A DNA stretch of 64,000 nucleotides from Mobula hypostoma. Lineage: Eukaryota. Location: contig NC_086108.1 in NCBI RefSeq assembly GCF_963921235.1, positions 85,190,001 to 85,254,000 of the forward strand. Reading direction: 5' to 3'. Shown one piece after another: positions 1-64,000 of this stretch. The position numbers were made by a program, and so were the translations under genes. Under the pieces are notes generated by a model, which saw only the letters and a list, made by a program, of their open reading frames with translations, did not search any database and had not been told where the DNA came from. How positions within the stretch are numbered: position 1 is the stretch's first letter; each line of letters opens with the position of its first letter.

Positions 1-235
1 CCAACGTCTCAAAACCTACACTGGTGATGCTCCCCAGTTTTTACCCGTTACATTGACAGCTGCATTAGTGCTTCTGGAACCCATGCTGAGCTTTTTAATT
101 TCACCAACTTCCACTCTACCCTCAAATTTAATAGGTCCATTTCTGACACCTCTCTCCCCTATCTTGATCCCTCTCTCTCCATTTCTGGAAATAGACCACC
201 TACCGACATTTTTTACAAGCCTACTGACTCACAGT

Positions 236-370
236 CCTCCAACTTTCAAATCCCTTACTCACTCTTCCTTCAGTTAGTCCTGACGAAGGGTCTCGGCCTG
301 AAACGTCGACTGCACCTCTTCCTATAGATGCTGCTTGGCCTGCTGTGTTCACCAGCAACTTTGATGTATG
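236..370 (+). mobile_element. Young PLE 3'-end fragment nested in the older PLE, 11-bp TSD
   Basis: Near-identical to 32610-32748. Flanked by direct repeat tgactcacagt (225-235 and 371-381). Confidence 0.9.
276..311 (+). ncRNA. Minimal type I hammerhead ribozyme (PLE-associated)
   Basis: AGTC-CTGACGA-A-GGGT CTCG GCCT-GAAA-C-GTC-GACT: helix I AGTC/GACT, CUGANGA and GAAA cores, GUC cleavage triplet. Confidence 0.85.
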
Positions 371-1929
371 TGACTCACAGTTATCTTGACTATACCTTTT
401 CCCACCTTGTCACTTGTAAAAATGCTGTTCCGTTCTCTCAGTTCTCCCATTTCCGCTGCATCTGTTCTCAGGATGATACTATCTATTTCAGAACATTCGA
501 GATGTTTCTTCATGGGTTTACTCAAGGTGCTCGGTTTCAAAGAGCAGGGTTTCCCTTCCACTATCAACAATGCCATATTCACCTGCACATCCTCTATTCC
601 CCACATATCTGCCCTCATCCCATCCTCCCACCATCATAACAGAGATAATGTCTCCCTTATCCCTATCTACCACTCAATGAGCCTTCGTATCCAGTACATC
701 ATTCTCCATAACTTTTGCCATCTCTAATGGAATTCTAGTTCTAAACACTCCTCTCCCTCTCCCTTCTCTGCTTTCTGTAGGGATCACTCTATGTGACTCC
801 CTTGTCCACTCATCCCTCCCCACTGAGCTCCTTCCAGGCACTTAGCAAATGGCACAAGTGCCACAACTACTCCTACACCCTTCCCTCATCACCATCCTGG
901 TCCCCAAAAAGTCCTTCCACATGAGGCGACACTTCACCTGCAGGCCAGTCTGGGTTGTCTACTGTATCCGGTGCTCCCGGTGTGGCCTCCCCTCCTTCGG
1001 TGAGACCAGATGCAGATTGGGACACCACTTTATCAAGCACCACCACTCTGTCTGCTGCAAAAGGTATGATCTCCTTGTGGCTACTATTTTCACTTAACTT
1101 CCTATTCCCATTCTGACATGTCTATCCATGGCCTCCTCTAATATCTTGATGAGGTCAAACTCAGGTTGGAGGAACAACATCTCATATAATGTCTGAGAAA
1201 CCTCCATCCGTATGGCATAAATATTGATTTCCTCGAACTTCCAATAATTTATCCCCTCCGTCCTATTCCTTTTTTCCGTTCCTCTTTTTAGTTACCTTCT
1301 CACCACTTCATTTCTCCTCATCTGCCATCGCCTCCCTTTTTTCCCCTCCTCTTTCTGTTCCTTTCATGGTCGAGTGTCTTCTCTTATTTGATTCCTTCAC
1401 CTCTTCCTCATATCCTCTCCCACCCTCTTACTTCATGTCCACTCCCCACCCACCTGCCTTCCTCCTCAGCTGGTCTTACCTATCACCTACTAGATTGTAA
1501 TTTTTCCTCTCCCTCTACTTTCTTATTCTTGTTTCGTCTCCCTTCTTTCCCAGTCCTGATGGAGGGTCTCCTCTTAGCCCAAAGCACCATCTCTTTATTC
1601 CCCTCCATAGACTTGCTGAGTTACTCCATCATTTTGTGCGTGTTGCTCACATTTTCTAGCATCTGTAGAATCCCTTGTATTTAAGTTATTATATTTGTTT
1701 TTTCTGCTTTCAATACTAGCATATTGTGCTTGTATCAGTGTTTGCATTTTATAAGTTGTTCTTCTGGCTTTTATGATTGTAAATGTGCTTTTATAATTGC
1801 AATATCATGTAAATAAATCTTTTTATGTGTTTGGAGAAATGTATAATAACACCATTTAAAATAAATCTCATGGCATTAATATTTTGTTAAATTCTAAATT
1901 GAAGAAATTAAAAATTCTAGATGGAATAT

Positions 1930-2068
1930 GTAAACACAGGATCTCTGTAGATGCTGGGAATCCAGAGTAACACATATAAAATGCTGGAGGAACTTGGCAG
2001 GTCAGGCAGTGTCTATGGAAAGGAATGACCAGTCGACCGTTCAGGCCAAGGCTTTTCATTAGGACTGG
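1930..2068 (-). mobile_element. PLE 3' tail fragment with decayed hammerhead
   Basis: Reverse complement reads agtcctaatgaaaagccttggcctgaacggtcgact...ccagcatctacagagatcctgtgttt. Confidence 0.75.
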
Positions 2069-3379
2069 GTAATATGTATTTCATTTCTGGACTTTTTAAT
2101 CTTGTGAGATTCAATATCAGCTCAAAAATTTGACAGAGATTTCAGGTGAAAAAGATGCAACTACATAGGGATTGAAAGAATAAGAGGAAGGTATGTAATT
2201 TGTGCCTCTGTCATTGCCCATGCATTTCTTTAGAAGGCTTACTTGAGTTCTAGCTTATGTTTTATGCAGCAAACATAATGCACAATGGTGATATGAAAGC
2301 TGGTTTTAATTTTCTGACACAAATTAAAAATGCTGGTAACTTGTTACAATCTTTGAACCAATATTGCTAATGAAATCTGTAAATGGATGCTTAAGCTGTT
2401 CCCTGACTATGACAGAACAACAAACAGAAAGCAACTTGACATCTGTCTTTGAAAGATACTTTGTCACTGGAATAAAATTAGGAAACGCTGCAAACCCTCA
2501 GCAGGTTGGGCAGCAACTGTGAAAAGGAAAATAAAGTTAATGTTTCATGTCTGAGACCCTTCAGCTCTCCATCATTGATTTGACTTCTACACTGTCAGAC
2601 ATTTTGCAGCACTCAATTTAGTAAACAACAGTGAGGACACTCAGCAGGAGCACTGGCATTCATTAGCACAAAATAATTATTAAAACAATGTTCCACGGAT
2701 AACTTTCACAATCTTGTACACTGCTCAGCTTGTTGTTCCTTTCCACATCTTGCGGCACATCAGGCAGGCCAAGTAGCTAGCTTGACATTCAGCCCAGCAC
2801 AGATGGAAAGCATGCAAGGAGCTGGCTGGATTTGAACTCAGGATCACCTGCTTCAAAGGCTGCTACATCACCATTCCGCTATAACTTGGCTCAGCAAACC
2901 AACAGTTCTCCCCCCATTAATATAAACTTGGTCATAGATTGTGAGATTGTGAGATGGGGCTAAACTTTTTGGGTTTCTTGTCTTGCTTATTTTTAACCAT
3001 TTGTTTTCAACAGCATTGAAAAATTTGTACAACATTTATACACTAATTTGTAATATGTAAATATGATTGGTAAGGCCAGTATTTATTCCCTTTCATATCA
3101 CACTAGAAGTTGTGATGAGCTTCCTTCTTAAGCTACTGTAGAATCTCCGGTGAAGGTATTCCTATAGAGCTATTATGTATGGGATTGAGGAGTTAGACTC
3201 TGTGACACTTAAGCAACCTTGATATATGCATTTCCAGGTCAAGATGGTGGATGTGTGATTGAAGACAGAATCTTTCAAATGGTGGTGTTCCTTTCAATCT
3301 GTTGAACCTGTTCTGTGAGGGAGATTTCTGGTAAAGACACCATGGATTGAAGTTCTGCATTTTGTAGATGGCATATACT

Positions 3380-4051
3380 CTTCTTCTTCTTCTTCTTCTT
3401 CGGTTGTTTATTGAAATCCGATGATGACGTTCACTCCTTTAATGGTGAGAACTTTGATGACAATACAGTCCTATCCTGGACCCACAAGCTCTATTGCAGG
3501 TGGGACATGTATATGTGATAGTGGTGGCAACCATGGCTGCACTTCTCCTGGCTCTCTTCTGCTGTCTTCTGGTTGTTCTTTCCATCCCCAGAATACGAAC
3601 CCCGTCCCTACACAGCTGTCACCAAGTGGTATGGTCAGCAGCAACTTCCTCCAGGTCCTTGGATCTGATCCTGCACTTCCTTAAATCTCTCTTCATCTGA
3701 TCCTTATAGTGCTTCTTCGGCCTTCCAGCTGAGCATCGACCATGATGTAGCTGGCCGTATAACACTCTGCGGGGTAGCTGACATGGGGGCATCCTTATCA
3801 CGTGCCCCAGCCACTGCAGCTGACGCTGGGTGATCATGGCCTCAATACTCCTGCAGTTGGTTTTTACAAGTATTTCAGCGTGAGGCACCCGCTCACGCCA
3901 GGTAATTCCCAGGATGCGCTGGAGGCAGCTTTTGTGGAAGCGCTCCAAGGACTTGATGTGACAGCTGTAGGTTACCCAAGCTTCACAGCTATAAAGGAAG
4001 GTGGTGACATAGACCACTTGGTATACGGCGACCTTTGTGGAGGGAAGAAAT
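3380..4051 (-). mobile_element. RTE-clade LINE, 5'-truncated, (GAA)n tail
   Basis: ORF 3619-4059: TKVAVYQ..LYSCEAW..CLQRILGITW..QWLGHVIRM. (ctt)n at 3380-3401. TSD gatggca(t/c)atact at 3367-3379 and 4052-4064. Confidence 0.85.
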
Positions 4052-4369
4052 GATGGCACATACTACACCCATGATGCCCCAAGTAGCAGATGTGGTGAAT
4101 ATTCAATGTTCGCTTTCTAGCTAATAAGTAGGCTGCTTTGTCCTGAATGGTGTTCTGACTGCAGCTCCTGGAGTGGGTTCCATTGCATGGATGCCTGATT
4201 TTTTTTGGTGAAAGTTTTTGGAGTCAGGAGATAAGTTACTTTCTGCAGAATGCCCATTCTTTCTCATGTTGTAGGATAAGTATATTTGTAACAGGTCCAC
4301 CTAAGTCTCTGTTCAGTGATGTTGATGAGGGGAGATGGTGATGGAAGGCTGTTGAAAAGCTAATGTCGG

Positions 4370-5985
4370 AGGGAGGAGCTCAGTACGATGGCACCTAAAG
4401 GCGATCCCTTTGCTTGCATCTTCGGAAACAAGCTCTATTTCAGAATAAGAATCAGGTTTATTATCACTGGCATGTGTCCTGAAATTTGTTAACTTAACTG
4501 TAGCAGTTCAATACAATACATAATATGGAAGAAAAATAATACTACTAATAAGTAAATCAATTACAATATACCTATATTGAATAGATTAAAAATCGTACAA
4601 AAAACAGAAATAATATATATTTAAGAAGTGAGGTAACATCCAAGGTTTCAATGTCCATTTAGGAATCAGATGGCAGAGGAGAAGAAGCTGTTCCTGAATT
4701 GCTGAGTGTGTGCCTTCAGGCTTCTGTATCTCCTACCTGATGATAACAATGAGAAAAGGGCATAACCTGGGTGCTGGAGGTCCTTATTAATGGAAGCTAC
4801 CTTTCTGAGGCACTGCTGCTTGAAGATGTCCTGGGTACTTTGTAGGCTAGTACCCAAGATGGAGCTGAATAAATTTATAACCCTCTGCAGCTTCTTTCTG
4901 TTCTGCACAGTAGCCTCCAACCCCCATAGAAGACAGTGGTGCAGCCTATCAGAATACTCTATAGATGTTTTTGAGTGTATTTGTTGACATACCAAATCTC
5001 TTCAAACTACATATGAAGTATAGTTGCTGTCTTGCCTTCTTTATAACTGCATTCATATGTTGGGGCCAGGTTAGATCCTCAGAGATCTTGACACCCAGGA
5101 ACTTGAAACTGCTCACTCCCTCCACTTCTGATCTCTCTATGAGGATTGGTATGTGTTCCTTTGTCTCACCCTTCTAGAAGTCCTCAATCAGCTCTTTTGT
5201 CTTACTGACGTTGAGTGCCAGGTTGCTGCTGCGATGCCACTCCACTAGTTGGCATATCTCGCTTCTGTATGTCCTCTTGTCACCATCTGAGATTCTACCA
5301 ACATTGGTTGTATTATCAGCAAATTTATAGATGGTACTTGAGCTGTGCCTGGACTGCAAGACCGGTCGTTTCTCGATACGCTGAGGACGTGGCCTGGAAG
5401 ACTAGTGCGCCTTCAGTGTGCCGGATTTTTGTGCCTCTTTAGGCTGGTGAATTCGAGGTCGGTGCTCCCACTGTTGTGTCGTGGGAGTACACGGAAGATG
5501 GAAGCTGGCTGCTGGCTGTGTGCCCAGAGATCCGAGATCTTTGGGCATGGAGCTCGGCGAAAGTGACGCAACAGACATTTAACACCATAAGTTGGCGAGT
5601 TGTTTTGTTATGTCTCCCCTCTCGCTGTGAAATGGGGACATCTCTTTTTCCCTTGTTAGGGAGAGAAAGCGCCTGTGGTATGTCAAATTACCAGGTGAAC
5701 GAGTAGTCTTTGGGGTACTGCAAGTCTGTGTCTTTATTGATGCTTTGCTGCACGCTTCAGTGCTCGGTAGAGGGTGCAGATGCATTTTTGCTGGTAGGGG
5801 GCGGTTGCCACTTTGCTGTTGCTTATGCGTGGGAGGTGGAGCTGGGGGGGCTTTGGGGTTCTAATATTTAACTGTCATTCATTCTTTGGAGCATTCCTCT
5901 GTTTTTCGTGGATGTTTGCAAAGGAAAAGAATTTCAGGATGTATATGGTATACATTTCTCTGACATTAAATGTACCTATGAACCA
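4370..5985 (+). mobile_element. Non-autonomous LINE-derived element split by a Rex1-type insertion
   Basis: 5' part gggaggagc..gatggcacctaaaggcg (4370-4441) appears to resume at ~5349 and ends with a Rex-like 3' tail (ttcaggatgtatat...ctgacattaaatgtacctatgaacc). No coding capacity. Confidence 0.5.
4442..5348 (-). mobile_element. Rex1/Babar LINE 3' fragment
   Basis: YKFADNTTNVGRIS..LALNVSKTKELI and DLQHPGYALFSLLSSGRRYRS..FRNSFF. Tail (attct)n-like. Confidence 0.85.
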
Positions 5986-6787
5986 AAGAAAATCATCGTG
6001 GGGAGAATGGTTCAAATTTTTCTTTTGATTATCGTAGTTGCCTGTCACTCATTTGCATCTTCCGTGGTTGATTCTTTGCAGAAGACATAATTTTTCTCGA
6101 CACTATTTTCCTGTGGTATGAGCAATTAATTTAATGTTGATGTTAACTAATGCTGCTTGAGTTAACTGAAGGGAATTAATTTGTGAAAGACTTGAAAGCT
6201 AAACATTCAGTTAATACTTAAGGCTAACAATGCCTCTGACCTCACCTTTGGAGCTGATGATCACACAGCTGAATTGCATGCGTCAATAGCTGTGTTTTTA
6301 CACCCTTCCCACCACTGCTGTGCCCGTATCAAAAGGCAGCCTTAATAATTGGAAGCTGTTTTCTGTAGATGCAATGCATTAAGTTTCATGTCTCAGCATC
6401 CTTTCAGATCATTCAGTTTCATTCCATTGGTTTAAGTGGAATGAAAATCTGGGAGGTTTTACAATGGGCAGATATCCATTACATCAGATTACTGCCCAGA
6501 AGCTGAAGGTGAAACCGTACACCTCTGTATACCTGAGAGTCCAGGGTCAAGTGTGAGGATAATACAGGTGTTTTATTTTGCAAGGGTTTTTTTTCATCCA
6601 TTTTCAGGTATTGACCTTCATCTAGTGTGTATAAGCAAAGAATTTTAGGTAATTAGATATTTGTCCTAGAATTTACAGGGAGAAAAGTGTTGGCATTTTC
6701 CTTCATGAATGCCAACATTCAATGTTTCCTTACACATGTGAAAGTATACACAAGTCAATTGGAGGTTACTGATTAAGCTTAATTGTC

Positions 6788-7030
6788 AAATGCACATTGA
6801 GACGTACAGTGAAATGTGTCGTTTTGCATCAAATCAAATCAGTGCGCGTTGTATTGGGCAGCCCGCAAGTGTTGCCGTGCTTCTCGCAGCAACACAGCAC
6901 CCTCACAACTCACTAACCCTAATCATACCCCTTTGGAACTTGGAAGAAAACCCACTTTTCCTTACTGAAAATTGAACCCCCTTATTGCAGCTGGTGCTGA
7001 ATAATGTTACACTAAATTCTGTGCTCCCCT
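6788..7030 (-). mobile_element. Degenerate tRNA-derived/V-SINE-family SINE
   Basis: Similar to the reverse complement of 44335-44650 and 63723-63990. Confidence 0.55.
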
Positions 7031-8635
7031 GCTGCGTCATGCATATCCTGAAAGTTTTTGACAAGGTTTGATAATGATAATTTTGTGGAGCACATCAGCT
7101 GATCACTAAGTTGCTATGTTTTTCAATTGCTTACACTGGGGGATTTGAATGGAAAAGAGCAATGAGGAACAAATGTAAGTTTGATTAATATATATTAATT
7201 TTCTGGATCATTTAAATATCCTTACTTATTTATCCACATTTCAATGATTGATATTCAAAGTTCTGTTAAAGCAATTTAATAAATTTTAACTTTATAATAT
7301 TTTTATTAGTTGCTGAAAGTTTTGACTGTTTAAGGAAGTCAGAAATATTTAGAAACATGTAAATCTTTTCAAGTTGTGCCAGTCTGCATAGTGTGTCTGT
7401 GTGGATTATTATCATCAACTTGTGGGTGGGATTTTTTGATATTTTTAATAATTGCTGAAAGGTGTAAAGATGTTGATTGTTTATGGAGATAAGAAATATT
7501 TGGATACTTAAAATTTTCAAGTTCTGGCAGCCTGCATAAGTGTGTGTGTGTTTAGATTACTCTCATTAACTTGTGTGTGGGAAATATTTTGCATTCCTTC
7601 CACCAAACCCTTCACCATTTATCGGAATTTATGCTTGGATGTCCTTACACAGCACCAGCCTCCATTACTGAAGTTCCAGTCTTCTTTGGTGAGTGAGTTG
7701 TACTCAGGCAAATTGCATAAAAGTGAAGATCATCCTCTTCACTGAAAGCAAACACTTTTAAACTGTTTAAAAAATTTTTTTTGCCATAGTGCACCCAGGC
7801 AACACCAGTTCCCAAACACGTCTCAAAGAAACAGATTGTCAGACTCAGTAAAGCTGGTGGCTAATAAGACATTTTTTTCCACTGGGTTTTTATAGCCAAC
7901 AATCTCAATATATCTGCCAAATTTACTTTGTTTTTGCCTTCAGCAGTACAGCACAAGGAAAGCATTATCCCAAAGCAAAAGCAACTTAAAATCTTATTTA
8001 GTTACTTATGTGTACTTGTCTTCTGGTCCACACCTGTCAGTGAACTTCTGATTTATATCCTGATATACTGTGAGATATGGTTAACTACCTTATCATTTTC
8101 ACATTTATCTGTGGGGGAAAGGTTCACTTTCAATGTTGAAGTTGTTCCCTTCCTTGCTGAAAAATTGTAGATGATGAAATTCACTTTTGAACTGATAAGC
8201 TCTGACTTTCTATCCAAAGTGATGTTGATTAGCAATGTTTATACTGTATGGCTAACTGTCTGATCCTCAAAAGGGGACGAGAATGTTAATTTATTGCTTG
8301 TTAAAGTACTGAACCAGATTTCTCAACCTGTATTGGAGTCAAGCAAGTTATTTAATGAACAGGTAGATCACTCCAGTGATAGAATTGCAGGTTACTTTTG
8401 AATGATGACATACAATGTCAGTTGTAATCGGCTTGCAACTTGGCTGCTAACTTTCTGCTAACTAGAAATCACATTACTGTTGATAGGAAAATGTTATGTT
8501 CCGAAACTTGCCACACTTGAAAGCACAGTTCAAAACACAGTTCTATAAATGGTCTGCATGCTTGTCGCCCAGAAAAAATTATCCAAGAAAAGTAAAAATC
8601 GAACTTTCACTTTGTTCCAAGGGATAGGATAGATA

Positions 8636-8848
8636 ACAACACTCACAACACGCTGGAGGAACCCTTTGTCAGGACTGAAGAGGGAAGGGGATAGGGCCTC
8701 TGCCCCTTCCCTCTTCAGTCCTGACGAAGGGTTCTGGCCCGAAACATTGACTGATCGTTTCCACGGATGCTGCCTGACCTGCTGAGTTCCTCCAGCGTGT
8801 TGTGAGTGTTGCTTTGACCTCAGCATCTGCAGAGTATTTTGTGTTTAC
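8636..8848. mobile_element. Short inverted PLE-tail insertion with 13-bp TSD and hammerhead variant (8717-8752, +)
   Basis: TSD gataggatagata at 8623-8635 and 8849-8861. Internal fold-back caggactgaagagggaagggg / ccccttccctcttcagtcctg. Confidence 0.85.
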
Positions 8849-10094
8849 GATAGGATAGATAGATCTGTCTCCAAATCAATCATAAATAAATAAATCTGTT
8901 GCCCTGAAAACAAAAAGGAGCAAACATATCTCTCCCAAACAATTATGTAAAAGGAATGAAGCAGTTTCACATAATCAAGTCAAGTAAATATTTCTTTCTG
9001 TCATACTCTTTGTTGTTAAGATTCAGACTACCTGATTTCAGACAGCCTCTGTTTTTTACTTATCTTTCCTAATCCACTGAACCAAGTGGGTGGAAATATT
9101 CTTCCTTATATCCCTTTAAACTTCTTTCTTCTCATCTTAAAACCACGGCCACTTGTTGTAGATATCTCTACCATAGAGAAGTGTTTACTACTACCTACTC
9201 TATGTGCATTGCCTTAACTTTGTACACCTGCACCCCAGCCTTCTTCACTCCAATGGAAAAAAATGCCCGACTTTCCACTCTTTGAAAACTGAGACACTCC
9301 AACCCTGGCAACATCCTGGTGGATTTCCTCTGCAACCTCTTCAAAACAATCATGTCCTTCCCTTACAATAGTGACCAAAACTGCATACAATATTCCAGAT
9401 GTGGCCTTATCAGTGTTTTATAAAATTGTACCAAAACTTCCATGCTCTTATGTACTGTGCTCAGCTAATGAAGGCAAGCAACCCAGATGCATTTTCTATC
9501 AATCTGTGCTGCTATCTTCCTGGACTTTTGCACATCTCTCTGTTTCTCCGTGCTCACTTTGGCTCTATGATTTATTGTGTCTAATGAATCCTACCCTTCT
9601 TTGACCTTCCAAACTGTGAAATTCACACTTATTAGGATTAAATTTCCATTGCCATTGCTCTGCATAATTTACCAGTGGATCAATAGCTTTCTGTAGCTTG
9701 AGATTATCATCCTCACTTGCACCACCAATTTTTATGTCATCTGCAAATTACTAAGCATATCTCCAACATGAATATATGAATTATTAACATAAATAAAAAA
9801 TCTAGGGATCTCAGTACTGATTCCATTCATCACAGGCTTCTCTTCATAAAAGCAACTATCCATTATCACTGTCCATCTCGTTTCACCAAACCAATTTTGG
9901 ATCCAGTTTGCCAATTTGCTTTGGATCTCTGCACTTCAAATCTCCGGCTTTCCATGTCAGATTGCATCAAATCCATTACTAAAGTCCATATAGACTACAT
10001 TCCTCATCCATTATACTTCATTATATCTTCATAAATTCAATCAGACAGGATCTCCCACTAACTGACTATTCTGACTATGTTGAATATATTGACT

Positions 10095-10498
10095 TAGTCA
10101 TAGTCATAGTCATAGTCATACTTTATTGATCCCGGGGGAAATTGATTTTCGTTACAGTTGCACCATAAATAATTAGATAGTAATAAAACCATAAATAATT
10201 AAATAGTAATATGTAAATTATGCCAGGAAATAAGTCCAGGACCAGCCTATTGGCTCAGGGTGTCTGACCCGCCAAGGGAGGAATTGTAAAGTTTGATGGC
10301 CACAGGCAGGAATGACTTCCTATGACGCTCTGTGTTGCATCTCGGTGGAATGAGTCTCTGGCTGAATGTACTCCTGTGCCCAACCAGTACATTATGTAGT
10401 GGATGGGAGACATTGACCAAGATGGCATGCAACTTGGACAGCACCCTGTTTTCAGACACCACCATCAGAGAGTCCAGTTCCATCCCCACAACATCACT
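10095..10498 (-). mobile_element. Rex1/Babar LINE 3' fragment, (GACTAT)n tail
   Basis: VSHPLHNVL..STFSQRLIPPRCNTERHRKSFLPVAIKLYN; (tagtca)n at 10095-10120. Confidence 0.85.
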
Positions 10499-10538
10499 TC
10501 CTATGCTGACTATGCCTGATCAAACACTGTCTTTGTAA

Positions 10539-10670
10539 GCAACACACACAAAATTCTGAAAGAATTCAGCAGGCTAGGCAGCATCTATGAAAAAGAATAC
10601 AGTCAATGTTTCGGGCTGAAACCCTTTGGCAGGACTGGAGAAATAAAGGTGGGGGTGGGGGAGAGAGAAA
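10539..10670 (-). mobile_element. PLE 3' tail fragment, decayed hammerhead at 10601-10636
   Basis: gcaacacacacaaaa...agtcaatgtttcgggctgaaaccctttggcaggact. Confidence 0.75.
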
Positions 10671-11014
10671 CACAAGGTGTCCTTGTAAGTGTATATTCAT
10701 CCTGTCCTTCATAACTTTTCCCAATTATTTCCCTACCACCAATTTGAGATTCATTGGTCTGTATCCAACTGGTTCATCCTCCTTACCTTTCGTGAACAAG
10801 GGAAACACATTTGCCATCATTCAGTCTTCTAGTGTTTCATTCTTCAGGGTCCCAGTTATTACCACCCTTCCCATTCAATAGTATGCTATAAGATATCACC
10901 ACATCATTTCCCAAATCTGTTACAATGTCCTTCAGAATTATTTCAGAAAAGAAGTATTCTTTTAAGATATCACCCATTTCTATGTTTCCACATATAGATT
11001 GCACCTTCAATATT

Positions 11015-11590
11015 TCAAAGTTCAATATTCAAGTTCAAAGTAAATTTAATATTAAAGTGTGTATATATGTTACCATATACAACCCTGAGATTTATTGTTT
11101 TGCAGACATTTACAGCAAAATAGAAATACCATACAATGTTATGAAAGATCAGACAAAGACTAACAACAACTAATATGTGCAAGAAGATAAAATGTGCAAA
11201 CAAAAATATTACTGAGAATACGAGTTAGAAAGAGTCCTTGAAAGTGAGACGGTAGGCCAGAGAACCAGGTCAGAATAATGATGAGTGAAGTTATCCACGC
11301 TGGTACAGGAGCCTGATGGTTGTAGGATAACAACTGCTCCTGAATCTAGTAGTGTGGAACCTATGGCATCTGTACACTCTGCCTATCGGTAGTAGCAAGA
11401 AGAGTGTGTGGTGAGGTAATGGAGGTCTTTGATGACGGATGCTGCTTTCTTCTGGGTGTGTTTTATGTAAATGTACTCAATGGTGGGGAGGGCTTTGCAT
11501 GAGATGGACTGGGACGTATCCATCACTTACTATAGCTTTTTCTGTTCCTGGGCATTGGTGTTTCCATACCTGGCTATGATGCAACTAGAC
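11015..11590 (-). mobile_element. Rex1/Babar LINE 3' fragment
   Basis: Inverse homologue of 12000-12250; tail aaatttactttgaacttgaa. Confidence 0.7.
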
Positions 11591-11679
11591 TTCAACTGGT
11601 TCCATTCTTTTGGACTCTCCTCTTCATCTTAACATAAAATTGCTTTACTTTAATCTTACCTGCCGGTGACATTTTGTGA

Positions 11680-12447
11680 CTGTCTTGAAAATCTGGCTGA
11701 GTGGTGCCACAACAACAACCTTTTACTCAATGACAGCAAGACCAAAGAGTTGTTTATTGACTCCAGAAGGAGGAAAGCTGAGGTCCATGAGCAAATCCTC
11801 ATCAGAGGATCTGAGGTGGAGGGGGTCAGCAACTTCAAATTCCTCAACCTCAGAGGACTTGTCCTGGCCCGGCACATAAGTGTAATTGTGAAGAAATCAT
11901 GGCGGCACCCCTACACCCCTAGAAGTTTGTGAAGATTTAGCATAACGTCTAAAACTTTGACAAACTTCTATAGATGTATGGTGGAGTGTATATTGACTGG
12001 TTGTATCACAAACTCTTTTGGAAACACCAATGCCCTTGAACAGAAAATCCTACAAACAACAATGGATATGTCCCAGCCCAACTCGGGTAATGCCCTTCCC
12101 ACCATTGAGCATTATCGCAAGAAAGCAGCATCCATCATCAGGACCCCCACCACCCAGGCCATGCACTCTTCTTGCTGCTGCCATCAGGCAGAAGGCACAA
12201 GACCTGTAGGGCTCACTCTACCAGGCTGAGGAACATTTATTACCCCTCAACTATCAGGGGATAATTTCACACAACTTCACTTGCCCCATCATGGAAATGT
12301 TCCCACAACCTATGGACTCACTTTCAAGGACTTTTCATCTCATGTTCTCAATATTTGTTGCTTATTTATTTATTTATTTATTTATTATTATGATTTCTTT
12401 CTTTTTGAACTTGCTCAGCTTGTTGTCTTTTGTACACTAGTTGAACA
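11680..12447 (+). mobile_element. Rex1/Babar LINE 3' fragment (3' UTR resumes at ~15252-15500)
   Basis: ENLAEWCHNNNLLLNDSKTKELFIDSRR; TNFYRCMVECILTGCIT. Confidence 0.85.
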
Positions 12448-12690
12448 CCCATGCTGGCCTTCATAACAAGGGGAATTGTGTATAAGAGCAAAGAGGTCCT
12501 TCTGCAGTTGTACAGGGCCCTGGTGAGACCACACCTGGAATATTGTGTACAGTTTTGGTCTCCAAATTTGAGGAAGGACATTCTAGCTATTGAGGGAGTG
12601 CAGCGTAGGTTCACAAGGTTAATTCCTGGGATGGCGGGACTGATTGGACACGCTAGAGGCAGGAAACATGTTCCCGATGTTGGGGGAATG
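12448..12690 (+). mobile_element. CR1 LINE fragment
   Basis: MLAFITRGIVYKSKEVLLQLYRALVRPHLEYCVQFWSP. Confidence 0.9.
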
Positions 12691-12694
12691 TGTC

Positions 12695-15252
12695 AATTTT
12701 CACTTTAAATATACCCACAGCATCCACAGCTGTCTGTGGCAGAGCATTCCATAGATTCACCACTGTCTGGCTAAAAAATTCTCCTTACATTTGTTCTAAA
12801 GGTTTGCTCCTCAATTTTGAATCTGTCCCCTCTAGTTCTAGACACTCCCACCAGAGGAAATATCCTCTTCACATCTACCTTATCTAGACCTTTCAGGAGG
12901 CTTCAAATGAGCTCCCCCCACATTCTTCTAAATTCCAGTGAGTACGGCCCAAAGCTACCAAACGCTCATCATATGTTAACCAGTTCATTCCCGGAATCAT
13001 CCTCGTGAGCGTTCTCTGGGCTCTCTCCGATGACAACATATCCTTTCTGAGATATGAGGCCCAAAACTGTTGATAATACTCCAAGTGCAGCCTGACTAGT
13101 GTCTTATAAAGCCTCAGCATTATCTCCTTGCTTTTATATTCTATTCACTTGGAAATAAATGCCAACATTGCATTTGCCTTCTTTACCACTGACTCAACCT
13201 GTAAATTAACCTTCTGGGAGTCTTGCATGACGACCCCTAAGTCCCTTTGCACCTCTGACGTTTGAATTTTCTCTCCATTTAGATAACAGTCTGCACTTTT
13301 GTTCCTTTTACCAAAGTGTATTATCATATGTTTCCCAACACTGTATTCCATCTGCCACTTTTTTTGTCCATTCTTCCAATTTCTCTGTCCTTCTGCTTCC
13401 TCAGCACTACCTACCCCTCCCCCATCTATCTTTGTATCATTTGCAAACTTTACCACAAAACCATCAATTGTATTACCTAAATAGTTGACAAACAATGTGA
13501 AAACGCAAATACTGACCCCTGAGGAACAGCACGAGTCACTGGCTGCCAACCAGAAAAGGCCCTCCTTATTCCCACTCGCTACCTCCTGTTTGTCAGCCAT
13601 TCCTCTATCCATGCCAGCATCTTCCCTGTAATACCATAGGGTCTGATTTTGTTAAGCAGCCAATGAGTGGTACCTTGTCAAATGCCTTCTGAAAACCCAA
13701 GTTAATGACACCCACTACCTCTCCTTTGTCCACCCTGTTTGTTACTTCCTCAAAGAATTCTAACAGATTTGTCAGGCAAGACTTCCCTTTACAGAAACTA
13801 TGCTGACTTTGACTTATTTCATCATTAGTCTCCAAGTACCCCAAAGCCTCATCCTTAATAATTTAAGGTGGGGGGGTTATATGGGAGGCAGGGTTTGAGG
13901 GTCGGCACAACATTGTGGGCCGAAGGGCCTGTACTGTGCTGTTCTGTTCTATGTTCTATGTTAATAATATACTCCAGCACTTTCCTAACCACTGAAGTCA
14001 GGCTAACTGGCTTTTCTTCCTTTTTAAAGAGTGGAGTGACATCTGCAATTTTTCAGTCCTCCAGAACCATGACAGATACAAATGATTTTTGAAGAGTCAT
14101 ACCCAATGCGTCTACTTTCTCTTCAGCAACCTCTCTCAGAACTCTGGGATGTAGTCCATCTGGTCCAGGTGACATCCACCTTAAGACCTTTCAGTTTGCC
14201 TAGCACCCTTCTCTTTGTTATAGTAATGGCACTCACTCCTGCTCCCTGACACTCATGGACCTCTGGCACACTGCTAGTGTCTTCCACAGTGAAGACTGAT
14301 GCAAAGTACTCATTAAGTTCATCTGCCATTTCTTTGTTCCCCCATTACTACTTCACCAGCATATTTTTCCAGTGATCCAATATCAACTCTCACATCCCTT
14401 TTACTCTTCATATAACTGAAAAAACATTTAGTATCCTGCTTTATATTATTGGCTAATCTACCCTCATATTTCATCTTTTCCCTTGTGGCTTTTTTAGTTG
14501 CCTTTTTTTGGATTTAAAAAACTTTCCAATCATCCATCTTCCCACTCACTTTTGCTACCTTATATGACCTTTCCTTGACTTTTATACAGTCCTTAACTTT
14601 CCTTGTCAGCCATGGTTGCCAACCCCTGCCATTTGAGAACAACTTCTTCTGTGGGGCGTATCTATCCTGTATCTTGTGAACTATTCCCAGAAATTTCAGG
14701 CACCTCTTCTCTGCTGACATCCCTGCCAGTAATCCCTTCCAATACACCTGGACAAGATCCTCTCTCATGCCTCTGTCATATCCTTTATTCCATTGTGATA
14801 CTGATACAAAGGACTTATGCTTCTCCCTCTGAAATTGCAGTATGAATTCAATCATATTATGATCACTGTCTCCTAAAGGTTCATTTACATTAAGCTCTCT
14901 AATAAGATTATTACACAACATCCAATCTAAGATAGCATTTCCCTGAGTAGTCTCAAGCACAAATTGCTCTAAAAAGCCATCTCATAGTCATTCAACAAAT
15001 TCCCTCTCTTGCGATCCGACACCCATCCTGATTTTCCCAATCTGATGCATATTGAAGCCCCCCATTACACTTGTGACGTTACCCTTAGTATATGCCCTTC
15101 CCCACTCCCTTTGCAATCTCAACCTCACATCTTGTTTACTATTTGGAGGCCTATATATGATTCTCATAATGGTTTTTTTCACCTTGCAGTTTCTTAACTC
15201 CACCCACAAAGATTCGACCTTCTCTGATCCTGTGTCACCTCTTTCCAAAGAT
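12695..15252 (-). mobile_element. CR1 LINE ORF2 relic (endonuclease to RT C-terminus)
   Basis: ESLWVELRNCK..YRPPNS; LGDSDHNMIEF; SQHSFCKGKSCLTNLLEFFEEVT; LYKTLVRLHLEY. Small CR1-tail insert at 13862-13960. Confidence 0.92.
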
Positions 15253-15303
15253 TGAATGTGCCCAAGAGAAAATGAATTTCAGGGTTATATATGCTGACAT
15301 ATA

Positions 15304-15458
15304 TAGAAACATAGAAATGTAGAAAACCTACAGCACAATACAGGTCCTTCGGCCTACAAAGCTGTGCTGAACATGTCCTTACCTTAGAAATTACCTAGGG
15401 TTATCCATAGCCCTCCATTTTTTAAGCTCCATGTACCTATCCAGGAGTGGCTTAAAAG
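15304..15458 (-). mobile_element. CR1 3'-end fragment
   Basis: (tagaaaca)n tail plus cagcacaatacaggtccttcggcc. Confidence 0.75.
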
Positions 15459-17532
15459 AACTTATTACATCGTATATATAGTTTGATTAAAAAAATACCT
15501 TAAATGTTGACATTTCTTTTGAGGCTAATCCCCTACAGCCTCAGTACTCCTGAAGGGCCTCCCTTATTTTCAGTACCATAAGCTTTCTTTATACCTTAAT
15601 CAAATATCAGTGTCCATGGTTGCCCTGAACTCTCACAATTTCACTTTTAAAAAGATTCCTACATTGGATGTAGAGACAAGTTGCTACTCTCTAAACAATA
15701 AACACCCCTTTGTTTACTTCTAATCTCTATCCACAAGATCAGACTTGAAGATTTTGGCCTGGATTCACCATTGAAGACATACAAAAGGTGATATCTCAAA
15801 AGGCAGCAGTAGTTTTTAAGGGCCCCCACCACCCAGGACTTGCCCCCTTCTCATTACTACTATCAATGATGAGGTATAGGAGTGGAAAGCATAAAAGAGT
15901 AGGGTAGTTAGATAGTGCTCTTCTATTGCACTTTTATTTTTAGTAATTCTTATTGTAACATATTTTTTATTATATTGCACTGTGCTGCTACCACAAAACA
16001 ACAAATTACACGACATATGTCAGCTGAGTCTCATATCCATGCACACAATTGTATTGAGGAAGTCAATCATCTTTAATCTCCTACTTTTCATCTGGTCTGT
16101 GATTCCATGACTTGTATTTGTGTTGACAGAAAATGACAGAACTACTCAGTTTGTGTGACTGTGAAGAGAGGAACAAAGTCAAGCTTTCAGGTCAATGGCC
16201 TTTAGTCAAAAATAATCACGTGAAAGATCATGAAGTTGAAACATTAGGCCGGATCATGCAAACATCTAGCCAACAGTTCCATAGAGATTCACTTGCTATC
16301 TGCAGTGCACGCATCAACACATTGCAGATTTCGATGACTGCTCATTTCAGCACAAAAACAGAAAATGTACTAAGGGTCAGAAGTCGATGCATTCTGTCAT
16401 TGAGTCCAGAGATGTTCCAAAACTTACTGTGCTGAGAGGCCACAGTGTATGATGTATAGAGGAGAATGGGAGCAATGGCCTTCATTCAAATAATAATAAT
16501 TTACTAATGCATAAAAATAAATGACACAGTTTATGTTGGTGTTGTTGCCTAGGTCTATACCAGGTAGGAGGAATTCAGAAAAGAGATTACAGAATATGGG
16601 AAGAGGGAGCGCATTGACTCAATGTGGAGGTCAAGAAAGGAACTTAATGGAATTAATTCATTGAAGTGTGAAGTTTCACAGTTCGGAAGGTCAAAGAAGG
16701 GTAGGATTCATTTTACATAATAAATAATATGGTCAAAGGATAATGGAGGAACTGAGGGACCTTGGTATATGTACAAAAGTCCTGGAAGATGGCAGCACAG
16801 GTTGATTAAAAAAAAGGCATATGGGATGCTTGTCTTCATTAGACAGGCCATAGAATGCACAGACAAGGAAGATTTGGTATAGTTTTATGTAACAGTGGAA
16901 AGGCGTGATTGCTCGGTAGAAGGTGGCCTTTCCACTGGGTTTTCAAGTGTTCCTGGTGAAATATTTCAAGTTTCTCAGTGCCATCTCAGGTGCTTCTCCT
17001 CCATTTTGATCAGTGATGAGTCAAGGATTATCCCTGGATGGTAGGGATGTTACCTATTTGACAAATTTGAAGCATTTTCCTCACTACCTTGGCATTCTTC
17101 TGTCATGATGGAGCTCATGTCTGCTTTGGGAGTTTGGATGTCAAACATACAATTGCTGTGATATACCCTTCTGGGCTGATTATTGAATGTAATGGAGGTC
17201 TCACTGCTGGGGTGTTAGCCTGAGTAATTGATGTTGATTTGTTTTTCCTGTTAATGGATTTGAAGTATTTTGGGGAGACTTTCATTTTCCTAGTGATTTA
17301 TACTCAGTTCCTGCCTTTGTAAAATCACAGTGAAATATCTGCCTAGATTGCGATGCTGTCAAAATATATTATCCATCTTACAAACTAGAAAAGGCATGGA
17401 CTGGCGCTTTTTTTTTCTGGAAAACTCTCCCATCTTCCTATGCAGTTAGGGTTTCACCTTAGCAAAGCCAATAGTGTAGTGTTGCCAGCTGCAGCAGCAA
17501 CAATTAATTAATTTTAATTAAACAACGTACTT

Positions 17533-17643
17533 GAGAACACCTTATATTCCGTCTGGCTAGCCTCCAACCTGATGGCATGAACACTGACTTCTCTAACTTC
17601 CGTTAATGCCCCTTCGCCCCTTCTCCCCTTCTTACCTCATCCT

Positions 17644-17694
<51 letters not shown>

Positions 17695-18100
17695 TTTGTC
17701 TGTCTATCTATCTTTTCCACTTTCTTTCTCTCTTTTTTTCTCCCTCTGTCCCTCTCACTATATCTTCCTCTGATGCTCCCCTCCCCTTTTATTTCTCCCT
17801 AGGCCTCCCGTCCCATGATCCTCTCTCTTCTGCAGCCTTGTATTTTCTTGCCAATCAACTTTCCAGCTCTTAGCTCCATCCCTCCCCCTCCTGTCTTCTC
17901 CTATCATTTTGGATCTTCCCCTCCTCCTCCCACCTTCAAATCTCTTACTATCTCTTCTTTCAGTTAGTCTTGATGAAGGGTCTCGGCCCGAAACGTCGAC
18001 TGTGCTTCTTCTTATAGATGCTGCCTGGCCTGCTGCGTTCACCAGCATTTTGTGTGCGTTGCTTGAATTTCCAATATCTGCAGATTTCCTTGTGTTTACT
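17533..18100 (+). mobile_element. PLE 3' fragment with (TTTA)n expansion and near-intact hammerhead (17966-18001)
   Basis: GIY-YIG C-terminus (ccttatattccgtctggctagcctccaacctgatggcatgaac). AGTC-TTGATGA-AGGGTCTCGGCCC-GAAAC-GTC-GACT with a C3U change. Confidence 0.88.
17643..17697 (+). repeat. (TTTA)n microsatellite
   Basis: About 13 tandem tttA units inside the PLE 3' UTR. Confidence 0.95.
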
Positions 18101-18351
18101 TGCATCTAACAAACTTTTCAGAAGCACATTTTACCCTGTACTTCATTGAATGAATCAAGATTGACCTGGAAGTGTGTCTTAGAAATTTTTCATTTGTTCA
18201 TTATATGTTTGTGCACTGTAGTATAATTACAGTGATTGGAGATATATAATTGTACTAGAGACTTGGTTCTGGCATGCATAAATTCAAGTTTATTATATGC
18301 ATATAAAAAGAAGATAATCTACAAAAATGCACATTTATGAAACTGGTTGAT

Positions 18352-18918
18352 GATCGCTTCCACCAGAAAAAGCAGGATATCCCAGTGGCCACCCATTTTA
18401 ATTCCACTTCCTGTTCCCATTCTGATATGTCCAGCCATGGCCTCCTCTACCACTGCGATGAGGCCGCACTGAGGTTGGAGGAGGAACACCACATATTCCG
18501 TCTGGGTAGCCTCCAATCTGATGGCATGAACATCGATTTCTCAAACTTCTGGTAATGACCCCTCCCCTTCACTATTTCCCATCTCCTTTTCCCTCTCTCA
18601 CCTGATCTGCTTGCCTGCCCATTGCCTTCCTCTGGTGCTCCTCCCCCTTTTCCTTTCTTCAATGGCATTCTGTCCTTCTCTGGCCCTGTATCTCTTTCAA
18701 CATACAATTTCCCAGCTCTTTACTTCACCCCTTCCCCCTCCCCGTTTTACCTATCACGGTGTGTTTCTTCCTCCCCCTCACCCACCTTCTAGCTCTGACT
18801 CCTCATCTATTTTTCTCCAGTCCTGCTGAAGGGGCTCGGCCCAAAGTGTCAACTGTTTACTCTTTTCTATGGATGCTGCCTGGCCTGCTGAGTTCCTCCA
18901 GCATTTTGTGTGTGTTGC
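18352..18918 (+). mobile_element. PLE 3' fragment (GIY-YIG end plus tail)
   Basis: KQDIPVATHFNSTSCSHSDMS..RLEEEHHIFRLGSLQSDGMNIDFSNF; decayed hammerhead at 18819-18854. Confidence 0.88.
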
Positions 18919-19795
18919 AATGATCTAGTCTTGTCTGTAACATACGTGGTTTATGAAATCTAGTGTGTGCAATCTTTTAAGAATTCTTCCATGTGATTCT
19001 CTGCTCTCTATGTTTATATTTGCACATAATTATTGCCTGAGTTGGAGAATAGAAAAATGCCCTGCCTCTCACAGTAAGTTATTTTTATTTAAAAAAGCAT
19101 TTTGTTAGTAAAAGTTACCAGGATTTCTACAATATGTTAAAGAGAGATACTGATATACTTTCAATCAAAAGTGTCAATTCCTTACACATCTGTTGCATGA
19201 GTAAAGAATTTTTTTACTGGATATACACTATGTTTGTTTCAAGCTGATTAAATAATCTGTCTCTGTATCACTGTCTGCCAGTGTCTTCCTCTTATTTTCC
19301 TATCTGTTTCTCTCTCTTTCTCCCTCATGGTGGTGGCATTCTTAGATTTCGGTCAGTGGTTGTTGAAGCCCTTTGGGAGAACTAAGGGCACGCTATCTCG
19401 GCTGAGGTACTATCTGTTTGATGGAGCATTAAAACTGATACTTGCTTAGGTTGATACGGAAATCATGTTGGATTATTTCAGCAAAAGGAGGGTGTTACAT
19501 TTGTGAATATTTATTCCTCAATATTTATCCACAACATTAACTAAGGTGAAATTGTTCAGGCTTGTATAAAAAGTAGACAGTATTGTGATAGCCAGTCACT
19601 ACTGATCTTGAAAATTCAATAATTATGAATTATAGGAAGTGGAATGGGAAATTCATGTAACTGTTTAGTCTCCTTTCATTTGCAGTTTTTTTTCTGTGTA
19701 CGTAAGCACACTTTAAAAGTATTTATTAAATTGTTTTGGATATTCTGACAAGTGAAATGTACTGTACATTGATATGCAGGTTGTTTCTTTCATAT

Positions 19796-19884
19796 GACTG
19801 TGGATTCTGGTTAACTGGGACACATCAGGACCAGTACATTTTGGCTCAATTAAGTGGCTGCCCCAATTAGCCAAAGTTTCATGG
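19796..19884 (+). mobile_element. Possible Tigger/pogo-type MITE end
   Basis: ctgtggattctggttaactgggacacatcaggaccagtac... resembles such terminal repeats from recall only; no partner end seen. Confidence 0.3.
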
Positions 19885-20166
19885 TTATTTATTTATTTAT
19901 TGAGATACAGCACTGAGTGAGCCATATCGGCCCTTCGAGCCATGCTGCCCAGCAATCCTTGACTTAACTGCAGCCTAATCATGGGACAACTTACAAAGAC
20001 CAATGAACTTACTAACCAGTATGTCTTTGGACTGTGGGAGGAAACTGGAGCACCCTGAGGAAACACGCGGTCACAGGGAGAACGTACAAATTCCTCACAG
20101 GCAGCGACGGAAATTGAACCTGGTTTGCTGGTACTGTAAAGCGTTGTGCTAACCACTACTCCACCC
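19885..20166 (-). mobile_element. tRNA-derived V-SINE-type SINE
   Basis: Reverse strand has an A-box-like gtagtggttagc, B-box-like ggttcaattt, V-domain gtttcctcagggtgctccagtttcctcccacagtccaaagac and (aaat)n tail. Confidence 0.8.
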
Positions 20167-20632
20167 TGGGCAGCTTCCAACCTGATGGCATAGATGTCGA
20201 TTTCTCAAACTTCTGGTAATTACCTCCCCCCTCCCCTCACCATTTCCCCATTCCCGTTTCCCTCTCTCACCTCATCTGCTTACCTGCCCATCACCTCCCT
20301 CTGGTGTTCCTCCCCCTTCCCTTTCTTCCATGCTCTTCTGTTCTCTCCTATCAGATTCCCCTTCTCCAGCCCTTTCTCTTTTGCCAATCAACTTCCTGGC
20401 TCTTTACTTCACCCCTCCCCCTCCATTTTCACATACCACTTTCCACCTTGTATTTCCTTCCCTCCTCACACCTTCTTCTTCTGACTTCTTCCTTTCCTTT
20501 CCAGTCGTGATGAAGGGTCTTGGCCCAAAATGTGGACTGTTTACTCTTTTCCTTAGCTGGCCTGCTAAGTTCCTCCAGCATTTTATGTGTGTTGCTTTGG
20601 ACTTCCAGCATCGGCAGCTTTTCTTGTGTTTG
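20166..20632 (+). mobile_element. PLE 3' fragment, decayed hammerhead at ~20503-20538
   Basis: ctgggcagcttccaacctgatggcat...cagtcgtgatgaagggtcttggcccaaaatgtggact...ccagcatcggcag. Confidence 0.8.
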
Positions 20633-21140
20633 ATAGTCCTACCATCCTTGCCCTTCACTCTGACATGAATATGCACATCTTGAGATCTCACTATCTCCCC
20701 TTCAAAGGCCTCCCACGTGTATGTCATCCCTTGGCCCGCAAACAGACCATTCCAACCAATCTTTGCGAGCTCCTGTCTTATACCGTCAAAGTTTGCCCCG
20801 TCTCGCTTTAGAACTTGAACCTGTGGACCTGCTCTGTCACTATCCAAATCTATTTTAAAACAAATATAACTATGGTCACTGGATGTTGCCAGGCCTAAAT
20901 TATAGGGAGAGATTGGCCAGGCCAGCTCTTTATTCCTGGGAATGAAGGAGAATGTGTGGCAATCCTCTAGCAATATTTAAAATTATGAGAGGCATTGATA
21001 AGGTATATGGCAACAATCCGTTCCCAGGGTAGGGGCATAGATTTAAGGTGAGAGGGAAAACAGTCCGAAGAGTCCTGAGGGGCACTGTGCTCAGCACAGA
21101 CTGGTTGGGCTGAAGGGCCTGTATCCATCCTAAATTGTTG
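20633..21140. mobile_element. CR1 fragments (minus 20633-20890; plus ~20925-21140)
   Basis: SSDHSYICFKI..ANFDGIRQELAKIGW; plus-strand CR1 3' end gggctgaagggcctgtat. Confidence 0.65.
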
Positions 21141-22174
21141 TATCTTCATCTTGGAGTGCAGGCCCTGAAGAATGAACAGGAAAAAGTACATGCTGGTTGA
21201 GTCCGAAGAACTGGAAGGCTGGCGATCACCACAATTTACTGGGGGTGGGGGTTAATTTGAGTTTTATTTAATAAATTTAGTATCTGATCCCAAACGCAAA
21301 AACAGCAAGAGGTTTTCGGCTCTAAGTTCAGGTTTGTCCTCTCATCCTTAAGCACTACTCTTCAAACTTTCACCTAGGTTCCATTAACATGTGCTGAGAC
21401 AAATCATTAGGAATAAAATTTAACCAGAAAGAAGTGGAAAGTTTAAAGGCACAGTAGTAAATCATTCTCTAAATTACATTACTAACTCTCTGAACTTTCC
21501 CTTTAAGAATACATTATTATTAAAAGCATATAAAGTAAGGTTTTGCAATGCATATATTCTGGCTTTTGTTTTGCTAGGTAGTGTTTAGTTGCTCTGGGAA
21601 ACTGCACTGGACCCTTAAAGCCAGAATAATAATTATTAAATTGTCAGCATTATAAAGCAGTTATCTGGATTTTTTTCCCCAGCGCTTTGCCAATGAGTTT
21701 CACAACATGGATTTGCAGGTAATGTTTTCCGAAATAATTGATTAACTTGTCTAGTTGGATCTGCATCACTTCCATGAAGGCAGATTTTTTCATCTGACCC
21801 CTTAGACCAGCCTGAATTGGTCTTATTCAAATTTTCATTTTCTTCATATAGAACTGAGCTGAGCACTGCCTTCATCTATCAGTTCCTACTAGGTTTTTTC
21901 AGCTCTATTTCCCAAGCATGCTTCCAGTATTGGTTGGGCTTTGTTTGAACCACTTATGAAATGTTCTTTCATCATGTTTTTTTCTTTTCTCAATGGCTAA
22001 TATTATTGATATATAATTTATAATAACTGAAGGTTGTCTGCTGATTCACTGGAAAGTTGATTCTAACGCTAGAACTTTCAAGGATTTAACAACACAACAA
22101 GGATTACAAAACACTGGATGTTAGAGAAATTAATTCCCATTGTGCCAACTTTCACAGAGCTCAAGGAATGCAAA

Positions 22175-23620
22175 ATAGAACATAGAACACAGAACATAAG
22201 AACAGTACAGCATGCAATTTGGCCATTTGGCCCACAATCTTTTGACAAACTAATCATATTAGTATTCGATGCCTAATGTAACTAATCACTCCTACCGACA
22301 CAATATCCATATCCTTCTATTTCCTGCATGTTCATGTGCTTATCTAAGTGCCTGTTGAACACCTCTATCTTATTTGCCTCCACTGCCATCCCAAGCAGTA
22401 CAGTCCAGGAACCCATCATTCACTGTATTAAAAAAAGCTTGTCCTACACATCTCCTTTGAAATACCCCCTCCCACCTTAAGTACATGCTCTCTGATATTA
22501 AACGTCTTAACCCAAGGAAAATGACACTGGCTTTCTACCCGATCTATTCCTCTCATAATCTTATAGACCTCTATCAGATCTCCAATCAGCCTTAGCTGCT
22601 CCAGAGAAAACAGCCCAAGTTTGTCCCATCTCTCCTTATCACACGCGCCTAGTAATCTAGGCAGCAGCCTGGTAGTTCTTTCCATAGCCTCTTCCAGACC
22701 AGAACTGAATGCTATACTCCGGATGTGGCATAACTAAAGCTTTATAAAGCTGCAACGTATGTCTGGACTCTTGAAATCAGTTCCTCAACTAATAAAGGCA
22801 ATTATACCATATACCTTCCTTACCACTCTTTCTTTCTATACTTTCAAGATGCTATGGGTCTGGACCCCCAAAATCCTCTGCACATCACTGTTAAGGTTCT
22901 TTCCATTAACAGTGTAATATCTCTTCATATTTGATCTCCTAAAGTGCAATACTTCACATTTGGCAGGGTTGAATGCCATCTGCTATTTCTCCGCTAATAG
23001 CAACAACTGGTATATATCCCACTGTATTCACTGCCAGTCTTTCATGCTATACAAAACACCATTAACTCACCCATCTATGTTTTCATCTAGGTCAAGACCC
23101 ATTGCCCCCTCTTCTGTGGGCAAGCCAATTCTGAATCTAAAAGACCAATTCACTGTAGATTTCATGCATTTGAATTCTGGTGATTGAGCCTCCCATGAGG
23201 GACCTTATCAAAGTCCTCACTAAAATCCATGTAGACAACATCCACAGCGCTACTTTTGTTGACTCCTCAAAAAATCAATCACGTTATTGAGACACAGCTT
23301 GTTCCACAAAAGGCCATGATGACTGTATCTAATTAGGCCATGATTTTTTAATGCTTATAAATCCCATCTTTAAGAATCCTCCCCAGTAATTTCCCTACCA
23401 GTAATAAGAGACTCACTTGTGTATGGTCTCCCATCATGTCCTGGGTACCTAACCACCTTAATATTATATAAGACACCCTAAACTACCTGCTTCTTTATCT
23501 CGAAATGCCCTAGCTTGTTAGCACATTCCACAGTAATCTCCCTACACTCTCAACTTCCTTTTGGTTAATACAGATGCAAAATACTCACTTAGGACCTTGC
23601 TCACATCCTCTGCCTCCAAA
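22175..23620 (-). mobile_element. CR1 LINE relic
   Basis: KLGLFSLEQLRLIGDLIEVYKIMRGIDRV; (agaacat)n tail at 22176-22205. Confidence 0.85.
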
Positions 23621-23754
23621 CAAGTTAAGGTTCAAGTTTAATTCTCATTCAACCATACCCATGTATACAACTAAATGAAACAATGTTCCTCCGGGGCCAA
23701 GGTGCAAAAACTTTGTACGTACGCACACACATAGCACACAAGATTCAATTCAAG

Positions 23755-25165
23755 ACTTAAGATTCAAGATTGTTCATAAAGGAAAGCAAAATAATTGTTA
23801 TTCCGTATCCAATACATCACAAGTAAACGCAATAAGATAAAGAATACAAGGATAAAAATACAATAAATAAACTGTAAATACATAACATAGCTTTTATATA
23901 TATGGATTGATTGTATGTCCATAAAGTGTTGCTAGGCACAGGAGTGTCTGTACTTAAGGTGGCAGAAAGGAGATGATAAAGTAGTGGTGGAGGGGTGGGT
24001 TAGTAGGTGGAGGTGTTGCTTGGGGAAAGTAACTGTTTTTGAGCCTGGTGGTCCTGGCATGGATGTTACATAGCCGCCTCCCTGAAGGGAGTGGGATAAA
24101 CAGTCCTTGAGCTGGGTGGGTGGAATCTTACATGATGTGGCTGGTCCTTTTCTGGCACCTTTCTGTACATATGTCCATGATGGTGGGTAGTTTGGTGCTG
24201 GTGATGTGTTGGGCAGTTTTGACTACCCATTGTAGAGCATTCCTGTCAGCCACAGTACAATTTCCATACCATGCAGTGATGCAGCAGTTTAGGATACTCT
24301 CTGCTGTGCATCTGTAGAAGGACGTGCATATGGATGTGCAAAGCCCAGCTCTCTTCAGGCTTCTTAGATTGTAGAGGTGTTGTTGAACTTTCCTGACTGT
24401 GTGAAATGTGTTCTGGGTCCATGACAGGTTGTGCACCCAGAGGTACACCCAGGAGTTTGACCTGCTCGCTATTTCTACTGCTGTACTGCTGAAGTAAAGG
24501 GTGCTCGGATTGGTACACGTCCTCTTGAAGTCAATAATTTTCTCCTTTGTTTTGTTGACATTGAGGAAGTGGTTATTTACCTGGCACCAGGCCTTGAGCT
24601 CTTCCACTTCCTCTCTGTAGGCTGACTCATCTTTGTTGGTGATGAGCCCTGCCACTATCATATCATTGGCGAACTTGACAATGTGATTACTTGGGTGTTT
24701 GGCTTTGCCGTTGTGAGTGCAGAGTGTACAGAAATACTCTCAGCACACAGCCACGGGGGTCTTCTGTGTTGAGGATGATGGGGAGGGAGGACTGTTTGTG
24801 TATCCTGACTATCTGAGGTCTGTTTGCTATGAAGTCCAACACTCAATTGCACACAGGTGTATTTAGACCGATGATTAGGAATTTGTTCACCAGAGCCTGT
24901 GAAACAATAGAGCTGAATGCCGAATTGAAATCCAGAAACAGCGTTCTGACGTTTCTCCTTATTTCCCGGGTGTGTCAGGGCCAGGTGCATTTCAGACAGC
25001 ATTTGTCATGGAACAGTTCTGCTGGCAAGTGTCCAATGTGGCAAGTTTTTGACATGTGGCATTACCAGTTGTTCAAAGCACTTCATGATGATTGACATCA
25101 ATACCACAGGGCAGTAGTCATTTAGTTCTAAAGGTGTAAAGTTTTTCGGTACAGGGATGATGGTA
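23755..25165 (-). mobile_element. Rex1/Babar LINE RT relic
   Basis: [61 protein letters not shown]. Confidence 0.88.
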
Positions 25166-25464
25166 GGTGGGTGATTTGAAGCATGTGGGTGCACATCATA
25201 TATAGTTACAACAGCACATAAGTGTCAAAAATAATATTAGCACATTCCGTGAGTAGTATGAAGATAGATAGCGTATGGGATGTCCTGGAGCCATGTTTCT
25301 GCAAGAACAAGTACGCAGAAGTATGCAGCTTTAAGCACATGTTCCCTCCTTTAATCTCGCCTGGTCATACCTGCTCCCTAGTTATTCTCTTGCGTAGAAT
25401 GCCTTAGGATTCTCTCAAACACTACATGTCAAGGACTTTTCACGGCCCCTCCTGGCTTTCTTAA

Positions 25465-26560
25465 CTGTGGAGGTCAGGTTGTTGGGTGCATCTGAGGCGG
25501 AGATTGATTGGTTCATGATTGGACATGGCATCAAAGGTTGTAGGGAGAAGGTCGGGAGTGGGGCTGAGGAGGGGAGAAAAAGATCAGCCATGGTTGAATA
25601 GTGGAGCAGACTCAATGGGCCAATGTCCTAATTCTGCTCCTATGTCTCACGGTCTTTCTTGATCTTTTTTCTGGTAACTTTATAATCCTTAAGAGCTCTA
25701 TTTGATTTTAACTTTATGTTAGTTTCCTTTCTTCTCTTGACTGAATCTGAACATCTAAGTTGCCCTTATTCTGCCATTCTTCTTCCTTTTTACTGGAGTA
25801 TACCTACCATGTACTCTGTGCAGTTGGTCTTTAAACACAGTCCGCATGTCAGATGTAGATTTACCCAAAAGCAGCTGTTTCAAAGCAACCCTCCCCAGTT
25901 CTTGCCTGATATTCTTGTAATTTGCCCAGTTCCAATGTTATACTCCCCTTTAAGGTCCACACTTAAGCTTATCTATAACTATATTAAAATGTAAGTAGTT
26001 GTGATCACTGTTGCCTAACTGTTCTCTCACTGGAAGATTAATCACCTGGACAGATTTGGTATCTAACACCAGACATAGTATAGCCCCTCCTCTTGTTGGA
26101 TTATTTACGTATTGATTTAAGAAACTCTTCTGGATGCATCTAATAACTTCTGTCCCATTTAAACTTCTTGAATCAAGGAGGTCCCAGTCTATGTTAGGGA
26201 AGTTGAAGTCACCGACTACAACAATCCTGGTTGTCCTTGCACCTTTTTCTGACCTGCCTGCATGTCTGTTCCTCAATGTTCCGGTGACTATTGGCAAGTC
26301 TGTACTGTAATATAAACCCTTCAGAATTATTGCTACTTTCTTATTTTTGAGCTATAGATTCAGTGGATGAGCCCTCCATTTTGTCCCCTATGAGTGCAGA
26401 TGTGATATTGTCCCTGATTAATAGCACAAATCTCCCTGCCCCCACCTCTCTTTTACCTCCTTCCCCATCTTTTGGAAAGCATCAAAACTGTGGGCCATTA
26501 AGCATCCATATCTGACCTCCTTTCAAATATGTTCATCACACTTAAACATAATACTCCTTG
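25465..26560. mobile_element. CR1 fragments (plus 3' end 25465-25655; minus endonuclease region 25660-26560)
   Basis: VVVGDFNFPNIDW..NPTRGGAIL..LGNSDHN. Confidence 0.8.
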
Positions 26561-27041
26561 CATTAAAGTACACACACTTCAACCTGCGTTTATTACATAG
26601 CGACAGAGGGCTGGGGGAGTTGCGCTATTAATCAGGAACAATTTCACAAGTTGCACTCAGAGGGGATAAAATGAAGAGCTTCCTCTCAATACCTCCATTT
26701 TCTGACTTGTTGCTTCCCTTGAGTAGCATCAGCAAATCCCCAGCCAGGATGTTGCTTCCCCTTCAGTCAAGCTGCGATGTGCCCCTCTTTTACAGGTCAT
26801 CTTGCCAGCGGAGAGGATTCAATAATCCAAGAATCTGACCCCTGTTTCCGTTTCTCAGATTCTCATTCATCAGTTCCAGCTTTCTGTTTCTGCCATGACC
26901 AGTATTTGTATCAGGAGTAGTCCAGAGATGACTACCTTCAAGGTCCTGCTTTTCAGTTTCCTTCCTAACTCCCTGAGTTAACTCACTGAGCAGGACCTCT
27001 TCCCATGACTAATGTTATGGAGCCAATGTGCACAATGACTT

Positions 27042-28580
27042 CTGTGATGATCAACTGGCTGGTGTTTTCACCGAGGTCTTTAACCTCTCGCTTTGGCAGT
27101 CTGAGATATCCGCCTGCTTCAAGCAGACTTCAATTATACTGGTGCCTAAGAAGAATGTGGTGACTGGCCTCAATGATTATCACCCAGAAGTATTTACATC
27201 CACAATGATGAAGTGTTTTGAGAGGTTTGTGATGAAACATATCAACTCCTGCCTGATAAACAACTTGGATCTGCTCCAGTTTGCCTACTGAAGCAACAAG
27301 TCCACAGCAGGTGCCATCTCATTGGCTCTTTACTCAACCCTGGAACATCTGGACAGCTAAGATCCATACATCAGCATGCTCTTTATTGACTACAGCTCAG
27401 CATTCAATACCATCAACCCCTCAAAATGAATCAATGAGCTCCAAGACCTTGGTCTCATTACTTCCTTGTGCAATTGGATTCTCCATTTCCTCACTTGTAA
27501 ACCCCAGTCAGTTTGGATTGGCAACAACATCTCCTCCCCAATCTCCATCAACACAGCTGCACCACAAGGCTGTGTGCTCAGACCCCTGCTCTACTCGCTT
27601 TGCACTTATGACTGTGGCTAAGCACAGCTCCAATGCCATATTCAAGTTTGCTGACGCACCAGTCGCTGGCCGAATCAATGGTGGTGATGAATCAGCACAA
27701 AGGAGGGAGATTACAATCAGGCTGAGTGATGCCCCAACTCAATGCCAGTAAGACCACGGAGCTGATTATTGATTTCAGGAGAAGGAAACCAGGGTCAACG
27801 AGCCAGTCCTCATTGGAGGATCAGAGGTGGATTTGGTCTGCAACTGTAAATTCCTCAGTGTTATCATTTCGGAGGCCCTGTCTTGGGCTCAGCCGCAAAG
27901 TACAACTATGAAGAAAGCCCAGCAGCGCCTATACTTCCCATAGGAGTTTGTGAAGATTCGACATGACATCTAAAACTTTGACAAACTACTATTGATGTGT
28001 AGTGGAGAGTGTATTGACTGGCTGCATCTGTGCCTGGTATGGAAGGACCAATGCCCTTGAAGGAAAATTCTACAAAAAGTAGTGGATATGGCCCAGTCCA
28101 TCATGGGTAAAGCCCTCCCCACCACTGAGCACATCTACACGAAACGCTGTTGAAGGAAGGCAGCATCCATCATTGGGACCCTCACTGCCGGGGACGTGCA
28201 CTCTTCGTTCTGCTGCTTTCTTCAGGCAGAAGTTTCAGAGCCTCAGAACTCACCCCTCCAGGTTCAGGAACAATTATTACCCCTCATCCGGCTCTTGAAC
28301 CAAAGGGGTTAACTTCACTTGTCCCATCATTGAAATGTTCCCGCAACCTATGTGCTCACTTTCAAGGACTCCTCACCTCATGTTCTCGATATTTATTGCT
28401 CATTTATTATTATTATTTCTTTATTTTTGTATTTGCACAGTTTGTTGTATTTTGCAAACTGGTGGTGTGGTCTTTCATTGATTCTGTTATGGTTATTATT
28501 CTATTATGGATTTATTGGGTAATGAATCTCAGGGTTGTAACGGTGACATATGCATTTTGATAACAAATTTACTTTGAACT
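27042..28580 (+). mobile_element. Rex1/Babar LINE RT plus 3' UTR relic
   Basis: DQLAGVFTEVFNLSL..LVPKKN..LNDYHP..MKCFERFV..LQFAY; IFKFAD; tail aaatttactttgaact. Confidence 0.9.
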
Positions 28581-29081
28581 ATTGGGTCTCCTGTCGCTAT
28601 TGCTTTTCTTGACTTTACCCTTCCCTGTTGAACCTCAGGGCCAGCCACAATGTCACCGCCATTGCTGCTGATGCTGAGTCCTGTGACAGGTCAACCCATT
28701 TCCCCCAGCTGAGCAGAATGGCCCCAGGGCAACCCTGCACTGACTGCCTACTTCCCTTACTTCTCCTAGTGGTCACCTGTATTCAGGGTGTGAGCACCTT
28801 GGTAAAAGCCTCATCGACAAACGCGCCAGCTCCTTGATGATCTTCAGTACCTTTTCACTTCATCTTAAGTGAAGTTGTAAATGGGAACTAATGATAAATT
28901 TTGAGCTATCATAAGTGCAATGTGTCACAGCTGATGTGCTAAGCAATGAAAGAATCCATTAAAAAGGGTCATGAAAGATTGGTAAACAACAGGAATTCTG
29001 CAGATGCTGGAAATTCAAGCAACATACATCAAAGTTGCTGGTGAACGCAGCAGGCCAAGCAGCATCTATAGGAAGAGGCGC

Positions 29082-29117
29082 AGTCGACGTTTCAGGCCGA
29101 GACCCTTCGTCAGGACT
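29082..29117 (-). ncRNA. Minimal type I hammerhead ribozyme
   Basis: Reverse complement is identical to 276-311. Confidence 0.85.
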
Positions 29118-29409
29118 AAATGAAGGAGGAGTGAGTAAGGGATTTGAAAGCTGGAGGGGGAGGGGGAGATGCAAAATGATAGGAGAAGACAGGAGGGGGA
29201 GGGATAGAGCCGAGAGCTGGACAGGTGATAGGCAAAAGGGGATACGAGAGGATCATGGGACAGGAGGCCTAGGGAGAAAGACGGGGGGGGTGACCCAGAG
29301 GATGGGCAAGAGGTATATTCAGAGGGACAGAGGGAGAAAAAGGAGAGTGAGAGAAAGAATGTGTGCATAAAAAGGAGTAACAGCTGGGGTACGAGGGGGA
29401 GGTGGGGCC

Positions 29410-30903
29410 TAGCGGAAGTTAGAGAAGTCAATGTTCATGCCATCAGGTTGGAGGCTACCCAGACGGAATATAAGGTGTTGTTCCTCCAACCTGAGTGTGG
29501 TTTCATCTTTACAGTAGAGGAGGCCGTGTCTGACATGTCAGAATGGGAATGGGATGTGGAATTAAAATGTGTGGCCACTGGGAGATCCTGCTTTCTCTGG
29601 CGGACAGAGCGTAGATGTTCAGCAAAGCGGTCTCCCAGTCTGCGTCGGGTCTCACCAATATATAAAAGGCCACATCGGGAGCACCGGACGCAGTATATCA
29701 CCCCAGTCGACTCACAGGTGAAGTGATGCCTCACCTGGAAGGACTGTTTGGGGCCCTGAATGGTGGTAAGGGAGGAAGTGTAAGGGCATGTGTAGCACTT
29801 GTTCCACTTACACGGATAAGTGCCAGGAGGGAGATCAGTGGGGAGGGATGGGGGGGACGAATGGACAAGGGAGTTGTGTAGGGAGCGATCCCTGCGGAAT
29901 GCAGAGAGAGGGGGGGAGGGAAAGATGTGCTTAGTGGTGGGATCCCGTTGGAGGTGGCGGAAGTTACGGAGAATAATATTTTGGACCCGGAGGCTGGTGG
30001 GGTGGTAGGTGAGGACCAGGGGAACCCTATTCCTAGTGGGGTGGTGGGAGGATGGAGTGAGAGCAGATGTACGTGAAATGGAGGAGATGCGTTTAAGAGC
30101 AGAGTTGATAGTGGAGGAAGGGAAGCCCCTTTCTTTAAAAAATGAAGACATCTCCCTCGTCCTAGAATGAAAAGCCTCATCCTGAGAGCAGATGCGGCGG
30201 AGACGGAGGAATTGCGAGAAGGGGATGGCGTTTTTGCAAGAGACAGGGTGAGAAGAGGAATAGTCCAGATAGCTGTGAGAGTCAGTAGGCTTATAGTAGA
30301 TATCAGTGGATAAGCTGTCTCCAGAGACAGAGACAGAAAGATCTAGAAAGGGGAGGGAGGTGTCGGAAATAGACCAGGTAAACTTGAGGGCAGGGTGAAA
30401 GTTGGAGGCAAAGTTAATAAAGTCAACGAGTTCTGCATGCGTGCAGGAAGCAGCGCCAATGCAGTCGTCGATATAGCGAAGGAAAAGTGGGGGACAGATA
30501 CCAGAATAGGCACGGAACATAGATTGTTCCACAAACCCAACGAAAAGGCAGGCATAGCTAGGACCCATACGGGTGCCCATAGCTACACCTTTAGGTTGGA
30601 GGAAATGGGAGGAGCAAAAGGAGAAATTATTAAGAGTAAGGACTAATTCCGCTAGATGGAGCAGAGTGGTGGTAGAGGGGAACTGATTAGGTCTGGATCC
30701 AAAAAGAAGCGTAGAGCTTTGAGACCTTCCTGATGGGGGATGGAAGTATATAAGGACTGGACATCCATGGTGAAAATAAAGCGGTGGGGGCCAGGGAACT
30801 TAAAATCATCGAAAAGTTTAAGAGCGTGAGAAGTTTCACGAACATAGGTCGGAAGGGATTGAACAAGGGGTGATAAAACAGTGTCGAGGTATGCAGAAAC
30901 GAG
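29410..30903 (-). pseudogene. PLE RT/GIY-YIG polyprotein (partial; frameshifts near 30690 and 29530)
   Basis: ORF 29435-30580 (381 aa) plus an upstream frame in 30652-30903; the C-terminus shifts after SHSDMS compared with 32068-32361. Confidence 0.88.
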
Positions 30904-31269
30904 ATAGCAGAGTTTTCTCCTCCATACCTGGCAGCACTTATCCTTCAACCAACACCATGATAAAACTAATTGTCTGCTAAATATTTTAGTGCTAGTTGTG
31001 GAAATTAATGCACTTAAACCAAGTGCTGGCTTCTTATGTTGCAATAGTTCCTTCATTTCCAAAAGTAATTCATCGATCATGAGACATCTTTGATATCCAG
31101 AATCATAAAAGGTGCTATAAAACTGGGCGTCCCCCAGTCTTTATTAGTAAGTAGCTGTCCCCTTCTCTATATCTAATGATCACTTTGATGAAAGATTAGA
31201 AAGTGCTAAGAATACTCAGCAGATCTGGAAACACGTGAAGAGAGAGAAAATAAGTCACCAATCTTTCAT

Positions 31270-32042
31270 ACATCAAAGTTGCTGGTGAACGCAGCAGGCC
31301 AAGCAGCATCTATAGGAAGAGGCGCAGTCGACGTTTCAGGCCGAGACCCTTCGTCAGGACTAACTGAAAGAAGAGTGAGTAAGGGATTTGAAAGCTGGAG
31401 GGGGAGGGGGAGATGCAAAATGATAGGAGAAGACAGGAGGGGGAGGGATAGAGCCGAGAGCTGGACAGGTGATAAGCAAAAGGGGATACGAGAGGATCAT
31501 GGGACAGGAGGCCTAGGGAGAAAGACGGGGGGGGGTGACCCAGAGGATGGGCAAGAGGTATATTCAGAGGGACAGAGGGAGAAAAAGGAGAGTGAGAGAA
31601 AGAATGTGTGCATAAAAAGGAGTAACAGCTGGGGTACGAGGGGAAGGTGGGGCCTAGCGGAAGTTAGAGAAGTCAATGTTCATGCCATCAGGTTGGAGGC
31701 TACCCAGACGGAATATAAGGTGTTGTTCCTCCAACCTGAGTGTGGTTTCATCTTTACAGTAGAGGAGGCCGTGTCTGACATGTCAGAATGGGAATGGGAT
31801 GTGGAATTAAAATGTGTGGCCACTGGGAGATCCTGCTTTCTCTGGCGGACAGAGCGTAGATGTTCAGCAAAGCGGTCTCCCAGTCTGCGTCGGGTCTCAC
31901 CAATATATAAAAGGCCACATCGGGAGCACCGGACGCAGTATATCACCCCAGTCGACTCACAGGTGAAGTGATGCCTCACCTGGAAGGACTGTTTGGGGCC
32001 CTGAATGGTGGTAAGGGAGGAAGTGTAAGGGCATGTGTAGCA
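31270..32042 (-). mobile_element. PLE 3' fragment, copy 2
   Basis: Direct repeat of ~29025-29797; GIY-YIG ORF 31680-31979. Confidence 0.93.
31326..31361 (-). ncRNA. Minimal type I hammerhead ribozyme
   Basis: agtcgacgtttcaggccgagacccttcgtcaggact is the reverse complement of the intact motif. Confidence 0.85.
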
Positions 32043-32745
32043 TCACTTCACCTGTGAGTCGACTGGGGTGATGTACTGCGTCCGGTGCTCCCGATGTGGC
32101 CTTTTATATATTGGTGAGACCCGACGCAGACTGGGAGACCGCTTTGCTGAACATCTACGCTCTGTCCGCCAGAGAAAGCAGGATCTCCCAGTGGCCACAC
32201 ATTTTAATTCCACATCCCATTCCCATTCTGACATGTCTATCCACGGCCTCCTCTACTGTAAAGATGAAGCCACACTCAGGTTGGAGGAACAACACCTTAT
32301 ATTCCGTCTGGGTAGCCTCCAACCTGATGGCATGAACATTGACTTCTCTAACTTCCGCTAGGCCCCACCTTCCCCTCGTACCCCAGCTGTTACTCCTTTT
32401 TATGCACACATTCTTTCTCTCACTCTCCTTTTTCTCCCTCTGTCCCTCTGAATATACCTCTTGCCCATCCTCTGGGTCACCCCCCCCCGTCTTTCTCCCT
32501 AGGCCTCCTGTCCCATGATCCTCTCGTATCCCCTTTTGCTTATCACCTGTCCAGCTCTCGGCTCTATCCCTCCCCCTCCTGTCTTCTCCTATCATTTTGC
32601 ATCTCCCCCTCCCCCTCCAGCTTTCAAATCCCTTACTCACTCTTCTTTCAGTTAGTCCTGACGAAGGGTCTCGGCCTGAAACGTCGACTGCGCCTCTTCC
32701 TATAGATGCTGCTTGGCCTGCTGCGTTCACCAGCAACTTTGATGT
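32040..32745 (+). mobile_element. PLE 3' fragment, copy 3 (inverted), intact GIY-YIG C-terminus
   Basis: ORF 32068-32361: YCVRCSRCGLLYIGETRRRLGDRFAEH..RLEEQHLIFRLGSLQPDGMNIDFSNFR*. Followed by TSD atgaaagattggt (32746-32758). Confidence 0.93.
32654..32689 (+). ncRNA. Minimal type I hammerhead ribozyme
   Basis: agtcctgacgaagggtctcggcctgaaacgtcgact. Confidence 0.85.
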
Positions 32746-33334
32746 ATGAAAGATTGGTGACTTATTTTCTCTCTCTTCACGTGTTTCCAGATCTGCTGAG
32801 TATTCTTAGCACTTTCTAATCTTTCATCAAAGTGATCATTAGATATAGAGAAGGGGACAGCTACTTACTAATAAAGACTGGGGGACGCCCAGTTTTATAG
32901 CACCTTTTATGATTCTGGATATCAAAGATGTCTCATGATCGATGAATTACTTTTGGAAATGAAGGAACTATTGCAACATAAGAAGCCAGCACTTGGTTTA
33001 AGTGCAGTAATTTCCACAACTAGCACTAAAATATTTAGCAGACAATTAGTTTTATCATGGTGTTGGTTGAAGGATAAGTGCTGCCAGGTATGGAGGAGAA
33101 AACTCTGCTATCCTTCGAGTTATGAGATCTTTTACTTCCACCCTGTTAGCTCAGCAAGTTTTGGATGTTTACAGAGGAAGAAAAAGCTAACAATAAAATG
33201 GTAAGTGAAGAGCACTGTTCAAAGTCTTTACATTTTTTCTTTTGTCTGGTGACCAGAACTGCACATGTTACCCCAAATGTGGCCTAAACAAAGTTTTATA
33301 GAGCTGCAACCTGACTTACTAACTTTTATATGAG

Positions 33335-33610
33335 TCGGCACGGTAGTGTAGTGATTAGCACAATGCTTTACACTACCATCTGCCCGGGTTCCCCACCCCT
33401 GCCTGTAAGGAGTTTGTATGTTCTCTGTTTCCTCCGGGTGCTCCTGTTTCTTCCCACAGCCCAAAGACACACCGGTTTGTAGATTGGTTGGTCATTGTAA
33501 ATTGTCCCATGATGAGGCCAGGGTTAAATCAGGGGATTGCTGGGCGGTGTGGCTTGACGAGCTGGAAGGGCCTATTCTGTGCTGTAGTTCAATAAATAAA
33601 TTAATAAATA
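33335..33610 (+). mobile_element. tRNA-derived V-SINE-type SINE nested in a CR1 remnant (33235-33760, -)
   Basis: ggcacggtagtgtagtgattagc..ctgtaaggagtttgtatgttctc..tttcctccgggtgctcc..(aaat)n. Confidence 0.8.
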
Positions 33611-34509
33611 CTTACTGTCTGACCAATGAAGGCAAGGATGCCATATGCTTTCTTTACAACCCTATCCTGTGATCTTGACACTTCAGGGAGCTATGGACTT
33701 ACACTCCAAGATCCCCCAATGCTCCTAATGGTTCTGCCATTTACTTTGTAATTTGACTTGCGTATGGTTTTATTAACTTCATAGGTTGCTGACTGGTACT
33801 GCTATTCTTTTTCACCTGTCCAATAGCAGTTGAATGTTTTAAGCATTATCTGTATCACTAGTTACATTATGGATGTAATTTCAGTGCAAGTTTCCAGATA
33901 CTGGCAGAATCAAAGATCCTCCCATTGTGAATCCCTATCCTGTTTTTGCTTTCCTTTGTGAATATAAACTGCTGGAGGATCTCAGGCAGTGAAGGGAAAT
34001 GGACCATCGAGGATTTGGGTAGAGAAGAGATGGTACTTCTTTACAGATACTGTCTGAGCTACTTTGTTCCTCCAGGACATTTTTTTTTTGCATCTGCATT
34101 CTCTTGTGCTTCCCCTTGGTTCCCTTTCCTTTGTAGTTGGAGTTTCTTCACAACTCACTGGAATGGAACCTTCAGTGAAAGTATTTAACAGAAAAGGGTC
34201 TGCTCCAGATGAGATATGGCAAAACATTGCAGAGACCATGCAAGCAAACCTCCTGGAAAATCTCTGACCAGAGATTTCAACTCTAAACATACAAGGAAGG
34301 GCCACATTTTGTTATCAAAACTGGAGATGGTTTACACTAAACACAACAAGTGTTGAACCTGTTTGATTCAGAATTAAAGGGCTGCCATGAAGCTTCGTCG
34401 GTAGTTTATTAAAGACTTTGTTGGAACATGCTAACAAAAGAGTAATTCTTCAAACATACTTTGCTAAGTGTGAGATGGTGACAGTTGTAAGGAGATAATG
34501 CAAATGATA

Positions 34510-34816
34510 TAACATATAGCAATTACAGCATGGAAACAGGCCATCTCGGCCCTTCTAGTCCGTGCCGAACTCTTACTCTCACCTAGTCCCACCGACCTGC
34601 ACTCAGCCCATAACCCTCCATTCCTTTCCTGTCCATATATCTATCCAATTTAACTTTAAATGACAACATTGAACCTGCCTCAACCACTTCTGCTGGAAGC
34701 TCGTTCCACACAGCCACCACTCTCCGAGTAAAGAAGTTCCCCCTCATGTTACCCCTAAACTTTTGCCCTTTAACTCTCAACTCATGTCCTCTTGTTTGAA
34801 TCTCCTCCACTCTCAA
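34510..34816 (-). mobile_element. CR1 3' fragment
   Basis: TRGHELRVKGQKFRGNMRGNFFTRRVVAVWNELP. Confidence 0.9.
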
Positions 34817-35009
34817 TGATGTGTGGATAAGTTCCACAGAGCACAGAAAACAGACACGCATCCACCAGGACGTACCTTGCCTTCTTCCAATATTCCCCAC
34901 CACCATCGCACTCCATCACACTGGACCCAACTTAGTTCCTCAACTAGTATTACAGCTAAGTAATTTTTAATCTTCCTAGCAACTGCTGAAACATTTCTTG
35001 TGCCACAAT

Positions 35010-35340
35010 TAGAACATAAAACATGGAACACTACTGCACAGCACAGGCTCTATGGCTCATAATGTTGTGCCTATCTTGTAAGTGTAAGATCAGTCAAACA
35101 CTTCCTTCCTAAATAGCCCTCCATTTTTCTATCATCCATGTGTCTACGTAAGAGTTCTTAAATGTCCCTAATGTATCTGCCTCAACCACTCTGTGCAAAA
35201 AAGCTGACCTCTGACATTCCCCCCCCTACACTTTTCTCCGATAACCTAAAAATTATGTCCCCTTGTTTCACCCATTTCTGCCCGAGGAAAATGTCTCTGG
35301 CTATCCACTTGATCTATGCCTCTTATCATCTTGTGCACCT
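35010..35340 (-). mobile_element. CR1 3' fragment (degenerate)
   Basis: agaacataaaacatggaaca tail; cctcttatcatcttgtgcacct. Confidence 0.7.
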
Positions 35341-35984
35341 ATTGGTGACCTTAGCTGACTGGTGATAAAAAATAATCAGCCCAGAAGATACATTCCTGTT
35401 GGTTGGCTCGAAAGGCAGATATAACACACACTTTCCTTGTTGGATTCAGTTCTGTTCTTAATTCACCTGTGATTAATTTTGACAGTTGACTGCTAATTTA
35501 AAAGCTCGTGTAAAATCTAAGCATTTAAATGAAGCCAAACCATGATGTGGAAGGAGTAAATATCACCAGTGAACCTGGGAACACTGTTTAGATGCTGGAT
35601 TATATTAGTCATGCACCACAGCTGGAGATGACTTATCCCTTTCACACCGTGTAGAAGTACAGCCCTCAATTAAAAGCAGCAGGGACAGTTTGTACCTTTG
35701 AGCACAATCAGTAGACTGGTGACTGTGGATAAGTTATCATGATACACCCTACTCAAATTTCCTTCCTGGCCTCTTCATTTTTGAGGTCAATGTTTTAATT
35801 TTGTTCATAGTTATCTGGGAAAGTTCAGTTCATCCCTTTGTCAGGGCGTTGCCTCCTAATTTCATTTGCTGGAGCTGGATACATGTTGCAAGGGAGGTTC
35901 AAATCACCTCGCCCTTTTGGATGGGGAGGAGGTGTGGCATTGCTGAACCAGAGCCCAGATTTTGACACTCAACCTTTTTATCTG

Positions 35985-36458
35985 ACTACTACTACTACGT
36001 CGACTCAGGCCTAGGGGGCCAGCGTTGGGCACGATGATGGACTCTCCACTTCTCCCTCTCCCTCATCAGTGTGTTCAGTTCATCTACATTAGCCGCGCCA
36101 CTGTCTTCTGGGAGCGTGTTGACCATAGCCTTGGGAGGGCGCCCAGGGTTCATCTTCCCATGCTTCGGCTGCCATATGACAACTAGGCTGGCAGGTAGCT
36201 CGGGGTGGCGAAGACAGTGCCCCGCTAGTTGCAGTCTTCTCGCCTCAATTTTAGTGGTGAGCATCGGTAGGTTGTTATAGAGCTCAACGTTCGTCATGTG
36301 CTGTTGCCAACTCACGTCAAGAGCCATCCGGAACGTTCATGTATAGCAACCATCTAGAGACTTTCGCATAGTCTTGGTGAGTGTCCACGTCTCGCATCCA
36401 TATGTGAGAATGGGCTCTATGACTGCTAAGAAAATCCTCTTTTTAAACCCCCTGGACT
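35985..36458 (-). mobile_element. RTE-clade LINE 3' fragment, (TAG)n tail
   Basis: MALDVSWQQHMTNVELY..RRLQLAGHCLRHPE..GRP; (act)n at 35986-35998. Confidence 0.85.
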
Positions 36459-36795
36459 CTCGCTTAAATTTACAATTGACTTTCTTAGCCATGAACTAGA
36501 ATGAAGTAGCTTGAAGATTGGAGAACAAATTGTACAGTGAAGTTGACAGTGGTGTTAGTGCTAGTTGGTGCAGGTTGCAGGGCAGTGGAAGTGCTGCAGT
36601 TGGGAGCAGGAAGATGGAGGCCTCTCTGCCTTAGTTAGGTGATGTTGAATAGTGAGAGACAAAATGAAATGGTTGTGATGAGAGGAACAGTCAAGGAAGC
36701 ATAAATTGTTAAATGCATTCAAAGAAAGACTTGCAACACACATCAAAGTTGCTGGTGAACGCAGCAGGCCAGGCAGCATCTCTAGGAAGAGGCAC

Positions 36796-36831
36796 AGTCG
36801 ACGTTTCAGGCCGAGACCCTTCGTCAGGACT
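36796..36831 (-). ncRNA. Minimal type I hammerhead ribozyme
   Basis: Reverse complement of the intact motif. Confidence 0.85.
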
Positions 36832-37723
36832 AACTGAAGGAAGAGTTAGTAAGAGACTGTGTTGCTTAAATTTCCAGCATCTGCAGAATTCCTGTTGTTT
36901 GCGTGAACCGTCGACTGTACCCCTTCCTAGAGATGCTGCCTGGCCTGCTGCGTTCACCAGCAACTTTGATGTGTGTTGCTTGAATTTCCAGCATCTGCAG
37001 AATTCCTGTTGTTTGCGCACTTATCCTTGTAAGCGGAACAAGTGCTACACATGCCCTTACACTTCCTCCCTTACCACCATTCAGGGCCCCAGACAGTCCC
37101 TCCAGGTGAGGCGACACTTCACCTGTGAGTCGGCTGGGGTGATATACTGTGTCCGGTGCTCCCAATGTGGCCTTCTATATATTGGTGAGACCCAATGCAG
37201 ACTGGGAGACCGCTTTGCTGAGCACCTATGCCCTGTCCACCAGAGAAAGCAGGATCTCCCAGTGGCCACACATTTTGATTCCACATCTCATTCCCATTCT
37301 GACATGTCTATCCACGGCCTCCTCTACTGTAAAGATGAAGCCACACTCAGGTTGGAGGAACAACACCTTATATTCCGTCTGGGTAGCCTCCAACCTGGTG
37401 GCATGAACATTGACTTCTCTAACTTCTGCTAATGCCCCACCTCCCTCTTGTACCCCATCCGTTATTTATTTATATACACACATTCTTTCTCTCTCTCTCC
37501 TTTTTCTCCCTCTGTCCCTCTGACTATACCCCTTGCCCATCCCCTGGGTTCCCCCCCTTGTCTTTCTCCCTGGACCTCCTGTCCTATGATCCTCTCATAT
37601 CCCCTTTGCCAATCACCTGTCCAGCTCTTGGCTCCATCCCTCCCCCTCCTGTCTTCTCCTATCATTTTGTATCTCCCCCTCCCCCTCCCACTTTCTAATC
37701 TCTTACTAACTCTTCCTTCAGTT

Positions 37724-37759
37724 AGTCCTGACGAAGGGTCTCGACCTGAAACGTCGACT
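37724..37759 (+). ncRNA. Minimal type I hammerhead ribozyme
   Basis: agtcctgacgaagggtctcgacctgaaacgtcgact; helix II has U-A instead of U-G, which preserves pairing. Confidence 0.85.
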
Positions 37760-38909
37760 GTACCTCTTCCTAGAGATGCTGCCTGGCCTGCTGCGTTCAC
37801 CAGCAACTTTGATGTGTGTTGCTTGAATTTCCAGCATCTGCAGAATTCCTGTTTGCGTTTTAAAAGAAATACTTTCTGCTTTTGACTTTTGATTTGCTCC
37901 TTTGAATTCCAATGGGGTTAAATATTCACACTGATCTTTAAGTTTACTGAACATATATTTCTTTAATGTCCGAATTATGTTTCTTTACAGTTTACTTTTT
38001 GCTGTATATTCAAGGATTACAGCAGTATTAAAGTATAAAAATCTACCATAGATACAATATGTCATGGACCCATCGCCATGACAACAGGCACCTCACGTGA
38101 CGTAGAAACTGGCCTCTCAGTAGTAATTTCTTGCAGTTAACCACGGCGATTGGAGCAGGTCTGTGCATGTACTGCTGTAAAACCGGCTCCAATTACATTT
38201 GCCTAGCCATAAATTAGTACTTTATAAATCCAACATCTCAATACGCGCTTCTCTGTTTTATAGACGGTTCTGTGCTGTTAAAGGTTGGAGGATATTTACC
38301 AAACACTAAAGATTCTTAGCACTTTCAAAAATAAATTAATACTGAAGCAACATGTTTATTTATTGGCCAGAAGTCCTTTAGAAACGGCAGAAGAAATGTG
38401 CATTTAAATTTGCTTTAAACCTTTCCACACAGATCATTCTAACTCATCAAGCTATGTAATGTTTCAGCCACTTTGCTTGCTTATCTTATATAATTTGTAT
38501 GGGACTGATAATGCAGTTCTGCTACTGAGGCAGGAATGACTGCTGTTTAAGTGCTCCACGTCCTTGTGATATAATGTGAGGTCAGCTTTTTCACAGATTA
38601 TTCAAGCACTCACTCTGTACAATGCATGACTCGATGCAAGTGCATAGCTTCAGAAACAGGGTGTTTGGCACCGGCAGCTATTAAAGTGCTGTTACCGACT
38701 TTTAAAGCTATCCTGCATTTAGAATGCGTGGAAACTGGCCAAAGCAGCGTAAAACACAGCAACTGTTCCATTCTGAGTAGGTGTGAAGACAAAGAAATGT
38801 ACCCTTTTTGGATGAGGGAGACAAACTTCATCATCATCGTGGTCTGAATAGACCGAAAATAATACGTTTCTTTCATTCTTGATGTGAAGGGTTGTCATTG
38901 TCCAGGAGT

Positions 38910-40535
38910 AACCATATAACAAGTACAGCATGGAAACAGGACATCTCGGCCCTTCTAGTTCGTGCTGAACTCTTACCAGAATCCAGGAATCAACTGGACC
39001 AAGACCATAAGACACAGAAGCAGGATTATGCCATTCGACCCATCGAGTCCTTTCCACCTTCATGGTTGATCAATTCCATTCTTCAACCTTCACCTCATAA
39101 CCCCTCACACCATTGCTAGTCCTGAACCTATGAGCCTCCAATTTAAATATGTACACTGACTTGGTTTCCACAGCCATCTGTGGCATGCATTCCACAAATT
39201 CACAACCATTTGGCTAAAGAAATTCCTTCTCATGTCTGTTCTAAAGCAATATTCTTCTATTGAGGTTGGGCCCTCTGGTCCTAGAGTCCTCCACTATAGG
39301 AAACATGCTCTCCATTTCCCCAATGTCCATCAACTGTGCAACGTCGCAAAACTGTTCATTTTGAAGTACAAATGCCACCATTTGAGCAAAGTTTGAAATC
39401 AATTTGGATTTAGTTTTTTCTTGCACGGAAAATTTGAAATCATTAAACTGTCTAACTATTACAGTATTTTCAGCTAGAAAATCATAATATTTTAGACATA
39501 AGGCATTAACTTGTTCATCGCCAAATGTGAAGTCACAATCTGCAATTGTGGAGAAATCAAAAGCTAACAATTCTTGTACCTCAGGAAACCTTTTTTCTAA
39601 ATGAACACAAGGACTACTTATAAAGGTCAACAGTGAAGTTGTATCTACTGTGATGTTTTCTTCACGTTGTTGGCTTAGCAAAGCTTTAACTTTGTCACTC
39701 CATGAAACATTGTCTCCCAGGTACTGCTTTCTTATCTTGTTAATTTTGCCTTGTGCAAAATAAGGTGAATCGATCGGTGTCAGGCCACTCTTTTGCGAAT
39801 CTTGCACAGTGCAGCCAGTTCATCAAAGACATCACTTAAAACCTGTAAAGATACTTTGTATGTGATGTTTATCAATTTCTTGTGACAGTATTTAGCCACA
39901 GTGTCATTTGACTGATCTTTTTCAATAAAAACTTAGTAAGCTAAAACTTAGTAAATCTACAGGATTTGAAACAGATCTTTGTAAACTTTAGGATATAAAC
40001 ACTGTCCGCCAAAGTTGGCTGCTGCCGTGATGCAGCTGTACAAACTGGAACAGGAAAGGTGAGGTGACGTAAATTAGTGACGTGCATTGTGGTATTTGAA
40101 AACCCGACTAACTAGTTAACAGAAACATTTAGCTAACAGATCATTTTCGATAAGTATAATTATTAATTACTACATTATTTTAGGTAACTAACTTTTTGTG
40201 CGCACACTAATTTTCTTTGTGCGCTGGTAGAAAAATGTGTGTGCGTGCGCACAGCTTAGAGGGAACATAGCTCAGTATTCTTGCTTTTATAATCTAGTCC
40301 TCTCAAAATGAATGTTAACATGGCAGTTTCCATCTTTACCACCAACTCAGCCTGAAAGTTAGTGAATCATGGACAAGTCCCTTTGATTTCTGAAATCCCT
40401 CCCCATAAGTCTATTCCTTCTACCAAGTGCATTACCATACACTTCTCTACAGTATTCCATGTGCTACTTCTTTGCCTATTCTCCTAATCTGTCTAATCTG
40501 TCCTATTGCAGACTTCCTGCTTCCTCAACACTGCC
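38910..40535 (-). mobile_element. CR1 3' fragments interrupted by a hAT fragment
   Basis: ESMFPIVEDSRTRGP at 39270-39312; CR1 resumes at 40271. Confidence 0.7.
39313..40270 (-). mobile_element. hAT DNA transposon fragment (ZNF862/C17orf113-like transposase piece plus one terminus)
   Basis: ORF 39241-39807 reads HLEKRFPEVQELLAFDF..FGDEQVNALCLKY..QFNDFKF..VAQLMDIG, resembling the region upstream of the hAT dimerisation domain. Terminus gcgcacagcttagagggaacatag. Family assignment from recall. Confidence 0.65.
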
Positions 40536-41300
40536 AACACGATCTGACATAGTCTTGTAACCAAGTAAATAACTTGGCTACAAGAGCACATCAGGAGATG
40601 GATAACTCTGTATCAAGTGACTCACTACCTCATTCCTCAGACTTTTCAACTTTCTAAAAGGCACAAGTCAGGAGATGGAATATGCTGCACCTGCTCAAAG
40701 AATGAAGCTCAATAACACTGAAGAAGTTGGACAGTGCTGAGCACAGCATCTTTTTTTATTTGCACCTCATCTGCCACTTAACTGTATATTGGTATAAATG
40801 CATACTTCCTACACCTATGGCGCTCCAGGATCATAATATATATATTCCAGGAAATACTCCATTGATGTTCACCAAGCCTTCTTTGACAATTGCGAAACCT
40901 ATGACTTTGGAAGCTGAGAAGGACAAAGATAGTAGATGCATCGGAACTTATTAATCTGCAAGTTTCCCTCCAAGCTACCTTTCATCCTGATTTGAGAATA
41001 TATCACCTCTGCATCGTCCTGGTTTTCCCTGCTCAAATGCACTGTGGAAGACCGTCATCAGATCGATTACAAGAGTCAATGAAGTTGGTTCACCACAACC
41101 TTTTCAAAAACATCTAACATGGGACAATTTATGTTGGACTTGTCAACAAAACCCACACCCCATAAGTGAATACATAAAGATTTTGAAGCAGGTATGGAAG
41201 CAATTTAATTGATTACGGGAACACTTTCAATGTAACAATCATCAAAGTTTGTTTTATTTTAACATAATCTTTTAATGCATGATATATGAGTATTATATCA

Positions 41301-41957
41301 TGTGAAAAAGGCGAATGGTATGCTGGCATTCATAGCAAGAGGATTCGAGTACAGGAGCAGGGAGGTTCTACTGCAGTTGTACAAGGCCTTGGTGAGACCA
41401 CACCTGGAGTATTGTGTGCAGTTTTGGTCCTCTAATCTGAGGACAGACATTCTTGCCATAGAGGGAGTACAAAGAAGGTTCACCAGATTGATCCCTGGGA
41501 TGGCAGGACACTCATACGATGAAAGACTGGATCGATTAGGCTTATACTGGCTGGAATTTAAAAGATTGAAGGGGGATCTTATTGAAACATATAAAGTTCT
41601 AAAGGGATTGGACTGGCTAGATGCAGGAAGATTGTTCCTGATGTTGGGGAAGTCCAGAACGAGGGGTCACAGTTTGAGAATAAAGGGGAAGCCTTTTAGG
41701 ACCGAGATGAAGAAAAACTTCTTCACACAGAGAGTGGTGAATCTGTGGAATTCTCTGCCACAGGAAACAGTTGAGGCCAGTTCATTGGCTATATTTAAGA
41801 GGGAGTTAGATATGGCCCTTGTGGCTAAAGGGATCAGGGGGTATGGAGAGAAGGCAGGTACAGGGTTCTGAGTTAGATGATCAGCCATGATCATACTGAA
41901 TGGTGGTGCAGGCTTGAGGGCTGAATGGCCTACTCCTGCACCTATTTTTTTTCTCTA
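41301..41957 (+). mobile_element. Young CR1 3' fragment
   Basis: Uninterrupted 189-aa frame KKANGMLAFIARGFEYRS..TRGHSLRIKG..; CR1 3' UTR gaatggcctactcctgcacc. Confidence 0.93.
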
Positions 41958-42149
41958 TTATGCTATACATATAAAAATGCTTGAGGAACTCAGTGATTTA
42001 GGCAACATCTGTGCAGGGAAATGGACTGTGGATGTTCTGGGGTGAGACCCATCATCTGGACTGGAGTTTCAGACAACATTGACTTTGCCTGCTTACCTGA
42101 AACTTTACTAATTGCTCAGCTACAATGATTTAATAATAGCTTCAAATAT

Positions 42150-42860
42150 TTTACCTATGGCGAACACACCACGAGTTCCCTTCTTTATGTCCTCCCCTTT
42201 CTGAATAAAGGAATTACACTTGCTCTTTTCCCATCAAATGGAACTGTCTCTGAATGCAGGGGTTGCTAGAAAATTAAAATCAATGCAACAGCTAATGCAC
42301 TGGCCACTTCCCTAACGTACACAGGCTGAATCTCGTCAGGATCTGAAGATTTGTCAGCATGCAGCTCCAACAATTTGCATGGTACCATTTTCATGAGTCC
42401 CTCTTCCCTTCTAATTCCCTATTGACAGTTATTTCTGGGATGTCACACACTCTCTATAGTAATGACTGATGTAAAATGCCAGTTTAATTCATCAGCCTTG
42501 TTTTCCATTATTAATTTCCCAGGCTCATTTCTAGAGGACCAGCCCTCACTTTGTTAACTCTTTGCTATATGAATTATCGATAAAAGCTCTTAATGTATGC
42601 TTTAACATTTCTCACTGGCCTTATCTTGTACTCTATTTTTGTCATTCATTGTTGCTTTTTATATTCTGTCTAATTTTCTGACCTTCCTCCCGTCCTTGCA
42701 AGTTTACATGCTGCTTCTTTCACTCAGAGACTATCTTTAACATTTTAGTTAACCGGAGATGGGGGTCCTGCTGTTGGAAGATTTCTTCCTCCTTGTAGGT
42801 ATTTGTTCTGTGTATTCTGAAAGATCCTTTTAAATGTCTGCTATTGTATCTTGATGGACT
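42150..42860 (-). mobile_element. Old CR1 relic
   Basis: Nucleotide similarity to 13980-14720. Confidence 0.55.
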
Positions 42861-43652
42861 AATTTGCCAGAGGGAGACACAAGAGGCTGCAGACAGTGGA
42901 ATCTTTTCGGCCATCTGTGCAATTTACTGTGTCCCCGAAAAGGTATCTGGAAAACATCATGTGCAAATAATGTCAACTAGCAGCAAACCAGTATTAATAT
43001 TAGAATGCATTGGGGATTGTTAGCAATGACAAGGAGAATGACAGAAAGACAGGACAACAGAAAGAAGAACCAGAATTCATTCGTCAGTCTCCAGTTTCTC
43101 TGACAGATGACTCGTTCCTCTGCAACTCGTTGGCATGTTCTTTTAGTTCGTAAGGATTTTACCAGTGTTTGGAAATCCTTTGTAGTTTGTAAATCTTTCA
43201 GATTTCGGAAAGCTTTTATAAATCAGATATCCTCTGTGAATTTAAATGTGTGTTAAGAATTATTTGTCTGAATTAAAACATGTATCATTAAAAATAAAAT
43301 AAACTATTCTGATAGCTGGTGTCTCCTCTTTGGTAGGGAGGGGAGACCCATCACTCAAGCAGTAGGTAACCCCTCCGCAGAGACTAGACAGGGAAGTAAG
43401 TTGGTCCTAGAAGGGTAAGTGGATACAGTATCCAGTATTACGATTGCTGCTCTGCTGGAGTGTCTTCATGATAAGGTAACCAATAAGCATGAGGTCCAGT
43501 ACAGTCTGCTCTTTGCTTGGTTTCCACCTATGGTGTTCTGAGAAACAAATTCAAAAACAGTCTTGCCCATCTGATTTTTCTGGTTTTTATGTAGGTTAAC
43601 ACTCCCCATAACACCCTGGTAGTTCTTTAGATTTCTTAAGGTTGTTATAAAT

Positions 43653-44200
43653 GAGGGTGGTAGTGGAGATAAGCTTCCACTATCTATTAAACGCTGTCAA
43701 TGGTGTGCATCTCAAACAGCCTCTAACAACCAAATTCAGAACCAATGATCCCAACGGAACCATTTCTACAGACAGGGGAAGGTGCAAGGATGGATTACCG
43801 GTGCCTTAAAACCAGTTGCGTCGCACAGATGGGGCTTATCAGCCATAGTTGGCAGCTCATCTAGGAGAAGGAAAACTCTGATCTCAAGCCTCAGTTGCCT
43901 TGCGGCTATACCCACTCATGTGGGTGGCTTTAGGAATAAACTCCAAGGAATTATCCGGAGCTGGAGTCCCTAGGTCAGTCCTATGTTGAGTTCACCACTG
44001 ACTAGCAACTCTTGCAAAGTCGCTGGTGCCAGACTGTATTGGTCTCTGCCGTTCGTTTGGATTCATCAGCTGCACAGAGAGGGGAAGCCTAATGCACTGA
44101 CAACAGCTTTCTCTCTATATTGTACTGCCCTGGCTTGTATACTGGCTTGCTCATCATGTAGACAGCTGAGATGCATCATCCATGGCCAACCCCAACCTAG
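43653..44200 (+). mobile_element. Probable RTE-related non-autonomous element
   Basis: Non-coding; ends like an RTE 3' end (gcatcatccatggccaaccccaacctag). Family from recall. Confidence 0.4.
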
Positions 44201-44334
44201 GTAGGCCACAAAAGCGCTTCAGATTTATTTATTTATTTTTGGTATGTCTGCATTCCTTTCAGGAATTTTGAATTGTGATTGCTTTATAGCTATGTGAAGG
44301 TGCAAAGCAGCAGACTGAAAATATAACAAATATA

Positions 44335-44652
44335 ATGGTGTGGTAGTGCAGCAGTCAGCAAAATTGCTTTACAGTGGCAGCAGTCACTGACTGGGGTTTG
44401 ATTCCCATTGCTGTCTTTAAGGAGTTTGTACATTCTCACCGTGGCTGCATGGTTCTCCTCTGGGTGCTCCAGTTTGCTCCCACTTTCCAAAGACGAACTG
44501 TCAAAGTTTAGAGAGTTGTGGCCATAAGTGTGGTTATGTGGTTAAGTGAGGGATGTCCCCAACGCCATCCTTGAACTGTGTCGATCATTGTGCTAAAAGT
44601 AAGGCATTTCACTGTATGTTTCAATGTTTCAAAGTACTTATGACAAATAAAG
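44335..44652 (+). mobile_element. tRNA-derived V-SINE-type SINE
   Basis: ggggtttgattccc..ctttaaggagtttgtacattctc..ctcctctgggtgctccagttt..tgacaaataaagc. Confidence 0.7.
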
Positions 44653-44654
44653 CC

Positions 44655-47600
44655 TGTAAAGTATTGATGTATTTCTTTTAGAGCAATGACCCCCTCCCTT
44701 AGCACTATGTATTGATCTGTTGTCTGAGCATGCGCTGTTGTCTGTGTATGTACATTGTTCTCTCTCTCTCTCTCACTGCAATGTCAATACACCAGTTAAA
44801 GACATTTCTCGCTTGTGTGCTTTTATTTAATTGATATGTAGTTGTACACAGACACAACAAATTGGCAACGAGTACGAACCTGACTGTCAGAAAATATTAC
44901 GAACTGTACCGACAGTTATGGGATAAAACAGGAAGAGTTAAACTGTACAAGAAAGTCATCACAGACACTAACAAAGGGACATGTGACAATGAAAGATGCG
45001 CCAAATTTAAAGAGAAAACAACGTGGCAACGTTTTCAGTTGGGGAAGTTGATGAATTTGTTAGCACTCATGAAGGCTGGGAGTTGTATATTGAGAGAGTT
45101 GAACTGTATTGTAACACAAACAATGTGGAGCAGTGAAAGAAGGCCCCTACACGTCTTAGTTTAATGGGCCCAAGAACATACAGTTGTTTACACAACTTAG
45201 TAATGCCTGTAAAGTCAGCAAGCAAGACATTTGACAAAATTGTTCCAATTTTCCAAAATCACTTGAGCCCTAAACCGCTGGTAATAGCTGAGAGATTTAG
45301 ATTTTACATAAGGATTCAGTCAAAAGACAAAAGCATTTCTGAATACATTTCAGAGATATGCAAACTTGCCTAGTACTGTGACTTTAGAGGTGGGCTTTCT
45401 GATGCATTAATGGACAGGCTTGTATGTGGCATGCACAGCCAAGGAACTCAATTGAGGCTACTATCTGAAAGAAACCTATCCTTAGAATGGGCATTGCCCA
45501 TTGCAATATCATCAGAGACTGCAGCAAAGGATGCAGCAGAACCACAGAAAAGGAGGTTAGGATGTGAAATGCACAAAATGTCCCTGAATGGTGCAAAAAA
45601 CCAAAGATGTTATCGATGTAGCAAATCCTCCCATGAAGCAAATGACTGTTGGTTCAAAGAAGAAGTCTGTAGAAAGGTCACATAGAGAGAATGTGCAAGG
45701 CAAACAAAAAGCACAACCGAGTGAAAAGTCTCAAACACAAAACTAAGCAAATGTATGAAGCTACTGAATACAAAACAGAATCAGACAACATAGAGTCTGA
45801 CAGAGGTGAACTATCATGCTTAGAACTGCATAGTATTACTGAAGCAGATCGCAGAATAATATAGATCACAATAGATGTGTGTGGTGTAAATTTGAAAATG
45901 AAGCTGGATACAGGCTCAGCTTTGTCTATAATTCCAGAGGCTGACTACAACAGACTGTTTTCTAAGATACCATTAGAGAAGCCCTCAGTGACGCTAAAGA
46001 CTTACACAGGCGAAAAAATGTCTCCCAAAGGCAAACTGAAAGTGAGGGTGATGCAGAGCAGTTAGAGCTTAATGTATTGTAAAGTGGAGGGCCAGCACTT
46101 CTCAGATGTGAATGGCTGAGAAAATTCAGCTAAGCTGACACTCAATCAAAACTCTCTGTGTGACATCAACAGGCAATAGTAATGCTAATGAGAAGGTGTT
46201 TAGAGAAGAGGATTGGTAAACTCAAAGGCATGAAAGCTAGAATTGAACCAGAGGAAACAGCAACACCAAGATTCTATGAAGTGCATCCAGTGCCTTCTGC
46301 ACTACATCCTGCAGTGGACGCTGAACTGCAAAGCTTGGAGGTGTCTAGAATTTCCTCCAAGGTTGATTGGAGATATTTGGGCCATGCCCATTGTCCTGGT
46401 GATCAAGAAAGGGAAGGCATATAAGGTGAGCATAACTGTGCAGTAACCACTGTCACAAATAGAAGACATTTTTGCATCCTTGGTAGGTGGCGAGAGGTTT
46501 TCAAAGATTGATTTGTCGCAAGCGAATCTGCAAATGGAGATTGAGGAGTCAAGCAGGAAGTTCCTTGCAATAAACACTCACAAGGGCCTGTACTAGTATA
46601 ATTGTCTTGTCTTTGGCATTGCATCAGCCCCAGCAATTAGACAAAGAGCGATGGATAAGTGCTCCAAGATATCCCAGGAACACAATGACATCATTTTGTT
46701 ACTGGCAAAATTTATAAAGAGCACCTCCAGAATGTTGGTAAAGTACTCACTAGGCTGAGTGAGTATGGTTTGCGTGCAAAGAGAGAGAAATGTGAGTTTT
46801 TCAAGCATGAATTATCATGTTGTGGACATGTCATTGACAAGCATGGCTTACATAAGGTAAAAGAGAAGATTGAAGCAGGTATACAGCCACCCAAAATGGA
46901 AAATGTGTCACAACTCAGGTCATATGTGGGCCTTGTAAACTACTATCACTGATTTCTCCCAAACATTGCTACAGTGCTGCATCCATTTGAATGCACTGTT
47001 ACAGACAGGAGCAAAGTGGGAATGGTTAGAAAGATTAGATTAGATTAGATTAAAAGGACACTCAGTCTCCGTTTATTGTCATTTAGAAATGCATGCATTA
47101 AGAAATGATACAATATTCCTCCAAAGTGATATCACAAAAAAACAGGACAAACCAAAGACTAACACTGACAACACCACATAATTATAACATATAGTTACAG
47201 CAGTGCAAAGCAATACCATAATTTGATAAAGAGCAGATCATGGGCACAGTAAAAAAAAAGTCTCAAAGTTCTGATCGACTCCTGATAGTCCTGATAGCAG
47301 GCGGCAAAAGGGAGAAGCTCTTCCTGCCATAAACCTCCAGACGCCGACAACTGCCGATGCATTGGAAGCAGCCGACCAGACCACAGCTGACTCTGAGTCC
47401 ATCTGAAAACTTCGAGCCTCCAACCAGCCCCTCTGATACAGCCTCCCAAGCACCATCCTCTGCCAAGCGCTTTGACCCCGCCCTGGCCGCCGAGGACTCA
47501 GGGCCTTCTCCTTCGGAGATTCTGGATCACACAGTAGCAGCAGCAGCGAAGAAGGCATTTCAGAAGTTTCTCCAGATGTTCCTCCGTGCTCTCATGTCTG

Positions 47601-48152
47601 TCTCCATCAGATCAGGATCATGTACGATACCCTACCTGACAGAGTGCAGATATCATTCACCGGAGTGGCCGCTGCATGCTGGACGCGCCGCCATCTTCTC
47701 CTCCTCTATGGGAATGGTTAGAAAGATGTGTGGAATAGCATTCAAGAAAACAAAGAGACCAATGACATCTGACGAACAGCTCACTCCCTTATGGCATTGG
47801 AGCCATTTTGTCACACATTATGAAAGATGGATCTGGATGTGAATAGCGTTTGCTTCAAGATCACTGCTGAGCGCAAATAGCTGCCACACACATATAGGCA
47901 GAGAGACCCTTAATCTAGTATGGGAAATAAAGAAGTTCCAGCACTACCTGTATAATGTATGCATTTATTTCTTTTAGAGCAATGACACCCCCCTTAGCAT
48001 GACGCATTGATCTGTTATCTGTGCATGTGCTGTTGTCTACACATGCACGTTGCTCTCTCTTTCTCTCACTGCAATGTGAATACAGCAGTTAAAGCCATCT
48101 CTTGCGTGCATGCTTTTATTTAATTAACATGTAGCTGTGTGCAGACATAACA
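44655..48152 (+). mobile_element. Degenerate Gypsy/Ty3 LTR retrotransposon, integrase region deleted
   Basis: Two ~200-bp LTRs (44655-44859, ~47950-48152) ending ACA; PBS-like tggcaacgag; gag PKPLVIAERFRF; Zn knuckle CYRCSKSSHEANDC; protease LDTGS; RT FSKIDL..KCEFFK..LRSYVGLVNYY; RNase H remnant to ~47950. Confidence 0.9.
47036..47708 (-). mobile_element. Full-length non-autonomous LINE-derived element with 19-bp TSD
   Basis: TSD tgggaatggttagaaagat (47017-47035, 47709-47727); 5' end gaggaggagaagatggcggcgcg; 3' aataaa plus (aatct)n tail. Confidence 0.85.
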
Positions 48153-48424
48153 CAGCTAATCTTTTTTCTTTTAATAAATAGAATCAGAAGGTGCTGTTAA
48201 CTCACCAGGTCAGGGAATCTATAGAAAGAGAAGCAGACTTACCATTTCAGAGTGACGGACCTTTTGTTAGACCCCTTTTCTGACAAAGGGTCTTCAATCT
48301 GAAATGTTAACTTGCTTGTTACTATTTCCAGTATCAGCAATTAAAAAAAAATTTTTTACCAACTGATTGCATGCCGGACGTTTACAGACCAGTTACCCTG
48401 GATAGTTGGTTCTCAAGGATTTTT

Positions 48425-50360
48425 TAGAAACATAGAAACATAGAAAATAGGTGCAGGAGTAGGCCATTCAGCCCTTCGAGCCTGCACCGCCATTCAGTAT
48501 GATCATGGCTGATCATCCAACTCAGAGCCCTGTACCAGACTTCCCTCCATACCCCCGATCCCTTTAGCCACAAAGGCCATATCTAACTCTTAAATATAGC
48601 CAATGAACTGGCCTCAGCTGTTTCCTGTGGCAGAGAATCCCACAGATTCACCACTCTGTGTGAAGAAGTTTTTCCTAATCTCGGTCCTAAAAGGCTTCCC
48701 CTTTATCCTCAAACTGTGACCCCTCGTTCTGGACTTCCCCAACATCGGGAACAATCTTCCTGCATCTAGCCTGTCCAATCCCTTTAGGATTTTGTATGTT
48801 TCAATAAGATCCCCCCTCAATCTTCTAAATTCCAATGAGTATAAGCCTAGTCGATCCAGTCTTTCATCATATGAAAGTCCTGCCATCCAGGAATCAATCT
48901 GGTGTACCTTGTTTGTACTCCTTCTATGACAAGAATGTCTTTCCTCAGATTAGGGGACCAAAACTTCACACAATACTCCAGGTGTGGTCTCACCAAGGCC
49001 TTGTATAACTGCAATAGTACCTCCCTGTTCCTGTACTCGAATCCTCTTGCTATAAATGCCAGCATACCATTCACCTTTTTCACCGCCTGCTGTACCTGCA
49101 TGCCCACTTTCAATGACTGGTGTATAATGACATCCAGGTCTCGTTGCACCTCCCCTTTTCCTAATCGGCCACCATTCAGATAATAATCTGTTTTCCTATT
49201 TTTGCCACCAAAGTGGATGACTTCACATTTATCCACATGAATTTGCATCTGCCATGAATTTGCCCACTCACCTAACATATCCAAGTCACCCTGCATCCTC
49301 TTAACACCCTCCTCACAGCTAACACTGCCGCCCAGCTTCGTGTCATCCGCAAACTTGGAGATGTTGCATTTAATTCCCTCATCTAAGTCATTAATATATA
49401 TTGTAAATAACTGAGGTCCCAGCACTGAGCCTTGTGATACCCCACTAGTCACTGCCTGCCATTCTGAAAAGGTCCCGTTTATTCCCACTCTTTGCTTCCT
49501 GTCTGCCAACCAATTCTCTATCCACATCAATACCTTACCCCCAATACCGTGTGCTTTAAGTTTGCACACTAATCTCTTGTGTGGGACCTTGTCAAAAGCC
49601 TTTTGAAAATCCAAATATACCACATCCACTGGTTCTCCCCTATCCACTCTACTAGTTATATCCTCAAAAAATTCTATTAGATTCGTCAGACATGATTTTC
49701 CTTTCACAAATCCATGCTCTTTGTCCGATGATTTCACCACTTTCCAAATGTGCTGTTATCACATCTTTGATAACTGACTCTAGCATTTTCCCCACCACCG
49801 ATGTCAGGCTAACCAGTCTATAATTCCCCGGTTTCTCTCTCCCTCCTTTTTTAAAAAGCGGGGTTACACACCCTCCAATCCTCAGGAACTAGTCCAGAAA
49901 CTAAAGAGTTTTGAAAAATTATCACTAATGCATCCACTATTTCTTGGGCTACTTCCTTAAGCACTCTGGGATGCAGACCATCTGGCCCTGGGGATTTATC
50001 TGCCTTTAGTCCCTTCAATTTACCTAACACCACTTCCCTATTAACATGTATTTCGCTCAGTTCCTCCATCTCACTAGACCCTCGGTTCCGTACTATTTCC
50101 CGAAGATTATTTATGTCCTCCTTCGTGAAGACAGAACCAAAGTAGTTATTCAATTGGTCTGCCATGTCCTTGTTCCCCATAATCAATTCACCTGTTTCTG
50201 TCTGTAGGGGACCTACATTTGCCTTAACCAATCTTTTTCTCTTCACATATCCATAAAAGCTTTTACAGTCAGTTTTTATGTTCCCTGCCAGTTTTCTCTC
50301 ATAATCTTTTCTCCCTTTCCTAATTAAAGCCTTTGTCCTCCTCTGCTGGACTCTGAATTC
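48425..50360 (-). mobile_element. Young CR1 LINE, 5'-truncated (RT domain nearly intact)
   Basis: ORF 48847-49740: HGFVKGKSCLTNL..YLDFQKAFDKVPH..QGSVLGP..KFADDTK; (tagaaaca)n tail. Confidence 0.95.
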
Positions 50361-50871
50361 TTATTCCTTATTGCTTCATGTTCCTCTTTCCCATCTAATG
50401 ATGGAAGAAGGCAACTCATTACAAGTGCAAACGTGTGCAGCGTGAGTATGGCAGTTTCCAATCCATGTACCATGGCTTCTCACAAGAGGAGCGTTAAGAT
50501 CCTGGAAGCGTTAAGTTTGAGACAATAAAAGGAATGATTGAATATGAACTCTAAGGCTCCCCCAAGCTTATGATTTTCAGCAGTATGTCACAGCTCATTT
50601 TCTTGTGATGTACACTTGCTTCAATTAGAATGTTTTATTTAAAATCTAGACTTTATTAATCACAGTATACAAGAAACATAAAAGACTGTGCATCATTTAC
50701 TATATCTTCATAGTGTCCAGTCTATACATTCATAGTGTTGAGTATTTATATTTAATATGTTCTGTGTATAAAGCACCAAAACCACTTCAATGGCCTTAGT
50801 GTTTGTGGGGTTGTTGTACAGGACCCAACCAATCACTGGCAGTAATCCTTTGGCTTGGAATATGCCAGGAG

Positions 50872-51511
50872 ATTCAGAATCAGGTTTAATATCACCAGCA
50901 TATGTCATGAAATTTGTTGTTTTGTGACAGCAATACATTGCAATACCTGATAATAAGAACTATATATATATATAATTAAATGAAATAAGTAGTTCAAAAA
51001 TAGAGGAAAAAATATGGAGGTCGTGTTCATGGGTTTATTGCCTATTCAGAGATCTGGTGGCAGAGGGAAAGAAGATGTTCCTGAAACATTGAGTATGTGA
51101 CTTCAGGCTCCTGTACCTCCTCCTTGATGGTTGCATTGAGAAGAGGGCATGTCCTGGGTGATGGGGGTCCTTAATAAAGCATTGGAGACACCACCTCTTG
51201 AAGGTGCCCTGGATACTGGGGAGGCTAGTGTACATGATGGAGCTGGCTAGTTTACAGCCTTCTGCGGCCTTTTCTAATTCTGTGCAGTGGCCCCTCCAGA
51301 CCAGACGGTGATGCATCCAGTCTCTCCAGGGTACACCTGTAGAAATTTGCAAGTGCCTTTGGTGACATACCAATCCTCCTCAAATTCCTAATGAAATATA
51401 TACTTCTTTGTAATTGCATCAACATGTTGGGCTCAGGACAGATCCTCAGAGATGCTGACAGCCCAGAGATTGAAACTGTTCACCCTTTCCACTTCTGATC
51501 TCTTGATGAGG
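50872..51511 (-). mobile_element. Rex1/Babar LINE 3' fragment
   Basis: IKDPHHPGHALFS..RRYRSLKSHTQCFRNIFFPSA. Confidence 0.85.
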
Positions 51512-52050
51512 GAAGAAGCATTCCCTTACAGACAACGAACATGTTTCAGGCAGACCGAAGTATGTCTTTCACCATGCTGATGACCTTGAACCAGCACTAG
51601 ATGTTTGTGCCTTGGAACAGCCTAATGACCACGTGCTGTCAATTACGCAGCTGCTCAGGATGAGCTTGAACAAGGACTCTTCCAGACCATCTTTATAAAT
51701 GCACAGTCCATACCGAGGTGGACGATTGTGTCATCTGCATCACAGCCATCTTACGGTAAACGTGGACTGGGATCGAGTTACTGACTGTGCAGGAAGCATC
51801 TGACAGTGAAGTTCCCTCTCACTCCGACCAAACACGATCTTGGTACATATTCATGAGTTCTGGCAAAGCGAAATTCTAAAAAAATGGTTTTTCGTCAGTC
51901 TGCCCCGGAAACCACCCCACAGAATCCATCTTGTCATTCTCCCACAACGTCTGCAGGGTATTCAATGCTGGAGTTGTGGTAAAAATACCTTTTTCTGAAA
52001 GGACTTTTCATGAAGGACAGTTAGTGTAGCAAAATACAACTGAAGCAAAC
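51512..52050 (-). mobile_element. Tx1-clade (L1-like) LINE ORF2 C-terminal relic
   Basis: Manual minus-strand translation across frames: QTLWENDKMDSVGWFPGQT..LPELMNMYQD..DGCDADDTIVHLGMDCAFIKMVW..CWFKVISMVKDILRSA, matching a zf-RVT (C..C..ET..H...C) C-terminus. Confidence 0.65.
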
Positions 52051-53085
52051 ACTGTGTGAGAATGAGGGCAGATCCATCCTTTCCAACATTAGGGACAGAT
52101 AAAACCTCAGCACTTAATGACAATTGGCATTTGTGTACTTCATATCATATCATACCAACAGGATTCCAAAATGTTGGAGCTGAGTGCTTGGTCTCATTTG
52201 AATATCTGCATCACTCACACTTACAGTAACAAGGACAGGTTTTTTCATCTTGGGGAGACCAGCTGCTTGAGGGATTTGGTGAAGCGCAAAGCACAAATGA
52301 AGTTTCCAATCAAGGGATTCTTTAATACTAACATTCCTTCCATTATAGAAATATCTTATAGGCTATTCATCTTCAATGTACAAGCAATTACCACCAGAGG
52401 ATTTATTTCTTGCTTAAGGACACCACTACATGGTATGGACGTGACTGAAGTTTTTTATCGCCTGCATCAGTGATCTTGTTGACATTAAATCGCACACATT
52501 ATCTAAATCCCATCATCCATCTCTTACTACTTACTAGTACAACTAAGTTGCTAATCTGCAGTTGCTAACAAAGTACCAGTGACTGAATTTCTAGAGACTA
52601 CTTCTTTAGTTAAAGAAGAATCTTGTCTACCCGAAACAACTGAAAGTGCAAGCTCATTCCTCATTATATGGTAAATCAAGGAAAGATTTAAGGCCTGATT
52701 TTAACTCGATATGAAATTCTTGGGAGTGGGACTTGGGGTGGGTGGAAGCCATTGCCAAGTTTCCATGAAATTAGTTTGAAGTCTGTGCTACTTTGCCTTC
52801 AGAATTATAGCGTGTCCCCAACCCCATCCCCTAATAATCTATGGATTTCTGGCACAGTTCCAGACCTTACAGGTGCTTCTGGAGGTTGTTACTATGGTTT
52901 CTGCTACCCTTTCAAGTCTTATTCCTTCTCGAAGGAAAAACAGAAATATTTCTAACAATGGAACATAAGAGAATTTCTGTAAGGCCAATTTACAAGTCAT
53001 CTTGAGGTTGTGAGATCTATGGCTGAAAGCTAATCCTGGTTTCCTGGGATTAGTTTTTCTTGATTTTGCAGGCAATCTTGAGAGC

Positions 53086-53212
53086 AGTTTTCCTGATGAA
53101 AGGTCTCGGCCTAAAATGTTGACTGTTTAGTCCCTACTGCCTTGCTGAGCTCTACCAGCACATTGCGTATGTTGTTTAAGATTACCAGCATCTGCAGACT
53201 CTCTTGTGTTTG
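53086..53212 (+). mobile_element. PLE tail with decayed hammerhead
   Basis: cctgatgaaaggtctcggcctaaaatgttgact...ccagcatctgcagactctcttgtgttt. Confidence 0.75.
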
Positions 53213-54086
53213 AGAATGGTTGTAGCATTTGGAGTTAAAATACGGTAGTGTCTTATTTACGATGCATTGGAGATTATAGAAGAGCCACAAGCTTTTAGCT
53301 GGTATATGGCCTGGTTAAAATCAGTTTTTAAAAAATGTAAACAACTGAGTTAGATTAATGACAACATCATAAAAATGACATGTTAGAGAGAATTTGCTTC
53401 ATCATCTTCAGAAAAGGTGATAAGTCACAGTTTTCTATTTTTGAACGTTTGTTTGTAGCTATTTATATTTCTCATTTGGAAAATGTTGTGTCAGCTGACT
53501 GACTGGCTGGTCATTTATTTTTATTAGTTATAGAGTCATACAGCACAGATAAAAAAAAGAAGGCCCTTTGGCACATCAAGACCGCACTGGCCATCAAATA
53601 CCCATCTTCAATAATCCCTTTTCTTTATACCCACCACATTGCCGTCAACTGTCTGCAGCTTCTGCTGCTCACCTACCCCACTGCTGTCAGTTTACTCGAG
53701 CCATTTAACCTGCCAACCTGCATACCTTTGGGATGCAGGAGAAATCATGTGCTCTGTGAGCTTTTTGGGCTGGGCAGGCACGTGGTCAAGCAGGATTGGC
53801 AGACCGCCACACAGGCAAAACCAGATGTCAGGGCTGAACTGGGCCTCCGCAGTAGTGAGGCAACAGGTCACCTCACTGCCCATTATTCTTCTGACCTTAG
53901 GGCCATGGTATTTGGTATTGGAAACTCTATAAGACCCATACTATTCCTGCCATTTGTAATTACTGCTCTTCTATGCTGGGAAACGACTATAGTTGATAAT
54001 CCTCACTATGCCAATGTTCTTGACTAGATAATGGGCTCTGACAAATGGGCATGTGGAGGTACCTTAATATTTTTTGAATGAGATTT

Positions 54087-54099
54087 GTGTGTGTGTGTG

Positions 54100-54132
<33 letters not shown>

Positions 54133-54140
54133 TTCTCTCT
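54087..54140 (+). repeat. (GT)n(CT)n compound microsatellite
   Basis: Seen directly. Confidence 0.9.
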
Positions 54141-54184
54141 AGTGGCTAATTCTATCAATGGGCCAAAAAGTAAGGAAATTAAGT

Positions 54185-54500
54185 CAAAGTAAGTTGCAGA
54201 AAGTTGTAAAATTGGTCAGTTCCATTACAGGTACGAATCTTTGTAGTATCCAAGCCATTTTCAAGGAGCAGTGCCTCAGGAAGAAGCCCGTTATTAAGGA
54301 CCCCCATCTCCCAGGCCATGCCCTGTTTTCATTTTCGCCATCGGGAAGCAGATGCAGAAGCCTGAAGGCAAACACTTAGTGATTTAGGAACAGCTTCTTT
54401 CCCTCTGCCAGAAGATTCCTAAATGGACATTGAACCTGTGAACACTGCCTCACTACTTACTTATTTCTGTTTTTGCACTACTTCCTTTAACTTAACCGTT

Positions 54501-54552
<52 letters not shown>

Positions 54553-54665
54553 AATTTAATTCAGTTTTAAAAATATATTTACCATGTATTGCATTGTACT
54601 GTTGCTGCAAAGTTAACAAATGTCACGATATATTCATGTAATATTAAGCCTGATTCTAATTCTGA
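54185..54665 (+). mobile_element. Rex1/Babar 3' fragment containing (AC)n at 54503-54550
   Basis: KLQKVVKLVSSITG..IKDPHLPGHALFS..GSRCRSL. Confidence 0.85.
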
Positions 54666-55242
54666 AGTTAAGAAGTAATACGTGAGTACTGCAAACAATC
54701 AGTATATTCCTCTGTTTGCTGGGATTCAGTACTGTTTGAATGAATAATTTAAACAGTGAGTTTTACTTAAAAAAGAATCAAATTAATGCTTAATGTATAT
54801 TTCCAATCATTTTCTTATTGTCAACTGTTCAGAAATTTAAAGCTACTACTAATTTGTAATATCCGGGTGTGGCGTTTTGCAAAGTAGATGCATTGTTTGC
54901 TTGTACTGCTTCATGCACTCAACAGTGGAAGTGTTTGATTCAAAGTTGTGTCACTCAGGAAGTTATTTTGTAACTTGTCCTTTTATCTGGTGGAAATTCT
55001 CTAATAACACTAGAGTCTGCGGTTTTCTTGTACCAGTTTCAAAGGCCCAGGGAACAATTATTTCCATAAATCTGATTTATTGTGCCAGCTGATGCTAAGA
55101 TGTTCCTGATTATTAGATAAAAAATGGTCAATTATTTCCTCTGAATGGCTGTCCTAAGTCTCTGTGACCTTGCACTAAATTCACAGGCTGCAGTTGAAGC
55201 TGTTTTCCCTCTCCAGCAAATCAATTCATTTTCCCCTTTTTT

Positions 55243-55419
55243 CAACACACATAAAAAATGCTGGTGAACACAGCAGGCCAGGCAGCATCTATAGGAAGAT
55301 GCAGGTACAATCGAAGAGGTACTTCTTCCTATAGATGCTGCCTGGCCTGCTGCATTCACCAGCATTTTTTGTGTGTGTTGCTTGAATTTCCAGCATCTGC
55401 AGATTTCGTCGTGTTTGCG
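55243..55419. mobile_element. Short inverted PLE-tail insertion with 13-bp TSD
   Basis: Arms 55243-55298 and ~55326-55380; TSD ttccccttttttc at 55231-55243 and 55420-55432. Confidence 0.88.
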
Positions 55420-55989
55420 TTCCCCTTTTTTCGTTTGCTTTGCTATTTTATGTTCCTGGGAACTACTTACCAATCTAATGAGCGAGATGAAATAAAGAGA
55501 AAAAAATCATTCACCAAAGTGTTTGATTCTGCTTATGATCAGAATGCTTGGACATGTTTGACCAAAAAAAAGAGAACCGATGCAAGTATCAGTGTTTCTG
55601 GAAATATCTCCAACTGCTAAGTATTGTAGTTAATTCAGGCTGACCAGAGAAGCCTGTAACAGTTTAGCCTATTTAAGTGAAGCAACTTGAATGAGATGTT
55701 CTGGGATTTAATCATAACAGGTATTTTGCAAATGTACAACTTACCATTAAAACCGATAGGGAAAGATTGATCAGACAGTCATGGGCCTCTTTAAACAAAG
55801 ACATGCACGACATTAAGGATGCGCTCCTACCTTCTAGGTTTGGTTAGGCTGCTGGTGATGACAGTCTAGCTTGTATTATATGGAGATGCAGAGACCCAGC
55901 CAGGAATCAAAGCAAGAAAATGATCATGCACAGCAATGATGTGGTTAGGAGAGCCCTGGAGCTAAGAAGAAGGGAGCTACAGTGAGGGC

Positions 55990-56390
55990 GGGGTGGGTTC
56001 CGACTGTAGAAAATGCAGTGACCTTTGGCATAGTCTCACCTTCCATGCCCTCTTTTTGAGCACTAAGATATACTGTACATCATGAGTTGGTAGAAGACTT
56101 GCCTCCTGCTGCACTGCTTGGCCAGAGATGTACCAAATGCAACAAAGTCATCCGCAGCATTCATCATTTGTTCCTCTGGGTCCTTCAAAGGCACTGCTGG
56201 TGATGTGTCCATTTTGCTGCACATAAATGTATGGCAGGTCTCAGATGTATTCGTGGCTAGGATGTATCTTAATGCCAATCTTGCCTGCAATGATACCAGT
56301 CAAAAAGGGCACACACCCTATTCTGCATCTGGACAAACTGCCCAAGATTCAGGATGCCATTGACTGCACTCTCTTGCAGCTGTCTGTTCA
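55990..56390 (+). mobile_element. PIF/Harbinger (HARBI1-like) transposase relic
   Basis: VPNATKSSAAFIICSSGSFKGTAGDV..WQVSDVFVAR, then LPKIQDAIDCTLL in the next frame, resembling 'FYASGSFQ..GD' and 'FP.V.GAIDCTH'. Confidence 0.6.
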
Positions 56391-56504
56391 GGTATGTCAA
56401 TGGACTTGTTCATTATGTGCCGTGTCATAGGATGTGGATGATCATGGTCTTTCCATGACCATGATTGTTCTTTGAAAAATTTTCTACAGAGGTGGTTTAC
56501 CTCT

Positions 56505-57876
56505 GTGAGTAATTAATTTGTAAATTAATTGCAGATATAAAACACAAAATATTTGATTGCGTATTTACTTAACCACTTCAAGTCAGTATTTAGTAGATGC
56601 ATATTTGGCGCAATTACATCCTCGAGTCTGTGTGGCTAGGTCTCTATCAGCTTTGCTCATCTGAACACAGCAAATTTTCCCCATTCTTCTTTACAAAACT
56701 GTTCAAACTCTGTCAAATTGCATGGGGATCGTGAGTGAACAGTCCTTTTCAAGTCTAGGCACAAAGTGTCAATTGGACTGAGGTCTAGACTCTGACTTGG
56801 CCACTCCAGGACATTAACTTTGTTGTTTCTAAGCCATTCCTGTGTAACTTTGGCTTCAGGCTTGGGGTCATTGTCTTGCAGGAAAACAGATCTTCTCCCA
56901 AGTCACAGTTCTCTTGCAGACTGCATCAGGTTTTCCTCCAGGATTTCCCTGTATTTTGCTGCATTAATTTTACCTTCTACCTTCACAAACATTCTAGGGC
57001 TTGCTGCAGTGAAGCATCCCCACAGTATGATGCAGACCCCACGTTGCATCACGGTAGGGATGGTGTGTTTCTGATGATACGCGGTGTTTGGCTTATGCCA
57101 GATTTAGTGTTTAGTCTGATGGCCAGAAAGCTCAGTTTTGGTTTGATCAGACATTAGAACCTTCTTCCAGCTGACTTCAGAGTCTCCCACATACCTTCTA
57201 GCAAACTCTAGCATTTCATGTGAGGTTTTTTTCAAGTGTCTTTCTCTTTGCCAGTCTCCCATAAAGCTGCGACTGGTGAAGCCTCTGGGCAACAGTTGTT
57301 GTATTTGCAGTCTCTCCCATCTCAGCCACTGAAGCTTGTAACTCCTCCAGAGTTGTCACAAGTCTCTTGGTGGCCTCCCTCACTAGTCCCCTTCTTACAC
57401 AGTCACTCAGTTTTTGAGGATTTTCTGCTCTAGGCAGATTTATAGTTTTACCATATTCTTTCCATTTCCTGATGATTGACTTAACTTTACTCCAAGGAAT
57501 ATTCGGTGACTTGGAAATTTTCTTGTATCCATCTCCTGACTCATGTATTTTTACAACAATCAATTGAAGCACCTTGACTGCACCTGGTGATCTCCACTTA
57601 ACTAACTGTGTGACTTCTAAAACCAATCGGCTGCACCAGTAATGATTTGGCGTGTCATATTAAAGGAGGTGAATACTTAGGCAATCAATTATTTTGTGTT
57701 TTATATTTGTAATTAATTTAGATCACTTTGTAGAGCTCTGTTCTCGCTTTGACACAAGTCTTTTTTCTGTTGACCAGTCTCACAAAAAAAGCCAAATTAA
57801 ATCCACTGTGATTCAATGTTGTAAAACAATAAAACATGAAAACTTTTGGGGGGGGAATTTTTTTGTATAGGCACTG
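56505..57876 (-). mobile_element. Tc1/mariner transposon, degenerate
   Basis: HESGDGYKKISKS..IPWSKVKSIIRKWKEYG..TTLEELQ; WKKVLMSDQTKTEL. Terminus cagtgcctata next to TA (57877-57878); internal inverted-repeat remnant 56518-56575 vs 57669-57720. Confidence 0.9.
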
Positions 57877-57902
57877 TAGTTAAATGACAATAAACTTGAC
57901 TT

Positions 57903-58098
57903 GACCAGGAGTTGTGAGAGCACCGGTTGCTCATACGACCATCCATCACCTGCTCCCATGGCTTCACATGACTCTGATCGGGGGAGGGTGGGGATAAGCA
58001 GGTGCTAAGCCTTGTCCAAGGTTGACCTGCAGGCTAGCGGAGGGAAGGAATGCCTTATACCTCCTTTTGGTAGAGATTTATCTCCACTCCGCCACCCA
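57903..58098 (-). mobile_element. SINE-like element 5' part (likely 3' part at 56400-56500, split by Tc1)
   Basis: gggtggcggagtggagat..ccctccgctagcctgcaggtc; recognised as a repeat from recall only. Confidence 0.35.
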
Positions 58099-58794
58099 CT
58101 CTATGAATTGGTGAGCTCTATTCAACAGATTTGATTTCATTGATGTTTGACTGATATGCATCCATTTGAAAATATTTATGGAAACATATACCATATCCCC
58201 AGAGAGTTATGAGAATCCTTTCATCCCACATCAACCCATGCAGATCCACCCTCTTTAGACCTGCTAGCAGGCACGAAGGATGGCTTTTAGAATACAAATT
58301 CCAAGGAGTTGGCCAACCTAAACATGGAGTAGGCATTCTTTTAATCTACTGAAGCACCAGTATTTGAGGCTGATTTTTCCCCATTCTCTCAACAACAGAG
58401 CCACTGATCTGACTGCTATTGTTACTTTCCCTGAGAGGCCATTCTCCCAAAAGCATCAGAGTGGGGAACAGCCACAGGCAACTCCTGCACAACTTGCCTT
58501 CCTCTTCTGGCTGTTTTCCCATCTATCTGGCTGAACTTGCGGGGTGACTACCTCCCTGATTTCAGCTCAGCAACACATGTGATACGCAGTGGTTTAAAAC
58601 GGTGTAAGCAGGTAAGAGCATTGTTAATTTCAGGACTGCAGTTTTTGGAAGGATGGAAATAACTGGCCTAAAAAGTCTGTAAACTATAGGGGAGTGGCCA
58701 GTTTGAAGCAGCTACTTTGAGTTTAAAGTGCAGAGGCTTTGATGAGTGAGGCTTTGGAGAGGGGGCTGAGCAGTAGCTCAGGATAAGGTCTGTC

Positions 58795-60220
58795 CTTTAA
58801 CTAAGTCACCTCTCATCTTCCTTCACTCCTAAGCGAAAAGCCCTAGCTCACTCAATTTTTCATCATATGACATGTTCTCTAATCCAGTCAGCGTCCTGGT
58901 AAACTTCCTTTGCAAACCCTCTAAAACTTCCACATCCTTCATATAATGAGACAGCCAGAGGCTGAACACAATATTCCAAATTTGTTCTGTTTTTTAGAGC
59001 TGTAACATTACCTCGTGACTCTTGAACTTAGCCCCCCTGAAAAATGAAGGCTAACGCACCATATCTCTTCTCAACAACTTGTACGGCCATTTTGAGAAAT
59101 TGTGGATGTGGACTCCAAAGTTCTGTTGTTCCTTCACTTTGCTAAGAATCCTGCCATTAATCCGATATTCTGCCTTCAAATTTGACCTTCCAAAGTGAAT
59201 CACTTCATGCTTTTCCAGCTTGAACTCCATCTGCTACTTCTCAACCCCACTCTTGACAATGTCATGTTGTAACCTACAACAACCTTCTATCCTACACAAT
59301 TCACTAATCCCAGTGTCATCTGAGAGCTTACAATCCTACTCCTCCACTTCCAAGCCATTTATAAAAATCACAAAGATCTGAGGTCCCACCAGTCGCCAAC
59401 ATGCAGGCAGAAACTGCTCCATCTATGGGCAAGTCAATTCCAAATACGTACAGCCAAGTTTCCCTGAATCCACGTGCCTTAACTTTCTGAATGAGCCTAG
59501 TATGGGGGACCTTATCAAGCAGCTTACTAAAACCCATATGTACTACATCCACTGCTCTACCTTCATCAATGAGGTTTGTTATATGCTCAAAGAATTTAAT
59601 CAGGCTTGTTAGACATGACCTACCCTTCCAATCATCATCAAATGACCATGACATGCTCTCTTCTCACTGCTGCCATTCGGAAGAAGGTACAGGAGCTGTA
59701 GGATTCCACTAAGTCTTGGAATAGTTATTACCCCTTAACATCATGTGTTTGAACCACAGGGGATAATTCACTCAACTTCACTTACCCCATCATTTAAATG
59801 TTCCCACAACCTATGCATTCATTTTCAGGGATTCTTTATCTCATGTTTGCTTACTTATTTATTATTATTATTTCTTTCTTTTTGCATTTGCAGTTTGTTG
59901 TCTTTTGCACACTGGTTGAATACCTGAGTTGGTGTGGTCTTTCATTGCTTCTATTATGGTTATTATTTTATCATAGAGTATTAAGTATGCCTGCAAGGAA
60001 ATGAATCTCAGGATTGTATATGGTGACATGTTTGTACTTTGATAATAAATTTACTTTGAACAAAGCCACGCTGACAAGCAGACTCTGCTTTCCCAAATGC
60101 TCGTAAATCCTGTTTCTAAGGATCTTTTCCAATAATGTGGCCTCCACAGAATAATTCCCACTTGCCTATGATTCCCTACTCCTTTTCTTGAACAAAGGAA
60201 TAACATCAGTTTTCCTCCTA
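58795..60220 (-). mobile_element. Old CR1 RT relic with nested Rex-type 3' fragment (59635-60062, +)
   Basis: KGRSCLTSLIKFFEHITNLIDEGRAVDVV..FSK..DKVPH. Confidence 0.8.
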
Positions 60221-61964
60221 GAGATATGCCACCAGTGTGGGCTAGCTCCTCCTTTTGTCACTGTTAATACTTCACCACATAAGGCCATAAGTTGTCTTGG
60301 GTGAAAATAATTAGCTTTTTATTATACATGGCTGGCTGCAGCTCAGCATGTTGGCCCCTTCGAGGGGCATCATGCACCCTATGTTTGTACAGGTTCAAAG
60401 TTCACACTTCTTCCAATACTCCTTTCTTTCTGCAAGTTTTCAGTTTCCTAACCATCTACTCTAGCCATCTGCCATTGTTAAACTGTATAGATATAACCTA
60501 TCATACCTATCATACCTTTTACAGCAAACAATTCCCATTGTGTCATGCAGATACAGTCTAGGCTTCAACAAGGCAATTGATAACACCAATTACCAAAACT
60601 AAAATAATATTAAATAACATATTTTAATTGAAACATATTTCAACAGGTCCCTGAGAAAAGCTGTATAACAAGTGAGGCTTGCGTTGCTTTGAAACCATGT
60701 TATTTAATTGCTGCCTCAATGTAAAATCTCCTGATTCCTCCAAGCCTCCTCTCTGAATTGATCTGCGATGTCACCATGTGGGTGCACATCTTGCCTGCTG
60801 TCATACGTTGGAGATACAGAAGCCTGAAGTAAATGGATTATTATGAATCCACATAGAAATCGTACATTCCATGCATCAGTAGTTTTTTCTTCTGTGACTG
60901 GCTTCACTTTTGTTTTCGAATTTATTTTGACCCATTTCCAGGCATTTATTAGGTCCAAGGGTTCTTTTTTAGATGCAACAGTCTGAAGAGAAAAGATGAT
61001 GCCCATTAGATTTTAAAATATTGAATCCATCTGGTCTGCGCGTCAAGTAAATTTGATTCTTTTTGTGTTATACTCATTTCTCAAACTACAAAATCATTTC
61101 ATGCATGTCAAATTAATCAAAGTGTGTGGGGGAAGATTTCCTTTATTCAGGATTGAAATAAAATCTGTTTGAATGTAAAAGAAAACATACAGTATCACAA
61201 CAACTGTAATTAGAGTAATTCTGTGGATATAATATTTGATGCTCCTTTGCCATCACCTGAATTTTCTTTGCTAAACTAATTTGTTGCAACTTTCCTGGCC
61301 TACATTGCCTTACTGGGCAGATTCTGGAGGATGAATGAAATGGTCAGGTATAGATTTTCTATTCATGTGATTTTGTTTTTGTCTCGGCTGCAGACTATGT
61401 TTTGAAGACTGTTGTATGAAAAAGCAGAAGCTGAACAGTCTCGCTGTTCGAAATGCTTCCAGACAAAATGAAACAGCATTGTTCAATATGCTGTCAAAAA
61501 CAACAATTTTCTGTAGTTCCACACTAGGGCTTCAAACTCACTTAAGGTAGGAATGAGCATGTGCCTGTATGAAAGCAAGAACAGATGGGTTCAGCAGTGT
61601 TAACGTACAGGCTTCAGTTGTATGTCACTTGCTCACTTCCTGGCAGAGTCATTCAGGAAGTTAGTGGGATGCAGCTCGCTGCCCAATAAAGTTATGTCAG
61701 TTGGAATCGTTCCAGGCACAAAATGTAGGTGAAAAAATTCCTGGTCCTAATGGTGGAGGGGAGTATCCAAGAGGAAGGAAGAGCTCTGGTTTTGCAGAGA
61801 ACCTCTGAGGTTGAGCCCTGGGGTTGGGATGATTTACTTCCACCCCATTTCCGTCTCGCAGCATTCTGTGTCCATGTTATTTAGATTTAATTCATGGTAT
61901 AGATGCCAAAGTGTGAACGGTTTTGAAATGGGTAGCTTTTGTACACCAGGAGCTTCACTGCTCT

Positions 61965-62235
61965 GGATCTTCAGATCTCAGGATCAGTAATAAGCTCTGG
62001 TCTGTCTGTGTGGAGTTTGCTGTTCTTCCTTTGCCCCCGTGAGCTTTCTTTGGGTGTTCGCATTTCTCTGACATCCTAAAAATATGTGGGTTGCTAAGTT
62101 AATTGTTCACTCTACATTGCCTTTCTCTATAGATGCATGGTAACATCTGGTGAGGGGGTGGTCGGTAAATGGGTTATGGCGGGATGAGACTTGGTAGCCA
62201 GAAGGCCTTATTTACAAGCTTTACCTCTCTATTAT
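61965..62235 (+). mobile_element. Degenerate V-SINE-type SINE
   Basis: gtctgtgtggagtttgc..ttcttcc..gggtgttcgcatttc. Confidence 0.55.
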
Positions 62236-62284
62236 TTTATGAGAGGTGCTCAGTTTCAATGACTGAGTGAGCTATGTTGGTTGG

Positions 62285-62612
62285 ATTCAGGGCTTTATGC
62301 TTTGGTTCTTGGTAGGATCACCCATGCCAAATAGGTCAAAGGGTAGAGGCCAGGCTAAGACTGGTCCACCAGTCCTCTAGGTTCAGGGCTTTATTTTAGG
62401 GCTCACTGCTAAAACAAAACTGTTACAGTAACAGCAATGAAGAATCCTTCTACATCTGAGTGTGACGGTATTCCTGAGTCTCCACCCGGAACTTGTATGA
62501 CTGACAGTAGTGAAAACCGAGCTACTGACATGATGATGGAAGCATTGAGCACCGCCAGAGATGGAGGACCTTCATTGCTGCCCTAAACGCCGGTGGTGTA
62601 ACAGAGAGTAAA
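62285..62612 (+). mobile_element. Probable RTE-derived non-autonomous element
   Basis: 5' ggtaggatcacccatgccaaataggtcaaagggtagaggcc and 3' gatggaggaccttcattgctgccctaaacgcc (RTE-like end). Confidence 0.45.
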
Positions 62613-62939
62613 GAGAGAGCACAGTCTCAAGAGACCAAGGACCCAGGATCCAGGATGATTACAAACTGGACTCTGTTACACTGATTTAGCTGAGATGAGG
62701 GTGTGTGGAGGGGAAATATTTGAATGGTTGGGAGTGAATGGAAGGGTGGGAGCTCAAGGGGTGAGGAGGGAGAGTCGGTGAAGGAGAAGATGCTGAGAGG
62801 GAGTGGAGGTTCCTCTTTCTCCTAAGGTTTACCAGGCCCATGAAGAATAAAATCAAACTCCTATATTATTGAATTTCTGGCAGATTAGAATAACAGGAAC
62901 ATCTCCTCTCTATTATTCATGCAATCACCTTTGAGATCC

Positions 62940-63435
62940 CTATTCTTCACATCCCTCTTGGAACCCTTCCCTTCCCTCACTCCTTCTCAGCATCTTCCCC
63001 TTAACTCACATTGCTCCTCAGCTCTGTGCCCTTCACACCTCACCCCCTGGCCACCTTTTTCACCCACCACTCATCACCCTCCTCTTCAGACCCCACTTCT
63101 CAGCTCCCTCACCTCACTTATCACCTTCCCCTCTCCCTCCCCAACTCTTTACTTTACTCACCCTCAGGACCTCTCTTCATCTCCCTTGCTTTTGTATCCC
63201 CTCTCAGCACACACTCTTACCCTCCCCACCTCAGCACCCTCACCTTCACTCCCCACCACCATACATTCTCCTCTTCACTCCCACCCACTCCTCAGCAGCC
63301 TCCCCTTCAACCTCCTTAGCCTCCTCCCCTTCTCTTGACCAATTCTCAGGTTTCTTTCCTTCACTCATTCTCCAATCTCAACAACTCTTCTTCACTGCAC
63401 ACCCCCATCTCAGCTCCCCCCAACCCTTCCCTCAA
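62940..63435 (+). repeat. Pyrimidine-rich low-complexity tract
   Basis: C/T-rich with almost no G over ~500 bp. Confidence 0.8.
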
Positions 63436-63438
63436 CGC

Positions 63439-63720
63439 TAGCAACATAGAAAACCTACAGCACAATACAGGCCCTTCAGCCCACAATGCTGTGCCGAACA
63501 TGTACTTATTTTAGAATTACCTAGGATTATCCATAGCCCTCGATTTTTCTAATCTCCATGTACCTATCCAGGAGCCTCTTGAAAGACCCTATCGTATCTG
63601 CCTCCACCACCATTGCCACGCACTCACCACTCTCCGCGTAAAAAACTCACCCTTGACATCTCCTCTGCACCTACTTCCAAGCACCTTAAAACTGTGCCCT
63701 CTTGTATTAGCCATTTCATG
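63439..63720 (-). mobile_element. CR1 3' fragment
   Basis: NTRGHSFKVLGSRCRGDVKGEFFTRRVVSAW; acatagaaaacctacagc tail. Confidence 0.85.
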
Positions 63721-63721
63721 G

Positions 63722-64000
63722 AAGCACAGTGGTGAGCACAATCGCTTTACAGTGCCAGTGATCATCAATTGGGGTTTGATTCCCTCGGCTGTCTGTAAGG
63801 AGTCTGTACGCTCTTCCCATGACTGTGTGAGTTTCCTCCGGATGCTCCAGTTTTCGCCTGCATTCCAAAGACGTACTGTATAGTTAGGGTGATTGAACTG
63901 TGAGCATGGTATATTGACTGTTGGAAGCGTAGCAACACTTGCAGGCTGCCTCCTGCTTAATACTTGGACTGTGTTGGTTGTTGACACCATAGTCCAAATC
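63722..64000 (+). mobile_element. tRNA-derived V-SINE-type SINE
   Basis: ggggtttgattccc..ctgtaaggagtctgtacgctc..gtttcctccggatgctccagttt..ccaaagacgtac. Confidence 0.75.

Follow-up and report, generated by a model that had tools for sequence, protein, structure and literature searches.

Minimal hammerhead ribozyme motifs in broken Neptune-type Penelope-like elements at a Mobula hypostoma locus, most likely inert passengers

A 64,000-nt stretch of the Mobula hypostoma genome (NC_086108.1, positions 85,190,001 to 85,254,000; hereafter the window) carries repeated copies of a 36-nt motif that resembles a hammerhead ribozyme, which raises the question of whether these motifs cut RNA where they stand or were brought there by a retroelement. 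A preliminary description of the sequence had listed six intact copies in the 3' ends of Penelope-like elements (PLEs), and all six positions and strands hold (Table 1). A descriptor of the minimal hammerhead ribozyme (min-HHR), which required an exact core, at least 4 bp in helix I, and at least 3 bp in helix II, returned exactly these six from the window and none from any of 30 block shuffles. Each copy contains the CUGANGA ... GAAA ... UH core in type I order, an extra A between positions 9 and 10.1, a G10.1-U11.1 wobble, a short helix II of 4 bp, and, as had been described, a helix III reduced to the loopless 15.2-16.2 palindrome ACGT without a stem. Five of the six are identical and the copy at 37724 differs by ACCT. 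A register with A10.1-U11.1 and no extra nucleotide was considered and rejected; it is less stable, and relatives of the element keep both the extra A and G10.1. The motifs are real min-HHR sequences, and they are located at the tail ends of broken PLE copies.

The claim of many decayed copies is borne out by the second round of a profile search of the window, which gave 25 matches at E ≤ 0.5, mostly decayed and some partial or downstream-only. The search with hammerhead models that had been suggested as a check was negative, in that an Rfam scan of the window at E ≤ 1 gave 13 matches and none from hammerhead models. The weak miRNA-like matches in that scan (8654-8740, all below the gathering score) are explained by the hairpin that forms at the inverted junction of two PLE ends. 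Two further motifs, at 8717-8752 and 17966-18001, had been called near-intact. Both are present on the plus strand, but the first has lost the ACGT palindrome through two CpG-type transitions (ACGTCG to ACATTG) and the second has a C3 to U change in the catalytic core; both are therefore counted as damaged. Pairing is indeed kept among the helix II variants, but every GCCC in the window belongs to a damaged copy, and the changes within the window are one-sided (G-U to G-C, U-G to U-A) and not compensatory.

The PLE copies that bear the motifs are all fragments. The longest begins at residue 394 of an 889-aa relative and its frame is broken twice (near 30667-30706 and near 29534), yet its RT YIDD, CX4CxxC linker, and GIY-YIG domain can be recognized. 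Its EN is followed by a pyrimidine-rich 3' UTR of ∼290 nt, the hammerhead, a 59-nt downstream block, and a 40-nt tail. The insertion at 236-370 is flanked by an 11-bp target-site duplication (225-235 and 371-381), and the older body that it interrupts is covered by tblastn over 40-1052 and by self-BLAST over 374-1242 (∼71% to 29414-30279). The piece at 31266..32042 is a mosaic whose 5' part is identical to the 29082 copy and whose 3' part is identical to the 32654 copy; it has no private change and may be a product of gene conversion or of assembly. The inverted end next to it retains an intact EN C-terminus (Pfam GIY-YIG, E 1.2e-4). The motif lies in a PLE 3' end, as had been described, but stops short of the terminus, since the PLE extends past it by ∼59-65 nt in a short class or by ∼95-104 nt in a class with a tail, the tail lying at one end of inverted units. 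When the conserved 100 nt behind the motif were folded as a consensus of 13 window copies, only a 4-bp hairpin with no two-sided change resulted, so a structured 3' domain is not supported. Overall, the window copies are 5'-truncated, partly rearranged, dead insertions.

Table 1 Features of the window. Cuts are predicted; min-HHR, minimal hammerhead ribozyme.
Feature	Position	Strand	Remarks
Older decayed PLE body, RT to EN region	40..1242	+	Interrupted by 236-370 insertion
Young PLE end, 135 nt, 5'-truncated	236-370	+	Carries 276..311 motif; inserted into older PLE body
Intact min-HHR	276..311	+	Cut 307/308
Decayed 3' end with motif	1544..1680	+	Profile search
Decayed end	1935-2072	-	Profile search
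Decayed end	2497-2565	-	Profile search
Short PLE 3' ends, head-to-head pair	8623..8848		Plus copy bears damaged 8717-8752 motif
Decayed end	10521-10648	-	Profile search
PLE end, 5'-truncated, older subfamily	17536..18099	+	Motif 17966-18001, G10.1-C11.1 but C3 to U
PLE end, 5'-truncated, more distant subfamily	18359..18925	+	Decayed motif 18819-18854
PLE end, 5'-truncated, more distant subfamily	20166..20631	+	Decayed motif 20503-20538
Longest PLE copy, 5'-truncated	28983..30905	-	Bears 29082 motif
Intact min-HHR	29082..29117	-	Cut 29086/29085
Non-PLE DNA, ∼360 nt	30905..31265	-	Inverted duplicate of flank 32749-33111, 1 difference
PLE 3' piece without tail	31266..32042	-	Mosaic; bears 31326 motif
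Intact min-HHR	31326..31361	-	Cut 31330/31329
Inverted PLE end, 5'-truncated, without tail	32041..32748	+	Bears 32654 motif
Intact min-HHR	32654..32689	+	Cut 32685/32686
Downstream-only piece	34035-34082		Profile search
Complex insertion, sister subfamily	36724..37857		∼92% to 29-kb copy
Short inverted end in 36724..37857	36724-36856	-	
Intact min-HHR	36796..36831	-	Cut 36800/36799
Tail piece in 36724..37857	36857-36900		
Partial end in 36724..37857	36901-37018		Starts inside motif
EN-to-tail copy in 36724..37857	37019-37857	+	
Intact min-HHR, ACCT variant	37724..37759	+	Cut 37755/37756
Decayed end	41960-42065	-	Profile search
Decayed end	53091-53210	+	Profile search
Downstream-only piece, head-to-head	55242-55416		Profile search

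The element encodes, in broken form, a single ORF with an RT plus a C-terminal domain of the GIY-YIG type that carries the CCHH motif (CxxC..H..H). The finger in the RT-EN linker, CKWNKCYTC, fits the CX2-5CxxC pattern that is common to the Neptune and Nematis clades. A search for protein homologues gave 259 matches of 649-2000 aa, of which the best named match (71%) is from a shark, and two relatives (L014 and L051) carry a hammerhead that is nearly letter for letter that of the published Acropora Neptune element (PMC4209133). Judged by these sequence features, the host is probably a Neptune-type PLE, although the linker finger is shared with Nematis, and it is present in very high copy, with 12850, 6377, 35, and 44148 contigs matching the family in four sequencing runs. 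No site in these assembled contigs has many molecule ends, though contigs are uninformative on RNA ends. By depth, U is the majority letter at position 11.1 in three of the four runs (C accounts for 20%, 29%, 34%, and 76%), which suggests that the U11.1 variant has amplified widely; the older window copies keep G10.1-C11.1. A search of viral contigs gave 16 pattern matches, none of which was confirmed.

Evidence that the fold has mattered to this family comes from relatives whose loci were fetched by protein alone and then inspected behind the EN for the core. An exact core is present 89-214 nt behind the EN in 18 of 37 relative ends as compared to 1 of 74 control segments. Removal of two duplicates left 16 loci, chosen by core only. 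At the first three pairs of helix I, 46 of their 48 cells are Watson-Crick (mean 25.8 and maximum 37 in 2000 shuffles), and all 16 have G10.1-C11.1 and the extra A after A9. Across 19 aligned motifs, with rows partly preselected for pairing, 94.7% of cells are paired and two-sided changes are seen in 7 of 8 pairs; a slid control paired in 9-41% of cells. The preliminary description had counted a lack of helix I/II covariation, together with a lack of cleavage, against its reading; such covariation is found as two-sided changes among distant relatives, whereas the window has only one-sided changes. Based on the placement of the core behind the EN and the covariation of helix I, sequence comparison indicates that selection has preserved the two helices and the core throughout the clade and that the fold is selected at the level of the family. 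These results also uphold the claim that the hammerheads of these PLE 3' ends are of the minimal type I kind and lack a helix III stem.

Our preferred explanation, which we hold to be probable, is that the motifs are the min-HHRs of a very high-copy Neptune-type PLE and that the window copies are dead passengers, most likely inert. A full-length master copy would repeat its end at the 5' side as a pLTR and produce one transcript with two motifs ∼3 kb apart. Since no full-length copy of the family was seen, this arrangement is drawn from relatives (∼50% protein identity), among which L012 is a whole pLTR-ORF-pLTR unit with a motif in both pLTRs, 3066 nt apart. The ACGU palindrome would let the two motifs complete helix III, with cleavage after GUC that is slow and probably dependent on the ORF protein as a chaperone. 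Reverse transcription would begin at either of two sites downstream of the motif (∼60 or ∼100 nt) and would use RNA that has not been cut at its 3' motif, such that nearly every insertion would carry the motif along, which could account for its dispersal. The two 3'-end classes of the window match the two RT start sites reported in PMC11167929 and the PLE architecture in PMC8557442. The six motifs would be intact owing to the youth of the copies and not to upkeep in place, while older copies would decay by CpG transitions. The hammerheads in the window are probably inert.

It had been proposed that the 29082 and 31326 motifs, 2244 nt apart, are co-transcribed and cut their transcript as a double hammerhead in vivo. 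Neither motif is damaged, they share a strand, their distance is similar to the 2.1-3.6 kb reported for pLTR pairs (PMC4209133), Schistosoma min-HHR dimers and trimers cleave weakly in vitro, and transcription could begin at a promoter in the 31326 piece and so leave out the antisense arm. The proposal does not fit the structure of the unit, however, which is not pLTR-ORF-pLTR: the ORF is frameshifted as well as truncated, a 360-nt duplicate of the flank intervenes, and the 31326 copy is the mosaic. In a minus-strand transcript reading through from the right, the 31326 motif would also pair over its full 36 nt with the 32654 copy in antisense and be buried in a 1-kb hairpin. In addition, the double hammerhead of this variant is predicted at -9.5 kcal/mol as compared to a cofold MFE of -28.3 kcal/mol, and it is less favorable by 10.5 kcal/mol than a pair of monomers at their MFE. 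Pfam analysis of 21, 150, and 98 window frames (and 3 from relatives), drawn from 320 frames of at least 62 aa, revealed no host exon, which is still compatible with an intron; the scans covered frames outside the PLE blocks, mostly up to 59.6 kb, and short exons would be missed. Apart from ALKBH8_N matches and one sub-threshold REP match, these scans returned only domains typical of mobile elements (RVT_1, endonuclease, Tc1/Sleeping Beauty, and GIY-YIG). We regard a working pair at this site as very improbable. The notion that the motifs are a chance look-alike multiplied by transposition draws on the failure of the Rfam hammerhead models to score and on the descent of the six intact copies from one or two masters, owing to which they are not independent. 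It is refuted by the position-specific core and two-sided covariation in the protein-selected relatives, and we give it virtually no weight.

A more substantial alternative is that the young subfamily has lost catalysis and that the motif is carried along or serves as a protein-binding structure. All six intact copies and both sister subfamilies, 92% identical, have U11.1, Naiad PLEs flourish with no hammerhead (PMC8557442), and a tested PLE hammerhead is dispensable for insertion in vitro, where its mutants were not impaired (Frangieh et al. 2024, PMC11167929). The G10.1-U11.1 motif is predicted to prefer an inactive rod that pairs the core (-10.0 as compared to -6.0 kcal/mol). Because the wobble is unlike 16 of 16 relatives and the rod is preferred, the motif of this subfamily may have ceased to cleave, master copies included. 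On the other hand, G-U still pairs, the core is otherwise perfect, and among the 40 of 106 variant rows listed only two fall within the 36-nt motif, both at helix ends. The same competing fold is also predicted for the G-C relatives L003 and L039 and is thus not special to the G-U subfamily. On balance, we consider this loss unlikely. It is less likely still that a 3' splice site overlaps helix I and that the ribozyme is altered or gated by splicing in the 5' pLTR, as reported for Drosophila virilis Penelope, whose intron ends at helix I. The candidate acceptor layout consists of a branch-like YTNAY at -21 to -23, a pyrimidine tract, and YAG followed by UCCUGA. All 11 window copies examined begin helix I with YAG, and 6 of the 11, from two UTR lineages that are only ∼56% alike, have a YTNAY whose A is at -21 to -23. 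However, the window copies share ancestry, the AG is accounted for by pairing with the CU of helix I, and in a UTR of 80-84% pyrimidine a chance YTNAY is expected at 8-25% of positions. An AG within 6 nt before C3 is found in 0 of 16 distant relatives, and none of the 15 of 52 joints listed is a GT..AG joint ending there (donors covered 29118-29520). We are similarly doubtful, if slightly more so, that such a switch, in which the acceptor is the 5' strand of helix I and splicing would rewrite that helix, gates cleavage and that the amplified young G10.1-U11.1 subfamily, its ribozyme weakened, leaves a dense set of protein-activatable sites genome-wide. Were the acceptor overlap real, the intron-hammerhead coupling of Drosophila would extend to a vertebrate clade.

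The arrangement itself was described by Cervera and de la Peña in 2014 (PMC4209133), who reported min-HHRs in the pLTRs of metazoan PLEs and a dimer model. The motifs described here share with theirs the type I order, the CUGANGA core with one extra nucleotide, GAAAC-GU-H, the palindromic 15.2-16.2 without loop 3, a short helix I, an upstream flank rich in U/pyrimidines, a majority of solo copies from 5'-truncated elements, and pairs ∼3 kb apart in full elements. They differ in the short helix II and in G10.1-U11.1 in place of the conserved G-C, which is a consensus trait and not absolute, as that alignment includes G-U examples; none of the papers found on positions 10.1 and 11.1 contains U11.1. 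Cartilaginous fish are absent from the Table S1 species and Fig. S3 alignment of that work, and among the papers found, titles and the openings of abstracts revealed no report of shark PLE hammerheads, although Lunse et al. 2016 may list the family. The earlier suggestion that the motifs act only as dimers follows the published model but is incomplete, given that the hammerhead of one Poseidon element, PAc of Anolis, cleaved only when ORF protein was added (PMC11167929). In PAc, too, two RT start sites downstream of the hammerhead define an optional tail; PAc belongs to another clade, lacks the linker finger, and has an ORF that starts inside the hammerhead, whereas the ORFs of the Neptune-like relatives L012, L026, and L039 begin well downstream. 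The Neptune clade (Craig et al. 2021, PMC8557442) shares the C-terminal GIY-YIG with CCHH, the CX2-5CxxC linker finger, 5' truncation, inverted 5'-truncated partners, and a 30-40-bp tail at one end, the latter three all present among the window copies, but the window is without any full-length copy. Non-LTR retrozymes (PMC7229834; bioRxiv 10.64898/2026.07.22.740005) are also type I and PLE-derived, and the vertebrate ones work better as dimers, but they are non-coding tandem monomers of 170-400 nt with canonical hammerheads. A retrozyme reading was rejected, as the intact motifs do not form tandem monomers but lie, dispersed or inverted, at the ends of a coding element, attached to ORF remnants.

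Since the kind of arrangement is already known, these findings add a lineage and not a mechanism. PLE hammerheads are reported to be weak as dimers, protein-dependent in one element, and dispensable for insertion in vitro. An abundant family with natural G-U and G-C variants provides a natural experiment on whether catalysis matters for amplification.

The six intact 36-nt motifs lie at the positions and on the strands given in the preliminary description (table); five are identical and the sixth, at 37724, is an ACCT variant. Read as a type I hammerhead, the motif runs AGUC (the 5' strand of helix I), CUGACGA and one extra A, followed by helix II (GGGU/GCCU around CUCG), GAAA-C-G-U-C, the predicted cut, and GACU. 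The suggested search with hammerhead models was productive in part: a descriptor requiring the exact core, a helix I of at least 4 bp and a helix II of at least 3 bp returned exactly these six motifs from the window and none in 30 block shuffles, whereas none of the Rfam models scored the motif. A profile search of the window gave 25 matches at E≤0.5, many of them partial. The copies at 8717 and 17966, previously described as near-intact, are present but damaged, the former by two CpG-type transitions that destroy the palindrome and the latter by C3->U.

The motifs are of a known kind, minimal type I hammerhead ribozymes (min-HHRs) carried in the terminal parts of a Penelope-like element (PLE) of Neptune type with a high copy number, and their earlier assignment to PLE 3' ends was correct. 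The min-HHR was defined by Cervera & de la Pena 2014 (PMC4209133), the accessible part of which gives as its traits an extra nucleotide, G10.1-C11.1, a palindrome at 15.2-16.2, and a U-rich upstream flank, and reports thousands of solo copies and, in fish, occurrence in Xena, Poseidon, and Neptune elements. The Acropora Neptune motif published there is nearly identical to those of two relatives of the window element, L014 and L051. No cartilaginous fish appears in the species lists within that part of the paper; the accessible part of a 2026 preprint describes retrozymes in one chondrichthyan genome (bioRxiv 10.64898/2026.07.22.740005).

The motif is located ∼290 nt downstream of the stop codon of a reverse transcriptase (RT) and GIY-YIG endonuclease (EN) reading frame with YIDD, a CX4CxxC linker finger, and a CxxC..H..H endonuclease motif, which places it in a PLE 3' end as proposed. 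The EN piece at 32041 gives a Pfam GIY-YIG match, and the linker finger is a mark of Neptune or Nematis (PMC8557442, accessible part). A search of longer proteins yielded 259 relatives, mostly 40-56% identical and ∼800-950 aa if complete; the best named relative is a shark protein (71% identity), which would suggest a host among the cartilaginous fish. All PLE copies of the window are 5'-truncated; the longest has two frame breaks and corresponds to an 889-aa relative from residue 394 onward. Copies end either ∼59-65 nt or ∼95-104 nt past the motif, and in head-to-head units only one of the two ends bears the longer tail. The two classes and the one-sided tail correspond to standard PLE architecture as described in the accessible part of PMC8557442, and the classes fit the two RT start sites shown for an Anolis element (PMC11167929). 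The family is very abundant, with 12850, 6377, 35, and 44148 contigs aligning over 591 nt in four sequencing runs, values that are not copy numbers. Between subfamilies, the 100-nt stretch that follows the hammerhead is 68-92% conserved, much more than the preceding 3' UTR (∼56% between distant subfamilies). No covarying structure was found in these 100 nt despite the conservation; they are likely the region of ORF-protein binding and RT start. Remnants of other mobile elements are also present, and the two ALKBH8_N frames are probably LINE tails rather than the host gene.

Features in the window and in related loci
Feature	Position	Strand	Remark
Intact motif	276-311	+	
Intact motif	29082-29117	-	
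Intact motif	31326-31361	-	
Intact motif	32654-32689	+	
Intact motif	36796-36831	-	
Intact motif	37724-37759	+	ACCT variant
Damaged motif	8717-8752	+	
Damaged motif	17966-18001	+	
Longest PLE copy	28983-30905		
100 nt behind hammerhead	28983-29081 and equivalents	-	
Young 135-nt PLE end inside older PLE body	225-381		11-bp target-site duplication
Near-perfect 1.07-kb inverted repeat	30905-33111		60-nt spacer; includes 360 nt non-PLE flank
Branch-like pentamer, pyrimidine tract, YAG at helix I 5' strand	29116-29140	-	
Same signal	37700-37725	+	
Same signal	18795-18820	+	
Same signal	20480-20504	+	
LINE-type RT remnant (RVT_1)	48850-49755	-	Pfam
Endonuclease fragment	25953-26351	-	Pfam
Tc1/Sleeping Beauty-type transposase fragment	57219-57659	-	Pfam
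ALKBH8_N match	24131-24739	-	Pfam; repeat-rich DNA
ALKBH8_N match	4952-5173	-	Pfam; repeat-rich DNA
5' terminal repeat (pLTR) hammerhead before ORF start	L012:910-4176, L026:2138-4806, L039:48-400		
Hammerhead upstream of ORF only, short terminal repeats	L053:1-283/3838-4122, L064:1-202/3783-3954		distant relatives

Because the six intact copies do not count as independent cases, selection on the fold was assessed in 80 loci of relatives fetched by protein alone. Behind the 37 EN ends followed by at least 260 nt, the exact core was found 89-214 nt downstream in 18 cases, as compared to 1/74 controls (antisense and ORF segments). With up to two substitutions the counts were 26/37 and 6/74, the core being absent behind 11 EN ends. 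Covariation, to which the preliminary description had tied its reading, is present: across 16 exact-core loci, chosen without a helix requirement and with two duplicates dropped, 46 of 48 cells in the first three pairs of helix I are Watson-Crick (shuffled mean 25.8, maximum 37). G10.1-C11.1 and the extra A each occur in 16/16. When 4 motifs of the window were aligned with 15 from relatives, the rows being partly picked for pairing, 94.7% of cells are paired (slid controls, 9-41%) and 7/8 pairs change two-sidedly. Since the relatives show both the core behind EN and covariation, the hammerhead structure is real at the clade level. L012, which could serve as a test substrate, is a complete Neptune-like unit: its direct repeats are 201 nt long, and 3066 nt separate its motifs. 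In L053 and L064 the hammerhead precedes the first aligned residue by ∼540-770 nt, and no hammerhead follows the endonuclease within 290 nt.

In each of the six intact copies the pair is G10.1-U11.1. Older copies, like every one of the 16 distant relatives, have C at position 11.1 (window 29094). C accounts for 20%, 29%, 34%, and 76% of depth in four runs, U being the majority in three, and two variants fall inside the motif among the 40 listed of 106 variant rows. The wobble variant has spread widely; therefore, either it still works or cleavage is not needed. Among the papers covered by a literature search, none dealt with the G10.1-U11.1 pair.

The predicted monomer fold is an inactive rod in which core GACG pairs with CGUC (-10.0 kcal/mol), more stable than the helix I plus II fold (-6.0 kcal/mol), and the probability of helix I is 0 to 0.08 in ∼155-195 nt of natural context. 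The double hammerhead has a predicted energy of -9.5 kcal/mol, whereas two monomers reach -20.0 and the best dimer reaches -28.3. Most relatives that have A or U at position 7 fold better than the window motif; the double hammerhead is 1.1-2.5 kcal/mol above two monomers in L012, L001, L015, and L064 and 6.5 above in L039, and L003, with C7, folds like the window motif. The models argue that cleavage would need help, not that it is impossible, because they leave out tertiary contacts and proteins. In Schistosoma the min-HHR monomer did not cleave, and dimers and trimers cleaved weakly (PMC4209133, accessible part). Cleavage by the Anolis hammerhead requires the ORF protein, hammerhead mutants insert normally, and no RNA-seq reads end at its site (Frangieh 2024, PMC11167929).

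The proposal that 29082 and 31326, both on the minus strand and 2244 nt apart, cleave as a pair is unlikely to hold. The 31326 piece is no ordinary 5' pLTR: its tail is missing, and next to it come ∼360 nt of non-PLE DNA that duplicate the flank 32749-33111 in inverted orientation. At the 11 columns in which the 29082 and 32654 copies differ over a shared 715 nt, the 31326 copy follows 29082 in the first five and 32654 in the last six. As this mosaic has no private change, the copy, which forms the left arm of the inverted repeat, is either an assembly artefact or the recent product of a template switch or gene conversion. A minus-strand transcript that came in from the right would contain a ∼1-kb hairpin in which the antisense of the 32654 copy pairs with the entire 31326 motif; only a start inside the 31326 piece would avoid this.

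It is also conceivable, if improbable, that a spliceosomal 3' splice site overlaps helix I in the window's lineage. A YAG opens helix I after a pyrimidine tract in 11/11 window copies examined, and a branch-like YTNAY with its A at -21 to -23 occurs in 6/11, across two UTR lineages ∼56% alike; in D. virilis Penelope the intron end coincides with helix I (PMC4209133, accessible part). However, these copies share ancestry, the UTR is 80-84% pyrimidines with a chance YTNAY rate of 8-25%, the AG is absent at helix I in 16/16 distant relatives, and no splice joint ends at helix I among the 15 listed of 52. TACTAAC occurs in the 36796 and 37724 copies.

The hammerhead reading is thus retained. The dimer model is a published hypothesis and is plausible for full-length elements, in which dimer cleavage would probably need protein help. 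Selection acts on the hammerhead structure in master elements; its dispersal in truncated copies is passive.

Follow-up and report, generated by a model that had tools for sequence, protein, structure and literature searches.

A mosaic central block in a two-armed Penelope-like insertion, probably made by snap-back template switching

The window (the whole stretch of 64,000 nucleotides analyzed) contains a two-armed insertion of a Penelope-like element (PLE) with an extra block at its centre. On balance we consider that this block arose by snap-back template switching, probably in later replication or repair and not at insertion. The two parts of this reading differ in strength: we hold the snap-back path with good confidence and, given that path, the later timing is reasonably well favoured. 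The locus is apparently an inert, single scar without predicted function.

Architecture of the locus

The features are as follows, in positions of the window.

28971–28983, + strand: left target-site duplication (TSD), 13 bp; single copy in the empty allele of a related organism
28984–30903, − strand: arm A, 5′-truncated PLE of 1920 bp with a 39-nt tail
29082–29117, − strand: predicted minimal hammerhead-like core in arm A (CTGAnGA, stem II, GAAAC, paired stem I), by pattern match
30903: junction of A and inverted flank, 1-nt overlap (g); the X1 contig begins exactly here
30903–31269, − strand: inverted copy of downstream flank 32746–33112, with a third target copy (31257–31269)
31267/70–32042, − strand: arm B, PLE
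31270–31644, − strand: outer part of arm B, identical to arm C, with a tail-less start as in C
31645–31745, − strand: interval in which the template changes from C to A; the last site of C type is 31644 and the first of A type 31746
31746–32042, − strand: inner part of arm B, identical to arm A
31972–32039: palindrome loop, 68 nt, present in A and absent from C
32040–32042: junction of B and C, 3-nt overlap (gca)
32040–32748 (32040–32745/48), + strand: arm C, 5′-truncated, tail-less PLE
32746–32758, + strand: right TSD, 13 bp
32746–33112, + strand: single-copy host flank from which the inverted copy derives

Arms A and C lie inside the 13-bp TSD with their 3′ ends outward, and both ends of the insertion carry PLE sequence. 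The match between the TSD copies does not extend past the 13-mer, and the last three nucleotides of arm C (atg) are common to the TSD. The central block of 1.14 kb (30904–32039) consists of 367 bp of inverted flank, followed by C-type and then A-type PLE. Its flank portion is the reverse complement of 32746–33112 with a single difference (31008 vs 33007); the base at 31008 is the derived one, the related organism having the other. In the 3.48-Gb assembly the flank sequence is found only in these two places. The palindrome (30903–33112, 2.2 kb) has arms of ∼1.07 kb that differ by four events and, if transcribed, would form a predicted dsRNA hairpin. An earlier sequence-only reading had described this arrangement of TSD, A(−), B(−), C(+), inverted flank and palindrome, with the microhomologies of 1 and 3 nt, and had seen in it a local duplication of host DNA; on all these points we agree. 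The TSD is genuine, and the empty allele that the same reading proposed to look for exists: in short-read contigs of the related organism (runs X5 and X7, one sample), 28600–28983 is joined to the reverse complement of 30903–31256 and beyond, with one target copy.

The assignment to the PLEs is borne out. In a sibling copy (L198), an open frame of 936 aa contains RVT_1 (E 5.9e-5) followed by GIY-YIG (E 9e-4), both below the Pfam cut-off; the fragment in arm C exceeds the GIY-YIG cut-off (22.8 vs 22.6 bits). Thus RT and, at the C terminus, GIY-YIG lie in a single ORF, as in endonuclease-bearing PLEs. Arm A retains partial RT and GIY-YIG domains but is decayed, with two frameshifts; it exceeds B and C in length by 39 nt, within the 30–40 nt of the optional one-arm tail. 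All three arms match the pattern of a hammerhead-like core with paired stem I, a candidate ribozyme motif; Rfam gave no hits at E ≤ 1.

How ordinary is this insertion? The family has >20,000 copies in this genome, and 55 of 157 sampled insertions are two-armed with tails outward, although the 700-bp rule may have fused neighbouring insertions in 2–4 of the first set's 29 tail-out calls. In all 26 young tail-out insertions one end is tailed and the other tail-less, and 24 of them have a TSD of 12–16 bp. There are also tandem units (L093 and L105), so that tandem and inverted pseudo-LTR units both occur inside short TSDs. Priming at both ends, as the sequence-only reading proposed, is therefore the usual layout of the family. 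The central block of 1.14 kb is rare: none of the 157 has a comparable block, and one (L119) has a 38-bp patch of inverted flank inside the TSD. Six of the 80 young loci did not reach the length or identity threshold used for the structure count but entered the flank scan. L160 has an internal fold-back, but was set aside since its duplicated 83 bp are PLE sequence. Also set aside were inverted matches beside PLE ends at L129 and L059, which are repeats outside the TSD, and a 59-bp inverted pair 1.7 kb apart (L201), likely the ends of a DNA transposon.

The mosaic arm and the path of synthesis

Arm B is not a plain third copy of the PLE, which corrects the earlier reading. It starts exactly at C's junction and matches C at all six outer differences (B 31364–31644), while at all three inner events (31746, 31774–76 and 31941) it matches A. 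There is one switch between the two types, and the loop sequence comes from A. Compared with C, arm B thus carries A alleles at three events, plus the 68 nt. Of five rare variants in B, three are common to C and two to A; a missense change and a rare GIY-YIG frameshift are shared between B and A.

This mosaic bears directly on the mechanism put forward by the sequence-only reading, in which the RT jumped from RNA to target DNA and back to RNA. Such a jump predicts one template along B, and since B is C-type outside and A-type inside it is not supported as written. In full, the RT on cDNA A would have landed on the flank 367 bp past the cut, copied from there to the target and re-entered RNA. 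The segment order on the top strand would be the same, and RT template jumps typically use a match of 1 nt. Yet this requires one more change of template, from C-type to A-type, with nothing to drive it, an accessible 3′ end in the flank at +367 and two source RNAs since lost, and we think it very unlikely.

Could the mosaic instead be secondary? All parts might have formed at insertion from one RNA type, with B later overwritten by gene conversion, its outer part from C and its inner part from A. Gene conversion is possible between palindrome arms and between nearby direct repeats, and A has two rare variants in common with a copy 255 kb away (L042), so that local exchange may occur. (L042 itself was rejected as the source of A, as it is without A's subfamily markers and differs at 38 sites.) However, ten ordinary near-symmetric pairs have 64 arm differences against four shared rare variants, and conversion within a hairpin should even out the inner arm too, where B and C differ at three events. 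Conversion is thus a highly improbable explanation.

The mosaic also speaks to the reality of the structure. None of the listed contigs spans the 30903 or the 32040 junction with 31 letters to either side, which leaves these two junctions short of direct confirmation by reads, and in runs X1 and X3 (organism A) the depth of the flank contig is 18 against 13 for the left flank, ∼1.4-fold and not 2-fold. Both observations would suit an assembly artefact of fold-back chimeric long reads. But a fold-back would copy C exactly, making the second arm the exact reverse complement of the first, whereas B has A's rare variants and 68 nt absent from C. Moreover the base private to the inverted copy is present in the flank contigs of both runs, the depth is raised, and the contig of run X1 breaks exactly at 30903. 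An artefact is accordingly the most improbable of the alternatives. X1 and X3 probably represent the assembled sample, and so are not independent individuals. As to zygosity, the ∼1.4-fold depth would be in line with a single carrier chromosome, whereas the presence of the copy's base in both runs agrees better with two.

Snap-back of a C-derived strand would explain the mosaic with fewer unmotivated jumps. We describe the path as read on the bottom strand, the direction of synthesis not being readable from sequence alone. Synthesis would have passed through arm C and, at C's inner end, primed on arm A through the 3-nt match gca, copying ∼300–400 nt of A. The new strand, complementary to its own C part, could then have folded back, leaving the 68-nt loop, and been extended along C's outer part, through the target and over another 354 bases of flank, giving the 367 bp of inverted flank. 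Finally it would have rejoined A's inner end through the 1-nt match. The last three nucleotides of A (gag) are the same as those just before C's start in the element, which would allow a direct A–C join through a 3-nt overlap, and overlaps of this type are present at 8 of 29 centre junctions; by a hand estimate the chance background of the gag match is roughly 1 in 8. The inverted repeat of A and C would thereby supply both the fragile site and the homology. Microhomology-primed fold-back and locally templated inverted pieces are features of the fork template-switch models (FoSTeS/MMBIR/ODIRA).

Timing of the block

The sequence-only reading treated insertion and block as one event. The five rare variants that B shares with A or C make a single event doubtful. 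In ordinary young pairs (n = 20) the arms share seven rare variants in 12,813 bp and differ at 106. The variant load of A and C, ∼0.6% against a subfamily median of 0.5%, is typical. Subfamily singletons are neutral (146 N, 51 S and 4 stop; expected fractions 0.68/0.30/0.03), while the ratio is 6 S : 2 N for variants found in at least four copies. CpG sites are 4-fold enriched for rare variants, whose distribution among copies is over-dispersed (p 8e-9), as would be expected for decay in the genome; of the six substitutions that A has outside its overlap with B, two are CpG transitions. Since the subfamily's rare variants resemble decay after insertion, the insertion is probably older than the block. 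A single change is private to the block, and 2,274 lineage-bases of block and templates together contain one change (at 0.37%, P 0.002). The loads of the two arms were not significantly correlated in 20 pairs (rho 0.13, p 0.57), which gives no support to the idea of equal age followed by decay. Variant sharing and clock thus favour later formation, while allowing two divergent RNAs. That rare arm variants can date and order template switches is a useful methodological gain.

Formation of the block during insertion, by whatever route including the RT jump, is the less probable alternative, though one with several points in its favour. The 3-nt overlap of B and C looks like an ordinary insertion-time centre junction. 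Insertion naturally provides free cDNA ends, and the family makes both templated patches inside the TSD (L119) and internal fold-backs (L160). In L1 the analogous structures form at insertion (PMC10191854; 10.1101/2024.12.14.628481).

The same snap-back path may thus have been taken at insertion, with two RNAs on two cut strands and cDNA C primed on cDNA A; the strand would have folded back, run into the flank and joined A's 3′ end, A's 1.1-kb flap not being trimmed. No later break would be needed, both junctions are of ordinary centre-junction types, and L119 and L160 show switching inside TSDs. The arms of L161 and L186 come from different subfamilies, 4–5% apart, so two unlike RNAs can serve one insertion. 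There is also the L1 precedent, at 0.3–0.4% of somatic insertions (PMC10191854). On the other side, both RNAs would have needed rare variants at ∼0.55%, with sources that the searches of the assembly did not turn up, one of them with a frameshifted endonuclease; the insertion would have to be very young to account for the single change in the lineage-bases; and there are the two CpG transitions in A. We regard this route as unlikely, if clearly the strongest of the rivals.

The search for sources bears on this. Genome-wide, the ancestral motif is present 20,460 times but A's frameshift motif just three times (in A, in B and in a copy of an older subfamily), and hence there is no source copy for A. 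None of 40 scored among 2,898 candidates has C's variant set, and none of 25 carriers of one C variant in the covered stretch lies beside a listed carrier of the second (100 of 286 places, compared by eye). For the inner 1.1 kb of A, with 30500–30903 as the test stretch, no exact donor turned up among 40 scored of 1,651 candidates. Extension of a short A from another genomic copy after cruciform cleavage therefore finds no support.

What would each timing mean? If the block is later, the thousands of inverted PLE pairs (∼1/3 of sampled insertions) would be standing substrates for template switching, dead pairs could duplicate host DNA long after insertion, and such scars should not be taken for the mechanics of PLE insertion. 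If it formed at insertion, the mosaic arm would record cDNA-on-cDNA priming, an unobserved step of PLE integration. That the locus is a frozen integration intermediate, with two RNAs on two cut strands and one cDNA priming internally on the other to make the centre junction, the growing strand in this case having snapped back into the chromosome, is doubtful. Were it true, the locus would supply direct fossil evidence of the way in which PLE inverted repeats arise, and would speak for two-strand, two-RNA priming rather than self-priming on an antisense template.

Relation to known systems and surroundings

The closest PLE systems are the inverted-pLTR unit of Pen2a_Av (PMC3846280), the general scheme (PMC8557442) and Poseidon PAc, which in vitro cleaves and extends both strands (PMC11167929). 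The present locus resembles these units in its 5′-truncated inverted arms within one TSD, the tail on one arm only (30–40 nt there, 39 nt here), and the combination of RT and C-terminal GIY-YIG with a predicted hammerhead-like motif near the end. It differs in the 1.14-kb block, in the host flank duplicated from outside the TSD, and in the composition of the block as a mosaic of both arms. Our literature search found no PLE with such a block; supplements may list further L1 or PLE cases.

Inverted flank duplications by fold-back are reported for L1 by Nam et al. (2023; PMC10191854), with 3 + 1 events of 52–220 bp, and by Mendez-Dorantes et al. (10.1101/2024.12.14.628481, Fig. 4). The L1 cases and ours share an inverted flank duplication adjoining the retro-insertion, a retained TSD, short microhomology at the turn and end-joining-like closure with 0–1 nt. 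In L1, however, the strand turns within genomic DNA, at the end that lacks cDNA, and does so at insertion, while here the turn (32040–32042) and the loop lie in PLE sequence, with long arm-to-arm homology, and the block looks younger than the arms. The accident would be a rare one, of a kind known from other jumping genes such as L1. Templated inverted insertions at DNA breaks in yeast (PMC11724301) are similar in their locally templated inverted pieces, with microhomology-primed fold-back synthesis at one end and end joining at the other. In that study, local events are mostly 5–34 bp, whereas the present block is 1.14 kb with three switches, seeded by the retroelement's own inverted arms.

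Among 93 of 112 open frames of at least 85 aa outside the locus, a scan that left out PLE-overlapping frames and that short exons would escape, we found only transposon-type domains and weak sub-threshold matches, and thus no host gene. The PDB sequences gave no hits.

Architecture of the locus and its empty site

The locus consists of three pieces of a Penelope-like element (PLE), termed arms A, B and C, and lies between two copies of a 13-bp target (T). An inverted copy of the flank, together with arm B, forms a block (30904–32039) between A and C.

28971–28983: left copy of T, following the left flank
28984–30903, (-) strand: arm A, PLE
30903–31269: inverted flank, ending in inverted T
31270–32042, (-) strand: arm B, PLE
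32040–32745, (+) strand: arm C, PLE
32746–32758: right copy of T, followed by the right flank

Self-comparison of the window reveals a palindrome at 30903–33112, with arms of ~1.07 kb that differ by four events, and a direct repeat (29023–29797 and 31267–32042). All the coordinates of an earlier sequence-only reading proved correct when re-measured by self-comparison and segment order. The centre of the palindrome folds as expected in a predicted hairpin. A single base distinguishes the flank copy from its source, and there are no further copies of this flank elsewhere in the 3.48-Gb assembly. The repeats of the window appear to be of the cartilaginous-fish type. An open-frame domain scan, insensitive to short exons, recognised no host gene in the window.

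The three arms belong to a young subfamily whose marker is present in 1,361 copies, within a family of 20,460 copies as counted by one motif. In a sibling copy, a 936-aa frame encodes RT and then GIY-YIG, and the fragment in arm C scores above the GIY-YIG cut-off. Pattern matching finds a hammerhead-like core in each of the three, with no Rfam matches. Arm A has an extra 39-nt tail that is missing from B and C.

Contigs of four runs were compared with 28600–31290; runs X1 and X3 (organism A) are probably from the assembled sample, while X5 and X7 come from one sample of a related organism, B. In organism B a single contig (~970 letters) links 28600–28983 with the opposite strand of 30903–31256 and onward, differing from the window at 3/384 and 10/354 letters. 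This is the unoccupied site, where T stands only once, and so the empty allele that the earlier reading had proposed looking for in other individuals or species. At 31008 the contig shows the base of the source, which places the derived base in the inverted copy. In organism A the left flank extends unbranched 24 letters into arm A (depth 13), a flank contig of depth 18 carries the base of the inverted copy, and the X1 flank contig starts exactly at 30903. Since none of the listed contigs spans either new junction with 31 letters per side, the read proof is indirect. An artefact is the least probable of the origins considered here: as B and C are not reverse complements of each other, a fold-back chimera is unlikely on sequence alone. 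The structure is real, and it is rare.

Ordinary and rare insertion layouts

Two samples of 80 loci, one from the whole family and one from the young subfamily, were picked by position. The former gave 83 insertions (29 tail-out, that is, two inverted arms with 3' ends outward; 42 single; 12 other; the window's own locus subtracted) and the latter 74 (26, 39 and 9, respectively). The earlier statement that PLEs form inverted pseudo-LTR structures is borne out by these tail-out counts. One tailed and one tail-less end are found in 26/26 young tail-out units, and exactly one of each in about 24/29 older ones (loci L050–L129 and L148–L227); the target site duplication (TSD) is 12–16 bp in 24 of the 26 young units. 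Published work describes the same arrangement as the inverted-pLTR unit (PMC3846280, PMC8557442), and for PAc describes two RT start sites with both strands extended (PMC11167929), which fits tail-out units. Tail-out units being common and matching the published unit, A and C inside T constitute an ordinary insertion. The arms of some pairs are of unlike subfamilies (L161, L186, L040, L074), pointing to the use of two RNAs per insertion.

An arm-plus-flank block is found in 0/157 sampled insertions. One of the 157, the single PLE L119, has at its 5' junction (2955–2996), inside an 11-bp TSD, a short filler and an exact inverted 38-bp patch of flank whose source lies ~690 bp off. L160 contains an internal fold-back of PLE sequence; this young insertion (5574–7239, 13-bp TSD) has a duplicated 83-bp piece of its own 5' region and several switches.

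Each component has precedents: inverted units of PLEs, L1 sites with fold-back duplications (3 + 1 events of 52–220 bp, PMC10191854) and templated inverted insertions at DNA breaks (PMC11724301). No comparable PLE case was found in the literature searched.

Mosaic arm B and the timing of the block

Arm B equals C at 6/6 outer differences (31364–31644) and A at 3/3 inner events (31746, 31774–76, 31941), and its final 68 nt are present in A and missing from C. Read along the bottom strand, the sequence runs through flank, T and C to its inner end, and after a 3-nt overlap through A backwards from A position 812; it then switches within 31645–31745 to the complement of C, followed by T, 354 bp of flank, a 1-nt overlap and the whole of A. 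In the path that we propose, one strand coming off C would prime on A, fold back on itself, copying the complement of C, T and flank, and finally rejoin the end of A. Fold-back would provide a motive both for the C/A template switch and for the backwards entry into flank. The sequence-only reading had a single insertion in which the RT jumped from RNA to target DNA and back to RNA. This mirror path on the top strand also needs the C/A switch in B, there without a driver, and we judge it very improbable; conversion is about as improbable.

B has three rare variants in common with C and two with A. In 20 ordinary young pairs the arms have 7 in common in 12,813 bp (106 differences), giving by hand calculation 0.4 expected over the 770 bp of B. 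The excess indicates that B was copied either from A and C themselves or from the same templates as they were. Apart from A and B, a single copy, of an older subfamily, has the motif of A's frameshift, and no copy with the full variant set of C was found among the carriers scored or listed, an incomplete search. Rare-variant loads are usual (A 12/1,833, C 5/659; subfamily median 0.5%). Load looks post-insertional, because subfamily singletons are neutral (common variants are mainly silent), CpG transitions are enriched four-fold among rare variants, and the distribution of loads among copies is over-dispersed, some having no rare variant across more than 900 bp. The block and its templates, pooled, have one change in 2,274 lineage-bases (P 0.002).

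On these sequence comparisons we lean towards the block being a later DNA-level event, after insertion. Snap-back during insertion is possible if rather doubtful. For an insertion-time origin are the arm pairs of unlike subfamilies, the resemblance of the B/C junction to a normal centre junction, and the like duplications formed by L1 at insertion (PMC10191854; 10.1101/2024.12.14.628481); the uncorrelated arm loads within pairs count against the later timing.

The last three bases of A are those preceding the start of C in the element, which would allow an earlier A–C junction to have received the block with nothing lost. This is a weak clue, since overlaps of at least 3 occur in 8/29 centre junctions and chance is ~1 in 8 (hand estimate).

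A nearby copy and other repeats

L042, at 84.96 Mb on the same contig and 255 kb before the window, is the sole other carrier of A's frameshift. This older-subfamily PLE (L042:3060–5601) has two rare variants in common with A, the frameshift, found in only three places genome-wide, and a second found in 71 copies. The chance of its lying so near is about 1.5e-4 (hand calculation). The sites between the two common variants differ. L042 was rejected as the source of A. The frameshift makes a local palindrome perfect and can arise more than once, given that two distant copies of 85% identity show similar changes. L042 and the window locus may also have exchanged sequence patchily.

Elsewhere in the window, 36733–37853 is an older (92%) PLE cluster in which four pieces follow one another, namely a short end in inverted orientation, a 41-nt tail by itself, an end of 114 nt and an arm of 840 nt, and 55243–55416 is a tiny tail-out remnant (60 + 93 nt, about 88% identity). 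Five other transposon fragments (24131–24739, 25953–26351, 46689–46949, 48850–49755 and 57219–57659) are LINE-type RT and endonuclease pieces and one Tc1-type transposase piece. At L201:3336–5069, a 59-bp inverted pair with 1.7 kb spacing, which probably represents the termini of a DNA transposon, adjoins a PLE 5' end.
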